Below are positions 1-64,000 of a DNA stretch of 64,000 nt, one piece after another (position 1 is the stretch's first letter; every line of letters starts with the position of its first letter). Position numbers and translations under genes: made by a program. The stretch lies in assembly GCA_043778225.1 (NCBI GenBank), contig JAYWGM010000052.1:1-64000 (forward strand), written 5' to 3'. Origin of the DNA: Deinococcales bacterium (GTDB lineage: Bacteria > Deinococcota > Deinococci > Deinococcales > JAAFIG01). A model generated the notes under the pieces. It worked only from the letters and a program-made list of their open reading frames with translations. It was not told the origin of the DNA and made no database searches.

Positions 1-66
1 TCTAAGCGACGGAAACGTTTGAAGGCGTTATTACATGATGATTACTTGCTATCGTTACTTGGTTTA

Positions 67-168
67 TCAGGCAAGGCATAGTTGGTGCGTTTGCCCTAGT
101 TTTGCTTTAGCTCTGACTTGCAGTTTACTTGGCTTTCTGATAGCCTTTTTGTGTTTCGTAGTAATCAC
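67..168 (-). CDS. Possible small basic peptide (33 aa from GTG, or 30 aa from an ACG placed behind the RBS)
   Basis: Minus strand reads AGGAGGTGATTACT-ACG-AAA-CAC..., open to TGA at 69-67: (V)ITTKHKKAIRKPSKLQVRAKAKLGQTHQLCLA. Strong SD but no ATG; not in the ORF track. Confidence 0.25.
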   Translation of the reverse strand: MITTKHKKAIRKPSKLQVRAKAKLGQTHQLCLA

Positions 169-312
169 CTCCTATCGATGGGAGGCGACCCCACGCTCTC
201 TGCTAAAGGGCGTGGGGTCAACCATTTATTGGCTGCCCAGCCCTTTTTTTCATCTTGATTGTCAAAGAACACGCTGCTCTTCGGTGACCGAACGAGCTAC
301 GGTGTCAGCATA
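168..312 (-). promoter_or_regulatory. Structured leader: -10 TATGCT, hairpin, boxA-like element, two further hairpins
   Basis: TATGCT (312-307); hairpin 276-297; TGTTCTTTGACAAT (271-258); stem GACCCCACGC/GCGTGGGGTC (187-219); stem CCTCC/GGAGG (168-185) covering the SD. Confidence 0.45.
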
Positions 313-328
313 ACATAAGGAGGATAGA

Positions 329-832
329 ATGCTAAAAACAGTCGTGGTGGCATTGGTGGCGGGTTGTCTTGGTGCGGTTATTGGAATCTCGAGTGTAGAA
401 GCCATTCCGCAAGCCATTCGTCTTGGTTATGTGACCGTGCCAGAAGTGATTAAATCTACGCCAGCCGGTGGGTCGTTAAAGAAAATCGAGGATGCTCGCA
501 ATAAAGAAGTCAAGCCGATTGCGGACAAAATTAAAGTCTTACAGCCAAAAATGCGTTCGGGCAGTGCAACTTTCGAGGAGCGCGACCAGTGGGATAAATT
601 ATCCAAGCAATACACCGCCATTGCTAAAAAGTACGATTTGCAATTTCAGAAGGTTTTGCAGCCATTTGATAAAAAACTCCTGACTTCGATTAAAAATTCT
701 GCCAATAAACAGGGGTTTAGTTTGATTGTAGATGGCATCATCGCCACCGATAGCGGATTGTTGTTGTATGCCAACCAAGACGCAGCCAACATTACCAAAG
801 ATGTGATTACCGAGTTTAAGAAATTAAAATGA
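329..832 (+). CDS. OmpH/Skp family periplasmic chaperone
   Basis: Signal peptide, 'RLGYVTVPEV' N-terminal strand, long coiled coil, 'GFSLIVD...LLYAN...NITKDVI' C-terminus; SD AGGAGG. Confidence 0.8.
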   Translation: MLKTVVVALVAGCLGAVIGISSVEAIPQAIRLGYVTVPEVIKSTPAGGSLKKIEDARNKEVKPIADKIKVLQPKMRSGSATFEERDQWDKLSKQYTAIAKKYDLQFQKVLQPFDKKLLTSIKNSANKQGFSLIVDGIIATDSGLLLYANQDAANITKDVITEFKKLK

Positions 833-1431
833 ATCTGGTTAAAGGTAAAAGTTCAAAGCCAAAAATGTTCTCGAGGGTTGCACTTGCTCGAGCGTTTTTG
901 ACGCGAGGCTTGCCATTTGTTTTTGGTCTGCTGCTTTGGTTGGCTACCTTACTTGCGCCAACCTTGGCGGCAATTCGTGGCACACCTCTTGCCCTACCGC
1001 AGCGTTTCTCGAATGTGCAAAGGCTGGCTTTAGGCTGGAATGAGATTAAGCGCCAAGAAAAAGACAACACTTGTGGTCTAGCGGTTTTATCTTTGTTGCT
1101 CGAGTGGGCTGGCGTAACCATTTCGGAAAGCAAATTGGCAACTCAAGTCAAACTCACGCCACAAGGCATCAGTTTATTTGATTGGCAAGAATTGGCTAAA
1201 AAATATGGGATACAAGGCACTTGGTTTCGAGTTGCGCCACAATCGCTTGAGGCTATGCCAATGCCGTTGGTGGCACAAATCAAAGACCCAATTGGGCATT
1301 TTGTCTTGGTGCAACGTGTTTACAACGGTTATGTACTGCTTTCAGACCCAAATGCTGGTTTGGTCTTGTATACCTTGCCTGAATTTCTGCGAGTTTGGAC
1401 TGGGCGCTCATTTGTCATGAAGGGTCTATGA
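829..1431 (+). CDS. Stand-alone C39-family cysteine peptidase with N-terminal signal/TM segment
   Basis: 'RQEKDNTCGLAVL' (Q...C), 'GHFVLV' (H), 'LSDPNAG' (D); no ABC domain; ATGA overlaps with both neighbours. Confidence 0.85.
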   Translation: MNLVKGKSSKPKMFSRVALARAFLTRGLPFVFGLLLWLATLLAPTLAAIRGTPLALPQRFSNVQRLALGWNEIKRQEKDNTCGLAVLSLLLEWAGVTISESKLATQVKLTPQGISLFDWQELAKKYGIQGTWFRVAPQSLEAMPMPLVAQIKDPIGHFVLVQRVYNGYVLLSDPNAGLVLYTLPEFLRVWTGRSFVMKGL

Positions 1432-2915
1432 CTCGAGCCATACCAAGAGATTTGAGTTTGCCTCGAGTACCAAATTGGGTTTTGGCGCTTGCCTCAAGTC
1501 TGCTGCTGAGTTTGGCATTGCGCCCGATGGGTTTGGGTGCATTGGCGCTGGTTGCGCTTGTGCCGTTGCTGCTTGGTTTGCTTGCCGAAAAGCAAATTTG
1601 GCAGGCTGGTCTGTACACCTATGCTGTGGCGATTGGCGGGGTTTGGGTCGCCATTGAAGGTTTAGCCATCGAGTACCCGTGGGTTTTTGCAATTGGTGTT
1701 TTTGGCTATGCACTGGCTTTTGCGTTTGTGGGTATGGCTGTGGTTTGGTTCAAGCGTTTTTGGGGTTCTCGAGCCATTTTATTTTTTCCGATTATCTGGG
1801 TGGCGCTTGAGTTTTTAATTAGCCAACCAGCTTTACTAGGCAGTTGGGCGAATCCAATTATGGCAATTGGGTATACCCAGTTTGAAACACCACTTTTACA
1901 AACGGCTTGTTGGAGTGGCGTGACTGGCACGAGTTTTTTGGTGTTGGCGTTCAATGCTGCTTTTGTATTTGGACTGCTCAAGTTTCGGGCATTCAAATCT
2001 TGGCTGCCTCTAATTAGCGTTTTAGGAATCTCGAGTTTAGCAGCCTATATGCCTTTGAATTCGAGTCAATCCGTTGGACAGGCATTTCGGGTTGGTATTG
2101 CCCAAGCCTATATTCCCACCCTCGAGTATACGATTGCCGATTTTGATGTGGGCGCTCAGGCTCTGATTATTGAACGGTATAAAATGCTGATGGCAAAGCT
2201 GGTTAAAAATGGCGCTCAATTGGTGGTGTTGCCCGAAACCGCTTTTGGTGGCTGGTACAGCAATCTCGAGCAGAATTCAATCTTACAAGATGCCTTGCGT
2301 GGTGTTTCTTTGGCTTTGGTGGGTGTTAAAACCGCCTATGTCACAGATACTAGGCGCGAGGGTCGCAATGCGATTCTCGAGTACCAACGCGAAGCGGGGC
2401 GCTTGCGTGAAGTTTACGCTAAGCAAATTCCGATTCCTCTAACCGAAGCGGGGTTCGCTAAAGGCACAAATCTGGGTTTAGTACGTTTGGGTGGTGTGGT
2501 TTTTGGCTTGGGTATCTGTTGGGAAAATACCTTTCCAAGTTTAGCTCGAGCTTCGGTTCTAGGTGGCGCTGAGGTGCTGGTCTATCAAAACAGTTTGCTG
2601 TGGGCTGGGGCAACTGCCACACCGATTTTGCATCAGCGTATCAGTGCTTTTCGGGCAGTCGAAAATGGGCGCATGGTGATTCATGCCACGGGTGGTGGCT
2701 CGAGTGCAATTATCGATTTTAATGGGCGTTTACTGGCTACCGCGCCACAGACCCTCGAGACCACGCTGATTGGTTTGGTACAAGCCAGAACGGGGGTTAC
2801 ACCATTTGTTCAATTTGGTGATTGGTTTGGATTGCTTTCGGTGGTTGTTAGTCTGCTGCTTGGAATATCCAAACGTTCAGTTGACCCGATTAAAGATTTA
2901 ATTTGGGGTTCGTGA
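1428..2915 (+). CDS. lnt: Apolipoprotein N-acyltransferase-like protein (nitrilase fold)
   Basis: Multi-TM N-terminus; triad motifs 'VVLPET', 'YAKQIPIP', 'GICWENTFP'; 'RAVENGR', 'TPFVQFGDW'. Start at ATG 1428 overlaps the upstream stop. Confidence 0.85.
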   Translation: MTRAIPRDLSLPRVPNWVLALASSLLLSLALRPMGLGALALVALVPLLLGLLAEKQIWQAGLYTYAVAIGGVWVAIEGLAIEYPWVFAIGVFGYALAFAFVGMAVVWFKRFWGSRAILFFPIIWVALEFLISQPALLGSWANPIMAIGYTQFETPLLQTACWSGVTGTSFLVLAFNAAFVFGLLKFRAFKSWLPLISVLGISSLAAYMPLNSSQSVGQAFRVGIAQAYIPTLEYTIADFDVGAQALIIERYKMLMAKLVKNGAQLVVLPETAFGGWYSNLEQNSILQDALRGVSLALVGVKTAYVTDTRREGRNAILEYQREAGRLREVYAKQIPIPLTEAGFAKGTNLGLVRLGGVVFGLGICWENTFPSLARASVLGGAEVLVYQNSLLWAGATATPILHQRISAFRAVENGRMVIHATGGGSSAIIDFNGRLLATAPQTLETTLIGLVQARTGVTPFVQFGDWFGLLSVVVSLLLGISKRSVDPIKDLIWGS

Positions 2916-2941
2916 GCTATTTTATTTTTGCCAATGTGTTT

Positions 2942-4066
2942 TTATGTCAGTAATTTTGTTGTCTCGAGCGCAATTGCTAATTCTTCGTTGGTTGGAATGA
3001 CCAGCACTTCGACCCTCGAGTCAGCGCTAGAAATTCGTGTGGCTCGAGATTGATTGGCAGCTTCATCCAGCTTAACCCCAAGCCAGCCAAGTTTCTCGAG
3101 AATTTTTGCCCGCATTCGGGTGTCGTTTTCGCCCACCCCGGCTGTAAAAATAATCACATCCAACCCCTCAAGTGCCGCCAAATACGCACCAATGGTTTTT
3201 TGCACGCGGTAAGCAAAAATATCCAGCGCCGTCTGCGCCACTTTTATGCCCGCATCGGCGGCTTGCCAGACATCGCGCAAGTCGGCTGCGCCAGCTAAGC
3301 CCAGCATTCCAGATTGCTTATTCAGTAAAGTATCGGTGGCATCCACACCATTTCGCCGCACAAGCTCGAGAACCAGCCCCGCGTCTATATCGCCGCTCCG
3401 TGTTCCCATCACCAGACCCTCGAGTGGTGTAAATCCCATGCTGGTGTCTATACTTTCTCCAAAGCGCACCGCACAGGCACTTGCGCCGTTGCCAAGGTGC
3501 AAAGAAATAATTTTTAGTTGCTCGAGTGGGCGCTCTAAAAATTCAGCCGCTTGGCGCACCACAAAACCGTGACTTGTGCCGTGAAAACCAAAACGGCGCA
3601 GTCCCAATTCGGGGGCAATCGCGTATGAAAAGGCTTTTTCTGGCAAACTGGCATGAAAAGCGGTGTCAAAAACCGCTACATTCTCGAGGCTTGGTAAAAT
3701 TTCTCGAGCTGCCCTAATACCGACAATATTGGGCGGATTATGAAGCGGTGCAAATTTAGCGTTCTCCTCGAGGACTTCTAGCACCGCCTCGTCAATTCGG
3801 GTTGGCGCAGTAAAAGCTAAGCCCCCATGCACCACCCGATGCCCAATGGCTTGTACCGCGCTAAAATCTTCATACTTGGCGATGGCACTAAGCGCCTGTG
3901 CATGATTCATCGCCAGCACCTTAACAATTTGTCCACCGCGCAGATAAGCGGCTTGTGGTACACCAATCCGTTCAATCACACCTCGAGCCAAAGTGCTACT
4001 CGAGGATGTTTCGATAATCGCATACTTGAGGCTCGAGCTACCTGCATTTAAGACCAGAATCTGCAT
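2942..4066 (-). CDS. ackA: Acetate kinase
   Basis: 'ILVLNAGSSSLK', 'GHRVVHGG', 'APLHNP', 'FDTAFH', 'HLGNGAS', 'IPTNEE'. Confidence 0.95.
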   Translation of the reverse strand: MQILVLNAGSSSLKYAIIETSSSSTLARGVIERIGVPQAAYLRGGQIVKVLAMNHAQALSAIAKYEDFSAVQAIGHRVVHGGLAFTAPTRIDEAVLEVLEENAKFAPLHNPPNIVGIRAAREILPSLENVAVFDTAFHASLPEKAFSYAIAPELGLRRFGFHGTSHGFVVRQAAEFLERPLEQLKIISLHLGNGASACAVRFGESIDTSMGFTPLEGLVMGTRSGDIDAGLVLELVRRNGVDATDTLLNKQSGMLGLAGAADLRDVWQAADAGIKVAQTALDIFAYRVQKTIGAYLAALEGLDVIIFTAGVGENDTRMRAKILEKLGWLGVKLDEAANQSRATRISSADSRVEVLVIPTNEELAIALETTKLLT

Positions 4067-4096
4067 AGTGGGCAGTTTATCGCGTAAACTATCCTT

Positions 4097-4552
4097 ATGC
4101 TCGAACTCGTCACAAGGCAACAAGAACTTCGTTTGCGCTTACTCGCTAAACTTTATACTGGTCTGACCGAGGATGCCCATGCGTGGTTTGACCTCGAGAA
4201 ACTCGATTTTAGCGCCGTGCCAAATATCCCCAGAGTCGAACCAGACGACGACGATGCACTCGAGTTACCCAAAGCCGACTTTCATGTCCCAGCCACAGTC
4301 AGCGAGACTCGAGCCGCCACGCTCTATTTGCTCGAGCGCGGATTTATTATCGGTTTACCGCCCGAAGTGCTAGAAGAGCAACAACTTGACCCCGCTAAAA
4401 TGATGCTGCGTCTAACTGCCAACGGTGTGGATGCTTTTGAAAATTTTGCCCTTGCCAATTTCCAACGGGCGGCTGAACGTCCAGTTGGTTTTATCGCCAG
4501 CCCTGTGGTTCGAGCCACGGGAATGCCCTTGGGGCTAAAAGGCACAGCATGA
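4097..4552 (+). CDS. Hypothetical protein (possible winged helix)
   Basis: 151 aa ORF; leaderless TAAACT-N6-ATG; 'YLLERGFI...LRLTANGVD' is wHTH-like. Confidence 0.55.
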   Translation: MLELVTRQQELRLRLLAKLYTGLTEDAHAWFDLEKLDFSAVPNIPRVEPDDDDALELPKADFHVPATVSETRAATLYLLERGFIIGLPPEVLEEQQLDPAKMMLRLTANGVDAFENFALANFQRAAERPVGFIASPVVRATGMPLGLKGTA

Positions 4553-4607
4553 ACTCGTTGCACAGAGGTACGTCAAACTCGTTGCACAGAGGTACAGCAT
4601 GAACTCG
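4544..4607. repeat. Nested direct repeats at a stop/start junction
   Basis: ACAGCATGAACTCG at 4544-4557 and 4594-4607; AACTCGTTGCACAGAGGTAC at 4552-4571 and 4576-4595. Confidence 0.9.
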
Positions 4608-5762
4608 CCACTCGAGTATTTCCAGCGCCGTTGGGTGCAACTTTCTTTTTCTCTGGCGGTTGTGGCGATTGGTTTATTGGCGATTCAGTTTATTTTCGGC
4701 TCGTTTAAGGGCGTTATCCAAGAACTCTCGAGTGTTTTTGTACTGGGTGGCTTATCGTATCTTTTTGCCTATCTTTTTCATCCACTCGTGGTTTGGTTGC
4801 AAAAAAAAGGCGTGCGGCGCGGACTTGGTTTATTGGTGGCGTTTTTAATTGTGCTGCTTTTCTTGGCGGTTTCAACAATTTTAATCGGTACAGTGGTGCA
4901 AGAACTGGCGCTCTTCGCCCAGAAACTACCAATTTTAGTGACCAACACCCAAAACCAAATCAATATCTGGCTTGATGAACTCGAGCAAGTGCGCGGACAG
5001 AATCAACAAATCCGAGATTTGATTGACCAAGTGACCACGGCGGTACAAACCGCCCTCTCGAGCATCGTTCAGAACTTATTGGGCTTTTTGCAAAATGCCA
5101 GCAGTGGTTTGGTCACCCGCACGCTTGGGGTTTTGGGCGGGGTGGTGCAATTTTTCTTGGTGCTGATTATTGGCACATATATGCTTGGTGCATTTGAAGG
5201 AATCGGCAAAACTGTCTTGGGTTTATTCCCAGTTGGTTTCCAGCCTCGAGTTCTCGAGTTTTCAAAAGATGTTTCGGTGGCGGTTGGCGGCTACATTCGT
5301 GGACAGCTTCTGATTGCTTTGGCGGTTGGTACGATGGTTGGCACAGGCTTGGCAATTTTGGGTGTGCCGTTGGCGTTGGCACTTGGTTTTATCAGTGGCA
5401 TTTTTAATATCGTGCCGTACTTGGGAGTGATTATTTCGATTGCCCCAGCCTTGTTGCTTGCCAGCCAATTTGGGTTACTGAAAGTCGTTTTGGTGATTGT
5501 CGTCTTTGTGATTGCCAACCAAGTCGAAGCGCTGGTACTCAGCCCCAACATCCTTGGGCGCAGCACCGAACTGCACCCGATTACGATTATCCTGACGATT
5601 ATTGCTGGGGCAAGTGTGCTGGGCGTGTTTGGCGGCTTGTTGGCGGTGCCGCTTGTGGCATTGGCAAAACTTTTGGTCTATAAGCACTGGATTGGTTCAA
5701 AGTGGCATGGCGGGACTCGAGAAGAAGCCGTGCCGATGCCCGAGCCTGTAGAAGAAAGCTAA
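4599..5762 (+). CDS. AI-2E (PerM-like) family transporter
   Basis: Multi-TM; 'GGYIRGQLL', 'NIVPYLG', 'NQVEALVLSPNILG...LHP'. Confidence 0.9.
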   Translation: MNSPLEYFQRRWVQLSFSLAVVAIGLLAIQFIFGSFKGVIQELSSVFVLGGLSYLFAYLFHPLVVWLQKKGVRRGLGLLVAFLIVLLFLAVSTILIGTVVQELALFAQKLPILVTNTQNQINIWLDELEQVRGQNQQIRDLIDQVTTAVQTALSSIVQNLLGFLQNASSGLVTRTLGVLGGVVQFFLVLIIGTYMLGAFEGIGKTVLGLFPVGFQPRVLEFSKDVSVAVGGYIRGQLLIALAVGTMVGTGLAILGVPLALALGFISGIFNIVPYLGVIISIAPALLLASQFGLLKVVLVIVVFVIANQVEALVLSPNILGRSTELHPITIILTIIAGASVLGVFGGLLAVPLVALAKLLVYKHWIGSKWHGGTREEAVPMPEPVEES

Positions 5763-5763
5763 T

Positions 5764-6690
5764 TTATTCGTGAATGTCTCGAGTCCTAAAACTCCAAATC
5801 ATAATGGCAGCAAAGACAAGTGCATAGACACCCGCCGCACCAACCGACCACCAGATTTTGGTCCAGTCTAGGGTTGGCAAAACGTTATTTGGGATAAATT
5901 CTCCCAGCCCAGCGTTTTGCAAAGATTCCCCAATCAGGCGTTGCCCAAGGTTCAGGTTTGGCGTAAAGAAAAAGCGTTGCCATTGCTCGAGCGTTTCTCT
6001 GAGGCGGTCGGCTTGGAAGGCAGCATTAAGTGGCGAAACGCGGTTAAGTGTAAAAAGAACACTGGCTTGAATGATTCCCTCGAGTAAATTAGGTAAAACC
6101 ACCACACCAATCACCGCAAGGGCTGGCGAAGAAAAGACCCAACTGATTAAGAATCCGAGTGCCAATGGCGCAGCCAAAACCAACCACTGCAAAATAAGCA
6201 CAGCAAATAGATTTCCCCAGTCTCCAGCAAAACCCGAGGCAAGCCCAAATGGAATGGCAATTGTTCCAAAAAGCAGCCCGCCGCCAATGCCAGCCAGAAT
6301 AATTGCACCTAGAATCAGCATTCCAGTTATAAACTTAGAAGCCAATACCCGCATTCGGTCTGGATTGGCAATTAAAATCGTTTTCCACATCTTAAAGGTG
6401 CGTTCCTCGCCAATTAAAAAAATACCAACCACAGCCGCTAATGGCAGCAGCATTAAAGGCAATACGCCACCAATGGCATTACGCACCAAACTGTACGGTG
6501 AGGCGACTTCGGAAATGGCTTTAGAAATCGCGTCGGTCGCATCCAGAATTGTTCCAGATGTCTGCCTCGAGACAAAACCAGCCACCACCAATTGAATCAC
6601 TGGAGCGATGACTCCAAATAAAATCACCAGCACCCAGAAACGTTTTTTCTTAAAAGCCTTAAACCATTCGGCACTTATCATCTCGAGCAT
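5764..6690 (-). CDS. ABC-2 type transporter permease
   Basis: 'MISAEWFK', 'GEERTFKMWKTIL', C-terminal 'FRTRDI'; coupled to the ATPase gene. Confidence 0.85.
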   Translation of the reverse strand: MLEMISAEWFKAFKKKRFWVLVILFGVIAPVIQLVVAGFVSRQTSGTILDATDAISKAISEVASPYSLVRNAIGGVLPLMLLPLAAVVGIFLIGEERTFKMWKTILIANPDRMRVLASKFITGMLILGAIILAGIGGGLLFGTIAIPFGLASGFAGDWGNLFAVLILQWLVLAAPLALGFLISWVFSSPALAVIGVVVLPNLLEGIIQASVLFTLNRVSPLNAAFQADRLRETLEQWQRFFFTPNLNLGQRLIGESLQNAGLGEFIPNNVLPTLDWTKIWWSVGAAGVYALVFAAIMIWSFRTRDIHE

Positions 6691-7634
6691 TATTTCACTC
6701 CCCCTGCATTGCCTTGGTCGCCAATCACTTCTAAGTACAGGCTCTCGAGGTCGGATTGCACACCAGAATCTAAGCGGTGCATTTGCGTAAACATCACACC
6801 GTTTTGGACCAAAAGCGGCGCGAGTCGGTAGGCTGCCGCCCGTGGCAAACGCATGGTTAGCCCACCCGAAGCCGACTCGAGGTTTTGAATCCATGGTTCG
6901 CGGCGCAGCACTTCAAGGGCTTTAACCGCATCGGTGGTCTCGAGGTGATAACTGGTGTCTATGCCGTCCACAATCGCACCCTGCAATAAGCCTTGGGTCG
7001 AACTGTCGCGCAGTAACTTACCTTTGTTGATAATCAGCACCCGAGGCGCAAATTTCTCAACTTCGGATAAAATATGGCTCGAGACAAAAACTGTAATCCC
7101 TTGGTCGCCAAAACTTTTAATCACTTCGCGCAGTTCGGCAATGCCTTCGGGGTCAAGTCCGTTGGCAGGTTCATCGAGCATCAAAAGTTTAGGACTCGAG
7201 AGCAGCGCCCGTGCTAACCCAAGACGTTGGCGCATTCCTTGGCTGTACTTGGCAACACGGTCTGCCCCTCGGGCTTTCATGCCAGTTAAGAGCAAGGTTT
7301 CTTCGATGCGTTTTTCGGGGATGTTGCCATGCAGTTTAGCTGCATAACGCAAATTATCGCGCCCAGAAAGATACGGGTAAAACGATGGCTCTTCGATCAT
7401 TGCGCCCATCTGCTTTAGAGCAATACCCGGCACTGGCTGCCCAAGCAATTTAACATCGCCGCCCGTTGGGCTGATTAAACCCGCAATCATTCGCATCGTG
7501 GTGGTTTTACCCGCCCCGTTTGGACCAAGAAACCCCACAACCTCGCCCGAGCTTAGCTTAAACGACACATCGTCTACGGCGGCTCGAGTGCCATATTTTT
7601 TAGAGAGGTGATTAACCTCGAGAACAACACTCAT
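6690..7634 (-). CDS. ABC transporter ATP-binding protein
   Basis: GPNGAGKTT, YSQGMRQR, LMLDEP, SSH. Confidence 0.95.
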   Translation of the reverse strand: MSVVLEVNHLSKKYGTRAAVDDVSFKLSSGEVVGFLGPNGAGKTTTMRMIAGLISPTGGDVKLLGQPVPGIALKQMGAMIEEPSFYPYLSGRDNLRYAAKLHGNIPEKRIEETLLLTGMKARGADRVAKYSQGMRQRLGLARALLSSPKLLMLDEPANGLDPEGIAELREVIKSFGDQGITVFVSSHILSEVEKFAPRVLIINKGKLLRDSSTQGLLQGAIVDGIDTSYHLETTDAVKALEVLRREPWIQNLESASGGLTMRLPRAAAYRLAPLLVQNGVMFTQMHRLDSGVQSDLESLYLEVIGDQGNAGGVK

Positions 7635-7728
7635 GCCTTGCATTCTAAGCGCTTTATCTGGGATTTGTCGTCGTCCCTAAGTTGCAGCTCGAGTATCCAA
7701 ACAAGCTCCCAAGTGCGTATAACAAGTT

Positions 7729-9156
7729 ATGACCCGCAATGTAACCCAAGTGGCAGCCAATCCGTGGTTATCGCCATTGTGGTTAGGGGTTGTTATCCCA
7801 CTGGCTATTTATGGCTTGCTGCGCTTATTTCCCAGTGCCGATGTACATTTGCATGGCACTGGACAACATTTTTATCTGGTCAGCATCATCAGTTTATTGT
7901 CGGCTGGAGTAGCGGTTTTTATTGGCTTTATTGGCTCGAGGTTACGCAATCTACAGGTTGTTTTGGTGTCTTTGGCGTTTATTTCTTTGGGGATTGCTTT
8001 TGGCACACATGGTTTCTCGACTCCCAATTTTGTGTTGCCCGACAACCGTGTCTCGGGGATTACCGCCGAGATGAGCGTTGTGCTGGCTGCTTTGTGGCTG
8101 CTGTCCTCGAGCTTCCCATCCGATGCGCCTTTGTTGCGCGATTTGGCAAAAGCCTCGGGTTGGTTGGTCTGGGCTTGGACGCTTTTTTTGGTGGTTTTAT
8201 GTGCTGGTTTGTTGTTGCTGCCTTGGCTGGTGGATTGGATTCCACTCGATGAAAACCCGCTACACTTGCCTTTAAGTTTGTTGACGATTGGGCTGGCGTT
8301 ATTAGCGGCTTGGCGTTATTGGCGCTCGTACCTTTTTACCCATGCACCACTGCAACTGGCGGTGGTTTACTGCGCTTTGTGGATTGCCACCACGCAATTG
8401 ATCATCAGCACCTCGAGACTCTGGGATTTATCGTGGTGGTTCTATCATGGGGTACTACTGCTGGCAGTTGGCACAATGATTTGGGGCTTATTGCGACAGT
8501 ACACTCGGGGGGCATTTGCGGCTTCTTTGTCAGGTATCTGGAATGCCAACCCGATGGCGCGGCTCGAGTCGGTGATTGACCCCGATTTACAAAACCTGAT
8601 TCGTGCCACCGAAATCCACGATTCCTATACGGCTGGTCACAACAAGCGGGTGGCATTACACGCCGTACAAATTGGGCAAGCACTGGGCTTAAAACCCGAA
8701 AAGCTCAGGGCATTGGCGCAAGGTGGTTGGGTTCATGACCTTGGCAAACTCGAGATTCCACAAGCTATTCTTAATAAACCAAGCAGCCTTACGCCAGATG
8801 AGCGCACCTTAATCGAACAGCACCCAATGATTGGCTACGATTACGCTCGAGCCACTGGTTTTTTACCCGAAGAACTGGGCATTATTCGCCATCATCACGA
8901 GCGCTACGATGGCACGGGCTACCCCGACCAACTGAGTGGCGACAACATTCCCCTGCTTGCCCGAATTACCGCCATTGCCGATGTCTACGATGCCCTGACC
9001 AGCCGTCGCAGTTACCGTGAACCAATGACCCATGCTGCGGCTCGCGCCTTTATCATGGCTCGAGCCGGAACGCACTTTGACCCCGCTTGTACCTTGGTTT
9101 GGAGTCACTTGACCAAAAACGGAGCATTGCCCGAGGTTTTGGATACGTCTTGGTGA
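7729..9156 (+). CDS. Membrane-bound HD-GYP phosphodiesterase
   Basis: About 8 TM helices, then 'HDSYTAGH', 'HDLGK', 'HHERYDGTGYP', 'ADVYDALT'. Confidence 0.9.
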   Translation: MTRNVTQVAANPWLSPLWLGVVIPLAIYGLLRLFPSADVHLHGTGQHFYLVSIISLLSAGVAVFIGFIGSRLRNLQVVLVSLAFISLGIAFGTHGFSTPNFVLPDNRVSGITAEMSVVLAALWLLSSSFPSDAPLLRDLAKASGWLVWAWTLFLVVLCAGLLLLPWLVDWIPLDENPLHLPLSLLTIGLALLAAWRYWRSYLFTHAPLQLAVVYCALWIATTQLIISTSRLWDLSWWFYHGVLLLAVGTMIWGLLRQYTRGAFAASLSGIWNANPMARLESVIDPDLQNLIRATEIHDSYTAGHNKRVALHAVQIGQALGLKPEKLRALAQGGWVHDLGKLEIPQAILNKPSSLTPDERTLIEQHPMIGYDYARATGFLPEELGIIRHHHERYDGTGYPDQLSGDNIPLLARITAIADVYDALTSRRSYREPMTHAAARAFIMARAGTHFDPACTLVWSHLTKNGALPEVLDTSW

Positions 9157-9205
9157 GAAGGCGCTGTATACCCAAAGCGATAAAATCAGCTAAACTAAAG
9201 TTGTT

Positions 9206-10387
9206 ATGCTTCGCGTGAAAAACATTAAAATTGAAAACATCAACGGCATTCGCTCGCTCGAGTTGCCGCTTCATGATGGGATAAACATTATTTGTGGTCC
9301 GAACGGAATTGGGAAAAGTACAATTGTTGAGTGCATTGTTGGTGTTCTTATTCCGATGAATCAACGTCTAACTCGAAATGTAGCAGCCAATTTTGGACAA
9401 ATATTGCTGCAAACTAAAGTAAATGGTCTTGATAGGAACGTACCCGCCCGAATTACATCCTTTGCAGGTGAAATGACTAAATACGGACAATACACTGATT
9501 TTATTAGTGAGGTTATGTATTTTCGACCAAATAGGTTGGTTTTATACCAAATTCTAAGCTCAATCCAGAAGCAAGAGAAAAAACCTTTTCAGAGTGTTGC
9601 AGGTGAATACCAAGGTAGCGGCATAGCTCTCGAGCCATCAAAAAACTGGTTAGCCCATCGGGATTTGTATTCGCATTACCCAGACGGCGACCTGACAGAA
9701 AATAACCGAATCAATCTCGAGGCTGGGAAGAACATTTTCAGTGTTTTAGACGATAAAGTTAAATTCTCGAGAATCAGTAAAAATAATGATGTGATGGTCG
9801 AAACTCCGTCGGGCATTATTCCTATGGAATACCTTTCGAGCGGGTATCAAGCCAGTGTTCTAACACTTCTGGCGATTATTCGGGAACTCGAGGCACGCTC
9901 AGATGGCGACCCTGCTAAAATAACGGACTTTGATGGCGTGGTCATTATTGACGAGATAGATGTGCATTTGCACCCAACTTGGCAAGCTCGGATTCTTGAT
10001 GGCTTACGGGCTTTACTGCCCAAAGCACAAATTATTTTAACCACCCACAGCCCGCATATTATTCAGTCGGCTCGAGCCAACGAAGTTATTCCGCTCGAGG
10101 GTGAAAATGGGCATTTGCGCCAGCGCGAAGTCCAGGTTGGTGCATCTGGTTTTCAGGGCTGGACGGTTGAAGAAATTCTGCGTGATGTGATGGGTTTAAC
10201 CAAGACTCGCCCAGCAGCCTTTACAAATTTATACGAGGCTTTTGATACTGCTGTGCAAAACGATGACCTCGAGACGGCTTCTAGGTTTTATTCTGAACTC
10301 GAGCAGATGCTCCATCCGACTTCTGACTTAAAAACTATTCTGAAGCTGCATTTGGATTCGCTGGGCGGGGTGCTTGAACCCGTATGA
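9206..10387 (+). CDS. Septu PtuA-like ABC/AAA ATPase
   Basis: GPNGIGKST, LSSGYQ, 'IDEIDVHLHPTWQ', 'TTHSPHII'; overlaps the HNH gene. Confidence 0.8.
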   Translation: MLRVKNIKIENINGIRSLELPLHDGINIICGPNGIGKSTIVECIVGVLIPMNQRLTRNVAANFGQILLQTKVNGLDRNVPARITSFAGEMTKYGQYTDFISEVMYFRPNRLVLYQILSSIQKQEKKPFQSVAGEYQGSGIALEPSKNWLAHRDLYSHYPDGDLTENNRINLEAGKNIFSVLDDKVKFSRISKNNDVMVETPSGIIPMEYLSSGYQASVLTLLAIIRELEARSDGDPAKITDFDGVVIIDEIDVHLHPTWQARILDGLRALLPKAQIILTTHSPHIIQSARANEVIPLEGENGHLRQREVQVGASGFQGWTVEEILRDVMGLTKTRPAAFTNLYEAFDTAVQNDDLETASRFYSELEQMLHPTSDLKTILKLHLDSLGGVLEPV

Positions 10388-11154
10388 TTCGTCTGACCTT
10401 GCCCGAAAAACCAGTCGAATTGACAAGCGAGTTAGAAGAAGCCCTGATTGAAGAATTTAGGAGTTCCGAAAAGGCTGTTTGGCACGCCTCATATATTCAA
10501 AAACCACTGCTCGAGATGACCGCCCACAAATGTGCTTATTGCGAACGGCAACTTGGCGAGGGTGTGAACGTCACGCTTGACCATTATGTGCATAAAAACC
10601 AAGCGCCAGAAAAAGTCGTGGCATGGGATAATTTATTGCCGTGTTGCCAAAGTTGTAACAGCAGCAAAGGCACATACAATGTTTTGACCGAACCGTTTTT
10701 TAATCCTGTGGCTGCACATATTCAAGCCCACCTCGAGATGACGGCTGGCGGGATGTTCAAAGGTATTTCGGTAGAAGGAAGGGCTGTTATTGGTCGTATG
10801 GGCTTAAATGCCAGTGACCAGAAAGTGCCACCGCGTTATCGTTTAATCCAAAAAATCACCGAGTTTTTAGAGGACTGTGATGACCTTTGTGAAAAGCTAG
10901 AGCAGCAGAATACGCCTCGAGAACGTACAAAATTACGCAATATAGTAAGGTCTTTACTTCATATGACCCGTCGTCAATCAGAATTTTCGGCAATTGCTGC
11001 CACTATTTTATTGCACGACCCTCGTCTCGAGGAAGCCAAAAATTGTCTCGAGCGGTTAAATGATTGGAATGTAGATTTAAGTCAGATGCTTGTGAACGCC
11101 CAAGAAATTGCTTTGACTTTGCGAATCAAACAAGTACAACCCCACTTTTCCTAG
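10384..11154 (+). CDS. Septu PtuB-like HNH endonuclease
   Basis: 'KCAYCE...LDHYVHK...WDNLLPCCQSCNSSKG'. Confidence 0.8.
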   Translation: MIRLTLPEKPVELTSELEEALIEEFRSSEKAVWHASYIQKPLLEMTAHKCAYCERQLGEGVNVTLDHYVHKNQAPEKVVAWDNLLPCCQSCNSSKGTYNVLTEPFFNPVAAHIQAHLEMTAGGMFKGISVEGRAVIGRMGLNASDQKVPPRYRLIQKITEFLEDCDDLCEKLEQQNTPRERTKLRNIVRSLLHMTRRQSEFSAIAATILLHDPRLEEAKNCLERLNDWNVDLSQMLVNAQEIALTLRIKQVQPHFS

Positions 11155-11181
11155 CCCAAAAGAATTGCTAAGCTATTCGGC

Positions 11182-11952
11182 ATGGATTTACAACTTGCTG
11201 GCAAAGTCGTGATTATTACAGGCGGAAGCGACGGCTTAGGCGCAGCCACAGCCTTGGCGTGCGTTCGAGAAGGTGCAAATGTGGTGATTGCGGCTCGAGG
11301 CTTAGATAAACTGACCAAAACAGCCGCCAGCCTTGGTGGACAAACCTTAGCTGTGCAGACTGATGTCACTAATCCCTCTCACCTCGAGAATTTGGTGGCG
11401 CAGACCGTGGCGCGTTTTGGGCGCATAGATGCAATCGTCAATAACGCTGGTCGGGCGGCGGCTAAGCCCTTTGAAAACATTTCTGACTTCGAGTGGCAAG
11501 AGGATTTAGACATGAAATTTTTTGCAGCAATTCGCCTTTCGCGCTTGGCTGTACCTCACATGAGGGCAGTTGGCGGCGGCAGTATTGTTCATGTGCTGGC
11601 AATTGGCGGCAAAACCCCAGCCGCCAACAGTATGCCAAGCACCGTGTCTCGAGCCGCCGGAATGGCACTGATGAAAGCCATGAGTAAAGACCTTGGCAAG
11701 GATAATATCCGAGTCAATGGGGTGCTGATTGGGCTGGTAGAGTCCGACCAATGGGCGCGACGGGCGGTGCAGAGCAACCAGAGCGTCGAGAGTTTATATG
11801 CCAAATTGCCGCTCGAGTATGGCATTCCAATGGCTCGAGTTGGTAAAGCCGAAGAATTTGCCGATTTTATTGCCTTTTTGGTCAGTGCCAGAGCTGCCTA
11901 CATTTCGGGTTGTGCGATTAACTTTGATGGCGGCATGAGCGCGGCGATGTAA
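11182..11952 (+). CDS. SDR family oxidoreductase
   Basis: TGGSDGLG, NNAG, 'IRVNGV', 'DGG'. Confidence 0.9.
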   Translation: MDLQLAGKVVIITGGSDGLGAATALACVREGANVVIAARGLDKLTKTAASLGGQTLAVQTDVTNPSHLENLVAQTVARFGRIDAIVNNAGRAAAKPFENISDFEWQEDLDMKFFAAIRLSRLAVPHMRAVGGGSIVHVLAIGGKTPAANSMPSTVSRAAGMALMKAMSKDLGKDNIRVNGVLIGLVESDQWARRAVQSNQSVESLYAKLPLEYGIPMARVGKAEEFADFIAFLVSARAAYISGCAINFDGGMSAAM

Positions 11953-11992
11953 AATGAGTTTCGCCTCATGATTGGGAGCATACCCTAATGGC

Positions 11993-13135
11993 ATGGAATC
12001 TTTTGATGTGGCGGTTGTCGGTGCGGGTTTAGCAGGTTTAGAACTGACCAAAGAACTGAGTCAAAAAGGCTTGAGTGTGCTATTGATAGACCGCAAAGCC
12101 GATTTAAGCCAGCATATTCACACCACTGGTATTTTTGTACGAAAAACGCTCGAGGATTTTGAACTGCCGCCAAGCTGCTTAGGCGAGGCAGTACGTCATG
12201 TGCGCCTTCATTCGCCGGCTCGGCAATGCTTGGCGCTTTCGAGTCCACACGACGAATTTCGAGTTGGACGAATGGGCGAACTCTATACCCACCTGCTCGA
12301 GCAGTGCCGTCAATTTGGGGCGGTTTTTTCGGGCAGTACGCACTTTTTAGGCTCGAGTAAATCGAGTTTTGGCAGTGTACTGCACCTCGAGCAAGCTGGA
12401 AAGGCAATGGCAGTTCAGGTGCGCTATCTGGTCGGGGCAGATGGCGCGGTTTCTAAGGTAGCGCAGGACTTAAACCTTGACCAAAACAAGGAATTTATTA
12501 TTGGGGTCGAAGATGTTCTCGAGAATGTGCCGCTACAAGGTCAGCCTTGTTTTGATGTCTACCTCGACCCAAAACTTGCCCCTGGTTATATTGCTTGGGT
12601 GGTTCACGATGGGCAGCACGTGCATTTGGGAACAGGTGGCTATGCCAAATCTTTTGAGCCAGCCAGCGCCCTCGAGACTTTTCGCCAAAGCGTGACCAGC
12701 CAATTTGATTTTTCCAAAGCCAAGTTGCTCGAGCGGCGCGGCGGCAAAATTCCAGTTGGTGGAGTCTTAAAAAACATTGTTAATACTCGTGGTTTGCTGC
12801 TCGGAGACGCGGCTGGCGCAGTTTCGCCACTCACGGCAGGTGGTTTAGACCCCGCAATGCGTTTAGCTCACTTTACCGCCCAGATGCTCGAGCAACACCT
12901 TGGCGGCAATGCTGCCGCGCTAAGTGCCTACAACGGTTCAGCGTGGCGTGCCAGATTTGCTTCGCGTTTGTGGATGCGGCGAATTCTAACGGGTGTCACC
13001 CAGCCGCAGTTGCTCGAGCTTGGTTTTGCGGCACTTCGGCTTGAGCCTTTCAAATCCTTAGCTTGGCACGTGTTTTTCGGGCGCGGTGGCAGTTTTCCTG
13101 AACTCGAGTTGCCCAAGGCTGCCCAGCACGCCTAG
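11993..13135 (+). CDS. FAD-dependent oxidoreductase (geranylgeranyl reductase/FixC-like)
   Basis: 'DVAVVGAGLAG', 'GADG', 'GDAAGAVSPLTAGG'. Confidence 0.85.
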   Translation: MESFDVAVVGAGLAGLELTKELSQKGLSVLLIDRKADLSQHIHTTGIFVRKTLEDFELPPSCLGEAVRHVRLHSPARQCLALSSPHDEFRVGRMGELYTHLLEQCRQFGAVFSGSTHFLGSSKSSFGSVLHLEQAGKAMAVQVRYLVGADGAVSKVAQDLNLDQNKEFIIGVEDVLENVPLQGQPCFDVYLDPKLAPGYIAWVVHDGQHVHLGTGGYAKSFEPASALETFRQSVTSQFDFSKAKLLERRGGKIPVGGVLKNIVNTRGLLLGDAAGAVSPLTAGGLDPAMRLAHFTAQMLEQHLGGNAAALSAYNGSAWRARFASRLWMRRILTGVTQPQLLELGFAALRLEPFKSLAWHVFFGRGGSFPELELPKAAQHA

Positions 13136-13168
13136 CTTTTCTCATTTGTGCCTGTCACAATGATACCA

Positions 13169-14992
13169 ATGATTTTTGTACCGCGCCGTGAAAAACAAAA
13201 ACGCCCACCCGGTAATCCGCTTAGTGGCGTGGCGTTATTCCTGACGGTTTTGCTGGGTTTATACACCGTGCGCTTATACAATTTGCAGGTTTTGGACTAC
13301 CAAAAGTACACCACCATGTCCAAAGATAACCGTTTGCAGCCACGCAGTTTACGGGCAGTGCGCGGCGAGATTCGGGCTTCGGACAACACCATCTTGGTCA
13401 CCAATCGCAATGCAGTCCAGTTGGTCTATAAGGGCGGCGAAGTGCAGCAACTCGAGCGGATTGCACGTTTGGCAGGGCTAACTTTGCCCTTGCCACAGCC
13501 CAAGAGCGGCGAAGCCGAAGTGATTGTCAAAAAAGATGTTCCAGAAGGTAGCATTGTCGCACTCGAGGAATGGTTGGCTGGTCAGCAAGAAGTTCTCGAG
13601 TTGCGCTATCGGGTGCAGCGCGTTTATCCGAGCGGTTTGGTTGGCAATTTATTGGGCTATATGGAACCTGCCAGCGAAGAAGATTTAGCCGATAAAGAAA
13701 AAAACTACGACCTTCAGGATTTGGTGCCACAAAATGGTCTCGAGGCTGGTTTAGAGAATCTTTTGCGTGGACAACATGGCGAAAAACTCGAGGAGGTGGA
13801 TTCTAAAGGGCGGGTGGTGCTGGGCAGGGACCGCATTGTCCGTGAGGCTGAACGAGGCGCAACCGTCACCTTAACGATTATTCCTAAGCTACAACGAGCC
13901 GCCGAAAAAGCGATTTTTGAAGCCAAAGACGAAATCAATCTCTTAAACCGCAAAAATGGTAAACCCTTGATTGAACAGGCTCGAGGCGCAATCGTGGCTT
14001 TGAACCCAAAGACTGGTCAGATTTTGGCTTTAGCCGTTGGTCCAAAATACGATCCCAATTGGTTTTCGACCCAGCCTCGAGACCCCAAAGGAATCGCGGC
14101 GCTTTTGGACACCGAATATAAACCAATGTGGAACAGAGCCGTCAAGCAGTTTGAGCAGGGCAGTGTTTTTAAGCTCGTGACTAACAGTGCCTTGCTCGAG
14201 GCTGGGGCTGGCAATCGGCGTTTTTCTTGTCCGCCTTATATCATGTACGGTGGTCGCCCCAAGTGGAATTGGAATCGTGGGCGCAACATGGGGGCAATGG
14301 ATGCACGGCTGGCGATTGCCAATTCATGTAACACGTGGTACTACCAAGCGGCAATCAATTATCAGGTCGGCTCGATTCGTGGTCCGATTCCATTTGCCGA
14401 GATGTTAGCTCAACGCGCCAAAGATTTTGGTTACGACCAACCAACGGGCATTGAAATTATTGGCGAACAGGTCAGCACAATTCCAAGCCCATCGGTTACA
14501 CAAGCAGCCAACAAGACTTGGTTTCCGGGCGAAAGTCTCAATTTTTCGATTGGTCAAGGCACAATGCGAGCTAACCCGTTGCAGGTGGCGCGGATGTTAG
14601 CCACAATTGTCAACGATGGAAAACGCCCAGAACTCACTGTGGTTAAAGCCATCAATGGTCAAGCCAAAGCCCCCAAACCGATGGTACAAATCTCGGGCAA
14701 ATACTGGGAAACCTTAAAACAAGGAATGCGCTTAACCGTAACCCAAGGCACTGCCAAAGAAGTGCTGCGCGATTTCCCAATTGCCACGGCTGGCAAAACT
14801 GGCACAGCCCAAAATCCCCAAGGCGCACACCAAGACCACGCTTGGTACATGGGCTATGGTCCGGTCGCCGACCCAAATCTGGTGGTTGTGGCATTTTTTG
14901 AAAATGGAGTCGAAGGAAGCGGCATTGCCTTGCCAGCCGTCAGAAAAGTCATGGCGGCTTTTTGGAACATTAAACTCGAGCCAAAGAGATAA
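13169..14992 (+). CDS. mrdA: Penicillin-binding protein 2 (class B)
   Basis: N-terminal TM; SVFK, SCN and KTGT motifs; 'DHAWY'. Start uncertain (13148/13160/13169). Confidence 0.9.
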   Translation: MIFVPRREKQKRPPGNPLSGVALFLTVLLGLYTVRLYNLQVLDYQKYTTMSKDNRLQPRSLRAVRGEIRASDNTILVTNRNAVQLVYKGGEVQQLERIARLAGLTLPLPQPKSGEAEVIVKKDVPEGSIVALEEWLAGQQEVLELRYRVQRVYPSGLVGNLLGYMEPASEEDLADKEKNYDLQDLVPQNGLEAGLENLLRGQHGEKLEEVDSKGRVVLGRDRIVREAERGATVTLTIIPKLQRAAEKAIFEAKDEINLLNRKNGKPLIEQARGAIVALNPKTGQILALAVGPKYDPNWFSTQPRDPKGIAALLDTEYKPMWNRAVKQFEQGSVFKLVTNSALLEAGAGNRRFSCPPYIMYGGRPKWNWNRGRNMGAMDARLAIANSCNTWYYQAAINYQVGSIRGPIPFAEMLAQRAKDFGYDQPTGIEIIGEQVSTIPSPSVTQAANKTWFPGESLNFSIGQGTMRANPLQVARMLATIVNDGKRPELTVVKAINGQAKAPKPMVQISGKYWETLKQGMRLTVTQGTAKEVLRDFPIATAGKTGTAQNPQGAHQDHAWYMGYGPVADPNLVVVAFFENGVEGSGIALPAVRKVMAAFWNIKLEPKR

Positions 14993-15054
14993 AAAAGCTC
15001 ATGATGACGTAAGCATCACACACCAAGCGCTCAACACTTGGTAGACTGCTCTTC

Positions 15055-15084
15055 ATGAACACACCAACTCGAGGGACAAGATGA
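15055..15084 (+). CDS. Putative leaderless 9-aa uORF (MNTPTRGTR) coupled to minC
   Basis: TAGACT (15042-15047)-N7-ATG; its TGA overlaps the minC ATG. Confidence 0.4.
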   Translation: MNTPTRGTR

Positions 15085-15677
15085 AACTGCGCGGTACGGC
15101 TGGGGGCTTAAATTTATTGCTTGAGCCTTTGGATACGCCAGAAACGGTATCAGCAATGCTTGAGACTCGAGCCAATTTACTTGCTGAAAATGTCGAAATC
15201 GAATTGGCTGGAGTGGTTTCAGGGGCAGTTATGGAAACGGTCTGGCAGCATATTCAAAAGGCGGGCGGTCAAGTCTCGAGTTTGCGTCCGCCACGCGATA
15301 CCAATAAAGACAGTCTGGTTTCCTCGAGTAAAACCGAAGTCATACCACGCACCATGCGGGCTGGGGTACGAATCGAAAAAGCTGGTAATGTGATTGTGCT
15401 GGGCGATGTCAACCCGGGCGCAGAACTGGTTGCTGGCGGCGATATTATTGTTTCGGGGACACTGCGCGGGATGGCACACGCTGGGGTTTCGGGGCGTGAA
15501 TCTGCAATTATTTACGCCCAGCACATCGCTGCGCCACAAGTCCGAATTGCTCATGCCATGGCTCGAGCGCCAGAAGGTTCGAGTTTAGCCAGTTTACGCC
15601 CTGCACCTGCTTCGGATGTGGCAGAAATTGCTAGGCTCGAGGCTGGGCAAATTGTGATTGAACCCTACAAACCCTAA
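15081..15677 (+). CDS. minC: Septum site-determining protein MinC
   Basis: 'TMRAG...GNVIVLGDVNPGAELVAGGDIIVSGTLRGMAHAG'. Confidence 0.92.
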   Translation: MKLRGTAGGLNLLLEPLDTPETVSAMLETRANLLAENVEIELAGVVSGAVMETVWQHIQKAGGQVSSLRPPRDTNKDSLVSSSKTEVIPRTMRAGVRIEKAGNVIVLGDVNPGAELVAGGDIIVSGTLRGMAHAGVSGRESAIIYAQHIAAPQVRIAHAMARAPEGSSLASLRPAPASDVAEIARLEAGQIVIEPYKP

Positions 15678-15714
15678 AGTTTAGCTGGGTCTATGCCTTA
15701 TCTCGGGTTAGTCT

Positions 15715-15734
15715 GAAAAACTCATGAGTTTTTC
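15715..15734. promoter_or_regulatory. Perfect 20-bp palindrome (operator or terminator candidate)
   Basis: GAAAAACTCATGAGTTTTTC in the minC-LysM intergenic region. Confidence 0.45.
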
Positions 15735-15905
15735 GTGAGTCAAAATTTGTTTTGGCTGACAATACTTTAAGGATTAGGTTACTAAGATGAGTCTTGGTCA
15801 TTCACTTTTATCATTCAAAATAGCGGTTTTCTCTAGGCTACTCGAAAAAATGTTCTCGAGATAAACGCACACTTTCATCAGTCTAGGCTGATTTTTGAGG
15901 TTGAG

Positions 15906-18023
15906 ATGAAAAAATGGATGGCTGCCCTTCTTGGTTTTATCCTTGCCAGTGGCTTAGCGCTGGCGGCTGTTACGGTGACGGTCAAAGTTGGTGATTCACT
16001 CGGTTCTATTGCTGCCCAACACGGCACGACAGTTGCCGAATTACAGCGCTTAAATGGCATCAGTGGTGTGAATATCCGCGTCGGTCAAGTCCTAAAATTG
16101 CCAAGCAGCAGCGTTGTGACGGTGCGTTCTGGCGATAGCCTCGAGACTTTGGCGGCTCGTTATGGGGTCAGTGTCCAAGCCTTACGAAGTGCCAATAACC
16201 TGACTGGTGACAAAATTCGGGTTGGACAAGAACTGCGGCTACCCAAAACAGCCTCCGTCTCGAGTGTGCCAACCGCCAGTCGCTCAAGTTCGGGCAGTGT
16301 TACCGTGGTTTCGGGGGACAGCCTAGAAAAAATTGCCAAACGCCATGGGGTTAGCATACAAGCCCTGCGGACTGCCAATAAGCTCAGCAATGATTCCATT
16401 CGAATTGGACAAGTGCTTTTATTGCCAAGTCAGACCTCCACTCAAAAGCCCAGCCAACCAGCCGCAACCGCCAAAACTGTGGTTGTCCAAAATGGCGATA
16501 CCCTCGGAGAAATTGCTCAGCGCAACGACACCACGATAGAAGCCTTGCAAGCTGCCAATAACCTTAGTGGCAATTCCATTCGGGTTGGACAAGTTTTGGT
16601 TTTAAGACCAGCCACCAAGCCCAAAGTCTCGAGCCAGACCAAGCCTCAGGTCTCGAGCCAAACCAAGCCCCCAATCTCGAGCATCAGCGTGGTGATTCAA
16701 TCTGGCGATAACCTCGAGAAAATCGCTAAACGCAATAACATCAGTGTTGCTGCCCTAAAAGCCACCAATAATCTGACTTCGGATGCCATTCGGGTTGGCG
16801 ATACCTTACGACTGCCACAAAAACCAGTGGTTGCCAGTGTTAAGCCAACCGCCACCAAGCCTAGAGTCTCGAGCAGTAAGCCAGTTGTTGCAAAACCCAG
16901 CACCACAAAACCCAAAGTCTCGAGCGCCAAACCAGCCACTGCAAAACCCAAAGTCTCGAGCGCCAAACCAACTGCCACAAAACCAACTGCCTCCAAACCC
17001 TCGAGTTCAGTCAAGCCGACCGTCTCGAATAAGCCTGTCGTCTCGAATAAGCCCAAACCATCGAGTCCAGCCGTGGTCAGTACCGCAAAACCCAATACCA
17101 GAATTATTTCACCACCACCCAATCTGCCCACCGCGACAGGTAGAGTTGTGACCGTGACTGCACCAACGGCAGTGGTGGCATCTCCACCCAAGCCAGTTGT
17201 CGCTGCACCTAAGCCAGTGGTGACTGCACCTAAGCCATCGGTTGTTGCATCTAAGCCAGTGGTGGTTGCCGTTGTCAAACCACAGCCTGCCCCTACAGTT
17301 CTTGTCCCCAAACCACAGCCTGCCTCTACAGTTCTTGCCCCTAAACCGCAACCAGCCCCAATCACTGCTAAACCAAGCACCATGCCAAGCACCTTGGGCT
17401 TTAGCGAACCGCTCGAGCTTCCAGTGACCGAAGACAGCCCAATGATAGACCCAGCCCTCGAGTCACCATTTTTTGATGCGACTGCCCCCGAAGGTAAACC
17501 GACTGCGCCAAGCGACCTTGCACCAGAAGACATCGAAATCGAAATCCCAGCCAGCCAAAGTGCGGCTTCGATCAAACCACCAGCCCCAAATGCCCCAAGT
17601 TATAGCCGCACAGAAAAAGTGCTTTGGCCTTTATCCGGCACAATGACCAGCCGTTTTGGTTGGCGCAGCTTGCGCGGTAATCGTTACCATACGGGCATTG
17701 ATTTAGCTGCTCCACGTGGCACTCGAGTCTATGCGGCGTTGTCTGGCAAAGTCGAATTTGCTGGCTGGAACAGCCAAGGTTACGGCTACTTGGTGATTAT
17801 TCGTGGTTGGGACAACCGCCGTTATTATTACGGGCATAACTCGAGGCTCGATGTTAAACGTGGACAATGGGTGCGCCAAGGGCAAGTTATCTCGAGGGTC
17901 GGCAGCACTGGTTTTTCGACTGGACCGCATCTGCATTTTGAAATTCGGGTCGGCAACAGCGCCAGAAATCCACTGGCATATTTACCAAGAAGCCGCCTTG
18001 CTTTGGCATCCTCAAGCCGATGA
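15906..18023 (+). CDS. Secreted 5xLysM + Pro/Lys/Ser linker + M23 peptidase
   Basis: Five 'VxxGDxLxxIA...L...N.L....I.VGQ.L' LysM units; HTGID and HLHFE M23 motifs. Confidence 0.92.
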   Translation: MKKWMAALLGFILASGLALAAVTVTVKVGDSLGSIAAQHGTTVAELQRLNGISGVNIRVGQVLKLPSSSVVTVRSGDSLETLAARYGVSVQALRSANNLTGDKIRVGQELRLPKTASVSSVPTASRSSSGSVTVVSGDSLEKIAKRHGVSIQALRTANKLSNDSIRIGQVLLLPSQTSTQKPSQPAATAKTVVVQNGDTLGEIAQRNDTTIEALQAANNLSGNSIRVGQVLVLRPATKPKVSSQTKPQVSSQTKPPISSISVVIQSGDNLEKIAKRNNISVAALKATNNLTSDAIRVGDTLRLPQKPVVASVKPTATKPRVSSSKPVVAKPSTTKPKVSSAKPATAKPKVSSAKPTATKPTASKPSSSVKPTVSNKPVVSNKPKPSSPAVVSTAKPNTRIISPPPNLPTATGRVVTVTAPTAVVASPPKPVVAAPKPVVTAPKPSVVASKPVVVAVVKPQPAPTVLVPKPQPASTVLAPKPQPAPITAKPSTMPSTLGFSEPLELPVTEDSPMIDPALESPFFDATAPEGKPTAPSDLAPEDIEIEIPASQSAASIKPPAPNAPSYSRTEKVLWPLSGTMTSRFGWRSLRGNRYHTGIDLAAPRGTRVYAALSGKVEFAGWNSQGYGYLVIIRGWDNRRYYYGHNSRLDVKRGQWVRQGQVISRVGSTGFSTGPHLHFEIRVGNSARNPLAYLPRSRLALASSSR

Positions 18024-18062
18024 TGCGCCTACTCGAGCCACGATGATGCGCCTACTCGAGCC
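18018..18062. repeat. Tandem duplication (23-bp period) spanning a stop codon
   Basis: CGATGATGCGCCTACTCGAGCC at 18018-18039 and 18041-18062. Confidence 0.9.
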
Positions 18063-18084
18063 GAAACGGTAGTAAACTGAGTCC

Positions 18085-18507
18085 ATGTCACTTCTCCTCG
18101 AACAGATGTACAAAGAAATTCTGCTCGAGCATCAAAAACGTCCGCGCAACTATGGCAGCCTCGAGCAGAGAACGCACACCGCCAAAGGGCATAATCCTTC
18201 GTGTGGCGATGAATTGACTCTGGATTTACAACTCGAGCATGACCAGATTATAAGTCTGCGATTCGCTGGGCGTGGTTGTACCATTTCACAAGCCAGTGCC
18301 AGTTTGCTGACGGTGGCAATAACAGGAAAAACCATTGCCGAAGCCCAAGCGATTGCCACCGCTTTTGGCATCATGATTCGCACAGGTCAGACCGACTCGA
18401 GTTTGGGCGATTTGAATGCACTGGTTGGTGTCGCAAAATTGCACACCCGAGTCAAGTGTGCCACCTTGGCTTGGCAAACTTTAGAATTGGCGCTTTCAAC
18501 AGATTAA
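18085..18507 (+). CDS. sufU: SufU/NifU-like Fe-S assembly sulfur-transfer protein
   Basis: 'GHNPSCGD', 'GCTISQAS', 'RVKCATLAW'. Confidence 0.9.
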   Translation: MSLLLEQMYKEILLEHQKRPRNYGSLEQRTHTAKGHNPSCGDELTLDLQLEHDQIISLRFAGRGCTISQASASLLTVAITGKTIAEAQAIATAFGIMIRTGQTDSSLGDLNALVGVAKLHTRVKCATLAWQTLELALSTD

Positions 18508-18575
18508 GGTGGGCGCGTTCATTTTCTGGTCTCGAGGCACAGACGAATATCTGGGTCTCGCGTTAGACTCGAGTC

Positions 18576-21050
18576 ATGCTGCGTTTTTTAATGGTTCTGG
18601 TGTTTCTTTGCACTTCGGTTCAGGCGCAATTATTATCCGACAAAGGCGCAGAATTACCACTTTCCGTGGTCAAAACCCCACACTTTGATGTCCTGCATCC
18701 ACCGCGTTTAGAGTCGTTTGCGCGGCGGGTGGCGGCGGCTGCCGAAAAAATGCGAGCGGCAGTTCTCGAGACAGTCGGGAACGACCCCGGACGAACTTAC
18801 ATTTTGGTCAACGACGAAACCGACGATTTCAATGGTTTTGCTGTGCCAGGACCATATCCGTTTATTCGCGTTTTTGCGACTTTTCCGCGCCCAACTGATA
18901 TTGGCGCACAGTGGCAAGATGCGATGCACGCGCTGGTCACACACGAGTTTACCCATGTGGCGCATTTATCCACTCGAGATGACTTGCGAAACAGTCTGCG
19001 TGGTATTTTTGGGGCAGTACCGGGCATACTCGAGGCTCGAGTGCCACCAGCCTGGTTTGTCGAAGGCTATGCCATTTACCTCGAGACCAAGCTAACTTCG
19101 GGCGGACGAGCCAAAGACAGTGCCATCCGTACCCTGCGGGCGCAGATGGCTCGAGCCAGTGTTTTCCCAAGTTTATCCGACGCGGGCATTGGCATCAATG
19201 AGCAGTACCCATTTAGCAACACTCGTTATGCTTTTGGGGCGGGTTTTGTCTGGTTTTTGGTCGAGCGCTTTGGCGAAAAGACCATTCGCCAAGTCATTGC
19301 CCTCTACAATCAGCGCATTACGTTCGCTGAGGCGTGGCAAGAAACCACCAGACAATCACTTTCGAGTCTTTGGGAGACATGGGCGGGGCAAGAGCGCTCA
19401 CGGGCAATCCAAGAACTCGAGGACTTCAAAGCCACAGGTCTCGAGGCTGGGCGACCTTTGCACTTGGGCAGTGGCACTCCAGCTTGGCAACCCGACGGTT
19501 CATATGCTTTTATGAGTGGCTTAGCTGTGCGTTTTGTCAATCAGAATGGGCAACTCGAGCCGCGCACCATTGGCTTGGCTTCGCGCCCAAGTCGGCTTTC
19601 ATGGGATGGCACTGCGCTGGTCTACTCGAGAAATGTGGTGCGCGGTGCAACCACTTACGGCGAGGTTTTTAGACTCGAAAATGGCATCGAAAAACAACTC
19701 ACCACTGGCGCTCGCGCTCGAGATGCAATTTTTGACGGGCAGTGTATTTTGTACATCCAAGATTATTTAGACAACTCGAGCATCTGCCGAATTTGTGGTG
19801 ACAAGAATGAATTGTTCTATGCCGCGCCGTCTGGTTGGCATTTATTTCACCTTGCGCCAAAAAATAATAAAATTGCCCTGACCGTCTGGCGACCGGGTGG
19901 ATTTTTGGACATTGCCCTGCTCGAGAATCAAAAACTCGAATTCCAGACTTCCGATGCTGCCCAAGACCAATTTCCAACTTGGGTTTCGGATTCTGAGCTT
20001 GTCTTCTCGAGCGACCGCAGTGGCAGCGCTCAGTTGTACCAGCTTAAAAATTCGCAGGCGTACCAGTTGACGGCTGCCACGGGTGGCGCGTACAGCAGCA
20101 GCCGTAAGCCCAACGGCGACCTGACTTTCTCGAGTTACACCAGTGGCGGCTTTGAAACCCGAATTATCACGCCAAAAACCAAAAATGCGGTGCGTCTCGA
20201 GATAACGCAGCCTGTACCGCTCGACAATTTATCGGGTCTTGAGTACCCAATCGAAAGTTATAACGCTTTTCCTAATCCAGTTTTTTGGTATCCCGCCACG
20301 CAAAGCGGCATTGGTGCAACGGTGGTCGGGGCAGACCCAGCCGGTCTTTTTTCGTGGCAAGTGTCAGCCGGCTATGACCTTTTTAGCGGCACTGGCTTAG
20401 GTGCAAATTTTAGCCTCAATTTTGCGCCAAGCCTCGAGTGGAGCGCTAACCTTTTTGCAAGTATTGACTCGAGTGGCTGGCGTATACAACTCTCTGCGCC
20501 GTGGGCTGGACGCGGCGAATCACAATTCTCTGGGCGAGCCAATTACATTATTCGCCCAACCGTTGGGGTTTATAACAGCATTCCGTATGCTTCGCTTGGT
20601 CTTTTTTTAGGGGCTGCCCAGACCGACGACTGGAATTACCTCGAGTATGGCTGGGGGATTGGTGGCTCGCTCAATCTGAATTTAGCCAACGATTACTCGC
20701 TGGCTATTACTTTAGCCGACACGGTGGCTGGATTGCCTTTAGGTTTTAATTTTGGTCTCCGTGGACAATTTTTTGGCAATCCGACCCTGATCGCCAGCCT
20801 GCAAACACATTTTTCTTTTGGTCTGGCTTGGCGCAGCGAAGATGGTTTTCTGGCACTCGAGCGAATCACGATTCAGCCATTTGCCAATCTGCAATACAGC
20901 AATTTTCTCGAGTACAACCTCGGGGTGCGTATTTTAGCCGATGCTATTTTTAATTATTATGCGCCGATTTCTTTTGGACTGGAATTTAGCTATGGGAACG
21001 GTTTTGCAGTTCGTCTCGTAACCATCTTACCGCTCGAGCAGTTGCGGTGA
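18576..21050 (+). CDS. Exported protein: zinc-peptidase domain, TolB-like propeller, beta-rich C-terminus
   Basis: Signal peptide; 'HEFTH...WFVEGYA'; 'PTW...LVFSSDRSG..QLY' PD40-like; amphipathic strands at the C-terminus. Confidence 0.7.
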   Translation: MLRFLMVLVFLCTSVQAQLLSDKGAELPLSVVKTPHFDVLHPPRLESFARRVAAAAEKMRAAVLETVGNDPGRTYILVNDETDDFNGFAVPGPYPFIRVFATFPRPTDIGAQWQDAMHALVTHEFTHVAHLSTRDDLRNSLRGIFGAVPGILEARVPPAWFVEGYAIYLETKLTSGGRAKDSAIRTLRAQMARASVFPSLSDAGIGINEQYPFSNTRYAFGAGFVWFLVERFGEKTIRQVIALYNQRITFAEAWQETTRQSLSSLWETWAGQERSRAIQELEDFKATGLEAGRPLHLGSGTPAWQPDGSYAFMSGLAVRFVNQNGQLEPRTIGLASRPSRLSWDGTALVYSRNVVRGATTYGEVFRLENGIEKQLTTGARARDAIFDGQCILYIQDYLDNSSICRICGDKNELFYAAPSGWHLFHLAPKNNKIALTVWRPGGFLDIALLENQKLEFQTSDAAQDQFPTWVSDSELVFSSDRSGSAQLYQLKNSQAYQLTAATGGAYSSSRKPNGDLTFSSYTSGGFETRIITPKTKNAVRLEITQPVPLDNLSGLEYPIESYNAFPNPVFWYPATQSGIGATVVGADPAGLFSWQVSAGYDLFSGTGLGANFSLNFAPSLEWSANLFASIDSSGWRIQLSAPWAGRGESQFSGRANYIIRPTVGVYNSIPYASLGLFLGAAQTDDWNYLEYGWGIGGSLNLNLANDYSLAITLADTVAGLPLGFNFGLRGQFFGNPTLIASLQTHFSFGLAWRSEDGFLALERITIQPFANLQYSNFLEYNLGVRILADAIFNYYAPISFGLEFSYGNGFAVRLVTILPLEQLR

Positions 21051-21170
21051 ATTGTTAAGATTGTTACTCGAGTCAGTCCATCTTTAGGACGATGACAAAA
21101 CTGGTCTAAACCGACAAAATAAAGACTGAAATACGATTCTCGCCCTCTTTCAAGATTTTTGGAGTCCTGC

Positions 21171-22835
21171 ATGAAAACCTTTTTGTTATCCGCCATCGCC
21201 ATCGCCATCTCGAGCTTGGGATTTGCCAATGCCCAAACCCTCTCTAAATTCGCGCCAGCCAATGCCCTTGCCAGCATTGAACTCAACGATATGGCTGGCG
21301 CTCGCAAACAAAGCGCCGCACTGGTCAAGCAACTTGCCGACCTGAACATTGGCACGGTGCTTGCCGAAGCCACGGGCAGCAGCAAAAAAGAACAGCGCGA
21401 CCTCGAGATGATGCTCAACGACTTTGGTTCGTTGGTAGACCGCGAAGGCTTGGTTTCGCTGTATTTAAGCCCCAAAAGTGGACAAGTTGGGTTTTTATTG
21501 GCTGCCCGCCCAGCCACCAACAGCGACGCGAAAATGACCAAATGGATGCAGGACAGCGCCAAAAGTATGGGCGCTCGCGGCAGCCGTATTTTGGGCTTTC
21601 CGGTCTACCAAAGCAGCTTTGTCAATTTTGGGTATTTGGGTGGAATCGCCTATGCCGCCTCGGACACCGCCACGCTGAACGAATTTTTAAGCCGTTTTCG
21701 CAACCAAGGTAATTTCACTAAACCTAGTCTTGCCGCCAGCCCCAGTTATTCCGAAGTCATGAACCAAGTTGGCACAGGCAATATGCGAATTTACTTTGAC
21801 TTACGAAATGCAAGCCAGTTGGCTCGAGGCATTATAGACATGGTAGACCCAGAACTGCCCGGTATCAAACTCGAGCCAGTCTTGGATGCCCTGACCACCT
21901 ATGGTCGTTTTGCGGGTGCATGGCGCATTACTTCAGATGGCATTGACAACACCACGATTACCGTCCCCGAAGCTCGAGGCGCAGATACCCAATTTGCTCG
22001 GCTTTTGACCCCCAAAGATGCCATAGACCTGAAAGCCGCCAGTGTTGTGCCAGCCAGCGCTACTGGTTTTAGCACCAGCAGCAACAACTTTACCCTCTGG
22101 TACGACTGGCTCTCGAGCCTTACCGACCGCACAGGTGTCAACCCCGGCGGCTTAGATACCTTCTTTAAGGGCGAATTTGGGATTGATGCCCGTAAAAGTA
22201 TTCTTGGCTGGATGACGGGCGAACTTGCCAGCGCAACTTTTATTGGCAAAGGCGCAGCCCAATCTTTAGGCGAAAGTGTCCAGTACATTGGCACAAAAGA
22301 CGAGAAAGCCACCTCCGAGATGATCGAAAAAGTCTTGCCAAAACTGATTGAAATTGGTCAGAGATTGGCACAACAAAAAGTAAACAGTAAATTTACCAAA
22401 ACCAAACTGGGCAACACCGATATTTACCGCTTTGTGGTTGCCGATAACACTCCGATTATCTTGGCAGTCAAAGATGGCTTTTTGATGGTTGCCACTTCCG
22501 ACACGGGCATTACAGCAGCATTAAGCAGTGGCGCGAAACTCGAGAGCAGCGCAAATTACAAAACCGCCACGGCTCGAGTGCCAAAAGATGCGCTTGGCTG
22601 GAGTTACGGCGACACCACGGCTGGCTTAAAAAGTGCTGCTGAAGGCGCAAGTCAAATCCTCGAGTTGGTGCTTGGCTTTGGACTGGACTTGAAACCCAGC
22701 ACCAGCAAAAAACTGGTCAGCAGCATTACGGGTTTACTGAATGCCCTTGGCGACCGTGCGGGTTTTGCAATTTCTTGGACAGAGGTTGCACCCGTTGGCA
22801 CAAAAACGCGGAGCTTTCAGCCAGTCAAGTGGTAA
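21171..22835 (+). CDS. Exported protein, DUF3352-like
   Basis: Signal peptide; 'VVPASA', 'ILGWMTGE', 'DGFLMVATS' resemble DUF3352; by eye only. Confidence 0.55.
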   Translation: MKTFLLSAIAIAISSLGFANAQTLSKFAPANALASIELNDMAGARKQSAALVKQLADLNIGTVLAEATGSSKKEQRDLEMMLNDFGSLVDREGLVSLYLSPKSGQVGFLLAARPATNSDAKMTKWMQDSAKSMGARGSRILGFPVYQSSFVNFGYLGGIAYAASDTATLNEFLSRFRNQGNFTKPSLAASPSYSEVMNQVGTGNMRIYFDLRNASQLARGIIDMVDPELPGIKLEPVLDALTTYGRFAGAWRITSDGIDNTTITVPEARGADTQFARLLTPKDAIDLKAASVVPASATGFSTSSNNFTLWYDWLSSLTDRTGVNPGGLDTFFKGEFGIDARKSILGWMTGELASATFIGKGAAQSLGESVQYIGTKDEKATSEMIEKVLPKLIEIGQRLAQQKVNSKFTKTKLGNTDIYRFVVADNTPIILAVKDGFLMVATSDTGITAALSSGAKLESSANYKTATARVPKDALGWSYGDTTAGLKSAAEGASQILELVLGFGLDLKPSTSKKLVSSITGLLNALGDRAGFAISWTEVAPVGTKTRSFQPVKW

Positions 22836-22848
22836 GCAAAAAGTAAAC

Positions 22849-22878
22849 AAAAAAGGCGCATCAAGTGCGCCTTTTTTG
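22849..22878. terminator. Bidirectional intrinsic terminator
   Basis: AAAAAAGGCGCA-TCAAG-TGCGCCTTTTTT. Confidence 0.85.
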
Positions 22879-22891
22879 TTGCTCGAGATTG

Positions 22892-22920
22892 TTGACAAAA
22901 ATGACAAAATGTCATATATT
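22892..22920 (+). promoter_or_regulatory. Sigma70 promoter with palindromic operator for higBA
   Basis: TTGACA-17-TATATT; ATGACAAAATGTCAT inverted repeat (22901-22915) in the spacer. Confidence 0.8.
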
Positions 22921-22929
22921 GGACTAGCC

Positions 22930-23220
22930 ATGAATGTTATCAAGCGCAGTACCCTAAAACAATTTTGGCAAAAGCACCCACACGCCAAAAGTCCACTTGT
23001 TGCTTGGTACAAACTTCTCCGCCGTAACCGTTACACCAATTTTAACGAACTACAAGAACATTTCTCGAGTGCCGATTTGGTCAAACAACTGACTATTTTT
23101 GACCTTGGAGGCAACAAATATCGCCTAATCGCTTTTATTCGTTATACCGCCCAAACCATTTTTGTAAAACACATCCTGACCCACGAAGAATACAACGAAT
23201 GGAACAAGCAAAAAAATTGA
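22930..23220 (+). CDS. higB: HigB family toxin
   Basis: 'MNVIKRSTLKQFWQKHP...SADLV...IFDLGGNKYRLI...THEEY'. Confidence 0.9.
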   Translation: MNVIKRSTLKQFWQKHPHAKSPLVAWYKLLRRNRYTNFNELQEHFSSADLVKQLTIFDLGGNKYRLIAFIRYTAQTIFVKHILTHEEYNEWNKQKN

Positions 23221-23227
23221 GGAGACC

Positions 23228-23644
23228 ATGCAAAGCGTTCAACAAATCACAACACAATGGGCTAAGGTTGCCAAAAACATCAATATCAAACGCCCAGAAA
23301 CCCAACTCGAGTACGAGGCTTTACTCGAGTTGATAGACCATATTACCGATATTGTTGAAGACCCCGAAAACAATCTTTACTCTGGATTATTAGACTTAGC
23401 CTTTATTTACACCCATGACTGGGAAGAACAGCACCAAAAAAACATCATCCCAGAGGCAACACCACGCCAAATGCTTGGGCTACTGATGCAGCAAAAAAAC
23501 CTTAAACAAACCGACCTCGAGAAAGCGGGTGTTGCAGACCAAGCCTTGTTGTCAAATATCTTAAATGGCAAGCGCAAAATTAGTATTGCACTTGCCAAAC
23601 GCCTGAGCCATTATTTTAAGGTCTCGAGTGAGTTATTTATTTAG
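23228..23644 (+). CDS. higA: HigA family antitoxin (HTH)
   Basis: 'EYEALL', 'LMQQKNLKQTDL...LSNILNGKRKIS...LSHYF'. Confidence 0.88.
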   Translation: MQSVQQITTQWAKVAKNINIKRPETQLEYEALLELIDHITDIVEDPENNLYSGLLDLAFIYTHDWEEQHQKNIIPEATPRQMLGLLMQQKNLKQTDLEKAGVADQALLSNILNGKRKISIALAKRLSHYFKVSSELFI

Positions 23645-24452
23645 CTTTAATGCCTTCCACAGACAATAAATACAATTTTTGAAAGGTTGCAGTATCTTGT
23701 TCCCAAATCCGCCCGTCAGCTTCGGCAGCCGCTCGTTCAGACTCGAGCAACCAACCTTCCAAAACCAATTGATGACCTCGAGATGCAATAATACTGGTTT
23801 TAAGCGCTATTCGCCGAGCAAAATCGGGTTCGCCTCGAGTGCTGATTTCGTGCTGTGGTGTGACAACAACATTGCTCAGACCAGCTTCCAAGAACAGTCC
23901 CTCGAGATGGTCAGCGATTTGGTTATCCATCCCAGCATTGGCTTTCCAAGCGTAGTACACGTCTAATGCCCGAGCCAAAGATTCTGGTGGTGCTGGGCGT
24001 AACTCGCCGCGCAGATGGTTGTAATCAAGTACCAACAGCGCACCACCTATTTTTAGGGCATTTATCATTTGCTGAACAGCTTTAATCGGATACTCGAGCC
24101 ATTGCAGCACTCGAGCGCAGATAACCAAATCAAATTCAGTTTCAAAACCAAGGTTGTAAATATCAGCACTTACAAACTCAAGATTCGATACGTTCGCATG
24201 GGCAATTCTGGCTTTCTCGAGCATGGTATCGCTGACATCCGCACCAATGACAAACCCTCGAGAACCCAATAAATCTGCTATCCCACGAGTAATCGCACCA
24301 GTCCCACAACCCATGTCCAGCACGCAAAGAAAAGGTTTTTGTGACTCGAGTAGAAAACTGTAAAGCCTCGAGAAATCAGTCTCTAAACTCCGCGCCTCGA
24401 GAATACCCGCCGTAGAAGCAGGCATCTCGGCACGTTGTTCTGCCAAACTCAA
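23637..24452 (-). CDS. Class I SAM-dependent methyltransferase
   Basis: 'VLDMGCGTG', '[13 protein letters not shown]'. Confidence 0.88.
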
Positions 24453-25483
24453 AGTAAAGCCAGTACAGCCTTGGTAAAATCACTCGAGCCAGCCGTTCCG
24501 CCCAAATCTCGTGTTGGATGACTAAACAAAGCCTGCCGCACGGCTTCTTCGATGACTCGAGATAATTCAGGGCGCTTAAAACTGTACTCAAGCATCATCG
24601 CGGCACTTAAAATGGTGGCGGCTGGATTGGCAATGCCTTGTCCAGCAATATCTGGGGCAGAACCATGAATTGGTTCGTACAAGCCAATTTTATCGCCCAG
24701 ACTGGCACTTGGCAGCAGCCCAAGGCTACCGGGCAGGACACTGGCAAGGTCAGACAGAATATCGCCAAACAGATTCTCGGTCAGAATCACATCGTAACGC
24801 TTTGGGTTTTTGACCAGAATCATGGCGCAGGAATCCACATATTCGTGGGTTAGTTCGACATCTGGAAATTCGGTTTTTTGCACATGAACCACAATTCGCC
24901 GCCAGAATTCCGAAACCTCGAGAACATTGGCTTTATCCACACTGCATACTCGGTTTTGCCGTCCTCGAGCCGCCTGAAATGCCCAACGCGCCGCCCGTTC
25001 GACCTCGGCTGTGGTGTAACGAATGGTGTTAAAGCCGCCGCCTTCCTCGAGTCCACGCGGCTCACCAAAATACGCCCCGCCAAGAAGTTCGCGCAAGATT
25101 AAAATATCCACGCCACTGGCAATTTCGGGCTTTAGGGGCGAAAGATGCTCTAAACCCGCGTAAACTTTGCTCGGGCGCAGATTGGCATAGACTCCCAAGG
25201 CTTTACGCAGTTTCAGTAATCCCGATTCTGGACGCAATTCTCGAGCAATGTTATCGGTACTTCCGGGCAGCCCACCGACTGAACCCATCAGCACTGCATC
25301 CGAATTTAATGCCGCCTCGAGAACTTCATCACCCAAGGGTTTACCGTATTTTTCTGTACCCGCCAGCCCAAAGGCATACTCGGCATACTCGAGGTCTGGC
25401 GCGAGTTTACTAAGCACTTCTAAAGCGCAACGGATAACTTCTGGACCAACACCATCACCGGGAAGAACAACAACTTTTGGCAT
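24449..25483 (-). CDS. leuB: 3-isopropylmalate dehydrogenase
   Basis: '[10 protein letters not shown]', 'DKANVL', 'NLFGDILSD', '[12 protein letters not shown]'. Confidence 0.95.
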
Positions 25484-25521
25484 AAATAATTCACTCCTTC
25501 AAAAAATAGGACTGCGTGGTT

Positions 25522-26751
25522 TTAAGTGACTTTACTGCGCTGGGCAAATTCTGGGTTTTTCCATGTTTGGGCTTGCATAATCTGCTCGAGTATTAAAACG
25601 GCGTTCATCACATCTGCATGGCTGTTATAAAGCGGCGCAAAACCAAAGCGCACAATATCTGGAGCGCGAAAATCGCCGACCACGCCAGCCGCAATTAGGG
25701 CTTGCATGATTTCATAACCGTGTGCGTGCGTATAGCTGACTTGCGAACCGCGCAGCCTTGGCTCGAGTGGCGTAACACAGGCAAAACCATAAACCTCGAG
25801 CGGCTGCATGGCGTTTATGAATAAATTGGTCAGGCTCAGGCTTTTGGCTCGAGCCTGCTCGATGCCAAATTCTTGCCAAAGCTCGAGCGCACCACTCAGG
25901 GCAGTCAGTGCCAGCACAGGTGGTGTTCCTGTGGTAAAACGCATGATATTTGGGGCTGGCGCATAGGCTGAATCGAAAGCAAACGGAGCAGCGTGTCCCA
26001 TCCAACCAGACAGCACCGGTAGGGCAGCATTTTGGTGTTCTCGAGCCACAAAAATAAAAGCAGGTGCGCCAGGTCCACCGTTGAGGTATTTGTAGCCACA
26101 GCCAATTGCAAAGTCGGCTTGGCAAGCATTTAATTCAACTGGAAATGCCCCAGCGCTGTGTGCCAAGTCCCAGATTGCCAATGCACCAACATCGTGCGCT
26201 CGAGTGGTTAGGCTTAACATATCGAGGCGTTCGCCAGTGCGGTAGTCCACTTCGGTTAAAAGTAAGACCGCCACATCATCGGTCAGGGCAGTCTCGAGGT
26301 CGGCACGTTTGACAAAGCGCAATTCGTAACGGTTCTCGAGCAAGGCGTTAATGCCCTGCGCCATGTATAAATCGGTTGGGAAATTATCAATGTCCGAAAC
26401 AATCACACGCCGGTCGGTGCGCAGTGCCAAGGCTGCCAGCAAAACTTTAAAAACATTGATGCTGGTGCTGTCGCACGACACGACTTCATCGGGGTTTGCG
26501 CCAATTAAGGCTGCCAATTGCGCCCCAACCCGAGTTGGTAAATCAATCCAATGGTTGGTGTTCCAGCTTTGAATTAAGTCTTGTCCCCATTGGCGCTCGA
26601 TAGCGTCGGCAACTCGAGCCGCAACGTGCTTGGGCAGTGCGCCAAGGCTGTTGCCGTCTAGGTAAATTTTGCCTTGGGGCAGAAAAAAACGGTCTCGAGC
26701 AAGGCGCAATGGGTCGGATAGGTCGAGGGCTTGGGCATCAAGGAGATTCAT
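25522..26751 (-). CDS. kynU: Kynureninase
   Basis: 'YLDGNSLG', 'WDLAHSAG', 'CGYKYLNGGPG', 'RGSQVS'. Confidence 0.95.
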   Translation of the reverse strand: MNLLDAQALDLSDPLRLARDRFFLPQGKIYLDGNSLGALPKHVAARVADAIERQWGQDLIQSWNTNHWIDLPTRVGAQLAALIGANPDEVVSCDSTSINVFKVLLAALALRTDRRVIVSDIDNFPTDLYMAQGINALLENRYELRFVKRADLETALTDDVAVLLLTEVDYRTGERLDMLSLTTRAHDVGALAIWDLAHSAGAFPVELNACQADFAIGCGYKYLNGGPGAPAFIFVAREHQNAALPVLSGWMGHAAPFAFDSAYAPAPNIMRFTTGTPPVLALTALSGALELWQEFGIEQARAKSLSLTNLFINAMQPLEVYGFACVTPLEPRLRGSQVSYTHAHGYEIMQALIAAGVVGDFRAPDIVRFGFAPLYNSHADVMNAVLILEQIMQAQTWKNPEFAQRSKVT

Positions 26752-27074
26752 CGGCGTTTGAGAATATCAGGTTTAGGCGGGGCTTGGTTAAACATTTCTT
26801 TTGCCGATTGGCGTGTCCAAATCATGGTCGCAATATAGGCTGGAATAAACAGCATCAGTTGCCCCCAGACCGTGGCAAAAAAAGTAATTTTTAAGACTGC
26901 CGATAAAACAATCTGTAAAGCCAATGTGCCAACGAAGACCAGCAGCACTTTTGGCAAGGTGCGCCCTAAAACACCAAAGTATTTTTTCCAAGAAAAGGTA
27001 TTCTTACTCGAGTCTTTAACGGCTTTTTCGTAGCCACGCCGAGCCAGTTTAATTTCGCGCCTTGTTTTACCCAT
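26748..27074 (-). CDS. Small 2-TM membrane protein
   Basis: Basic N-terminus and two hydrophobic segments; overlaps the kynU start. Confidence 0.6.
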   Translation of the reverse strand: MGKTRREIKLARRGYEKAVKDSSKNTFSWKKYFGVLGRTLPKVLLVFVGTLALQIVLSAVLKITFFATVWGQLMLFIPAYIATMIWTRQSAKEMFNQAPPKPDILKRR

Positions 27075-27112
27075 CTGGCGAATATACCAAAAGACTTGGT
27101 AGTCTAATAGTC

Positions 27113-27649
27113 ATGATTGCACTTTTGCCCGAACTCGAGACGATTCAAACCTTCGAGACCTACCCGAGCGCCCCAGAAATCGTTGGAGTTTGGGTGCATC
27201 CATTGCGTAAAAACCGCTCCGAAAACGGCTGGTTTATGGAATATGTGCGGGTCGAGGCTGGCAGTGTCCAGAATACGCCCACGCCGCTCGAGATTCGCCA
27301 AATCAGCGTCTCTTGTGCCGACCCAGAGCGGATTAACGCTTTTCATATCCACACCAAACTCGAGCAAAACGAAATCTGGACAGTCATTAGCGGGCAATTG
27401 GTGGTTTGGCTGGTGGATTGTCGGGTGAGCAGCAGCACGGCTGGGGTGAAACGCAAATTTGTTTTAAGCGGCGAACAACCGATGCAGTTGTATATTCCGG
27501 CTGGGGTGGCGCATGGTTATCAGGCTGGATTGCACGGCGCAACGCTGTTATACTGCATGGATCAGCAATTTAATTTAGCCGACCCCAACGAAGGGCGCTT
27601 GCCGTGGGACCAATTTGGCGCAGACTTGTGGGAACAAAACAGAGGTTAA
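27113..27649 (+). CDS. RmlC-like (dTDP-4-dehydrorhamnose 3,5-epimerase family) cupin
   Basis: 'GWFME', 'AFHIH', 'VDCR', 'LYIPAGVAHGY'. Confidence 0.8.
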   Translation: MIALLPELETIQTFETYPSAPEIVGVWVHPLRKNRSENGWFMEYVRVEAGSVQNTPTPLEIRQISVSCADPERINAFHIHTKLEQNEIWTVISGQLVVWLVDCRVSSSTAGVKRKFVLSGEQPMQLYIPAGVAHGYQAGLHGATLLYCMDQQFNLADPNEGRLPWDQFGADLWEQNRG

Positions 27650-27794
27650 GCCCTAGTTACTCGAGCCAAAAGTTGTGGTTTGAGTCGAGAAACGAATTAA
27701 GGAACGACAGCTATGGCTGGCATTGTTTTGGACACGATAAAGTCTTTTTGTGGTGTCCCTCGAGTTTTAGGCTCGAGGGATTGGACTTAGCCGA

Positions 27795-29480
27795 TTATGG
27801 CTTGAAAAGCGCAACTCGGTAATTACCACCAAAATTCTCAGAATTATAGACATTAACCAAGACAGAACCATCATCACTGATGCCGATTGCCTCGAGAATT
27901 GTGTAGTTTGGAACAATAATTCGGGTGTATGCACCGTTTTTATACAACCAATACTGATAATCGGTACTCGAGGCGAGTCCAGTAGCTCGGAGCAAGACAT
28001 CACCGTTGTTGTTGACATCGAGAAGCCTCATGTCCGAGTCTTGGATTGGTCCAGGTACTGTGCCGAGTAGCGTGAGCGCCGCATCGCCCTCGTTCCACTT
28101 AAATAGTTGCTGACCATTCAAACCATAGACCGTTCCAGCGTTGGTTAAACCCGAACCAAACGTCGAAGTCCTAGGAGTCGGAATAAAATTTGTACCTTTT
28201 AGAATACCGTCTGGAAAAAGGACTGTTCCCGAATTATTGATGCCCAGCGCTCTATATCCGATGACGCTGTTCGGTGTTTGCCGTGAGAGTTGAGTCGCAC
28301 TGGCATCGTTGGTTTGCCATCTGAAATGTTTTCCTCCATTTCTAATTTCAGAGGCAACAACTTGTTTTGCATCATTGCAGCCAAAGACAAAAGTCTCGTC
28401 TGCAAAAGGAATTTCGCTGATGCTGTTGGCTGTTGCGTCGTAAAACAAGGCGTGATTGATGCGCCCTGTCTTGTACGCCATGTAAGCAACATCACCGTTT
28501 GAATTGATACAAGGTTGTGCGTATACATCATACGAAATACTTGTGTAACCACTTGGCAAGGCGGGTAAAGCCGTAGTTGTTGTTCCACCGTAAACAAACC
28601 CAAACTGATTTCCTGTAACTAAGGTATCTACAGTCGTAAAGAACACGCGCCCATTGGCACTGATTGCCTTACCTCGAGCCGATGGATTGGTAGAAACAAA
28701 CGTCACACCGCCACCACTTGGGGCAGCCGTGACCGTGACCGCCACAGCATTTGAAGTCATCCCACCACTGCTGGCAGTGATGTTGCTCGAGCCTGCCGCT
28801 ACGCCTGTTACGATGCCAGTACCAGAGACAGTCGCTTTAGCCGTGTCGCTCGAGGCGAAGGTAAAGACTGGTTGTGTGGCTAACGCCACATTGCTCGAGT
28901 CCTTACCAACAGCAGTACAAGTGCTTGTGGCAGCCACGGCAATACTTGTTGGGGTACAAGTCAAGGCAATACTCGAGAGTGTTGCAACTGGTGATGTGTT
29001 CGGTACAACCAAAGTGTACGTGCCGTAACCCGGAATGCTGATGGTGACAGTATTGGTGCTGGTATCGAAGGTGTAGGTGATGGTTGTCCAAGTTGTGCCG
29101 TTTAATTGCAATGCCACGACTTGAGAAATAACGGCTTGAGGGTGCAGATTTCTTAAACCTAAAGCCGCAATTTCGTTTGGCTCGAGTTTAATTTTAAGGC
29201 TGGCATTACTGGCAAAGTTACCGATGCCTCCGCCAACCACAAAGGTTTTTCCTGCCACGATTTTTTGGTTAGTTGGCACGGCTGGTGGGCTGGTGTTTTC
29301 GGTGATGGTTACAGTTGTATCTGTGGTTAGCGCACCGGCTGGGAAAGTGGCACTGGCAACACCATTGCTCGAGGTAGCAGTTCCACCGCTCGAGCCAATC
29401 ACTGTGCCTGTGGGTTGTGGCTGTGGACACGCCACCAATACCGCCGAAAGTAACGCGCCAAACAAAAAAAATCTTTTCAT
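27795..29480 (-). CDS. Surface lipoprotein: ZU5-like, Ig-like (Big_2), beta-propeller-like C-terminus
   Basis: Lipobox LVAC; 'IGSSGG...FPAGAL'; 'FASSDTAKATVSGTGIVTGVAAG'; 'INSNG/INNSG/VNNNG/ISDDG' repeats. Confidence 0.75.
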   Translation of the reverse strand: MKRFFLFGALLSAVLVACPQPQPTGTVIGSSGGTATSSNGVASATFPAGALTTDTTVTITENTSPPAVPTNQKIVAGKTFVVGGGIGNFASNASLKIKLEPNEIAALGLRNLHPQAVISQVVALQLNGTTWTTITYTFDTSTNTVTISIPGYGTYTLVVPNTSPVATLSSIALTCTPTSIAVAATSTCTAVGKDSSNVALATQPVFTFASSDTAKATVSGTGIVTGVAAGSSNITASSGGMTSNAVAVTVTAAPSGGGVTFVSTNPSARGKAISANGRVFFTTVDTLVTGNQFGFVYGGTTTTALPALPSGYTSISYDVYAQPCINSNGDVAYMAYKTGRINHALFYDATANSISEIPFADETFVFGCNDAKQVVASEIRNGGKHFRWQTNDASATQLSRQTPNSVIGYRALGINNSGTVLFPDGILKGTNFIPTPRTSTFGSGLTNAGTVYGLNGQQLFKWNEGDAALTLLGTVPGPIQDSDMRLLDVNNNGDVLLRATGLASSTDYQYWLYKNGAYTRIIVPNYTILEAIGISDDGSVLVNVYNSENFGGNYRVALFKP

Positions 29481-29532
29481 ACCAGCCTCCGTGGTCTCGA
29501 GCCTCGAGAACCTTTAAGCAGTCTAAGAAAAG

Positions 29533-29553
29533 GGCGTTACAGTTGGCGTAACA
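29533..29553 (-). promoter_or_regulatory. Direct-repeat activator-site candidate upstream of the lipoprotein gene
   Basis: Minus strand TGTTACGCC-aac-TGTAACGCC (12-bp period) just upstream of a TAGACT -10. Confidence 0.5.
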
Positions 29554-29579
29554 AATATATTTTTATTGTGCCTGACGAA

Positions 29580-32500
29580 TTATCTGGCAGCCGTCAATCT
29601 ACCAAACTCAACTGGGATTTCACCGATTTCACGTTCAAAAGTTTGCTTTGCCCGCTCGAGTGTCTGGGAGGTACGAAAAACATCATCGGCAATCACTTCA
29701 AGAAATCGCTCAAGAATCCCAATGTCGAGCGGCTCGAGGTGATGCAGTTTCTCGAGCAAATTGGCATTGGGTGTTTCAAAACTGGTTTTGAGGACTGTAT
29801 CCCTAAAACTCTGCCAGAGTTGAGCGCGAATAATCTCGGCTTCGGGGACATCTATGCCCTTTAAGAAACTGCCTTTATACCAACCCAAAGCCGCATCAAA
29901 ATCGAGGCGCTCGAGGGCAGCCAAGAAAAACACAACATCGGCTTTGAGGTTCTGTAATTCGTACCTGCCATGCTGGTTATCAATCGTGGTGGCATCACCA
30001 AGGGCATCGCGCAGTCGTTTGATATTGACCCGAAATTTACCTTCGCTGGTGTGGCTGCTTTCTTCTTGCCAAAGTGCATCAATCAGTTCGGCTTTGGCAA
30101 TACTTGGTCCGTCTTCGCGCAAGTAGGCAACCAGCAGCATGGCGAGTAAATCACGGACTTTTGAGGCTCGCCAAGGTGTGGCAATACCGTCTTGCTCGAG
30201 TCCAAAGACACCAAAGGTGCGTAAGTACGAATTGGCAATCTGAGTGTCGAAATGCACTTTAGGTTCTTGAAAAAACAGCATGGCTTGCGGGAATAATCTT
30301 TCCAGAACAATCAAATGCCCACCAGCCTGTTGGCTGTGCAGCACCCCAAGGGCTTCTTTGGCTTGGGTTTGCAGCAAATCGGCTTGATTTAAGTACCAAT
30401 AAATAATGGCTTTTGCCAACTGCATTTCGGCTTTCTGGCAGGCATTACCAAGTGTGGCACTGTGTTCTAATGCCCTCACATTATGTTCAAGGGCTGTTTG
30501 GAATTGTTCTAAACCCAAGTAGACCAAAGCCAGACGGTGATGATGGTCGGCTAAACGGTCTGGTGGATAGCTAGAGACGGGCGCATCGGACAGAATTTTT
30601 AGCGCCGCCTCGAATTGCCCAATGTTTAAGTTCATTTCAGCCGCCTGTAAATGCCAGCTATAGAGTTTATCGGGTTCTAAAGCGAGGTCTGAAGCAAAAA
30701 ATGCTTTAACGGCAGCAACATTACCCAAAGTTGATTCTGTCCAGGCTTGAAAAAATTTAGCATTCCCAACTTGGATTGGCTTATTGATTTTTTCAAACAA
30801 CTCGATGCTACGAGCAAGATAAGCCCGACCAGAGCTTGATTTTGACATTGCAAATTCAGCCGCACTGGCGATGTAATAGGCGTGGGCGATTTGCAAACCA
30901 TCTTGTGTGGCTTGGGCATAACGCAATCCCTGAGCAAACATCTGACTGGCTTTTGGGTAACTGCCCTGTGATAAATAAATCAAACCAAAGTCGTTGTGCA
31001 TTTCGGCTAAACGCACCACCATGCCTAGTTCTCGAGCCAAAGCAATGGCTTCCTGCATTAAAGGCGCAGCTTGTTCGTGGTCTTGGGTGGCAGCTAAAGC
31101 TGCACTTTTTTTACTTAAAACCAGCATTAAATAGCGTGGGGTGGGACACTGCCTTGCCCAAATTTCGGCTTGCTCGAGAACTTCTAAAACCTTTTTTGGC
31201 TGGTCTTGGTAGTAATAAAAACGATTCCATTCAAACAGCAGTAACGTCTGGTCTATCGCATCGGTGGCAACCAGGGTTTTTAGAATCTCCTCGGCTTGTA
31301 AAAACTGCCCTTGGTTAATCTGAAATCGCGCCAAATGAAAGCCGATGCGACTGCGAATTGGTTCTGGGTATTTGAGAAACCCAGTTTGAGCAAAATCAAA
31401 CGCCTCTTGCGGTTTTCCAACAAAATCAAGGGCGTAAATACGGTGCAATGCAACATCGGCTGAATCATCGTTTTGGGTTTCCTCGAGAACCACATCGAAC
31501 TTGCCCAGTTCACGAAGCGACTCGAGATACGCCAGACGAACCGCTTTATCTGGTTGGTGCTGCAATAAAAATTGCGCCTCGAGGACAACTTCTTCATGGT
31601 CATAACTGGCTTTGGCATCGTGCAGCGCCAACCTCGACCATTCGATTGCTTTGGGATGATTGGCTGCCCGTGCATGATGCGCTTTTTCGGTATTTGAAGC
31701 AACGACATCAACTATTTTTAAGTGAAGCTTTTCTAATTCTGCTGCTCCCAATTGCGCCCGTACAAGCGGCGCAAATAACGGATGTGCCACAGCAAAGACC
31801 GTTTGACCCAAACTCAGAGCCTCACGCACTAAACCAAGGTACTCGAGTCTGGTTGCGATTTCTAGTAAATCGTGAGTTGGCACAGCCAAAATTTTTGAGA
31901 GGTCGGATAAGCTCACTTGGCGATTGAGGACACAAATGCCACAAAGTACCATCCAAAGCCGTGAATCACGTTTGGCATTGGCAATTCGAGCGTTCAGCAC
32001 CGCCTCGAGATTTGGCGGTAGACTTTTGCCTTTTGGAACTTCAAAAACCCAACTGATTCCAAGGTCTTTTAATGCCCCGCCATCGCGCAAAAAACGCAGC
32101 AACTCGAGGGTATACAGCGGATGACCTTCGGCTCGAGCCATCAGCCATGTGGCTAGAGCCTCGGGGAAGGCTGGGCTGTTCAAATGGCTTTGCAGTAAAT
32201 CATGCACCCCAAGCTGGTTCAGTCTTGATAAAACCAAGCGCTGCGGCGCGACTGCATTTTCGAGCAGCACCGAATCTTGGATAAACCCCTCGAGAAAGTT
32301 AATTTGGCTTGGTCGGGCTGAAATCACAAAAAGCACAGGCGCACGCCCCAGCAATGCCCGACGATACAACGCCCGAACCCCAGCAAAATCAGCGGCACTA
32401 ACCTCGTGGGCATCCTCGAGCAACAGCACCAAACCACCGCATCGGTGGGCTAAACGTTCAAAAGCCAATGCTACGGCATTCCACAATGCCAATTGGTCGG

Positions 32501-32816
32501 GCAGCACCACGGCTTGCGCCACTCGCGCCCAAGGTAGTTCTGGCACAAGCCGACGTGCCGCCTCGATAAAAGCGGGGTCGCGCTCGGATTCCAACGCCAG
32601 AAAACAATGCCGCAATGCCTGAGCTAACCAGCCATCAGGTGAACAAGAAAGTACCAAACCAGTTTTAATTTGGGTCGCAAAACCACGCAAGGCATGGCTT
32701 TTACCAATTCCTGCCTCCCCCTCGAGCAGCAGCATCTGCGTCTGACCACGGGCAGAGGCTGCCAACGCCGAATGCAGACCGCTCAGAACTTCGGAATTGG
32801 TATTCTCAAAAAGCAT
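29580..32816 (-). CDS. STAND-type ATPase, TPR array, C-terminal wHTH/BTAD-like transcriptional activator
   Basis: GEAGIGKS, 'LLLEDAH', 'AEGHPLY'; helical repeats; 'LRTFG...LIDALW...RLRDALG...YKGSFL'. Confidence 0.8.
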   Translation of the reverse strand: MLFENTNSEVLSGLHSALAASARGQTQMLLLEGEAGIGKSHALRGFATQIKTGLVLSCSPDGWLAQALRHCFLALESERDPAFIEAARRLVPELPWARVAQAVVLPDQLALWNAVALAFERLAHRCGGLVLLLEDAHEVSAADFAGVRALYRRALLGRAPVLFVISARPSQINFLEGFIQDSVLLENAVAPQRLVLSRLNQLGVHDLLQSHLNSPAFPEALATWLMARAEGHPLYTLELLRFLRDGGALKDLGISWVFEVPKGKSLPPNLEAVLNARIANAKRDSRLWMVLCGICVLNRQVSLSDLSKILAVPTHDLLEIATRLEYLGLVREALSLGQTVFAVAHPLFAPLVRAQLGAAELEKLHLKIVDVVASNTEKAHHARAANHPKAIEWSRLALHDAKASYDHEEVVLEAQFLLQHQPDKAVRLAYLESLRELGKFDVVLEETQNDDSADVALHRIYALDFVGKPQEAFDFAQTGFLKYPEPIRSRIGFHLARFQINQGQFLQAEEILKTLVATDAIDQTLLLFEWNRFYYYQDQPKKVLEVLEQAEIWARQCPTPRYLMLVLSKKSAALAATQDHEQAAPLMQEAIALARELGMVVRLAEMHNDFGLIYLSQGSYPKASQMFAQGLRYAQATQDGLQIAHAYYIASAAEFAMSKSSSGRAYLARSIELFEKINKPIQVGNAKFFQAWTESTLGNVAAVKAFFASDLALEPDKLYSWHLQAAEMNLNIGQFEAALKILSDAPVSSYPPDRLADHHHRLALVYLGLEQFQTALEHNVRALEHSATLGNACQKAEMQLAKAIIYWYLNQADLLQTQAKEALGVLHSQQAGGHLIVLERLFPQAMLFFQEPKVHFDTQIANSYLRTFGVFGLEQDGIATPWRASKVRDLLAMLLVAYLREDGPSIAKAELIDALWQEESSHTSEGKFRVNIKRLRDALGDATTIDNQHGRYELQNLKADVVFFLAALERLDFDAALGWYKGSFLKGIDVPEAEIIRAQLWQSFRDTVLKTSFETPNANLLEKLHHLEPLDIGILERFLEVIADDVFRTSQTLERAKQTFEREIGEIPVEFGRLTAAR

Positions 32817-32870
32817 AAAAACATGATAGCCCAAAACTTGATCTTAAAAATTAAAAAGCAAAAATAAGCC

Positions 32871-32900
32871 TTGACGTGATATACCCAAAGGTGTTACCCT
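32871..32900 (+). promoter_or_regulatory. Promoter of the asd leader
   Basis: TTGACG-18-TACCCT, 6 nt before the leader GTG. Confidence 0.65.
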
Positions 32901-32906
32901 TCCAGC

Positions 32907-32939
32907 GTGAATTTTACGAACACCACCACAACCATTTAG
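32907..32939 (+). CDS. Thr-rich attenuator leader peptide (MNFTNTTTTI)
   Basis: GTG AAT TTT ACG AAC ACC ACC ACA ACC ATT TAG, directly upstream of the attenuator hairpins and asd. Confidence 0.8.
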   Translation: MNFTNTTTTI

Positions 32940-32993
32940 CGACAAGCGCCCAACCGCCTGTCGCTTCCCGCCATCCCTAAAGGCGGGTTTTTT
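32938..32993 (+). terminator. Attenuator: protector, antiterminator and terminator
   Basis: AGCGACA/TGTCGCT stem; CCGCCT able to pair with AGGCGG; terminator CCCGCC/GGCGGG followed by TTTTTT. Confidence 0.8.
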
Positions 32994-33014
32994 ATTGAGT
33001 CAAAAGGAGAAACC

Positions 33015-34031
33015 ATGAAATTAGCCATTGTCGGAGCAAGCGGTGCAGTTGGACACGAACTTTTAGCCGTTCTCGAGAAATCAGACCTCAAATACGACCA
33101 ACTGCGCTTGTATGCCAGTCCGCGCAGCGCTGGTACGGTTCTCGAGTGCCGAGGACAAAAATTAACGGTCGAGGTCATGCCCGAAGGCAAAATAGATGCC
33201 GATGTGATTTTGGCTTCGGCTGGTGGCAGTATTTCTAAATCCCAAGCACCCATCTGGGCGGCTGGTGGCGCAGTGGTGATAGATAACTCGAGCGCCTTTC
33301 GCTACGACGATGCGATTGCCTTAATTGTGCCAGAAATCAACGGCGATGTCCTTTTAGCTCACGACTGGAGCAAAGGCGGCATTGTTGCCAATCCCAACTG
33401 CACCACCGCAATTGCCGTTATGGCACTTGACCCGATTCACCGCAAATACGGCATTAAACGCGCCATTATCAGCACTTACCAAGCCACAAGTGGCGCTGGC
33501 GCGAAGGGCATGAGCGAACTGCTCGAGCAAACCCGCAATGCTTTAGACAATAAACCAGTTACAAACGAAGTTTTTGCCCACAGCATTGTTTTTAATGTGA
33601 TTCCGCACATCGATTCTTTCCAAGAAAACGGCTATACCAAAGAAGAAATGAAAGTCGCTTGGGAGACCCGAAAAATCATGCGAGCGCCCAGTATTCGCCT
33701 AAGCTGCACTGCTGTGCGAATCCCAACGCTGCGTACCCATTCGGAAAGCATTACGCTAGACCTCGAGCAACCCGCCCAGCCAGATGATGTACGGGCGCTG
33801 CTCGAGACGGCGGCGGGTGTAGAAGTGCGCGATGACCCAAGCCAAAAACTGTACCCGATGCCTTTGACTGCCAGTGGCAAATATGATGTCGAAGTTGGGC
33901 GGATTCGTGCCAGCGAGGTTTTTGATGGCGGCATAGATTTATTTGTGGCTGGAGACCAACTCTTAAAAGGTGCAGCCTTAAACGCTGTGCAAATTGCTGA
34001 GTATATGCAGAATAAAGGCTTAATTAAATAA
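33015..34031 (+). CDS. asd: Aspartate-semialdehyde dehydrogenase
   Basis: 'GASGAVG', 'IDNSSAFR', 'ANPNCTT', '[16 protein letters not shown]'. Confidence 0.96.
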
Positions 34032-34114
34032 AATAATCACCTAAACCTACCTGCCACAAACGAAAAACAACAATTCGGATTCTCGAGCCACACACACAAA
34101 GTCTTCTCCCACGT

Positions 34115-34138
34115 GGGCGAGGCAAGCCCCGCCCCTAC
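34115..34138 (-). repeat. GTAG-type REP-like palindrome
   Basis: Minus strand GTAG-GGGCGGGGC-TT-GCCTCGCCC. Confidence 0.6.
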
Positions 34139-34165
34139 GGTTTAGCAGCACATTCCTCGGAGAAA

Positions 34166-35053
34166 ATGGTGATTACCCCAATTCATTTTGCATTGATTTT
34201 ATTTGTGGTTTTTAATTGGGGTCTGAGTTTTGTGGTGATTCATTTTGGCTTGCAGGGCGTACCGCCGCTTTTATTGGCAACCTTGCGTTTTACTTTAGCC
34301 GCCTTTCCATTGGTTTTTTTTTTGCGTCGCCCAAATGTGCCAGTTGTTTGGTTTTTGCTGTACGGCATTTGTACAGGTGTGATTCAGTTTGGGGTGGCAT
34401 TTACCGCCATGAACATCGGAATCAGTGCTGGGTTAGCCAGCCTCGTGATTCAAATGAACGGCTTTTTTACGGTTATTTTCTCGAGTATTTTTTTTGCCGA
34501 GCGGGTCAAATGGTTTGGCTGGCTCGGGCTTGGTGTGGCGTTTATTGGCATTGGCTTAATTGGCACAACCCGCGACTCGAGTGCCACCTTATCAGCGGTG
34601 CTGCTGATGTTGCTGGCGGCTCTTGGCTGGGCAAGTGCCAACCTTGTGGTGCGCCATGTCTCGAGTTTTAACCCAAAGCCAGATTTATTTGCGTTTGCGG
34701 TTCATGGCAATGCGTATGCGCCCTTGCCACTTCTCATGTTTTCCTTGCTGCTTGAGGGTGGGGTGCGGGATTGGGATGCAATAACCCACCTCAGCCTGAC
34801 CTCGAGTTTGAGTGTCCTGTATCTGGCTTGGATTGCCACAGTCGTTTGTTTTGGTGCGTGGGCATTTTTAATTGGGCAGTACGGTGCGGTCAAAATTGCC
34901 CCATTTAGTTTGCTTGTGCCAGTTTTTGGGATGGTTTTAAGTGCCTTGATGCTGGGCGAACAATTTGGTTTTATAAAATTACTGGCGGCTTTTTTGGTGG
35001 TGCTGGGTTTGGTGATTAGTGTCTTTGGCTCGAGAATATGGAGGTCGGTATGA
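34166..35053 (+). CDS. EamA/DMT family exporter
   Basis: 10 TM; 'WGLSFVVI', 'APFSLLVPVFG'. Confidence 0.9.
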   Translation: MVITPIHFALILFVVFNWGLSFVVIHFGLQGVPPLLLATLRFTLAAFPLVFFLRRPNVPVVWFLLYGICTGVIQFGVAFTAMNIGISAGLASLVIQMNGFFTVIFSSIFFAERVKWFGWLGLGVAFIGIGLIGTTRDSSATLSAVLLMLLAALGWASANLVVRHVSSFNPKPDLFAFAVHGNAYAPLPLLMFSLLLEGGVRDWDAITHLSLTSSLSVLYLAWIATVVCFGAWAFLIGQYGAVKIAPFSLLVPVFGMVLSALMLGEQFGFIKLLAAFLVVLGLVISVFGSRIWRSV

Positions 35054-35538
35054 ATTATGCAAGGCTACTTAAAAACGCATCTTTGATGGGTGCATTAAAA
35101 GAACTCGAGGAATTACTCAAGACGGGGCAGGAAACCTTTTTAGATTTTGAAGAAAACCAACTTGAGCAACCACTGGCAGCCAATAAATGGTCGCGCAAAG
35201 AAATTGTCGGGCATCTTGTGGACAGCGCCCTCAATAACATCCAGCGTTTTACTCGAGCGCAAATCCCAAGCCATCTCGAGCAGGGTGTCTTGGTGGTGGC
35301 TGGTTACGCGCAAAACGATTGGGTCAGTTTGGCGAAATATAACGACCGTCTGAGTGCCGATTTAATTGAACTTTGGCGCGGGCTGAACGAACATATTCTA
35401 AGTATTCTCGAGCAACCCAGCGCTGTCAGTTTAGCGGTGCAAATTCAAATTGGCGATGGCGAACCCAGCAGTTTAGAGGATGTGTTTATCAGTTATGTGG
35501 GTCATGTCAAACATCACTTGCAGCAATTAACGCCGTGA
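35050..35538 (+). CDS. DinB/YfiT family protein
   Basis: 'KWSRKEIVGHLVDS', 'YVGHVKHHLQQL'. Confidence 0.85.
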   Translation: MNYARLLKNASLMGALKELEELLKTGQETFLDFEENQLEQPLAANKWSRKEIVGHLVDSALNNIQRFTRAQIPSHLEQGVLVVAGYAQNDWVSLAKYNDRLSADLIELWRGLNEHILSILEQPSAVSLAVQIQIGDGEPSSLEDVFISYVGHVKHHLQQLTP

Positions 35539-35820
35539 TTTTTTGCGGTATGCTTCGCCGCGTTTCTCGAGACCTGCGATAAGAATGATTGGTGGTTCAA
35601 TGTTGACTGCAAAATACACCCGAAAATCCCCGACTCTTAAACGAAAAGGAGTAATGTATCCTTTACCGAGTGTTTCGATGTCGCCAATTGCCGTGACAGC
35701 TAAGCGTTCAATGCCATCAAGGACACGTTCAAGGTTTTCATTGGATAGTTTCTCTAAGGCTTTGCGAGCATGGCGGTTATATTCGATTTCATATGGTACA
35801 AGTTCAAGTCGAATGCTCAC
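35527..35820 (-). CDS. RelE/ParE family toxin
   Basis: 'YEIEYNRHARKALEKL...FRLRVGDFRVYF...KRGEAY'; GTG start overlaps the antitoxin end. Confidence 0.85.
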   Translation of the reverse strand: MSIRLELVPYEIEYNRHARKALEKLSNENLERVLDGIERLAVTAIGDIETLGKGYITPFRLRVGDFRVYFAVNIEPPIILIAGLEKRGEAYRKKSRR

Positions 35821-36103
35821 TTTTTCTTCGTTGCAAAATTTGGCGCATTTCGGCATGGCTGGTGGTTTCTGCCCGTCCTTCACGCCACTCGAGAATACCT
35901 GCCTGTACTTCTTCTGGGACAGCATCTTGGCTGACTCGAGCCAAACGCAATTTAGTAGTCAATGGGTGTTCAATTTCAGTTGGAATGGTTTCTTTCAGCA
36001 ATGTCTCGAGCGCTTGACGACGGGTACGAATTCCGCGTCGCTGGCGAAAAGTATCAATTCTTGCCAATCCTTCTTTGGAGAGGGCTTTTTCAAGCAGGGT
36101 CAT
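35804..36103 (-). CDS. Putative antitoxin
   Basis: 99 aa gene upstream of and overlapping relE; C-terminal 'EWREGRAETTSHAEM'; leaderless TAGAAT-N6-ATG. Confidence 0.65.
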   Translation of the reverse strand: MTLLEKALSKEGLARIDTFRQRRGIRTRRQALETLLKETIPTEIEHPLTTKLRLARVSQDAVPEEVQAGILEWREGRAETTSHAEMRQILQRRKSEHST

Positions 36104-36126
36104 GGCGGTATTCTAAGGGGTTTTTT

Positions 36127-37524
36127 ATGAATTTAATAGTTATGAAGTTCGGTGGTACGCTGATGGGCAGCACCGATGCAATTAAGCACAGCGCCAGTTT
36201 GGTGGCTGCCAATACCAAAGCAGGTTCTCGAGTCGTGGTTGTGCCGAGTGCCATGAGTGGTGTGACCGACCAGTTATTAAAAATTGCCAGCAGTGCCGAA
36301 CAGGGCGAAATTGACTTTGCCAATAGCGAGATTTTGCAAATGAAAACCCGTCACCTCGAGACCGCCAGCGCTTTAGCCATTCGAGAAGCTGGTTTAGAAA
36401 AACTCGAGGCGATGTTTAGCAGTTTATCCCAAACCATCAATGGAATTTACCTACTGCGTGAACTTTCTAAGCGAAGTAAAGATTTAATTGTATCTTTTGG
36501 CGAACGCCTGAGCGCTCCACTGATGAGTGCCGCCCTCGAGCAGCAAGGTATACCCGCCTTTGACCTGACTGGCGGACAAGCTGGAATGCTGACCAACAAT
36601 AATTTTGGCAATGCCCGACCACTGCCCGAAGCCTATAACCGCATTCCTAAGCGGCTCGAGGGATTATTCCAACAAAATGTCACGCCAGTCGTGACGGGTT
36701 TTATTGGCGAAACCACAACGGGCGCAATCACCACCCTCGGGCGTGGTGGCTCGGATTACACCGCCACCATTTTAGGCGCGGCACTTGGTGCAACCGAAGT
36801 TTGGACTTGGAAAGATGTGGATGGCGTGATGACCACCGACCCAAGAATCGTGCCAGAAGCCCAGAATCTCGAGCAATTGAGCTACGCCGAAATCATGGAA
36901 ATGGCGTATTTTGGGGCGAAAGTGCTGCATCCGTTGGCGGTTGTGCCACTGCAAGAAAAAGGTATTCCACTGCGGGTCAAAAGTGCTGCCGACCCGAGTT
37001 TTGCTGGCACACTGGTCTCGAGCGAATCACACCCATCAAAAACGGGGGTCAAAGCCGTCACTGCTGTTAGAAATGCCAACATCATCGACATTGGCGGCGC
37101 GGGCATGGTTGGGGCAGCCAACATCACCTCGCAAATTTTTGATGTGCTTGCCAGTTTAGATGTCAATGTGATTATGATTAGCCAATCCTCGAGCATGGCA
37201 AACATCAGCATTGTGGTGCAACAAGCCGATGGCAAACGCGCCCTAGAAGCGCTGCAAAAACAATTTGCGGAATCTGATAGTGTCGGCAAAATCGAATTCT
37301 GGGAAGCGATTAGCGTGATAGCGATTGTCGGCGAAGGAATGCGCGGCGCTAAAGGTGTGGCGGCTAAACTTTTCACGGCGGTTGCCAACGAAGGTATCAG
37401 CATAGATATGATTTCTCAAGGCTCGAGCGAATTAAACATTTCCTTAGCCATAGATGATGTGCATACTGTAAATGCGGTCAGAGCCATCCATAAAGCCTTT
37501 GGACTGGATAAACTCGAGGTGTAG
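36127..37524 (+). CDS. lysC: Aspartate kinase (2 ACT domains)
   Basis: 'VMKFGGT', 'SAMSGVTD', 'TLGRGGSDYTA', 'GAKVLHP'. Confidence 0.95.
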   Translation: MNLIVMKFGGTLMGSTDAIKHSASLVAANTKAGSRVVVVPSAMSGVTDQLLKIASSAEQGEIDFANSEILQMKTRHLETASALAIREAGLEKLEAMFSSLSQTINGIYLLRELSKRSKDLIVSFGERLSAPLMSAALEQQGIPAFDLTGGQAGMLTNNNFGNARPLPEAYNRIPKRLEGLFQQNVTPVVTGFIGETTTGAITTLGRGGSDYTATILGAALGATEVWTWKDVDGVMTTDPRIVPEAQNLEQLSYAEIMEMAYFGAKVLHPLAVVPLQEKGIPLRVKSAADPSFAGTLVSSESHPSKTGVKAVTAVRNANIIDIGGAGMVGAANITSQIFDVLASLDVNVIMISQSSSMANISIVVQQADGKRALEALQKQFAESDSVGKIEFWEAISVIAIVGEGMRGAKGVAAKLFTAVANEGISIDMISQGSSELNISLAIDDVHTVNAVRAIHKAFGLDKLEV

Positions 37525-37768
37525 AATGAATTTTCAAGAAGCCCAAGAAATCAGCCAAACCAAATTAACTTAATCACTCTCGTTTGACTATTTTGACCCT
37601 GAAAGCACGGCGTAAAAATCCGAGTGTGGATACCCAAGCTAAACTTGAGGCAGAAGTGATTATCTTAAAAATCCATGCTGAACAAACCGCTTTGATGAAT
37701 GTTGAGAACTGATGAAAGCTGCTGTTGCCCTTTATGTTTTTAGGATGCGCCCAAAAAGTGAGCAAAAC

Positions 37769-38890
37769 CTAATTTTTGATAACGTTTATTGGGCTGAGTA
37801 AGCGTGGGGTTTTACCTGTGCGTTGCTGGTATTCTTTGGCAATACTTTGACCCGCTTCGCGCCCAAACCCAACATTGGCAAGCATCACCACGCTACCGCC
37901 AAAGCCGCCGCCAGTTAAACGAGCCCCATAAATTTCAGCCGTATCTTGCGCCAATTCAATAATCAAATCTATTTCGGGTTCAGAAATATCGTAATCGTCG
38001 GTCATTGAGGCGTGCGAAGCGTAGAACAATGCTCCCAAGGTCTCGAGGTCGCCAGCTTCTAGGGCAGCCACGGCTTTTAAGACTCGAGCATTTTCACTAA
38101 TCACGTGTTTGGCGCGGCTCGAGAATGGTTTTGGTAGGGCAGCGACACGATCTAAATCGCGGGGCAGTAAATCGCGCAGGCTGTCTATGCCCAGTAAAGC
38201 ACAAGCCTGTTCGCATTCGGCACGACGGGTTTTGTAATTGCGACTACCATTTAGCGTGGTGTGGCTGTGGCTGATGCCACTGTGCAAAATAACCAGTTCA
38301 AGATTTTTTGGTAGTGCCACAGTTTGGGTCTCGAGCGTCTTAAAATCTATAAATAGGGCTTCACCGTTTTGTCCAAGGCTACACGCCATTTGGTCAAGTA
38401 AACCAACCCGAGCGCCAACCAAGCCATTCTCGGCACGTTGGGCAATTTTGGCAACTTCTAAATCGGATAACTCGAGTTGGTAGGCTGCCCGCAAGGCTTT
38501 GACGGTACAAACCAACAATGCCGCACTCGAGGAGAGTCCGCTACCCAAGGGTACATCGCTCGAGAAAACAGCTTCAAAGCCACTTAATCTATGCCCGTCT
38601 TGGCTCAACACCTCGGTCACGCCTTGAATATAGTCAAGCCAATCTTTGCCTGCTTGTTCTGAACCAAGGCTATACTCGAGCAGTTGATTTTTTTGGACAC
38701 TAAAAATCTGCACTGTCTGGTCGTTTCGCGGCTCGAGCAGCATCGTACAGCGCTGTAAAATTGGAGTCGGTAAAACCAGACCCTCGTTGTAGTCGGTATG
38801 TTCACCAATCAGGTTGACTCGCCCGGGACTCGAGGCTTGTAGGCTGGCTTCTTTGGAAAAATGGTTTGTGAAAATCGCGGCTAAATCCAT
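37769..38890 (-). CDS. galK: Galactokinase
   Basis: 'PGRVNLIGEHTDYN', 'GSGLSSSAA', 'GARLTGGGFGG'. Confidence 0.95.
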   Translation of the reverse strand: MDLAAIFTNHFSKEASLQASSPGRVNLIGEHTDYNEGLVLPTPILQRCTMLLEPRNDQTVQIFSVQKNQLLEYSLGSEQAGKDWLDYIQGVTEVLSQDGHRLSGFEAVFSSDVPLGSGLSSSAALLVCTVKALRAAYQLELSDLEVAKIAQRAENGLVGARVGLLDQMACSLGQNGEALFIDFKTLETQTVALPKNLELVILHSGISHSHTTLNGSRNYKTRRAECEQACALLGIDSLRDLLPRDLDRVAALPKPFSSRAKHVISENARVLKAVAALEAGDLETLGALFYASHASMTDDYDISEPEIDLIIELAQDTAEIYGARLTGGGFGGSVVMLANVGFGREAGQSIAKEYQQRTGKTPRLLSPINVIKN

Positions 38891-39077
38891 AGGCTTAGTT
38901 TAACGTCTTTTCATCTAAGACAGGGCTTAACGTCTGCTTTTTTAATTTTTTCTTGTCTGGGACAAAATATACGCCTTTTTATTGGGTTAGTCCTGTGTTC
39001 GTACTCGAGTGCATTTGTGCAAGAGGTGCTTGCAAGTGCGCTCTTGGGGCTTTAGGATACACAGCACCGAAATTATT

Positions 39078-40055
39078 ATGATTCTTAAAGAACGCTACGA
39101 ACAAGACTTACGTCTGGTCGGCTCACCGCAAGGTTGGGCAATCTTTACTTTGACCATTGGGCTGCTGCTTTTAATACCGCAGCTTTTTCCAGCTTACGCT
39201 TATCCGGTAGCGCTATTTATGGTGTACAGCTTGGTGGCGATTGGCTTAAATATCTTGGTTGGTTTTACTGGGCAAATTTCGCTGGGTCACGCTGGTTTTT
39301 TTGCAATTGGGGCGTACACAATCGCTAAACTTGCACCAATGATTACTTTTCCTATCGCCCTGGTGGTGGTGGTGGTGATTTGTGCCGTGGTTGGCTATCT
39401 GGTTGGTATTCCAGCCTTAAAGCTCGAGGGTCCATATTTAGCGATTGCCACCAGTGGTTTTGGTTTAGCAATGCAGCAATTTTTTGGCAATACCCCGAGC
39501 GATTGGTTTGGTGGACAGAGCGGTTTGATTGTTGAAAAAAGCCAGTTGTTTGGTGATTTATTTGCTCGAGACCGAGCCTATTACTACATTATTTTAGCGG
39601 TGGTGTTACTGATGGTCTATATGGCGTTTAACTTGGCGCGTTCACACATTGGTCGAGCCTTTGTGGCAGTGCGCGATGCCGAACTTGCCGCCCAGACCAG
39701 TGGGGTCAATGTTGCCAAAATCAAAACCCTTGCTTTTGCCATTTCGGCGGTTTATGCGGGTGTCGGTGGAGCATTATTTGCACCGTTACTGGGCATTGTT
39801 TCGCCAGAAAGTTTTGGCTTGTTGCTGAGTGTGCAGTTTTTAAGCATGATTGTGATTGGTGGCATTGGCACGGTGGCGGGTGGCATCCTTGGGGCGGGTT
39901 TGGTAACAGTGCTGCAAGACCAACTGGCGCAGGCTGGTGGTTGGTCTGGGCTTCTATACGGCTTGGTGGTGCTGGTGGTCATGATTCTCGAGCCACTGGG
40001 GTTGTACGGGCGCTGGATGAAAATAAAACTCTACTGGAAGACGTGGCCATTCTAA
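39078..40055 (+). CDS. Branched-chain amino acid-type ABC permease (LivM-like)
   Basis: 'GLNILVGFTGQISLGHAGF', 'YLAIAT'. Confidence 0.9.
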   Translation: MILKERYEQDLRLVGSPQGWAIFTLTIGLLLLIPQLFPAYAYPVALFMVYSLVAIGLNILVGFTGQISLGHAGFFAIGAYTIAKLAPMITFPIALVVVVVICAVVGYLVGIPALKLEGPYLAIATSGFGLAMQQFFGNTPSDWFGGQSGLIVEKSQLFGDLFARDRAYYYIILAVVLLMVYMAFNLARSHIGRAFVAVRDAELAAQTSGVNVAKIKTLAFAISAVYAGVGGALFAPLLGIVSPESFGLLLSVQFLSMIVIGGIGTVAGGILGAGLVTVLQDQLAQAGGWSGLLYGLVVLVVMILEPLGLYGRWMKIKLYWKTWPF

Positions 40056-40056
40056 T

Positions 40057-40194
40057 GAAGGTAAAAAGGTTAAAAGTGAAAAGGTTAAAAGTAAACACCA
40101 AGCTCAGCCTCATTAGCTCGATTGATTCATTCTCGAGTCTTACTGCTCGTGTCCTAATCTTTTCACCTTTTTGCCCTTTTACCTTTTTACCCTT
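40057..40194. repeat. Inverted pair of short tandem ~8-bp repeat tracts
   Basis: AAGGTAAA/AAGGTTAA-type tract 40057-40095; complementary TTTTCACC/TTTTTACC tract 40159-40194. Confidence 0.8.
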
Positions 40195-40209
40195 AAACGC
40201 TGGTGCTTT

Positions 40210-41091
40210 ATGAGTCTCGAGCAAGCGATTCGGCTTTTGATCATCGGTATCGAAATTGGCAGTATCTATGCCTTGGTGGCGCTCAGTGTGGTTTTGCTGT
40301 ACCGCACTTCTCGAGTTCTTAATTTTGGTCAGGGTGAATTAGCACTTTTGGCGTGTTTTTTGACCTTTACCCTGACTTCACGGCTTGGTGTCCCGCTTTG
40401 GTTATCGTTTTTGGCGGGTTTGGCTGCCAGTGCTGTGGCGGCTGGCGCATTTTATTTCTTTTTAATGCGCCGTGCCAAAGCCCAAGATCCGATGAGTTTA
40501 CTAATTTTAACGCTGGGCTTTAGTCTATTTGCCAATGGTGCTTTATCGTTGCTCTTTGGGGTGGACAACAAACAAATGCCCGGTTTTGTGGATGTGATTG
40601 AAACATGGACAATCGGTGGTTTTTCGATTGCTAAAAACTCGGTCTTGGTGGCAGTGGCGGGTTTATTGCTGATGTTGGCTTTGTACTTTTTTGTCCAGAA
40701 AAGCAAAATCGGACTAGCCATGCGGGCGGTTTCACAAAACCCAGAAGTGGCTAAAGCCCTTGGTATCCCCGTTAACCTGGTGCTGGTCTCGAGTTGGGCA
40801 GTGGCAGCCATTCTTGGCAGTGCGGCTGCGTTGCTCTTAGCGCCAGCCATTTCCTTAAACCCGAGCATCATGCTCGACCCGCTCAACAAAGGTTTTGCCG
40901 CCGCCGTGGTTGGTGGTATGACCAGCCTGCCGGGCGCAGTGCTTGGTGGGTATTTACTTGGCATCATCGAAGCCTACGTGGGTAATTTTGTACCCGCTTT
41001 TAAGTTGGCGCTGGCTTTTATTTTGGTGATTTTGGTCTTGGTTTTTCGTCCTCATGGCTTGCTTGGCGAGAAAGAAACTCGTCGGGCATAA
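40210..41091 (+). CDS. ABC permease (LivH-like)
   Basis: 'GSIYALVAL...LNFGQGE', 'GLAMRAVSQN', 'RPHGLLG'. Confidence 0.9.
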   Translation: MSLEQAIRLLIIGIEIGSIYALVALSVVLLYRTSRVLNFGQGELALLACFLTFTLTSRLGVPLWLSFLAGLAASAVAAGAFYFFLMRRAKAQDPMSLLILTLGFSLFANGALSLLFGVDNKQMPGFVDVIETWTIGGFSIAKNSVLVAVAGLLLMLALYFFVQKSKIGLAMRAVSQNPEVAKALGIPVNLVLVSSWAVAAILGSAAALLLAPAISLNPSIMLDPLNKGFAAAVVGGMTSLPGAVLGGYLLGIIEAYVGNFVPAFKLALAFILVILVLVFRPHGLLGEKETRRA

Positions 41092-41120
41092 ATCGTGCTT
41101 CGGCACAAAAAGGAGTAAGT

Positions 41121-42353
41121 ATGCGTAAGCGAGTTGCAATTGGAGTGACCGTTGGGTTATTGGGTATCGCCGCCGGGCTTTCGGGCATGGCACAAGACAT
41201 TGGTGTCACCAAAACCAAAATTAAAATTGGTACATGGGGTCCAACCAGTGGTCCGTTTCAACAATTTGGACGGGTGATGATTGGGATTGAAGCCTTGGTC
41301 AATAAAGTCAACCGTGAAGGTGGCATCAACGGGCGGCAAATCGAACTGATTAAGCGCGACGATGGTTACGACCCAGCCCGTACCAAGCTGGTGGTCAAAG
41401 AATTGGTTGAACGCCAAGGTGTTTTTGGTCTGGTCGGCGGTGTGGGTACAGCCAATGGTGCAGCCATTCTCGAGGATGTGCGCTTGAACCAAATTCCATG
41501 GGTTTCGCCGGCTTCGGGCAGCACTTTATTTAGTCAAATCAAAGACGGCAAGCCACGCACCCCAAGTGTTTTTGCGACCTACACCAACTATGTGATTGAA
41601 AGCATTTTGCTGTTGCGCCATGCGGTCAACACCTTAAAAATAGAAAAGGTAGCAATCGCTTATGTCAACAACAGCTTTGGTAAAGAAGGTCTGGCGGGTG
41701 TCCAGTCCGAAATTGCCGAACTTAAAGGCAAAGCCAAATTGGTTGGCGAAGTCTCGCACGAACAAACCGAAAGTAATTTGGCACTTCAAGCCCTGAAACT
41801 CAAAGACAGTGGCGCAGAAGCCGTGGTTTTATACACCGCCGGCGATGCGATGCTTTCTTTGCTGCGTGAAATGGCAAAAATCAATTACAAGCCACAAATC
41901 CTTGCCTCGAGTGTTGTGGCTGGTGCAATTCTGCAAGCAGGACCTGCTACCCAAGCCAACGGCGCAATTATTGCCAGTTACATTCCGATTCCAACGGCTG
42001 CTTTGGCAGATGGTAAAAACGGCGATGCTCGAGCCGATGCGGCTTTTGCTGAACTCTTAAAACTTGCTCCAGATGCCGCCAAAGCTGACCCACTCTCGAC
42101 CTTGGCTGGTTGGGCATTTGCTGAGCCTTTAATCGAAGGCTTAAAGCGGGCTGGACCAAACCTTAACCGTGCCAATTTTGTTAAAGCCATGGAAGGCATC
42201 AACAATTGGAAAGGTAGCTTATTTAACAGCATTTCCTTTAGCCCAACTGACCGCCAAGGCAACAACAGCGTCTTTTTGGTCAAGGGTGTTTATGCACCAC
42301 GTCCCGGCTTTGTGGCTTTGGGCGGCTGGATTTCGTTTAATAGTGAGCGCTAA
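41121..42353 (+). CDS. ABC substrate-binding protein (LivK-like)
   Basis: Signal peptide; 'GGINGRQIEL...DDGYDP'. Confidence 0.9.
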   Translation: MRKRVAIGVTVGLLGIAAGLSGMAQDIGVTKTKIKIGTWGPTSGPFQQFGRVMIGIEALVNKVNREGGINGRQIELIKRDDGYDPARTKLVVKELVERQGVFGLVGGVGTANGAAILEDVRLNQIPWVSPASGSTLFSQIKDGKPRTPSVFATYTNYVIESILLLRHAVNTLKIEKVAIAYVNNSFGKEGLAGVQSEIAELKGKAKLVGEVSHEQTESNLALQALKLKDSGAEAVVLYTAGDAMLSLLREMAKINYKPQILASSVVAGAILQAGPATQANGAIIASYIPIPTAALADGKNGDARADAAFAELLKLAPDAAKADPLSTLAGWAFAEPLIEGLKRAGPNLNRANFVKAMEGINNWKGSLFNSISFSPTDRQGNNSVFLVKGVYAPRPGFVALGGWISFNSER

Positions 42354-42362
42354 ATTTTAACC

Positions 42363-42390
42363 GTAGGGGTTTGCCATGGCAAACCCCTAC
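42363..42390. repeat. GTAG-type REP-like perfect palindrome
   Basis: GTAGGGGTTTGCCATGGCAAACCCCTAC (28 bp). Confidence 0.8.
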
Positions 42391-42406
42391 AACCAAAAAA
42401 TAAACT

Positions 42407-43222
42407 ATGCAAAATAAGAATGTACAATTGCTCGAGGCAAAAAATGTAACCCTGCGTTTTGGTGGCGTGACGGCTGTCAATGATGTTTCGTTTACTGTTG
42501 GGGTGAATGAGACTGTCGCCCTGATTGGACCAAACGGTGCAGGTAAAAGCAGCCTTTTTAACTGCATTACCGCCCTCTACAAGCCGCAAGTCGGTACAAT
42601 CCAATTTGCTGGACACGAATTAACAAGCTCGAGTCCAGACCAGATTGCCAGCTTTGGCATCTCGAGGACTTTTCAAAACATCGAATTGTTTGGCGGTTTA
42701 ACGGTTCTCGAGAATTTACTGCTCGGGCGACATCAGCACCTCAAAGTCAGTTTATTTCACGCCATGCTTGGCACACCAACTTGGGTCAAATCCGAAGTCG
42801 AGCAAATTAAACGCGCCGAAGCGATGATTGAACTTTTGGAACTGCAACTCTACCGTGACCGCCGTGTGCGTGGGCTACCTTATGGGGTGCAGAAAATTGT
42901 TGAAATCGGACGCGCCTTGGTATCTGAACCTAAATTACTGTTGATGGATGAACCTGTGGCGGGTTTAACTTCGGACGAAAAAGACGAATTGGTACAGCGT
43001 TTGTCTGAACTCAAAAACGAACTAGGCTTATCTATTTTGTTGGTCGAACACGACATTCGAGTGGTCTCGAGCCTTGCTGAGCGGATTGTGGTTCTCGAGT
43101 ACGGACGTAAAATTGCCGATGGTACACCCGAGGAAATCCGCAACGACCCTGTGGTGATTGCCGCCTACCTTGGTGAAGAAGCCCAGACCTTAGAAAAGCA
43201 GGGTGAAAAGGTCAAAGGGTGA
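42407..43222 (+). CDS. ABC ATP-binding protein (LivG-like)
   Basis: GPNGAGKS, 'RTFQN', 'LPYG', 'AAYLG'. Confidence 0.92.
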   Translation: MQNKNVQLLEAKNVTLRFGGVTAVNDVSFTVGVNETVALIGPNGAGKSSLFNCITALYKPQVGTIQFAGHELTSSSPDQIASFGISRTFQNIELFGGLTVLENLLLGRHQHLKVSLFHAMLGTPTWVKSEVEQIKRAEAMIELLELQLYRDRRVRGLPYGVQKIVEIGRALVSEPKLLLMDEPVAGLTSDEKDELVQRLSELKNELGLSILLVEHDIRVVSSLAERIVVLEYGRKIADGTPEEIRNDPVVIAAYLGEEAQTLEKQGEKVKG

Positions 43223-43380
43223 AAAGGTGAAAAGGTCAAAACAAGGGTTAAAAGGTCAAAGGGTGAAAAGGTGAAAAGTAGTTCTTGTACTCAAAATCAG
43301 CAAAATATTGTCCAAAAAAGCAGCCATAGAGGTTTGCTTTTTCCCTTTTTCCCTTTTTCCCTTTTTCCCTTTTCCTCCCT
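43196..43380. repeat. Second inverted pair of ~8-bp tandem repeat tracts
   Basis: GGTGAAAA/GGTCAAAG tract 43196-43278 (overlaps the livG-like stop); (TTTTTCCC)x4 at about 43338-43370. Confidence 0.8.
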
Positions 43381-43389
43381 AGGTTCTGT

Positions 43390-44151
43390 ATGCTAGAACT
43401 CGAGAATATCGAAGCTGGTTATAGTCGGCAAACCATTGTCTTACGTGGTGTTTCCCTAGAAGTACCACAAGGTAAAATTGTGACCTTGTTGGGTGCAAAT
43501 GGGGCTGGCAAAAGCACGACCTTAAAAACAATTATGGGTTTAATAGACGACGAACCACGCAAAGGCAGCGTGGTGTTTGCTGGTCAAACCCTGACCCACA
43601 AAGACACCGAAAGCATCGCCCGAAGCGGTATTGCGCTTGTGCCAGAAGGACGTGGGATGTTCAAAGACCTGACGGTTCTCGAGAACCTGATGCTTGGGGC
43701 ATACCACCACAGCAGCAGCGCCAGCAGCACCATGCTCGAGGTTTTCAGGCGCTTTCCACGGCTCGAGGAACGAAAAAGCCAACACGCTGGCACATTATCG
43801 GGTGGCGAACAGCAAATGTTAGCCATTGGACGCGCCTTGATGAGCCGCCCTAAACTGATTTTACTCGATGAACCCAGCCTTGGGCTTGCACCTAAATTTG
43901 TCCAAGAAGTTTTTGGGGCAATTGCCAGCATCAATGCCGAAGGGGTCAGCGTGATGCTGATTGAGCAAAATGCCAAAAAAGCCCTCGAGATTGCTGATTA
44001 TGCCTACGTTCTCGAGCATGGCAGAATTGTGCTTGAAGGCACAGGCGCGGAGTTGCGCGAGAATGAAAATGTAAAGGAGTTGTACTTGGGCATGACCCAT
44101 GTTCCCGAGACAGGCGTTGGGCGTTTTAGGCGTAAACGGCGTTGGAATTAA
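43390..44151 (+). CDS. ABC ATP-binding protein (LivF-like)
   Basis: GANGAGKST, LSGGEQQM, 'DEPSLGLAP'. Confidence 0.92.
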   Translation: MLELENIEAGYSRQTIVLRGVSLEVPQGKIVTLLGANGAGKSTTLKTIMGLIDDEPRKGSVVFAGQTLTHKDTESIARSGIALVPEGRGMFKDLTVLENLMLGAYHHSSSASSTMLEVFRRFPRLEERKSQHAGTLSGGEQQMLAIGRALMSRPKLILLDEPSLGLAPKFVQEVFGAIASINAEGVSVMLIEQNAKKALEIADYAYVLEHGRIVLEGTGAELRENENVKELYLGMTHVPETGVGRFRRKRRWN

Positions 44152-44463
44152 ATGCGCCAAGGCTTTGATTTTTCTACCTCAGAAATTTTAGACTGGGAAC
44201 TCGAGGCGATTCATCAGTCATTATTTGCACAGCGACTTGAAATCAGTCCTCATGCGTATAAAGCGGCTCGAGATGAACATATTCCCTACCATGCGATTCT
44301 TGAAACGATTATGGTGGGAGTTGCAGTCAGTAAAGATTTGCCCGATAATGCGCTTGGTCGTCTGGCAGGAATTAACTTTGAGTATTTATTTGTGGCGCGC
44401 TGGCTTCGTGCTAAAGTGAGTTGGGATGACGAGTATTTTGTCGTCACGATTCACACGTTCTAG
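44152..44463 (+). CDS. DUF4258-like protein (putative toxin)
   Basis: 'ISPHAYKAARDEHI...ILETI..G', C-terminal 'VVTIH'. Confidence 0.55.
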   Translation: MRQGFDFSTSEILDWELEAIHQSLFAQRLEISPHAYKAARDEHIPYHAILETIMVGVAVSKDLPDNALGRLAGINFEYLFVARWLRAKVSWDDEYFVVTIHTF

Positions 44464-44471
44464 GAGTTTTT

Positions 44472-44687
44472 ATGACTTTAATTTCAAACGAAATAGCAAA
44501 GGACTTTACTTTTCAGAGTCATGGTGTGACTTTTATTGTGCATAACATTCCAACCCGAATTCGGAAATCATCCAATGGCGAAATCATTGAAACGTTCTCG
44601 ATGCCAATTGCCTCGAGACTTGATCAAATGCTCGATGATGTTCTGGCAAAAGACCCAACACCGCGCACGGTTGAACTCGAGTTTTAG
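44472..44687 (+). CDS. YgiT/MqsA-type ribbon-like small protein lacking Cys (putative antitoxin)
   Basis: 'GVTFIVHNIP...NGE..ETFS' follows the YgiT finger pattern; SD AGGAG. Confidence 0.5.
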   Translation: MTLISNEIAKDFTFQSHGVTFIVHNIPTRIRKSSNGEIIETFSMPIASRLDQMLDDVLAKDPTPRTVELEF

Positions 44688-44702
44688 TGTTAAAGTGTCG
44701 AT

Positions 44703-45089
44703 ATGGCGCACGGAAACGACTTTGAAATTTATGAACGCTGGCTCGAATTACTCGAGAATCTCGAGGATTATGCAAAACGACACCATTTGCGTTTTGATAA
44801 AGAATCGGACTTCACCCAGTATATTTACCGCATGGAACGCGAGTACAGCCTGCCAACCACAGTCCAGAGTGTTAGTTTGGGCTTAGAAAGTGGTAAAGCG
44901 ATTATTGTCGCCAGTGTATCGCCCTTGCAAGAACCCTTAAAGCACATTTCGATCAACTTGCAAGGCGGCGCTCGGCATTGGCATTTGCACGCCCACGATG
45001 GGCATTTACTCGAGGGTAAGCGTGTATTTGACCGTACTAAACTCGAGGCACTGCTCGACAAGGTTTTTTCAGTGCAAATTGCCGCCTGA
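44703..45089 (+). CDS. nqo15: NADH-quinone oxidoreductase subunit 15
   Basis: 'YERWLELL...FDKESDF..YIYRMEREYSLPTT...VSP' closely resembles Thermus Nqo15 as recalled. Confidence 0.85.
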   Translation: MAHGNDFEIYERWLELLENLEDYAKRHHLRFDKESDFTQYIYRMEREYSLPTTVQSVSLGLESGKAIIVASVSPLQEPLKHISINLQGGARHWHLHAHDGHLLEGKRVFDRTKLEALLDKVFSVQIAA

Positions 45090-45105
45090 GTGCTATTGTT
45101 TGATC

Positions 45106-45406
45106 ATGACCCAAATGCCACCAATCTCTCCTCGAGTCGCGCATCGTTTTACAGGCGAACAATACCGTAAAATGTATGACCTCGGTGTGTTTGGGTTTGA
45201 CCAACCCAGCGAGCTAATTGCTGGTGAGGTGTTTTTTATGGCAGCCATGGGAGCAGCAACTCGAGGTCTACCGCTTGCCAAAAGGTAATCAGTACCTGCA
45301 ACGCCAAAATTATTTAATCGGTCAAGTTATTGCGCCGCTTTTTAGCCCAGACTCGAGTTTGGCTTGGTGGACGGCATTAAGCTCACCGCCCACCGAAGGC
45401 AGTTAG
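45106..45406 (+). pseudogene. Uma2/DUF820 endonuclease remnant with internal deletion and frameshift
   Basis: N-terminal 'HRFTGEQYRKM...ELIAGEVFFMAAMG' abuts the C-terminal 'QLEVYRLP...Y' in another frame at about 45250; the core is missing. Confidence 0.75.
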
Positions 45407-47046
45407 TCCACGACCACAGGAATAATCATTGGGTTGCGCCCTGTGGCTTTGCGAACAAAACGCCGCACCATATAGTAGACATCATCGCGCACTGCCTCGA
45501 GATGCTTTTTTTCACGTGCGCCTTTCTCGAGGACTTGAATGACTTGTTCTTTAATAGTGTCGAACAGTTCTTGGTTGGCATCTATAAAACCCCGACTGGC
45601 AATTTCGGCGTGAGGATGCGGGCTAAGCACACAACCCAGCACCAACACACCATCGCCAGCCATACTTAATCTATCCTCGAGAATGCTGTCGTTGACATCG
45701 CCTACGCCTAAGCCATCAACATAGACCGCGCCGGCTGGGGCAGTACCCACGACCTTAAAATCGTCTTTAGAAACATGGATAATATCGCCGTTTTTAGCAA
45801 TAATCGTGCGTTTTGGTGGGGTTGGGCTGGCTTCGGCTAACCACTGATGGTTGATTTGTTGGCGTGGCTCGCCATGGAACGGCAAAAACCATTTGGCTTG
45901 GGCTAAGTTCAGAATCAGCTTGAGTTCTTCTTGGCTGCCATGTCCAGAAGCATGGACTTTATAATTGGGCGGATAAAAAACTTTTGCGCCTTTTTGGTAC
46001 AAGCTGTTAATCACAACGTTAATCGCTTCTTCGTTGCCGGGAATCGGGCTGCTCGAGAGAATCACGGTATCGCCGTGCTTAATGCTTAAACGTGGGTGAT
46101 TGCCAGCCGCCAGTCTCGAGAGGACGCTCATCGGTTGCCCTTGGCTGCCGGTGCAAATAAAAACCGCTTGGCTGGCTTGTAAATCGGCAAATTCATCGGT
46201 GCTGATTAAACGGTCTTTCAGGGTCATGTAGCCGAGTTCTTGGGCAATCTCGGCGTATTTGTGCATACTGCGCCCTTCCATCACGACACGGCGGTTGTAC
46301 TTTTCGGCAATAGAAATAATGTTCTGGATGCGGTGAATATGACTGGCAAAGGTGGTCACAAAAACCCGTCCAGCAGCTTTAGAAATAATTTTTTCGAGTT
46401 CAGCCGCGACATCGGCTTCCGATGGCGTTAGACCCATTTTTTCAGCACTGGTGCTGTCCGAGATTAAAAGCATTACGCCCTCTGCTCCAGCTTTAGAGAT
46501 TTTCTCGAGGTGACTGGTTTTGCCGTCGGCTGGGTTTTGGTCGAGCTTAAAGTCGCCAGTGTGAATCACATTGCCAATTGGCGTGTGGATTAAAAGCCCA
46601 GAATTATCAGGAATCGAATGGGTCATGCGAAACATATCCACGGTAAAACTCGAGGAAACCTTGATTCGCTCGTCGGTTGTAACTTCGCGCAAGTCTAAAT
46701 CGTCGGCAGAAATTCCAAACTCGGAAAATTTTTCGCGCAGCAGCCCAAGGGTCAGCTTTGCGCCGTACAGTGGCACTTTTGGTAAGCGCGGCAAAATGTA
46801 GGGCAGCGCTCCGATGTGGTCTTCGTGACCGTGGGTGATGATAAAGGCTTTGATTTCGGCGGCGTGTTCAAGCAGATAGTCTATTTTGGGGATAATTAGG
46901 TCGATGCCCGGTTGGTTGCTGTCTGGAAACGCCATACCACCATCTACGACCAAAATTTCTTGTTCGTAGCGAAAGACCATCATGTTCTTACCGATTTCCC
47001 CAAAGCCACCCAATGGGATGACCTCGAGATGTTTTTGTTGACTCAT
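45403..47046 (-). CDS. rnj: Ribonuclease J
   Basis: 'PLGGFGEIGKN', 'THGHEDHIG', 'TGSQG', 'HASGH'. Confidence 0.95.
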   Translation of the reverse strand: MSQQKHLEVIPLGGFGEIGKNMMVFRYEQEILVVDGGMAFPDSNQPGIDLIIPKIDYLLEHAAEIKAFIITHGHEDHIGALPYILPRLPKVPLYGAKLTLGLLREKFSEFGISADDLDLREVTTDERIKVSSSFTVDMFRMTHSIPDNSGLLIHTPIGNVIHTGDFKLDQNPADGKTSHLEKISKAGAEGVMLLISDSTSAEKMGLTPSEADVAAELEKIISKAAGRVFVTTFASHIHRIQNIISIAEKYNRRVVMEGRSMHKYAEIAQELGYMTLKDRLISTDEFADLQASQAVFICTGSQGQPMSVLSRLAAGNHPRLSIKHGDTVILSSSPIPGNEEAINVVINSLYQKGAKVFYPPNYKVHASGHGSQEELKLILNLAQAKWFLPFHGEPRQQINHQWLAEASPTPPKRTIIAKNGDIIHVSKDDFKVVGTAPAGAVYVDGLGVGDVNDSILEDRLSMAGDGVLVLGCVLSPHPHAEIASRGFIDANQELFDTIKEQVIQVLEKGAREKKHLEAVRDDVYYMVRRFVRKATGRNPMIIPVVVD

Positions 47047-47205
47047 TAAAATTACTCCTTCAAACCGTCAATCGTCTTTTCTAGAACTCAGGATTTAACC
47101 AAAGCACACCGATTTTCTGCGACCGGTGTCGTCGCGGTAGCCTTATTGTAGTACAAAAGTGGCTCATTTCTCAAATCCCACAAAAAAGGTGCATAATAAA
47201 AGCAG

Positions 47206-47532
47206 ATGATTTTCGAGGCAGCAAAAATTACATCCGAGAATTTGGTTCTTGAGACCACCACTTGTCGGCTTCGCACCCTAGACCCAAGCAGTGGTGAAGT
47301 GACCGGATTTTTTGAACTGCACGGCGATAACCAAGTGCCACGTGGTTTGCCAAAACTGGCAATTCAAGGCTTTATTCGGCTCGAGATTAAATTGCTCTCG
47401 AGTGTCATGACTTCTGAGGGCAAAAGGCGCTACCGTTTTATGGCAATTTGCCCCAACGAAGCGATTGGACCACTCGACATGATGATGAACCCATCTAAAA
47501 ATCCAACCGTTCTTGAGGAGATGATGCGGTAA
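47206..47532 (+). CDS. Hypothetical protein
   Basis: 108 aa ORF filling the gap; no recognised motif. Confidence 0.55.
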   Translation: MIFEAAKITSENLVLETTTCRLRTLDPSSGEVTGFFELHGDNQVPRGLPKLAIQGFIRLEIKLLSSVMTSEGKRRYRFMAICPNEAIGPLDMMMNPSKNPTVLEEMMR

Positions 47533-47577
47533 ACACATTCTCGGGTGATGATGCGGTAAACACATTCTCGGGTGATG
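47520..47577. repeat. Tandem duplication (27-bp period) spanning a stop codon
   Basis: GATGATGCGGTAAACACATTCTCGGGT x2 plus GATG. Confidence 0.9.
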
Positions 47578-47649
47578 GCGCTAAAAAACCGCCATGTGTC
47601 AAAATTCCCGCCCTCGAGTTGGCTAGACTTGGTAGACTGCAAAACAGCC

Positions 47650-48729
47650 GTGATTAGTGGTCGCTTAAAAGATGTCCCGATTGAAGACATCCTTAGCCTG
47701 ATTGCCGGAGGGCGCAAATCGGGAGTCCTTGTTGTCAATCTCGATGAGCGCGAAGCCAAAATCCATTTTGAGGATGGCAAAATTTTGTATGCTCGAGTCG
47801 AAGACGGGGCAAACCTTGGCGAATACTTGGTGCGCCTAGAAATGACCACCCCCGAGGATGTGCAAAAGCTGGTCGGCAAACAAAAACAAGAAAATCCCCA
47901 CACCCCGCTTGGCATGATGGCGGTTCGCAATGGGGTGATTAACGACCAAGACCTACGCACCGCGCTTGAGGCACAAGTCTTGGATGCGATGATTGAAGTG
48001 ATGATTTGGGCGGATATTCCCAGAGCCAGATTTAATTTTAAGGAACGTGGCTTAGATGCTTCGCAAGTGCCAACGCCGCATTTACTCGATGCTTCTGGGA
48101 TGCTGATGGAATGCACCCGCCGCTTAGATGAATGGCGACGTGGGCAGGTCAAACCGCAAGATGTTCTCGAGGTTGCTATAGACTTACAAAACGACCCACG
48201 CACCGCCAAATTAAGCCTTGGGCAATGGGAACTGATTTATTTGGTGGATGGTCAACGCAGTGCTGCCAGTATTGCTGCCGAGCTCAACATCCCCGAGGGC
48301 GAAACCTACCACCAACTTTTTTTGATGCAGGAACAAAAAATGCTGCGCCCTGCCGAAGTTCGTGGCGATGACCCGTGGGTTTTGATTATTTCGACTTCGC
48401 AGACCACGCGCCGCCTTTGCACCCTGACCTTGACTCGAGAACGTTACCGTGTGATGCACGCCACAACCCTCGAAACTGCCAAAAATTTACTCGAGACTCG
48501 TCGCCCCAACACGATTCTGCTCGACTGGGAAAATCCACTCGAGAGCATTAAAATTATCCGTGAAAAACGCAATTTAACGCCCATCATTGCGATTGTCAGC
48601 GTTGAACCTCGGGTCAGCATTGGGCTTTTTCGCAACCATGCGACCACCAATTTGCGTTATCTGGTCAAGCCCTACAGCGAAATGCAGTTGATTCGCGCCA
48701 TTGGCGCGGTCACGGGCAGGGCGGTTTAG
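47650..48729 (+). CDS. DUF4388 (PatA-N-like) protein with atypical receiver domain
   Basis: 'ISGRLKDVPIEDILSLI...KSGVL...IHFEDGKILYA'; C-terminal 'ILLDW...LVKPYS'. Start uncertain (47572 or GTG 47650). Confidence 0.75.
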   Translation: MISGRLKDVPIEDILSLIAGGRKSGVLVVNLDEREAKIHFEDGKILYARVEDGANLGEYLVRLEMTTPEDVQKLVGKQKQENPHTPLGMMAVRNGVINDQDLRTALEAQVLDAMIEVMIWADIPRARFNFKERGLDASQVPTPHLLDASGMLMECTRRLDEWRRGQVKPQDVLEVAIDLQNDPRTAKLSLGQWELIYLVDGQRSAASIAAELNIPEGETYHQLFLMQEQKMLRPAEVRGDDPWVLIISTSQTTRRLCTLTLTRERYRVMHATTLETAKNLLETRRPNTILLDWENPLESIKIIREKRNLTPIIAIVSVEPRVSIGLFRNHATTNLRYLVKPYSEMQLIRAIGAVTGRAV

Positions 48730-49235
48730 GTATTCAGCAGCCGACGGCGAAACTCGAGGAATGCCAGGGCTGTGACTTCGACATCGGCAAGGGCGCGGTG
48801 ACGGTTGCTGGCTTCTATGCCCAGTCTGGTGCAAATTGCATCGAGGTTATGGCGGCTTTCTTGTGGAAAAGCCCGTCTTGAGAGTTGCACTGTACAAGTG
48901 GCTCGAACTGGCGCTTCTAAGCCAAGTCGAGCCGCATTAGCGCGGACAAAACCAATGTCAAAACTGGCATTGTGCGCCACCAATTGCCGCCCCGCTACAA
49001 ACTCGAGAAATTGTGGCAGGGCGGTTTCGATGCTTGGGGCGTGTTGCACCATGCGGTCGGTGATGCCATTGATTTTAGAAATATAAAATGGAATGCGCCG
49101 ATGAGGCTGCACCAGCGTCTCGAAGGTTTCGCTGGTGATGCTGTCGTTTCGCACCACCAATGCCCCAATCTCGAGAATCGCATCGCGCTCTGGGCTTAAC
49201 CCCGTGGTCTCGAGGTCAAAAATCACAAATTCCAC
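48726..49235 (-). CDS. DEDDh 3'-5' exonuclease (Pol III epsilon-like)
   Basis: 'FDLETTG', 'VAHNASFD', 'HRALAD'. Confidence 0.92.
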   Translation of the reverse strand: MEFVIFDLETTGLSPERDAILEIGALVVRNDSITSETFETLVQPHRRIPFYISKINGITDRMVQHAPSIETALPQFLEFVAGRQLVAHNASFDIGFVRANAARLGLEAPVRATCTVQLSRRAFPQESRHNLDAICTRLGIEASNRHRALADVEVTALAFLEFRRRLLNT

Positions 49236-49249
49236 AGATTAGATTACCT

Positions 49250-51643
49250 TTATTTGCCAGGGCATTTGGTTGGACCACCTACAACTGTGCCTTGTCTCGA
49301 GCAAATGATTTGTACCGTGTTTTCGAGCGTAATTTCGGTGCTGATCGGCGAATCGAAAGCAAACAGCCCACGGCTTTCGCCAAGCTCGGAAATGTTGATT
49401 GTGCCATCTGGATTGATGGTGTTTTCGCGGTAGGCGGTGATGTCGTATTGCCCCGGCTCGAGGTTATCAAAAGCAAATGCCCCACCCGCACCAAGGGGGG
49501 TATCGGGGTAATTCAGGCGAGTGCGTTGGTCAGCCATATCCACTCGGTAAATTCGTAAGAAATAGCCCAGTGGGTTACTTAAAACACTGTTGCCTTGGCT
49601 GTAATACACACGTTGCTCGAGACTGCGCGTGCCATATTGAAGATTGATTCGCCCAGCAAACTGACCATTTAAGCCATTTCGGTCTACGTTAATCGTCACC
49701 ACTTGGCTCTGATTGGCGGCTAGGGTAATTACATTTGGTGTAACGCTTAAACCTGTACCAGTTGCACTGATGCTCAGGTTGGCAGCAGCATCTCCGACAT
49801 TTTTTAGGGTAAATGTGGTCTGTGTTTCGCTCGAGCCTAAATCAATTTCGCTTGGTGTGGTTCGGACAATCACTGCCCCAATGACAGGTAAAGTCGTGGC
49901 TTTTTGTAGCGCTAAATTGGCATCGAGCAAACCTGCACCGCAACCTTGAGCGCAACGGGTCAAACCACTTAAACTCGAGCTATCTTGTAAATACGAACGA
50001 ACCCGTACCCAATTGCTCGAGTCTGTGCCACGCAAAGCCAGATTGCGGCTTATCATCAGGGCAACCACACCCGCTACGTGTGGCGATGCCATGCTTGTAC
50101 CATGGTATGAGCCATAGCCAAAGTTATTGCAGGGCGGAGTTGTGCCACCAGATGGACTGTGATACTGCCCAAGGTCGCCAGTGCCACAAGCCAGCACCGA
50201 CAAGACCCCATCTTCGGCAAGGTTGCGTTGGGTAAAATCGCCGCCGGGCGCAACCACTGCCACAGTCGAACCAAAATTAGAATAACTGGCTCGAGCTTTA
50301 TTGGGGGCAAGCGCTCCAACTGCAATTACGCCTTGCAGATTGGCGGGTGTAAAGTTAGCGGCATCAATGTTGCTGTTGCCAGCCGCCACAACCACAATCA
50401 CACCTTTGGCGTTTGCGGCATCAATGGCGGCTTGTAAAACTGGGCTGGGCGATTGCTCACCGCCCAAGCTCATGTTGATGATGTTGGCAGGATTTGGATT
50501 ATTGGGCAGTCCATTTTGGGCAATTCCAGCCCCCCAGTAAACGGCGCTGGCAATACTGGCAATGTCGCCGCCCGAACCATCCAAAGCCCGAATTGGCAAA
50601 ATTTGGCTTTGCCAAGCCACCCCCGCCACACCAAGCGCATTGTTGCTGCACGCCCCAACTGTTCCAGCCACGTGTGTCCCATGAAAACCAGCACTGGGGT
50701 CAGAATCAAAAGCATTGCTATCGTTTTGCACAAAGTCATAACCAGGCAAAATTTTGGGCTTGCCGGTTGCGACCTCGCAGTCAAAGTCTGGGTGTCGTTT
50801 AGCTGGGTCGGTGGCATCCCACAAAATCCCAGAATCCAGTACACCGACCACCACACCCGCGCCAACTTCGGCTTGGCTCGAGAAACCATCCCAAGTGGCT
50901 GGCAAATTTAGCATTTCGTAGTGCCATTGTTTGGGGTACAACGGGTCGTTGGGCGCAGCTTGGGCTTTAAGAATCGTGTTTGGTTCGGCACTGGCAATGT
51001 CGGAGCGCTGACGCAGGCTGCTGATAAATTGCAAAGTTTCTGTGGCTGCCTTACCACGCACTCGAGAACTTGTACCTTGTATTCTGGCTCGAGCTTTGAG
51101 GCTTGGCGCTTCTATCAGTGCCGTGTTGCTGGCAATCCAAGTTTTGACCTCGAGACCGACTGATTGTAAACGTGCTGCTGCCCCAGCGTTCTTAAACTGT
51201 ACCAAGGCTTGCCCGGGGCGCATCTCGGCATTTTCGTAACCGGACATGGCAAATTGCACCCCCGGACGCACCACACCAGCAATACTCGAGCAATTCTTGG
51301 CTTGGGGGGCTGCCACCAGATTGACCCGAATTGGATTGCTTTGTACGACGTTCTGCCCGTCTGAAATGGTGGCGGTAAAGGTTACGACTTGGTTACTTTG
51401 GGTGGTGGTTGGAGTCAAGAGCCACGAGGTCGTTTGCCCAGTCCCCGCAAATGTGCCGATGTTGGGCGAAGCCTTAAAGCTGTACCGTAAAGCCGCGTTT
51501 TCTGGGTCTCGAGCCACCACACTTAACGCCACCGATTGACAAGGCAAAACAGTGCTGCTCGAGACCACAAAATCATCCAGTAAAGGCGGTAAATTGCGAG
51601 TGCAAGCCAGTAAAAATGGCAAAACCAATAGAATGCGGCGCAT
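49250..51643 (-). CDS. S8 subtilisin-like serine protease, lipoprotein
   Basis: Lipobox LLAC; 'VLDSG', 'HGTHVAG', 'GTSMASPHVAG'. Confidence 0.92.
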   Translation of the reverse strand: MRRILLVLPFLLACTRNLPPLLDDFVVSSSTVLPCQSVALSVVARDPENAALRYSFKASPNIGTFAGTGQTTSWLLTPTTTQSNQVVTFTATISDGQNVVQSNPIRVNLVAAPQAKNCSSIAGVVRPGVQFAMSGYENAEMRPGQALVQFKNAGAAARLQSVGLEVKTWIASNTALIEAPSLKARARIQGTSSRVRGKAATETLQFISSLRQRSDIASAEPNTILKAQAAPNDPLYPKQWHYEMLNLPATWDGFSSQAEVGAGVVVGVLDSGILWDATDPAKRHPDFDCEVATGKPKILPGYDFVQNDSNAFDSDPSAGFHGTHVAGTVGACSNNALGVAGVAWQSQILPIRALDGSGGDIASIASAVYWGAGIAQNGLPNNPNPANIINMSLGGEQSPSPVLQAAIDAANAKGVIVVVAAGNSNIDAANFTPANLQGVIAVGALAPNKARASYSNFGSTVAVVAPGGDFTQRNLAEDGVLSVLACGTGDLGQYHSPSGGTTPPCNNFGYGSYHGTSMASPHVAGVVALMISRNLALRGTDSSNWVRVRSYLQDSSSLSGLTRCAQGCGAGLLDANLALQKATTLPVIGAVIVRTTPSEIDLGSSETQTTFTLKNVGDAAANLSISATGTGLSVTPNVITLAANQSQVVTINVDRNGLNGQFAGRINLQYGTRSLEQRVYYSQGNSVLSNPLGYFLRIYRVDMADQRTRLNYPDTPLGAGGAFAFDNLEPGQYDITAYRENTINPDGTINISELGESRGLFAFDSPISTEITLENTVQIICSRQGTVVGGPTKCPGK

Positions 51644-51834
51644 GGTGTTAGTTTACTGCACAATGTGCAATTTTTCTAAGTACCTGACAGTAACCTAAGT
51701 AGATCGTTTTTAACGACATACTTCGACTCGCCAAAAACAAGAATTTGTACCAGTATCTCGAATCCACTACTCAAAAGTCCATAGAAGTATTGGAAAACCT
51801 TGACTTTATAAAAACCGTCCGATACTGTCAAATC

Positions 51835-52614
51835 ATGATTCATTCACTTGGTTACAAAACCGATTTGTTCTTCCGTGGCTTTGAAGGCGAAGTTCTCGAG
51901 CGCGAACAGTACACCGTTATTCGCACCCCCAAAAATCCCACCTTTCGCTGGGGAAATTTTTTATTGTTCAAGCACGCTCCAAGCAAAGCCGACCTCGAGC
52001 CGTGGCTGGCAGCTTTTGCCCTCGAGCATCCTAATGCACCACACATTGCGCTTGGTTGGGACGACCCCGAAAATGCTGGCGATGTGACCGCTTTTACCCA
52101 AGCTGGTTTTGAATTTGACCAGAGCATTGTCATGAGTGCCAAAGCCGTTTATGCCCCGCCAAAAATCAATACCGATTGCCAAATTCGTGTTCTCGAGCCA
52201 TCTGACCAACCCGAGTGGATTGACCTCGAGTGTGGAGTCAACGATGCCCTGCCAGAATCGGAGCGTGAAGGGGCTGGCTACCGAACTTTTGTTGAACGCA
52301 AAAGCGCAGAACTCGAGCGGATGAGTGCGGCGGGTCATGGGCATTTCTGGGGTGCATTTCTCGAGGGGCGCTTGACTGCTAGTTTGGGCTTGTATTTCTG
52401 GCAGGGCGTGGGGCGTTTTCAGTGGGTTGCCACACACCCGAAATTTCGGCGGCGCGGCTTATGCGCTACACTGGTGCATCATGTGGCTAAACTTGGACTC
52501 GAGCGTGTGGATACTTTGGTGATGGTGGCTGACCCCGAATATGTGGCGGCTGGCATTTACGAAAGCGTTGGTTTTAGAATCTCCGAAAAACAGTTTCAAC
52601 TCGAGAAAATATGA
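51835..52614 (+). CDS. GNAT acetyltransferase
   Basis: 'VATHPKFRRRGL', 'YESVGF'; promoter TTGACT-17-TACTGT-N6-ATG. Confidence 0.85.
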   Translation: MIHSLGYKTDLFFRGFEGEVLEREQYTVIRTPKNPTFRWGNFLLFKHAPSKADLEPWLAAFALEHPNAPHIALGWDDPENAGDVTAFTQAGFEFDQSIVMSAKAVYAPPKINTDCQIRVLEPSDQPEWIDLECGVNDALPESEREGAGYRTFVERKSAELERMSAAGHGHFWGAFLEGRLTASLGLYFWQGVGRFQWVATHPKFRRRGLCATLVHHVAKLGLERVDTLVMVADPEYVAAGIYESVGFRISEKQFQLEKI

Positions 52615-53774
52615 ATTATCAACCGACGCTTGATTATATCCGTACTTATTGGCAGCGCATTATTCGTTCTACGCCAACAGACATCGGTACACTGATTGGG
52701 TTGCCCAAGCCGTACTTTGTACCGAGCGAGAATCCCATTTTTATTGAGATGTTTTATTGGGATAGCTATTTTATTGCCCTAGGCTTGGTCGGCACAGAAC
52801 ACGAATTTCGTATCCTCGAGATGCTTGAAAACTTTGCCGCCCTCTATAAACGCTTTGGGGTGATTCCCAACGGCAGCCGCTTCTATTTTTTATCGCGCAG
52901 CCAACCGCCTTTTTTGCTCGAGATGATTAAATTGGGCTGGGAAATCAAAAAACATCAAACCGATGCTGCTGCTTGGCTCGAGGAAATGCTTTTAATCGCC
53001 GAAGACGAACACCAAAATGTCTGGTTGGCAAGCCAACACCCACATCATCGTAACGTTTACCAAGGCTTATCGCGCTACTTTGACATCAATTACTTGGATG
53101 CTTTGGCGAGTTGCGAAAGCGGTTGGGACCACAGTACACGCTGCTCAGACAAATGGCTCGAGCATTTGCCGATAGACCTGAACGCGATTTTGTATGCCCG
53201 CGAACAAGACATGGCAATGTTTTTTGAGTTGCTTGGCAATACCGAACGGGCTGCCTACTGGAAAACCCAAGCCGAGGCTCGAGCCGAAACGATCAATACT
53301 TTAATGTGGGACGAAAGCCAAGGCTTTTATTTTGATTACAATTACCGCCTCAAGCAAATTAACTCACACCCCAGCTTGGCAGGGTTCTACCCACTTTGGG
53401 CAGGGCTTGCCACGCCACAACAAGCGGCTCGAGTCGTGCAGGACTGGCTACCGCGTTTTGAGCGCATTGGCGGCTTACTGACCACCCTCGAGACCAAAGA
53501 AGGGCATCAGTGGGCAGCCCCAAATGGTTGGTCGCCACTACAATGGCTGGTGGTGGCTGGACTCGAGCGATACGGCTTTAACCTCGAGGCACAGCGCATC
53601 ATGCGAGCATGGTGCGACAACAACGCCAATGTGTTTAACAAAACAGGGGCGCTCTGGGAAAAATATAATGTCGAAGACATCGGCGCAGAAAGTGAAGGCG
53701 GGTTGTACGGTGCATTGCAAGGCTTTGGATGGACAAATGGAGTCTTCTGGGATTTTGCCAAGCGATTACAATAA
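52611..53774 (+). CDS. Trehalase (GH37)
   Basis: 'EMFYWDSY', 'IPNG', 'RSQPP', 'ESGWD.STR', 'QW..PNGW', 'GFGWTNG'; no signal peptide. Confidence 0.9.
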   Translation: MNYQPTLDYIRTYWQRIIRSTPTDIGTLIGLPKPYFVPSENPIFIEMFYWDSYFIALGLVGTEHEFRILEMLENFAALYKRFGVIPNGSRFYFLSRSQPPFLLEMIKLGWEIKKHQTDAAAWLEEMLLIAEDEHQNVWLASQHPHHRNVYQGLSRYFDINYLDALASCESGWDHSTRCSDKWLEHLPIDLNAILYAREQDMAMFFELLGNTERAAYWKTQAEARAETINTLMWDESQGFYFDYNYRLKQINSHPSLAGFYPLWAGLATPQQAARVVQDWLPRFERIGGLLTTLETKEGHQWAAPNGWSPLQWLVVAGLERYGFNLEAQRIMRAWCDNNANVFNKTGALWEKYNVEDIGAESEGGLYGALQGFGWTNGVFWDFAKRLQ

Positions 53775-53848
53775 TGGACGTAGAAACCTTTAAGATATGT
53801 CATTAAACAGTTTAGGGATGAAATTTTACAAGGTAAACAGAGGAGCAT

Positions 53849-55087
53849 ATGGCTTTAATTGAAGGATTTCGGGTGCAAAATTACCGTGCATTACACGATG
53901 TCACCTTGGGTAAATTATCTAACTTGCAAAGTGCTTCGCCACTCAGTCCATTAACCGTGGTGATTGGTCAAAATGGCGTAGGCAAGAGTACGCTATTTGA
54001 TGCTTTCGGATTTGTTGCCGATTGCCTCAACATTGGGGTAGAAGCCGCTTGCGATGCCAAACAACGCGGTGGGTTTGAGAATTTGCGTTCTCGAGGAACA
54101 ATTGAATCAATGATTTTTGAAATTTATTACCGTGAAAGCCAAGGTGAACGCCCAATCACTTACGAATTAAAAATAGGTTTAGATAAAACAAATCGTCCTT
54201 ATGTTGAATCAGAAATTCTTAAACAACGTCGTAAAGGTGTTGCTAAAGGGCAACCATTCCCATTTCTTCAATTACGTCGTGGAAGGGGTCTTGTTTGGGC
54301 TGGTTTTGACGCAGTTGAAGACGATACAACTGAAGATGCCACTAAAGAAGTTATTCAACTCACAGATACTCGGCAATTGGGGATTGCAACCCTTGGTACA
54401 CTCAAGGAACACCCTCGAATCAAAAAATTTCGTGATTTTCTGCGCGACTGGTACTTATCGTATATGTACCCAGATGCAATGCGTGGCATTCCAGTTGCAG
54501 GTCCTCAAAAACACTTAAATGTGCATGGCGATAATGTGGGTAACGTGGTTCAATTTATGGAACGCGAATACAAGGAGCGTTTCAATTTGATTCTGCAACG
54601 CATTGCCACAAAAATTCCTGGTATTCAAAGCATAAATACCCATGTCACAGAAGACCGACGGGTACTACTGCGGTTTAATGATGCTGCTTTTCAAGACCCG
54701 TTCTTTGCAGGGCAGATGTCTGACGGGACGCTGAAAATATTCGCGTATTTACTAATGCTTGAAGACCCAGACCCACCACCTTTTATCGGTATTGAAGAAC
54801 CCGAAAATGGTCTGTATCATAAACTCCTCGAGACTCTGGCTACCGAATTTCGCGCTCATGCCACAGGTAAGAAAAATGCGCCTCAAATTTTTGTGACCAC
54901 CCACCAACCTTACCTTGTGGATGCCCTTTCGCCAGAAGAAGTCTGGATTCTCGAGAAAGGTGCAGATGGTTTTTCTAAAGCGAGGCGCGTATCAGAATTA
55001 GCCGTGGTTAAGAACTTGGTTGCCGAAGGGCTGCCACTTGGGGCGCTTTGGTACAGCGATTATTTTGAGGCTAAAAATGCACATTGA
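53849..55087 (+). CDS. ABC/AAA_21-type ATPase (defence-associated class)
   Basis: GQNGVGKST, MSDGTL, 'IEEPENGLY', 'TTHQP'. Confidence 0.85.
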   Translation: MALIEGFRVQNYRALHDVTLGKLSNLQSASPLSPLTVVIGQNGVGKSTLFDAFGFVADCLNIGVEAACDAKQRGGFENLRSRGTIESMIFEIYYRESQGERPITYELKIGLDKTNRPYVESEILKQRRKGVAKGQPFPFLQLRRGRGLVWAGFDAVEDDTTEDATKEVIQLTDTRQLGIATLGTLKEHPRIKKFRDFLRDWYLSYMYPDAMRGIPVAGPQKHLNVHGDNVGNVVQFMEREYKERFNLILQRIATKIPGIQSINTHVTEDRRVLLRFNDAAFQDPFFAGQMSDGTLKIFAYLLMLEDPDPPPFIGIEEPENGLYHKLLETLATEFRAHATGKKNAPQIFVTTHQPYLVDALSPEEVWILEKGADGFSKARRVSELAVVKNLVAEGLPLGALWYSDYFEAKNAH

Positions 55088-55721
55088 ATTTTTGGTTGAA
55101 GACCAATCAGGCAAAGTGCTGCTTGAGAAGTTAATTCCAAGAATTCTTGGTGAACAAAGTCAGCCTCATACATGGAATTTGCATTCTTACAAAGGTATTG
55201 GGCGTATTCCACAAAACTTAAATCACCAAGCAGACCCATCAAAACGAATTTTGCTTGACCGATTACCACAAATTCTAAAAGGTTATGGGCAAACACCTGG
55301 TTATGATGCTGTTGTGATAGTTCTTGATTCAGACCGTCGAAATTGCCAAGAGTTTTTACAAGAATTAAAAGACCTTTTACAAAATGTACAACCCGCACCG
55401 CAAACCCTGTTTCGATTAGCCATTGAAGAAATGGAGGCATGGTATTTTGGTGACCGAGCAGCCCTATTAAAAGCCTATCCAAGAGCCAAAAAGAACATTC
55501 TGGATAGATACATACAAGACAGTGTTTGTGGCACATGGGAATTACTCGCCGATGCTATTCATACAGGTGGTTCAGCGGCTTTACCTAATTTTGCTTTGGC
55601 AGGAAAAGCCAAAAGTGAATGGGCTGAACGCATTGGTGAGCAAATGTTACCTGAAGATAACCAATCACCAAGTTTTGTAAAGTTTCGGGATGGGGTAAAG
55701 CGCTTATTAACTACAACTTGA
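55077..55721 (+). CDS. DUF4276-like (TOPRIM-type) partner protein
   Basis: 'FLVEDQS', 'VLDSD', 'EEMEAWYFGD', 'NQSPSF'; overlaps the ATPase stop. Confidence 0.75.
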   Translation: MHIEFLVEDQSGKVLLEKLIPRILGEQSQPHTWNLHSYKGIGRIPQNLNHQADPSKRILLDRLPQILKGYGQTPGYDAVVIVLDSDRRNCQEFLQELKDLLQNVQPAPQTLFRLAIEEMEAWYFGDRAALLKAYPRAKKNILDRYIQDSVCGTWELLADAIHTGGSAALPNFALAGKAKSEWAERIGEQMLPEDNQSPSFVKFRDGVKRLLTTT

Positions 55722-55808
55722 ACTACACAGGGATAATCGTAGAGATACACTCTAGTTCATATATTTATTTTCATCAGACACTCATGCCATTCCTCGAGAC
55801 TTGCACCC

Positions 55809-56834
55809 ATGTCAAAGATTCGTTTACTTGTGCTGTGCGGCGGTCAATCCGAAGAACACGAGGTCAGTTTATCCAGTGCCAAAAGTGTACTCGAGGCACT
55901 ACCCAAAGACCGTTTTGAAGTCACGCCAGTGGTCATTACAAGGCAGGGCAAATGGTTGCCACCTTCCGAAACGCCACAAGCCCTTGAACGAGGCAGTGCC
56001 TCGAGCGGCGGTGAGATGGTCTTAGCCCAAGCCTCGAGCGCTGCAGAATTTGATGCGGTTTTTCCACTGCTGCACGGACCAATGGGCGAAGATGGCACAA
56101 TTCAAGGTCTGTTGCGTCTGGCTAACATTCCTTTTGTTGGCTCGAGCGTCATGTCCAGCGCGGTCTGTATGGATAAAATCATGATGAAGGATGTGCTGGC
56201 AAATTATCACATCCCCCAAGTCGCATACCTTGCTGTGAGTAAAAACGAATTCTCGAGCCACCCCGAAAAAGTGCTGGCACACCTCGAGCCACTGGGCTTT
56301 CCAGTCTTTGTCAAACCCGCTAACCTAGGCTCGAGCGTTGGCATTTCTAAAGCCAAAAATACCGATGAATTACTGGTGGCATTGCGTTTTGCTTTTGGTT
56401 TTGACCGCCGTGTGATTGTTGAAGCCAGCACCAATGGCAAACCCCGTGAACTCGAGGTGGCAATTTTGGGCAACGACGACCCTCAAGCCAGTCCAGTTGG
56501 CGAACTGACTTTTGATTCCGAATTTTACGACTACGAAACCAAATACACGGCTGGTCGTGCCGAAATGCACATTCCCGCCAATGTTCCACCCAAAATATCG
56601 GCTCGAGTTCAAGCATTGGCGCTCGAGGCGTACAAAATTTTGGACTGCGCTGGACTGGCACGAATTGACTTTTTTTATCTTCCAGCCTCGGGAGAGTTAT
56701 TTTTGAACGAACTGAACACCATTCCAGGATTCACCAAAACCAGTATGTATCCAAAACTCTGGGAGGCTGGCGGAATCAGCTATGGTGAATTGGTCTCGAG
56801 ACTGGTTGAACTGGCGCTTGAGCAAAGGCAGTAG
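55809..56834 (+). CDS. ddl: D-alanine--D-alanine ligase
   Basis: '[10 protein letters not shown]', 'LHGPMGEDG', 'GSSVG', '[10 protein letters not shown]'. Confidence 0.96.
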
Positions 56835-56838
56835 AACA

Positions 56839-56898
56839 CGATTTCACAGCACTTGCAGATGCGATTTCACAGCACTTGCAGATGCGATTTCACAGCAC
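56839..56898. repeat. Tandem repeat (23-bp period, 2.6 copies) spanning a stop codon
   Basis: CGATTTCACAGCACTTGCAGATG x2 plus CGATTTCACAGCAC. Confidence 0.9.
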
Positions 56899-57342
56899 CT
56901 CGAGATGAAAACGCTTGCCCAATTCGGTGAACCCAAAACCCTCGAGAACCGCTTTATCCACGGTACTTTCGAGGGTTAAAACCAAGTCTATACTCGAGCA
57001 ACCCATGCCCTGACACGCGCCAAGGGCTTGTTCTAAAAGCGCACTGGCAACACTCGAGTCTGCCACACTTGGGCGTACCACCACACGGTCTATTAAGCCA
57101 CTTGGGCTTTGGTCGAGTAAGCCCCAACGGACATGAAGCGAAGCAAATCCGAGCAAACTTTGGTTAGGCGCAACCGCCACCAAAAAAGTTGCTCCGGGGG
57201 TTTGCAATAAGCGCAGCACATTGGTGTTGAGGGCTGCCAAGACTCCTTCATCAAGCCGAGGGCGTTTCAGCAGTTCGGCTAAAATCGGGGCTAAACCAGC
57301 CGCATCTGAAGGTGTACCAACTCGGACAGTGTATTCACGCAT
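56890..57342 (-). CDS. GNAT-fold protein
   Basis: 'LLGFASL...IDRVVVRP...ALLEQAL...GF'; acetyl-CoA loop looks degenerate. Confidence 0.65.
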   Translation of the reverse strand: MREYTVRVGTPSDAAGLAPILAELLKRPRLDEGVLAALNTNVLRLLQTPGATFLVAVAPNQSLLGFASLHVRWGLLDQSPSGLIDRVVVRPSVADSSVASALLEQALGACQGMGCSSIDLVLTLESTVDKAVLEGFGFTELGKRFHLEVL

Positions 57343-57401
57343 AGGAATACGGTACGACAGAAAAGAGGAAAGAAGAAAGGGGGAAAAATCTGGAAAAATT
57401 T

Positions 57402-58367
57402 CTAAACCACTTCTAATTTCTGGTGTGGCTCGAGTGGCAAAATCACTTCGATGCTGTTGCCAGACCGAACTTCGCCGCCAGCCAGCACAATGCACATGAT
57501 GCCGGCTTTGCGAATCAGATTGCCGTCTGGGTCGGTCTCGAGAACTGCTTTCAATAAACCTTCTTGTAAGCCATCAATTTGTAAACACGGGTTACGCAGC
57601 CCAGTCACTTCAAGTTCAACTGTGCCAATTTTGAGAATCGTGCCTTTGGGTAACTCAAGCAATGCTAGACCTTGGGTGGTGATGTTTTCGCCCATTTGCC
57701 CAGCCACAAGATTAAACCCTTTGGCAGCCACTTCTTCAAATAATTCGGCATGAAGCAAATGCACTTGGCGTAAATTGGGCTGATTTGGGTCTCGAGCCAC
57801 CCGCGAGCGGTGCTTGACGGTTATGCCTTGGTGCGCGTCGGCTTCTACGCCTAAACCCTCCAGAATTCGGATGGATTCGACGACTTCTTTACTCATGGTG
57901 TGGGTGGCACTGCGGCTGACCGCCACCACACTGGCGGCGGCAAATGGCGTAGCAAAACCAAAAGCAGCTTGGCTGCTGCCATTGGCACGCAAGAAATCAA
58001 GTTTGGCTTGGGCTTCCTCGAGTGTTGGAATATGATTGTCTGGAATCCACCACAGCACTGTGCCAGTTTGCTCGAGTGGGGTAAACCATTCTTTGCGGCG
58101 TTTGAGATAATGGGTATGCCCACTGTTAAAAACATAGTGGCGTAGGCTCTCGAGGTTGTTCCAAACGCTCATGTTGACCAGAATTGTCGGGTCGTCGTAC
58201 ATCCGAAAATTGGTGGCGGTATTGTGTTCGTCTTTTAAGATCCAAACAAATCCAGGGCTGCTTTCGGCAAGTAAATTGATGGCACTCAAAGCCAGCACAA
58301 AATCCTGCATTTCTAAAGACTCGAGCGGATAGGCTATTCGGGCAAGGTTTAATTGGGCAAGTTTCAT
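57402..58367 (-). CDS. DUF3291 + MOSC domain fusion
   Basis: 'LAQLN...AESSPGFVW...NMSVW...RRKEWF...LWW' followed by 'RQVHL...GENIT...RNPC.QI'. Confidence 0.8.
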   Translation of the reverse strand: MKLAQLNLARIAYPLESLEMQDFVLALSAINLLAESSPGFVWILKDEHNTATNFRMYDDPTILVNMSVWNNLESLRHYVFNSGHTHYLKRRKEWFTPLEQTGTVLWWIPDNHIPTLEEAQAKLDFLRANGSSQAAFGFATPFAAASVVAVSRSATHTMSKEVVESIRILEGLGVEADAHQGITVKHRSRVARDPNQPNLRQVHLLHAELFEEVAAKGFNLVAGQMGENITTQGLALLELPKGTILKIGTVELEVTGLRNPCLQIDGLQEGLLKAVLETDPDGNLIRKAGIMCIVLAGGEVRSGNSIEVILPLEPHQKLEVV

Positions 58368-58450
58368 GTGGTTATTTTAGCACTGCTCTCGAGCCACCCT
58401 CCGACTTTGGTATGGCAACCAAATGACATCTGACCTCGTATACTGATTTT

Positions 58451-59089
58451 ATGAAACGATACTTGTTGGCAATTTTAGCCTTCGCCTTGGTGGGTTGCAA
58501 TTTACCAGACCCACAAGAAGCCGCCCGCCTAAAAACCGAAAACGAAACTTTGCAAGCCCAAGTCAGCAGCCTGACTTCACAGCGCGATGCAGCCGTCCTC
58601 GAACGCAATGACCTGCGGCAGCGCTTAGAGCAGATTAAAGCCGCCCTCGAGAATTTACCAACCAGCACCTCGAGCAGCGCTTTGGTTGCTCCTGTTGTGC
58701 CGCCAGTACCAGAAACACCTGTTGTGCCGCCAGTACCAGAAACACCTGTTGTGCCAGAGACACCACCCGCCACAACTCCAGAAACGCCAGCCATGCCAGA
58801 AGCTCCAGCAGCCCCAGCCACCCCAGACTCGAGCAGCACGCCGCTTATTCCAAGCAGCGCTCTCGAGAAACTGCAAGCCTATGCCAACGAAGTCCTGACC
58901 GCCGCCCAGAACTTTAAGGCGCAAACCAAGCAAGAAGCGCCGACCAATTGCAAAGATGGGTATGCCGCAGGGGCATATAACGTTCAAGACAGCTTGGACT
59001 TAAAAGAATGCAGTATTTTGGCAGAATCTAACGGCGATTATCGGGTCACGGCTCGAGATGCGAGTGGCAACAGCGTCAGCGTTCCATAA
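58451..59089 (+). CDS. Lipoprotein: coiled coil, Pro-rich linker, pilin-head-like domain
   Basis: Lipobox LVGC; 27-bp in-frame repeat PVVPPVPET (58691-58757); two-Cys C-terminal domain. Confidence 0.7.
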   Translation: MKRYLLAILAFALVGCNLPDPQEAARLKTENETLQAQVSSLTSQRDAAVLERNDLRQRLEQIKAALENLPTSTSSSALVAPVVPPVPETPVVPPVPETPVVPETPPATTPETPAMPEAPAAPATPDSSSTPLIPSSALEKLQAYANEVLTAAQNFKAQTKQEAPTNCKDGYAAGAYNVQDSLDLKECSILAESNGDYRVTARDASGNSVSVP

Positions 59090-59147
59090 CCTGTTGTCCC
59101 TACAGTAGTACCAACTTCTCATCTCGAGAATTTCGTATGCTCTGGGC

Positions 59148-59696
59148 ATGACCAAGCCAAGTCCGATTGAACTTTTCAAAGCCTTCTGGTTGATTGGTTC
59201 AACCAACTTCGGTGGCGGTGGCAGTGCCATCGTCCAGTACCACATGGTCGAACGCCTCAAATGGCTGACACTCGATGATTATCTCGAGTGTTACAGCATG
59301 GTGCAGACTTTGCCGGGTCCGGTTTTTTCAAACCTCTGCACCCACATCGGCACTCGTTTAGGAAGTTGGCAGGGCGGAATTCTTGCCACAGTTGGCGTGA
59401 ATTTCTCGGGCATTGTGGCAATTATCGCAATTGCGGTTTTGTACTCGAGCCAGACCGAACAACCCACATGGCTCAATGGGTTTTTGAAAGGTGTGGCGGT
59501 GTCGGCGGTGGCGATTTCCTTCTTGGCGGTCATCAGAATCGCCCCAAGTGCTTTTCGGACTCGCCCAAGTGTTGTCTTGGCAGTCGCCGCTTTTGTGGCT
59601 AACGCGCTTTTACACATCAATATCGTTTGGGTGCTGTTGGTGCTTGTGCCGCTCGGGATGCTGCTCGAGTGGAAGGAGGCAAACCGTGTTATTTGA
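59148..59696 (+). CDS. Short-chain chromate transporter, subunit 1
   Basis: 'FGGG', 'QTLPGP'. Confidence 0.88.
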   Translation: MTKPSPIELFKAFWLIGSTNFGGGGSAIVQYHMVERLKWLTLDDYLECYSMVQTLPGPVFSNLCTHIGTRLGSWQGGILATVGVNFSGIVAIIAIAVLYSSQTEQPTWLNGFLKGVAVSAVAISFLAVIRIAPSAFRTRPSVVLAVAAFVANALLHINIVWVLLVLVPLGMLLEWKEANRVI

Positions 59697-60207
59697 AGTG
59701 CTGCTGGAGTTTTTGCGCTTTGGAGTGCTTTCGATTGGTGGCGGGTTGGCGATGCTTTCGGAGATGAAACGGGTATTGGTGATTGAACGCCAATGGATAA
59801 GCGCACAGATTTTTGTGGATGGTTGGAGTTTAGGGCAATTTGTGCCGGGACCGAATATGCTCGCCATGGCATTTTATGGCTACCGAATAGATGGCATTTT
59901 GGGTGCAGCCGCCGCTTGGTTTGGAATGTTTGTGCCGGGTGTGGCTTTAAGCATGATTGCCGCCAAACTTTGGCAACGAATCCAGAATGCCCCACTTGCC
60001 AAAGCCTTCCGTGCCGCGATTTTGCCAATTGGCTTTGGTTTTGGGGTTGGTGGTGTCTACACCTTGGCTCGAGTTTCTTTGACCGATGTCTACGGAATTA
60101 TTTTATTGTTAGGTCTGATTTTTTTACTCTACAGCCAGCGCCTCAATCCGATTCTGGCAGTTTTTTTGGGCGGCGTGGTCGGTGTGCTTTTCAAACTGCT
60201 ACAATAA
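59686..60207 (+). CDS. Short-chain chromate transporter, subunit 2
   Basis: SD AAGGAGG then GTG; 'SIGGG', 'QFVPGPN'. Confidence 0.88.
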   Translation: MLFEVLLEFLRFGVLSIGGGLAMLSEMKRVLVIERQWISAQIFVDGWSLGQFVPGPNMLAMAFYGYRIDGILGAAAAWFGMFVPGVALSMIAAKLWQRIQNAPLAKAFRAAILPIGFGFGVGGVYTLARVSLTDVYGIILLLGLIFLLYSQRLNPILAVFLGGVVGVLFKLLQ

Positions 60208-60220
60208 AACGCAGAGGTGA

Positions 60221-60511
60221 ATGATGTTGACTTACAAAGCCATGTTCAAATTTCTCGAGTCCGAGGTTCATGCCGAGGTGTTGGATTTCCCGGGCGTGAT
60301 TACTTGTGCTGCCTCGCTCGAGGAAGCACGTCGTTTATTGAGCAGTGCTTTGGTGGACATGGCAGAAATTGCTTGGCTGCATGGCGAAGCCTTGCCCATA
60401 CCAAATCCTTTGCTGACAGATAATGAAGCTGATTTAGAAGAACCAATCCATTTATTGCTGAAAGCGGCATCGGTGGTCAAACCAACTTTGGTAACGTATG
60501 AAACGGCGTGA
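60221..60511 (+). CDS. hicB: HicB family antitoxin
   Basis: 'AEVLDFPGVIT.A.SLEEARRLL..AL...GEALP.P'. Confidence 0.85.
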   Translation: MMLTYKAMFKFLESEVHAEVLDFPGVITCAASLEEARRLLSSALVDMAEIAWLHGEALPIPNPLLTDNEADLEEPIHLLLKAASVVKPTLVTYETA

Positions 60512-60692
60512 TTTACTGGTGTATCTTTCTTCTTGTGGTTGTCAATTACTGCGCGAAGGCTCTGAACACTCGATTTGGTGGAATCCTATTTCCAAACAGC
60601 GCACAAGTATCCCACGTCACCGTGAAATAAACGACTTTACGGCTGTGAAAATCTGCCTACAGCTTGGGCTTGAACCACCCTACAAAAGTTAA
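60498..60692 (+). CDS. hicA: HicA family toxin
   Basis: 'MKRRDLL...GC.LLREGSEH...IPRHREI...ICLQLG'. Confidence 0.88.
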   Translation: MKRRDLLVYLSSCGCQLLREGSEHSIWWNPISKQRTSIPRHREINDFTAVKICLQLGLEPPYKS

Positions 60693-60744
60693 GTTTGGGC
60701 GGTTTAGTTTTCACTGCAAAAAAATAAAAGGTAGGCTATTAGAC

Positions 60745-61116
60745 ATGACGATCCAAACCCTACATATCACGGACCAAACTTTCGATGCTGCCCTCGAGCC
60801 TTTTGCGATGATTGGCGAGGAATTAAAACTTAAATCCGAGTTGTCTCGAGCCGCCAAAGCCGATGAACAACTCGACCGCTATGCTTTTACTGGGCTTGTC
60901 GAGGCGCTCAAAAGCCAAGAATTCGAGGAAGACCCTTTAGAAACCGTGCTTGACCTCGAGATAACCCAACCTTTTGAATCCGAAGAAGCCGCTTGGGAAG
61001 CGATTAAAAGTTTTTATGCCGAGCGAGCTTGTACGCTGTTGCTGGTCGGTGAAACCGAAGAATTTATTGTTGGCAATGAATTGCTGCAAACCTTAGGCTT
61101 GGGCGCATCCAAGTAG
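60745..61116 (+). CDS. Hypothetical acidic protein
   Basis: 123 aa; leaderless TAGGCT-N7-ATG. Confidence 0.65.
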   Translation: MTIQTLHITDQTFDAALEPFAMIGEELKLKSELSRAAKADEQLDRYAFTGLVEALKSQEFEEDPLETVLDLEITQPFESEEAAWEAIKSFYAERACTLLLVGETEEFIVGNELLQTLGLGASK

Positions 61117-61216
61117 GGATTCTTTTGCGTATATCTTTTGCGAAGGGGTGAAACCCTCCCGCAAATCATCCCTTCACGTTTTGCCTCGAGAATCATGTCA
61201 TTGTAGACTCAATGGC

Positions 61217-62446
61217 ATGATTCAACTCGAGGATGTTTTGGCGGCTCGTGAGCGGGTGCAGGGCAGCATCAATCAGACCCCGATGCTGCGCGATGATGGG
61301 TTATCTAAAACCCTCGATACGCCCGTTTTCTTCAAAGCCGAGTGCTTACAAAAAAGCGGCAGTTTTAAGGTGCGTGGTGCATTTAATAAAATTTCTTGCC
61401 TAACCGATAAGGAGCGGTCTTGCGGCGTAATTGCGCCGTCGGCAGGCAACCACGCCCAGGGTGTCGCCATGGCAGCCGCGCTGCATGGAGTCAAAGCCAC
61501 AATTGTGATGCCGACCTTTGCGCCCTTGACCAAAATTCAAGCCACCCGCAATTATGGCGCAAGCGTGATTCTGCAAGGAACTAGTTTTGACGATGCTGCG
61601 CAATATGCCCACGAATTAGCCCTCGAACACGGCTACACTTTTGTTCATGCGTTTAATGACCCATTGATTATGGCTGGACAAGGCACATTGGGCTTAGAAA
61701 TTCTCGAGGCGCTGCCTAGCTTGGATATTTTACTTGTGCCAATTGGCGGTGGTGGCTTAATTGCTGGAATCGCCACCGCCATTAAAGCGCTACACCCCAA
61801 AACCAGAATCATTGGGGTTCAAGCCTCGGGTTGTTCGGCAGTGCTGCCAAGTCTGGCGGCGGGTTTGCCCGTGGCGGTGCTGGCTTCACAAACGATTGCT
61901 GATGGGATTGCGGTTAAGCGCCCCGGCGAACTGACCTTACCGATTATTCAAAACCTCGTGGATAGTGTGCTTGAAGTCACCGATGACGAAATTGCCAGAG
62001 CCATTGCCCATGCGGTCTCGAGTTCACGGCTGGTGGTCGAAGGGGCTGGGGCGGCTGGTCTAGCGGCGTTATTATCTGGCAAAATCGAATTCTCGAGCGG
62101 TCAGAGCATCTGTGCGCTGTTGTGTGGTGGCAACATCGACGCGAATTTACTGGCACGGGTTCTCGAGCAAGTGATGGTGCGTCAAGGGCGTTATGTGCTG
62201 TTTAAGTTGGCGGTGGTTGACCGCCCGGGGACATTGGCGCAAATTACCGACCGGGTTGCTGAGGCTGGGGCAAACATCATTGATATTTTTCATCGTCGGG
62301 CGTTGTGGCTTGCGCCGCTTGGTAAAGTTGGTGTGGAATTGGTCTTAGAAGTGCGCGACGCTCAACATGGGCAAGAAGTCCAGACTTACCTCGAGCAGCA
62401 CGGTTATCATGTGGCTCGAGAAGTTCAAGGGGATTGGCTCGAGTGA
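61217..62446 (+). CDS. ilvA: Threonine ammonia-lyase (with ACT domain)
   Basis: 'QKSGSFKVRGA', 'SAGNHAQG', 'PIGGGGL', 'DRPG'. Confidence 0.92.
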   Translation: MIQLEDVLAARERVQGSINQTPMLRDDGLSKTLDTPVFFKAECLQKSGSFKVRGAFNKISCLTDKERSCGVIAPSAGNHAQGVAMAAALHGVKATIVMPTFAPLTKIQATRNYGASVILQGTSFDDAAQYAHELALEHGYTFVHAFNDPLIMAGQGTLGLEILEALPSLDILLVPIGGGGLIAGIATAIKALHPKTRIIGVQASGCSAVLPSLAAGLPVAVLASQTIADGIAVKRPGELTLPIIQNLVDSVLEVTDDEIARAIAHAVSSSRLVVEGAGAAGLAALLSGKIEFSSGQSICALLCGGNIDANLLARVLEQVMVRQGRYVLFKLAVVDRPGTLAQITDRVAEAGANIIDIFHRRALWLAPLGKVGVELVLEVRDAQHGQEVQTYLEQHGYHVAREVQGDWLE

Positions 62447-62877
62447 AGATTTTATTTGTTTGTCATGGCAACATCTGTCGCAGTCCAATGGCGACCGGTA
62501 TTTTACGACGAATGGTTTTGGAGCGCGGTTTAGACTGGCAAATTGATTCGGCGGGTATTTCGGCACACCACACGGGTGAGGATATGCACCCCAACACCCG
62601 CCGCATTCTCGAGCGCCACAGTGCTATGTTTAAGCATCAGGCTCGGCAGATTAACGTCACAGATGCCGATTATGACCTCATTTTTGCTGCCACCAAGTAC
62701 ATTGCTCACCAATTGCGACAACGCTTTCCTCAAGCCAACATTCGCCCAATGCTCGAGCATATGGATGTGCCAGACCCATGGTATGGCACGTTTGCCGACT
62801 ATGAAGCGGTCTACGCGCTGCTCGAGCCAGCCCTGCAAGAGTTGTTGCCTGTTTGGAGTCCATTGGGAACTTTTTAG
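62443..62877 (+). CDS. Low molecular weight protein-tyrosine phosphatase
   Basis: 'FVCHGNICRS', 'VPDPWYG'. Confidence 0.92.
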   Translation: MKILFVCHGNICRSPMATGILRRMVLERGLDWQIDSAGISAHHTGEDMHPNTRRILERHSAMFKHQARQINVTDADYDLIFAATKYIAHQLRQRFPQANIRPMLEHMDVPDPWYGTFADYEAVYALLEPALQELLPVWSPLGTF

Positions 62878-62901
62878 CGCCATGGCGCGTAGAATAGAAG
62901 C

Positions 62902-63495
62902 GTGATGGACTCTTTGGTTGGGCGTTCCGAATCTTTTAGCCTCGAATTTGCTGCGCTCGAGGAGTTACGGCTTGGCGACCAAAATGCTTGGGAGGATTTA
63001 ATCCGCACCCATCAAAACCGAATGCTGAATTATCTATTTCATCTCGAGGGCAATTACGAAGATGCCTTAGATTTGTGCCAAGAAACGTTTTTTAGGGCTT
63101 GGAAAGGGATTGCCACATTTCGGGCGGGTGAGCCACTTTTGCCGTGGCTGTACACCATTGCCCGCAATGTCCAAATCGAAAAACACCGCCGCAAAACCCA
63201 CGGGCAGTTTTCGCTCGAACAAGCCTTTGAAGAAACTGGCTTTGAACCAACCGCCAACACCGCTTCGGCGGTCAAAAATGCCGAAGTCTCGCAGAATGCC
63301 GAACGGGTTCGGGCAGCCTTGCTCGATTTACCCGAGGAATACCGCAGCGCAGTGTTGTTGCGTTTTATGCAAGACCAAACGTATGAAGAAATTGCCCAAG
63401 TCCAAAATTGTGCCATTGGCACAGCCAAAAGTCGGGTTTTTCGTGGCAAAGAAATGCTCGAGAAAGCCCTGACTGGGCGGGTGATGCTCGAATGA
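62902..63495 (+). CDS. ECF RNA polymerase sigma factor
   Basis: 'DLCQETF', 'WLYTIARN', 'YEEIA...GTAKSRVFRG'. Confidence 0.92.
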   Translation: MMDSLVGRSESFSLEFAALEELRLGDQNAWEDLIRTHQNRMLNYLFHLEGNYEDALDLCQETFFRAWKGIATFRAGEPLLPWLYTIARNVQIEKHRRKTHGQFSLEQAFEETGFEPTANTASAVKNAEVSQNAERVRAALLDLPEEYRSAVLLRFMQDQTYEEIAQVQNCAIGTAKSRVFRGKEMLEKALTGRVMLE

Positions 63496-64000
63496 CCCTA
63501 CCTGAACTCTTGCACAACTTACCAACGGTCAATGCCCCAGCCCCTTTTGCCTCAGAGCTTGCGGCACAGGTTGCTTTGGCAGCGCAACTCGAGCAGCTAT
63601 CCAATGCCCATCCGCCACCCAATTTTGCTGCCCAGACCGCCCGACGGATTGCCTCCGATGCGCTTCCGATGCTTTGGCTCGAAACCGTACAAGCCCCAGC
63701 CGATTTTGCGGCGCTTATGGCAGCCCAAATTGCCACCGAAGCCAACCCCTTGCGCTTCCTCGAGCCACAAACTGTACCACCTAAATTTGCGGCAGGCTTA
63801 GCAGCACAAATTGCCAATCCGTTAGTCAGTGCGCCCCAAGTGGCTGCGCCGCTTCACTTTGCAACTCGAGTCTCGAGAAAAATTGCTGAGGATGCTGCAC
63901 TCAATAGCGAACACGACCGTACTCCATTGTATTTTTTAGGGACACTCTTGGCAGGTGTGGCGCTGGCTTTTGGCGCTTTGACTTGGACGGACACCCAAGC
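63492..64000 (+). CDS. Putative anti-sigma factor, partial (runs off the window)
   Basis: ATGA overlap with sigma; MTLPELLHNL... with five 'PxxFAxxxxxxI/VA' repeats, then a hydrophobic segment; translated by hand. Confidence 0.7.
   Translation, partial: MTLPELLHNLPTVNAPAPFASELAAQVALAAQLEQLSNAHPPPNFAAQTARRIASDALPMLWLETVQAPADFAALMAAQIATEANPLRFLEPQTVPPKFAAGLAAQIANPLVSAPQVAAPLHFATRVSRKIAEDAALNSEHDRTPLYFLGTLLAGVALAFGALTWTDTQ

Follow-up and report, generated by a model that had tools for sequence, protein, structure and literature searches.

The hexamer CTCGAG as a HIP1-like highly iterated palindrome in a Deinococcota lineage

The hexamer CTCGAG is almost certainly a highly iterated palindrome in this Deinococcota lineage, in which a continuing, word-specific force appears to install copies and keep them nearly wherever the genome tolerates them. 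With the same high confidence, the sites so held comprise about 75% of conserved Leu-Glu positions, as well as sites in the two other reading frames and in spacers. The window, i.e. the whole 64-kb stretch of DNA that was analysed, contains 417 copies compared with 7.30 ± 2.90 expected from 100 dinucleotide-preserving shuffles, of which the richest held 16 copies and none (0/100) attained the observed count. The copies occur about once per 153 bases, in genes on both strands and in intergenic DNA, which bears out the statement of the first-pass annotation that the word recurs all over the window. The hand counts given there for ackA and for a Septu defence pair agree with the site list, and the assignment to Deinococcota is right as well, the closest named records being Deinococcales or Deinococcota MAGs. 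The features concerned are as follows.

1..64000, no strand: CTCGAG, 417 copies (shuffle test; genome-wide in all frames and in non-genic DNA)
2942..4123, minus strand: ackA (acetate kinase), 13 CTCGAG (Pfam Acetate_kinase, 2.3e-127)
9206..11154, plus strand: Septu defence pair PtuA and PtuB, 14 CTCGAG, 7.2 per kb (PADLOC)
9206-10387, plus strand: PtuA (PADLOC, 1.3e-125)
10384-11154, plus strand: PtuB (PADLOC, 3.1e-65)
45403..47046, minus strand: RNase J gene (NCBIfam RNase J), used as a marker for kinship and for retrieving related loci

The Septu pair is a mobile-type defence system, and its CTCGAG density is native.

Abundance, reading frames and exactness of the word

Across the genome carrying the window (G000, from an uncultured Deinococcus relative, 4.03 Mb, assembled in 107 contigs), CTCGAG is the top-ranking hexamer with 24,877 copies, approximately one per 160 bases, which is 26.7-fold over composition, 47.5-fold over the dinucleotide (order 1) expectation and 9.3-fold over a synonymous-codon shuffle. 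The observed/expected ratios under Markov models, which had been proposed as a check, were 26.7, 47.5, 15.1, 3.6 and 1.16 at orders 0 to 4, respectively, the values at orders 3 and 4 being low because the sub-words consist largely of CTCGAG itself; 24,877 of the 36,442 copies of TCGA fall within it. The copies are evenly distributed (31 per 5 kb, variance 45.7, minimum 3) and are scarce solely in low-GC islands.

Based on crude ORF calls (3446 ORF-genes, 87.6% coding), the word occurs 13,057 times in frame 0, where it reads Leu-Glu, 4,358 times in frame 1, 4,452 times in frame 2 and 3,010 times outside genes; it is thus present in three frames and between genes, beyond the reach of one codon pair, as had been claimed. 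Frame 0 accounts for 60% of the genic copies, and the densities of coding DNA (6.21 per kb) and of the remainder (5.92 per kb) are nearly equal. The enrichment also survives control for codon and dicodon usage, since the coding sequences hold 21,908 copies compared with 2,357 after a within-gene synonymous-codon shuffle and 1,001 after a whole-codon shuffle. Nor is it confined to a single frame: by frame, 13,081, 4,368 and 4,459 copies were observed in coding sequences versus 1,660, 388 and 310 in the synonymous shuffle, an 11-fold and a 14-fold excess in frames 1 and 2. The word distorts the proteome, in which Leu-Glu dipeptides are more than doubled (18,901 versus 8,167 expected, with 7,888 for Glu-Leu). 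CTCGAG spells 69% of Leu-Glu, while elsewhere 9.2% of Leu is encoded by CTC and 22.5% of Glu by GAG.

The bases flanking CTCGAG are nearly unbiased, and the word is not extended. All nine 1-mismatch classes occur at 0.24-1.01x of the codon-aware expectation, with an excess in none, and five of them lie at 0.24-0.62, a depletion that is confounded by a shuffle expectation raised by the codons of CTCGAG itself and by avoided words, such as CTAG, within several neighbours. The C-to-T neighbours are not depleted (0.95 and 0.62). The enrichment is restricted to the exact hexamer, as expected from a type II-like reader. In addition, close copies are disfavoured, with g(d) at 0.35 below 15 bp and an exclusion that reaches about 60 bp, and Leu-Glu pairs 3-5 codons apart are both spelled CTCGAG at 0.50-0.73 of the independent expectation. 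The spacing periodicity suggested earlier did not appear at short range, where spacings up to 1.5 kb in G000 have no period except 3.

Occurrence and retention among relatives

Thirty relatives were surveyed, 18 of them further genomes of the G000 family, and CTCGAG is abundant in 19 of 19 family genomes (4.3-6.8 per kb). Two genomes of the neighbouring family f3, G253 and G196, are also CTCGAG-rich, and the abundance spans GC contents from 47.6% to 66.5%. High-GC relatives carry 1-3.5 copies per kb, and in G019 the frame-0 copies are merely 1.2x the shuffle. The word is depleted in genus g7 (100 sampled genomes), and in the 2.3-Mb genome G197 it occurs at about chance level (683 copies; 6 in 40 kb, O/E 0.7), with normal Leu-Glu.

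Between G000 and G003, which share 78% DNA identity, CTCGAG ranks first among 3,021 hexamers in retention (62-74% versus about 30%), and in spacers its retention is 65% (n = 137) versus 28% for other hexamers. Positions that are Leu-Glu in both genomes carry the word at 75% in G000 and at 68% in G003. For unshared copies, the other genome is at Hamming distance 1 in 23% of cases, compared with 50% for control hexamers. In distant genomes, the joint occurrence at Leu-Glu positions divided by the product of both frequencies was 1.10 (G013), 1.00 (G196) and 0.99 (G253); because the coincidence equals this product, retention beyond the genus may be re-creation rather than inheritance. Gene order within the genus is shuffled almost gene by gene. 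A role of CTCGAG in recombination had been suggested as well; as the joint of a rearrangement, it was tested and rejected.

Methyltransferases and possible mechanisms

Palindromic hexamers with O/E < 0.1 number 34 of 64 in G000 and 3 of 64 in G197. Taken together, the HIP1-like behaviour claimed in the first-pass annotation holds: the word is hyper-abundant, frame-independent, retained above all other hexamers and lineage-wide, amid avoided restriction-type palindromes. G000 possesses at least 20 DNA-methyltransferase genes, and 20 methyltransferase genes carry CTCGAG at a near-native 4.5 per kb. At least one type II-like methyltransferase is present in each of the CTCGAG-rich genomes that were checked, with specificities unreadable from sequence; G253, for instance, has 5, 2, 7, 4 and 2 matches to PF00145, PF01555, PF02384, PF07669 and PF02086, respectively. 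In G197, there were no matches to PF00145, PF01555, PF02384 or PF07669 and one marginal 41-residue match to PF02086. Since G197 is without the CTCGAG excess, without recognisable methyltransferases and without palindrome avoidance, the proposed methylation link gains indirect support and, on these sequence comparisons, seems partly supported. However, G197 represents one loss event in a small genome, and the correlation could reflect a general lifestyle change, not a cause. Methyltransferases by themselves do not produce CTCGAG abundance, because they are present in three of three g7 genomes checked despite the depletion of the word in that genus.

A search with five DNA-methyltransferase Pfam families revealed no orthologue common to the G000 family, and the methyltransferases of G013 (single contig) and G010 share at most 33% identity with any in G000. 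G010 is without a C5 methyltransferase and G013 without PF01555, so that any replacement would need to cross methyltransferase classes. The sole vertically inherited candidate is a group of the D12 class, about 280 aa long, with members in genera g3 and g5 as well as G019; none was found in the four g1 genomes included in the comparison, nor in G253, G196 and G300. Vsr (PF03852) was found in 0 of 19 family genomes, with E. coli, B. subtilis and Caulobacter as positive controls, and the XhoI-family nuclease (PF04555) likewise in 0 of 19. A methyltransferase adjoins an XhoI-family nuclease in the outgroup G021, but it has no G000 homologue beyond 65-74 residues. The methylation-directed repair put forward earlier was therefore not supported by these searches, and the proposed search for an orphan XhoI/PaeR7I-type methyltransferase accompanied by Vsr yielded no such methyltransferase in G000 and no Vsr in the 19 family genomes. 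CTCGAG was also considered as an AddAB/Chi-type word and rejected: it is a palindrome, and the AddAB/RecB-type nuclease domain PDDEXK_1 (PF12705), one Pfam family of limited sensitivity, had no match in G000, G005, G007, G009, G010 and G014 and was patchy elsewhere.

We tentatively propose that, in this lineage with its unusually large, fluid restriction-modification arsenal, CTCGAG serves as a methylation-linked mark of own DNA. The exact hexamer would be read by a dimeric enzyme of restriction-modification type, most likely a solitary methyltransferase that differs between genomes through non-orthologous replacement, and the dense mark would be kept by selection because it helps the cell to handle its own DNA and that of its kin as such in exchange, repair or restriction. 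That a methyltransferase reads CTCGAG, that CTCGAG is methylated and that the mark is used in this way are what we infer. The public records of this DNA are assembled contigs from two samples of a single study. According to the accessible text of Elhai (2015, PMC4390886), each alternate HIP of cyanobacteria is accompanied by a methyltransferase for that word, and the CGATCG methyltransferases are mostly DmtC orthologues and sometimes unrelated m4C enzymes. The available part of PMC13756078 describes a methylation-dependent rise in transformation by HIP1. As well, CTCGAG itself is given as an m5C methylation motif in Halorubrum (available text of PMC8112702) and as a methylated motif common to hosts and phages of hot-spring communities (available text of bioRxiv 10.64898/2026.06.24.734251). 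It is possible, if somewhat doubtful, that CTCGAG is instead the half that can be seen of a self-marking system, hitherto undescribed and coupled to restriction-modification load, whose putative reader would lie outside the recognisable methyltransferase, Vsr, XhoI and AddAB families. This reader would keep the chromosome filled with a single 'safe' palindrome as dozens of others are purged, and the mark would be dropped with the arsenal, as in G197. On this view, the shuffled gene order of these genomes may stem from the same intense exchange of DNA.

Apart from methylation, a competence or recombination protein that prefers CTCGAG-containing DNA might favour the uptake and recombination of word-rich kin DNA, a bias that by itself would spread and maintain the word by molecular drive, the process suggested for USS and DUS; this is unlikely. 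In its favour, the word occupies every frame and the spacers, distorts the proteome, is evenly spread and is scarce solely in low-GC islands; mobile accessory genes (the 20 methyltransferase genes and the Septu pair) are near-native in density, as if circulating in a word-rich pool; a nearby second copy is disfavoured, as under diminishing returns; and the shuffled gene order fits rampant DNA exchange. However, known uptake sequences have 9-12 bases, an orientation, a frequency of about 1 per kb and an extended graded consensus, while CTCGAG is an exact 6-mer palindrome whose flanks show no preference and whose 1-mismatch variants are not enriched, and uptake in Thermus and Deinococcus is described as having no sequence preference. 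Moreover, G197 lost CTCGAG yet retains ComEC, a secretin and MutL, and CTCGAG is under-represented in genus g7. HIP1 itself has been proposed as an uptake signal in the accessible portion of PMC13756078.

It is improbable that the sites serve an abundant dimeric protein that binds CTCGAG and organises or compacts the chromosome. The palindrome would suit a dimer, the dense sites are evenly spread (31 per 5 kb, minimum 3), and the exclusion to about 60 bp resembles a footprint. Nucleoid proteins are usually mismatch-tolerant, whereas no 1-mismatch class (0/9) is enriched here; there is no candidate protein, and the co-occurrence of CTCGAG with restriction-modification load is left unexplained. 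A role in nucleoid structure has been argued for HIP1 in the available text of Xu et al. (2018, PMC5861425). CTCGAG has no period but 3 at distances up to 1.5 kb.

Just as improbable is a biased repair or mutational drive, in which a non-Vsr repair enzyme would convert near-cognate words or mismatches to CTCGAG and the word would need no function. Leu-Glu coincidence at the product of the frequencies is what an independent deterministic process gives, and the deficit of Hamming-1 counterparts makes one-step intermediates look short-lived; five of nine 1-mismatch classes are also low, but for some neighbours the low values are confounded as described above. Against such a drive, Vsr is absent from all 19 family genomes, the word is maintained against every change type and not just C-to-T, which is hard for glycosylase or patch repair, and close copies interfere with the protein held constant, which context-free conversion would not produce. 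The conservation of HIP1 is argued to reflect selection in the accessible part of Xu et al. (PMC5861425).

Finally, a codon-usage by-product, a relic of the CTC and GAG codons of a high-GC ancestor or an assembly artefact can be dismissed: the 60% share of frame 0, the 1-3.5 copies per kb of high-GC relatives and the weak frame-0 excess of G019 would suit such an origin, but the word stands 9.3x over a shuffle keeping the protein and codon usage of each gene, exceeds that shuffle 11-fold and 14-fold in frames 1 and 2, fills spacers at 5.9 per kb, is seen over a wide GC range and in 18 further family genomes, and consists of codons that are in the minority away from it.

Significance and comparison with known systems

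Our literature search found no published report of hyper-abundant CTCGAG in Deinococcales. To our knowledge, HIP1 has been unexplained for thirty years, in part because just a single phylum was known to carry it. For methyl-directed repair, uptake signals and nucleoid structure, an independent test system would come from a second, denser iterated palindrome outside that phylum, offering a different word, GC contents of 47.6-66.5%, graded versions in neighbouring lineages and one word-free relative without methyltransferases. The more than twofold rise in Leu-Glu shows to what extent a DNA-level force can rewrite proteins. In genomes of this clade, CTCGAG density flags imported DNA, and the word will confound codon-usage, dN/dS and motif analyses.

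CTCGAG is the site of the XhoI and PaeR7I restriction-modification systems, and sites of a resident enzyme are avoided, whereas the same six bases are 27x enriched here with no XhoI-family nuclease in 19 genomes. Chi, read by RecBCD or AddAB, is likewise an over-represented short word marking own DNA, but it is oriented and strand-skewed, unlike the palindromic CTCGAG. In E. coli, very-short-patch repair together with Dcm mildly favours CCWGG over its deamination products, which is similar in that a word-specific process shapes the frequency of a restriction-modification-type word; in contrast, CTCGAG is enriched 27-fold, with Vsr in 0 of 19 genomes and C-to-T neighbours not depleted. USS of Pasteurellaceae and DUS of Neisseriaceae resemble CTCGAG in being over-represented across related genera, in all frames, with protein effects and an even spread, and in being rare in imported DNA, but they are oriented, graded words of 9-12 bases at about 1 per kb, whereas CTCGAG is a palindrome of exactly six bases with 6 copies per kb.

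The closest likeness is with HIP1 (GCGATCGC) and the alternate HIPs of cyanobacteria, which are also short GC-containing palindromes occurring tens of times over expectation, in every frame and in intergenic DNA, retained above background amid avoided restriction-type words, and lineage-wide with exceptional losses, comparable to the loss in the small genome G197. Obligate symbionts have lost HIP1, according to the available text of Elhai (2015, PMC4390886), and the accessible part of Xu, Lawrence and Durand (2018, PMC5861425) describes HIP1 as periodic at 10-90 kb. HIP1 has the conserved DmtA and DmtC, whereas no conserved cognate methyltransferase was found for CTCGAG. HIP1 is an octamer of cyanobacteria, while CTCGAG is another word in another phylum, a hexamer with no extension, and it is denser, with 6.2 copies per kb in G000 and 4.3-6.8 across the family compared with the 0.3-2.7 per kb given for HIP1 in the available text of PMC4390886.

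Abundance, exactness and spacing of CTCGAG

As the first-pass annotation had stated, CTCGAG recurs throughout the window, with 417 copies in the 64 kb compared with 7.30 ± 2.90 in 100 dinucleotide-preserving shuffles (16 in the top shuffle), and its hand counts for ackA and for the Septu defence pair were exact against the list of sites in the window.

Features of the window
2942-4123, minus strand: ackA, 13 CTCGAG sites
9206-11154: Septu pair PtuA/PtuB, 14 CTCGAG sites
53849-55087, plus strand: AAA ATPase, a second defence-type gene (PADLOC HEC-01A, 5.4e-185)

The genome holding the window (G000; 4,029,277 bases, 107 contigs, 48.7% GC, 89% complete, the window being contig C52) carries 24,877 copies, one per 162 bases. 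CTCGAG is by far its top hexamer, ranks 2-11 are occupied by words overlapping it, and the commonest unrelated hexamer, TTTTTG, reaches a both-strand count of 10,650 versus 49,754. The RNase J gene has its closest named matches among Deinococcales or Deinococcota MAGs, and the lineage call is therefore right.

Genes of G000 were called crudely, by scoring ORFs with a codon model (3,446 genes, 87.6% coding), and with these calls the sites fall in frames 0 (Leu-Glu), 1 and 2 as 13,057, 4,358 and 4,452, with 3,010 outside genes, which bears out the earlier claim that the word occupies all three frames and the spacers; coding DNA carries 6.21 sites per kb, versus 5.92 per kb elsewhere. In coding sequences, 21,908 sites (13,081/4,368/4,459 by frame) were observed versus 2,357 (1,660/388/310) after synonymous codons were shuffled within each gene, a procedure that preserves the protein and the codon usage of the gene and is conservative because the word itself inflates that usage, while shuffling whole codons gave an expectation of 1,001. 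Observed/expected ratios (O/E) under Markov models of orders 0 to 4 were 26.7, 47.5, 15.1, 3.6 and 1.16, and the drop in the higher-order models is no surprise because 24,877 of the 36,442 TCGA copies lie inside CTCGAG. The hexamer tests proposed in the first-pass annotation thus leave an enrichment that survives codon control and is not limited to one frame, and a codon pair cannot explain a word found at 9.3 times the codon-aware expectation with all frames and the spacers filled.

The effect extends to the proteins. Leu-Glu dipeptides in G000 number 18,901 compared with 8,167 expected from amino-acid frequencies (the reverse, Glu-Leu, numbers 7,888), and 69% of them are spelled CTCGAG, whereas away from the word CTC makes up 9.2% of Leu codons and GAG 22.5% of Glu codons. 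Among 313 frame-0 sites of G000 without a counterpart in its congener G003, 181 are Leu-Glu in other codons there, and the remaining 132 are another dipeptide (the top five being Leu-Asp 20, Phe-Glu 15, Leu-Gly 10, Leu-Lys 10 and Ile-Glu 9), so that CTCGAG costs amino-acid changes.

The word is exact: none of its nine one-mismatch classes is enriched (0.24-1.01 times the codon-aware expectation), and the adjoining bases are nearly unbiased, the strongest flank preference being 30%. A 5-kb stretch of G000 holds a mean of 31 sites (variance 45.7, minimum 3), and the lowest counts fall in low-GC islands; at least one site occurs in 99% of genes of at least 900 bases, and density climbs with gene GC. 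CTCGAG-poor stretches include one with a 5,179-codon open frame (C93:9-15548, 37 sites in 15.5 kb, 45% GC) and two islands, C44:55-65 kb and C41:54-59 kb, whose GC of 32-41% fits imported DNA. Mobile genes stand near the native density, at 4.5 per kb in 20 methyltransferase genes and 7.2 per kb in Septu. As CTCGAG holds no stop codon in any frame of either strand, a dense word could make spurious ORFs longer and misdirect gene prediction in this clade; long shadow ORFs lie over real genes of the window at 16697-17575 (minus) within 15906-18023 (plus) and at 47430-48209 (minus) against 47572-48729 (plus).

Neighbouring copies exclude each other at short range. The pair-correlation starts at 0.35 for distances below 15 bases, rises to 0.66 at 15-24 and to 0.86-0.94 up to about 69, and then runs flat near 1.03-1.08. 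When the encoded protein is kept fixed, CTCGAG is used at both members of a Leu-Glu pair 3-5 codons apart at 0.50-0.73 of the frequency expected under independence, and word use per Leu-Glu is 0.38-0.56 in close pairs versus about 0.70-0.74 far apart, which makes the exclusion a DNA-level effect. The periodicity suggested for checking by the first-pass annotation did not appear, pair distances in G000 up to 1.5 kb showing no period other than 3. Copies never stand at spacing 6, because the almost absent word GAGCTC would arise there. Spacing 7 forms a small spike, with 123 CTCGAG-N-CTCGAG doublets in G000 and any middle base; such doublets frequently cap hairpins that have a GC stem and a T-run after them, in a terminator-like arrangement (e.g., C20:38438, C27:9960 and C15:117524).

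Occurrence and retention among genomes

All 18 other genomes of the family, from five genera, carry 12,028-35,442 copies (4.3-6.8 per kb), and the reversed word GAGCTC occurs in them 0-568 times. Across a phylum sample of 301 genomes, of which one (unpublished) was left out, abundance is graded from depleted to rich: g7, which with 100 genomes is the largest genus, shows depletion at 26-1,010 sites per genome, and several genera of families f2 and f5 hold 1-3.5 per kb. In family f3, G253 carries 24,536 sites in 3.5 Mb and G196 carries 13,562 in 3.8 Mb; RNase J identity to G000 (62% and 66%, respectively) places both well outside the family. The relative G197 holds 683 in 2.3 Mb.

Sampled DNA of other genomes rich in the word repeats the pattern of G000, as the frame-resolved counts set against shuffles below show. 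The f2 genome G019 presents a weak version (1.2 times in frame 0, 5-6 times in frames 1 and 2), and a 40-kb sample of G197 contains six copies (O/E 0.7) with normal Leu-Glu.

CTCGAG by frame (0/1/2) in sampled DNA, observed versus shuffled
G003, congener, 47.6% GC: 1,135/361/409 versus 123/39/25
G013, single-contig family member, 59.5% GC: 776/244/310 versus 235/14/30; Leu-Glu 1,665 versus 786
G253, f3, 50.9% GC: 245/48/75 versus 37/3.4/4.8; Leu-Glu 297 versus 125
G196, f3, 66.5% GC: 337/10/34 versus 88/1.4/7.8

Between G000 and G003, 1,044 sites are shared out of 1,677 and 1,417 in 261,130 aligned columns at 78.2% identity. This retention of 62-74%, versus about 30% for hexamers generally, ranks first of 3,021, and it is found in each frame (66/52/65%) and in spacers (65%, n = 137, versus 28%). 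A census of 78 positions covered by all four congeners gave 20 sites present in all four, 20 single presences and 15 single absences, which, small as the census is, suggests that turnover is near balance.

Coinciding sites were also found at greater distance, with 157 between G000 and G013 (69.7% identity) versus 1.7 by chance, 24 of 46 for G253 versus 0.25 at random, and 28 of 57 for G196 versus 0.23. At shared Leu-Glu, joint use of the word relative to the product of the two frequencies was 1.13 for G003 (odds ratio 4.7), 1.10 for G013, 1.00 for G196 and 0.99 for G253. Beyond the genus it is therefore enough that one and the same force works on conserved Leu-Glu independently in each genome; the distant coincidences are not claimed as inheritance, and dating of the trait from shared site positions was dropped. 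The force that maintains the word is highly deterministic, since in G000 the word spells 75-86% of the Leu-Glu positions that are conserved.

Within the genus, where DNA identity is 78%, gene order is reshuffled nearly one gene at a time (window 1-17000 and 33000-48000 compared with three congeners, G003, G006 and G007; loci L117-L136 against G000). Here 400 kb of G003 forms 100 collinear blocks against G000, with a median of 1.9 kb (about one gene), adjacent blocks map to different G000 contigs, and junction gaps measure 0-340 bases; both genomes are MAGs, which calls for caution. CTCGAG was rejected as a rearrangement joint, as it occurs in 17 of 58 junction intervals versus 39 ± 5% of length-matched random intervals (15 of 43 collinear gaps hold it). 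Spacer stretches at 34115-34146 (GC-rich) and about 37560-37608 of the window match dozens of places in the three congeners at 96-100% identity, and look like small dispersed repeat elements.

Methyltransferases, palindrome avoidance and mechanism

In G000, 34 of 64 palindromic hexamers have an O/E below 0.1, versus 86 of 4,032 non-palindromes; in 4 Mb, AGGCCT, GACGTC and GGGCCC each occur once, GGCGCC three times and GGCC 131 times. The avoided non-palindromes fit degenerate restriction specificities, for example GGCC, GRCGYC, RCATGY, GDGCHC and GGNNCC. The avoided set correlates at r = 0.86 with a congener and r = 0.43 with another genus, and all four sampled genomes (G000, G003, G013 and G019) nearly lack GAGCTC, GGATCC and GGCGCC. 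G197 shows almost no avoidance (3 of 64 palindromes below 0.1).

The leading idea, which we hold tentatively, is that CTCGAG might serve as a methylation-linked mark of own DNA, with the methyltransferases being replaced between genomes. G000 possesses at least 20 DNA-methyltransferase genes, including five enzymes of the C5 class, three type I HsdM, two of type ISP, type IIG-like enzymes resembling MmeI and Eco57I, three N4/N6 and three D12 enzymes, and one of 650 aa that bears a TaqI-like specificity domain; a C5 methylase in the set carries a fused MerR helix-turn-helix.

Methyltransferase genes of G000 (at least 20)
Loci L215-L234, on contigs C33, C38, C99, C2, C55, C65, C95, C92, C93, C9, C64, C79, C101, C41, C15, C1, C66 and C89

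This complement varies even between congeners. The methyltransferases of G013 and of another family member, G010, have at most 33% identity to anything in G000, no C5 methyltransferase was found in G010 and no PF01555 enzyme in G013. None is conserved family-wide, and a single conserved cognate was not found among PF00145, PF01555, PF02384, PF07669 or PF02086. The D12 matches fall into unrelated groups, one of them vertically inherited in genera g3 and g5 and in G019; it did not turn up in the four g1 genomes that were compared, has no match in G253, G196, G300 or G197 (and a 29% match in G207), and was rejected as the cognate because it does not follow the word outside the family. The 650-aa enzyme was likewise rejected, having no counterpart among the G013 matches. 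A methyltransferase for CTCGAG was identified in no genome examined, which is the weakest link of the leading idea.

The telling correlate is G197 (2.3 Mb; L283, L284), a natural contrast to the CTCGAG-rich G253, in which absence of the word goes with absence of recognisable methyltransferases. G197 has no matches to PF00145, PF01555, PF02384 or PF07669 and one marginal match of 41 residues to PF02086, versus 5, 2, 7, 4 and 2 matches to the five families in G253.

That CTCGAG acts as an unmethylated signal for uptake or recombination seems unlikely, if worth keeping in view. A Chi/AddAB role was rejected, the AddAB/RecB-type nuclease domain (Pfam PF12705) being absent from G000 and patchy elsewhere. 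ComEC, a secretin and MutL are all still present in G197; its loss of the word is therefore not tied to, and cannot be attributed to, a loss of competence or mismatch repair, and these genes are uninformative for models built on either process. Sites for a nucleoid protein and biased repair are both improbable, to the same degree. Repair of the Vsr type was discarded as the source of the word, Vsr being found in none of the 19 family genomes. The search for an XhoI-type enzyme and Vsr proposed by the first-pass annotation came back empty in other respects as well: no XhoI-family nuclease was found in the 19 genomes, which dismisses a resident XhoI-type system, and G000 has no homologue of an XhoI-paired methyltransferase, since matches there to the methyltransferase adjoining the XhoI-family nuclease of the outgroup G021 span just 65-74 residues. 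The remaining probability falls to some mechanism other than those listed, and hardly any to an artefact; a codon, dicodon or single-frame artefact is ruled out by the shuffles, the frame counts, the spacers and the other genomes.

Comparison with known systems

No published report of CTCGAG abundance in the phylum was found in a search judged by title or abstract, with subscription journals outside it, and 'Deinococc' occurs in the text of neither Elhai 2015 nor PMC13756078. A preprint (bioRxiv 10.64898/2026.06.24.734251) describes a CTCGAG-methylating 'Group 2'. The sharpness of the word appears to resemble that of type II restriction-modification enzymes. We are nearly certain that CTCGAG is a word of the type of HIP1, the highly iterated palindrome of cyanobacteria, maintained at the DNA level.
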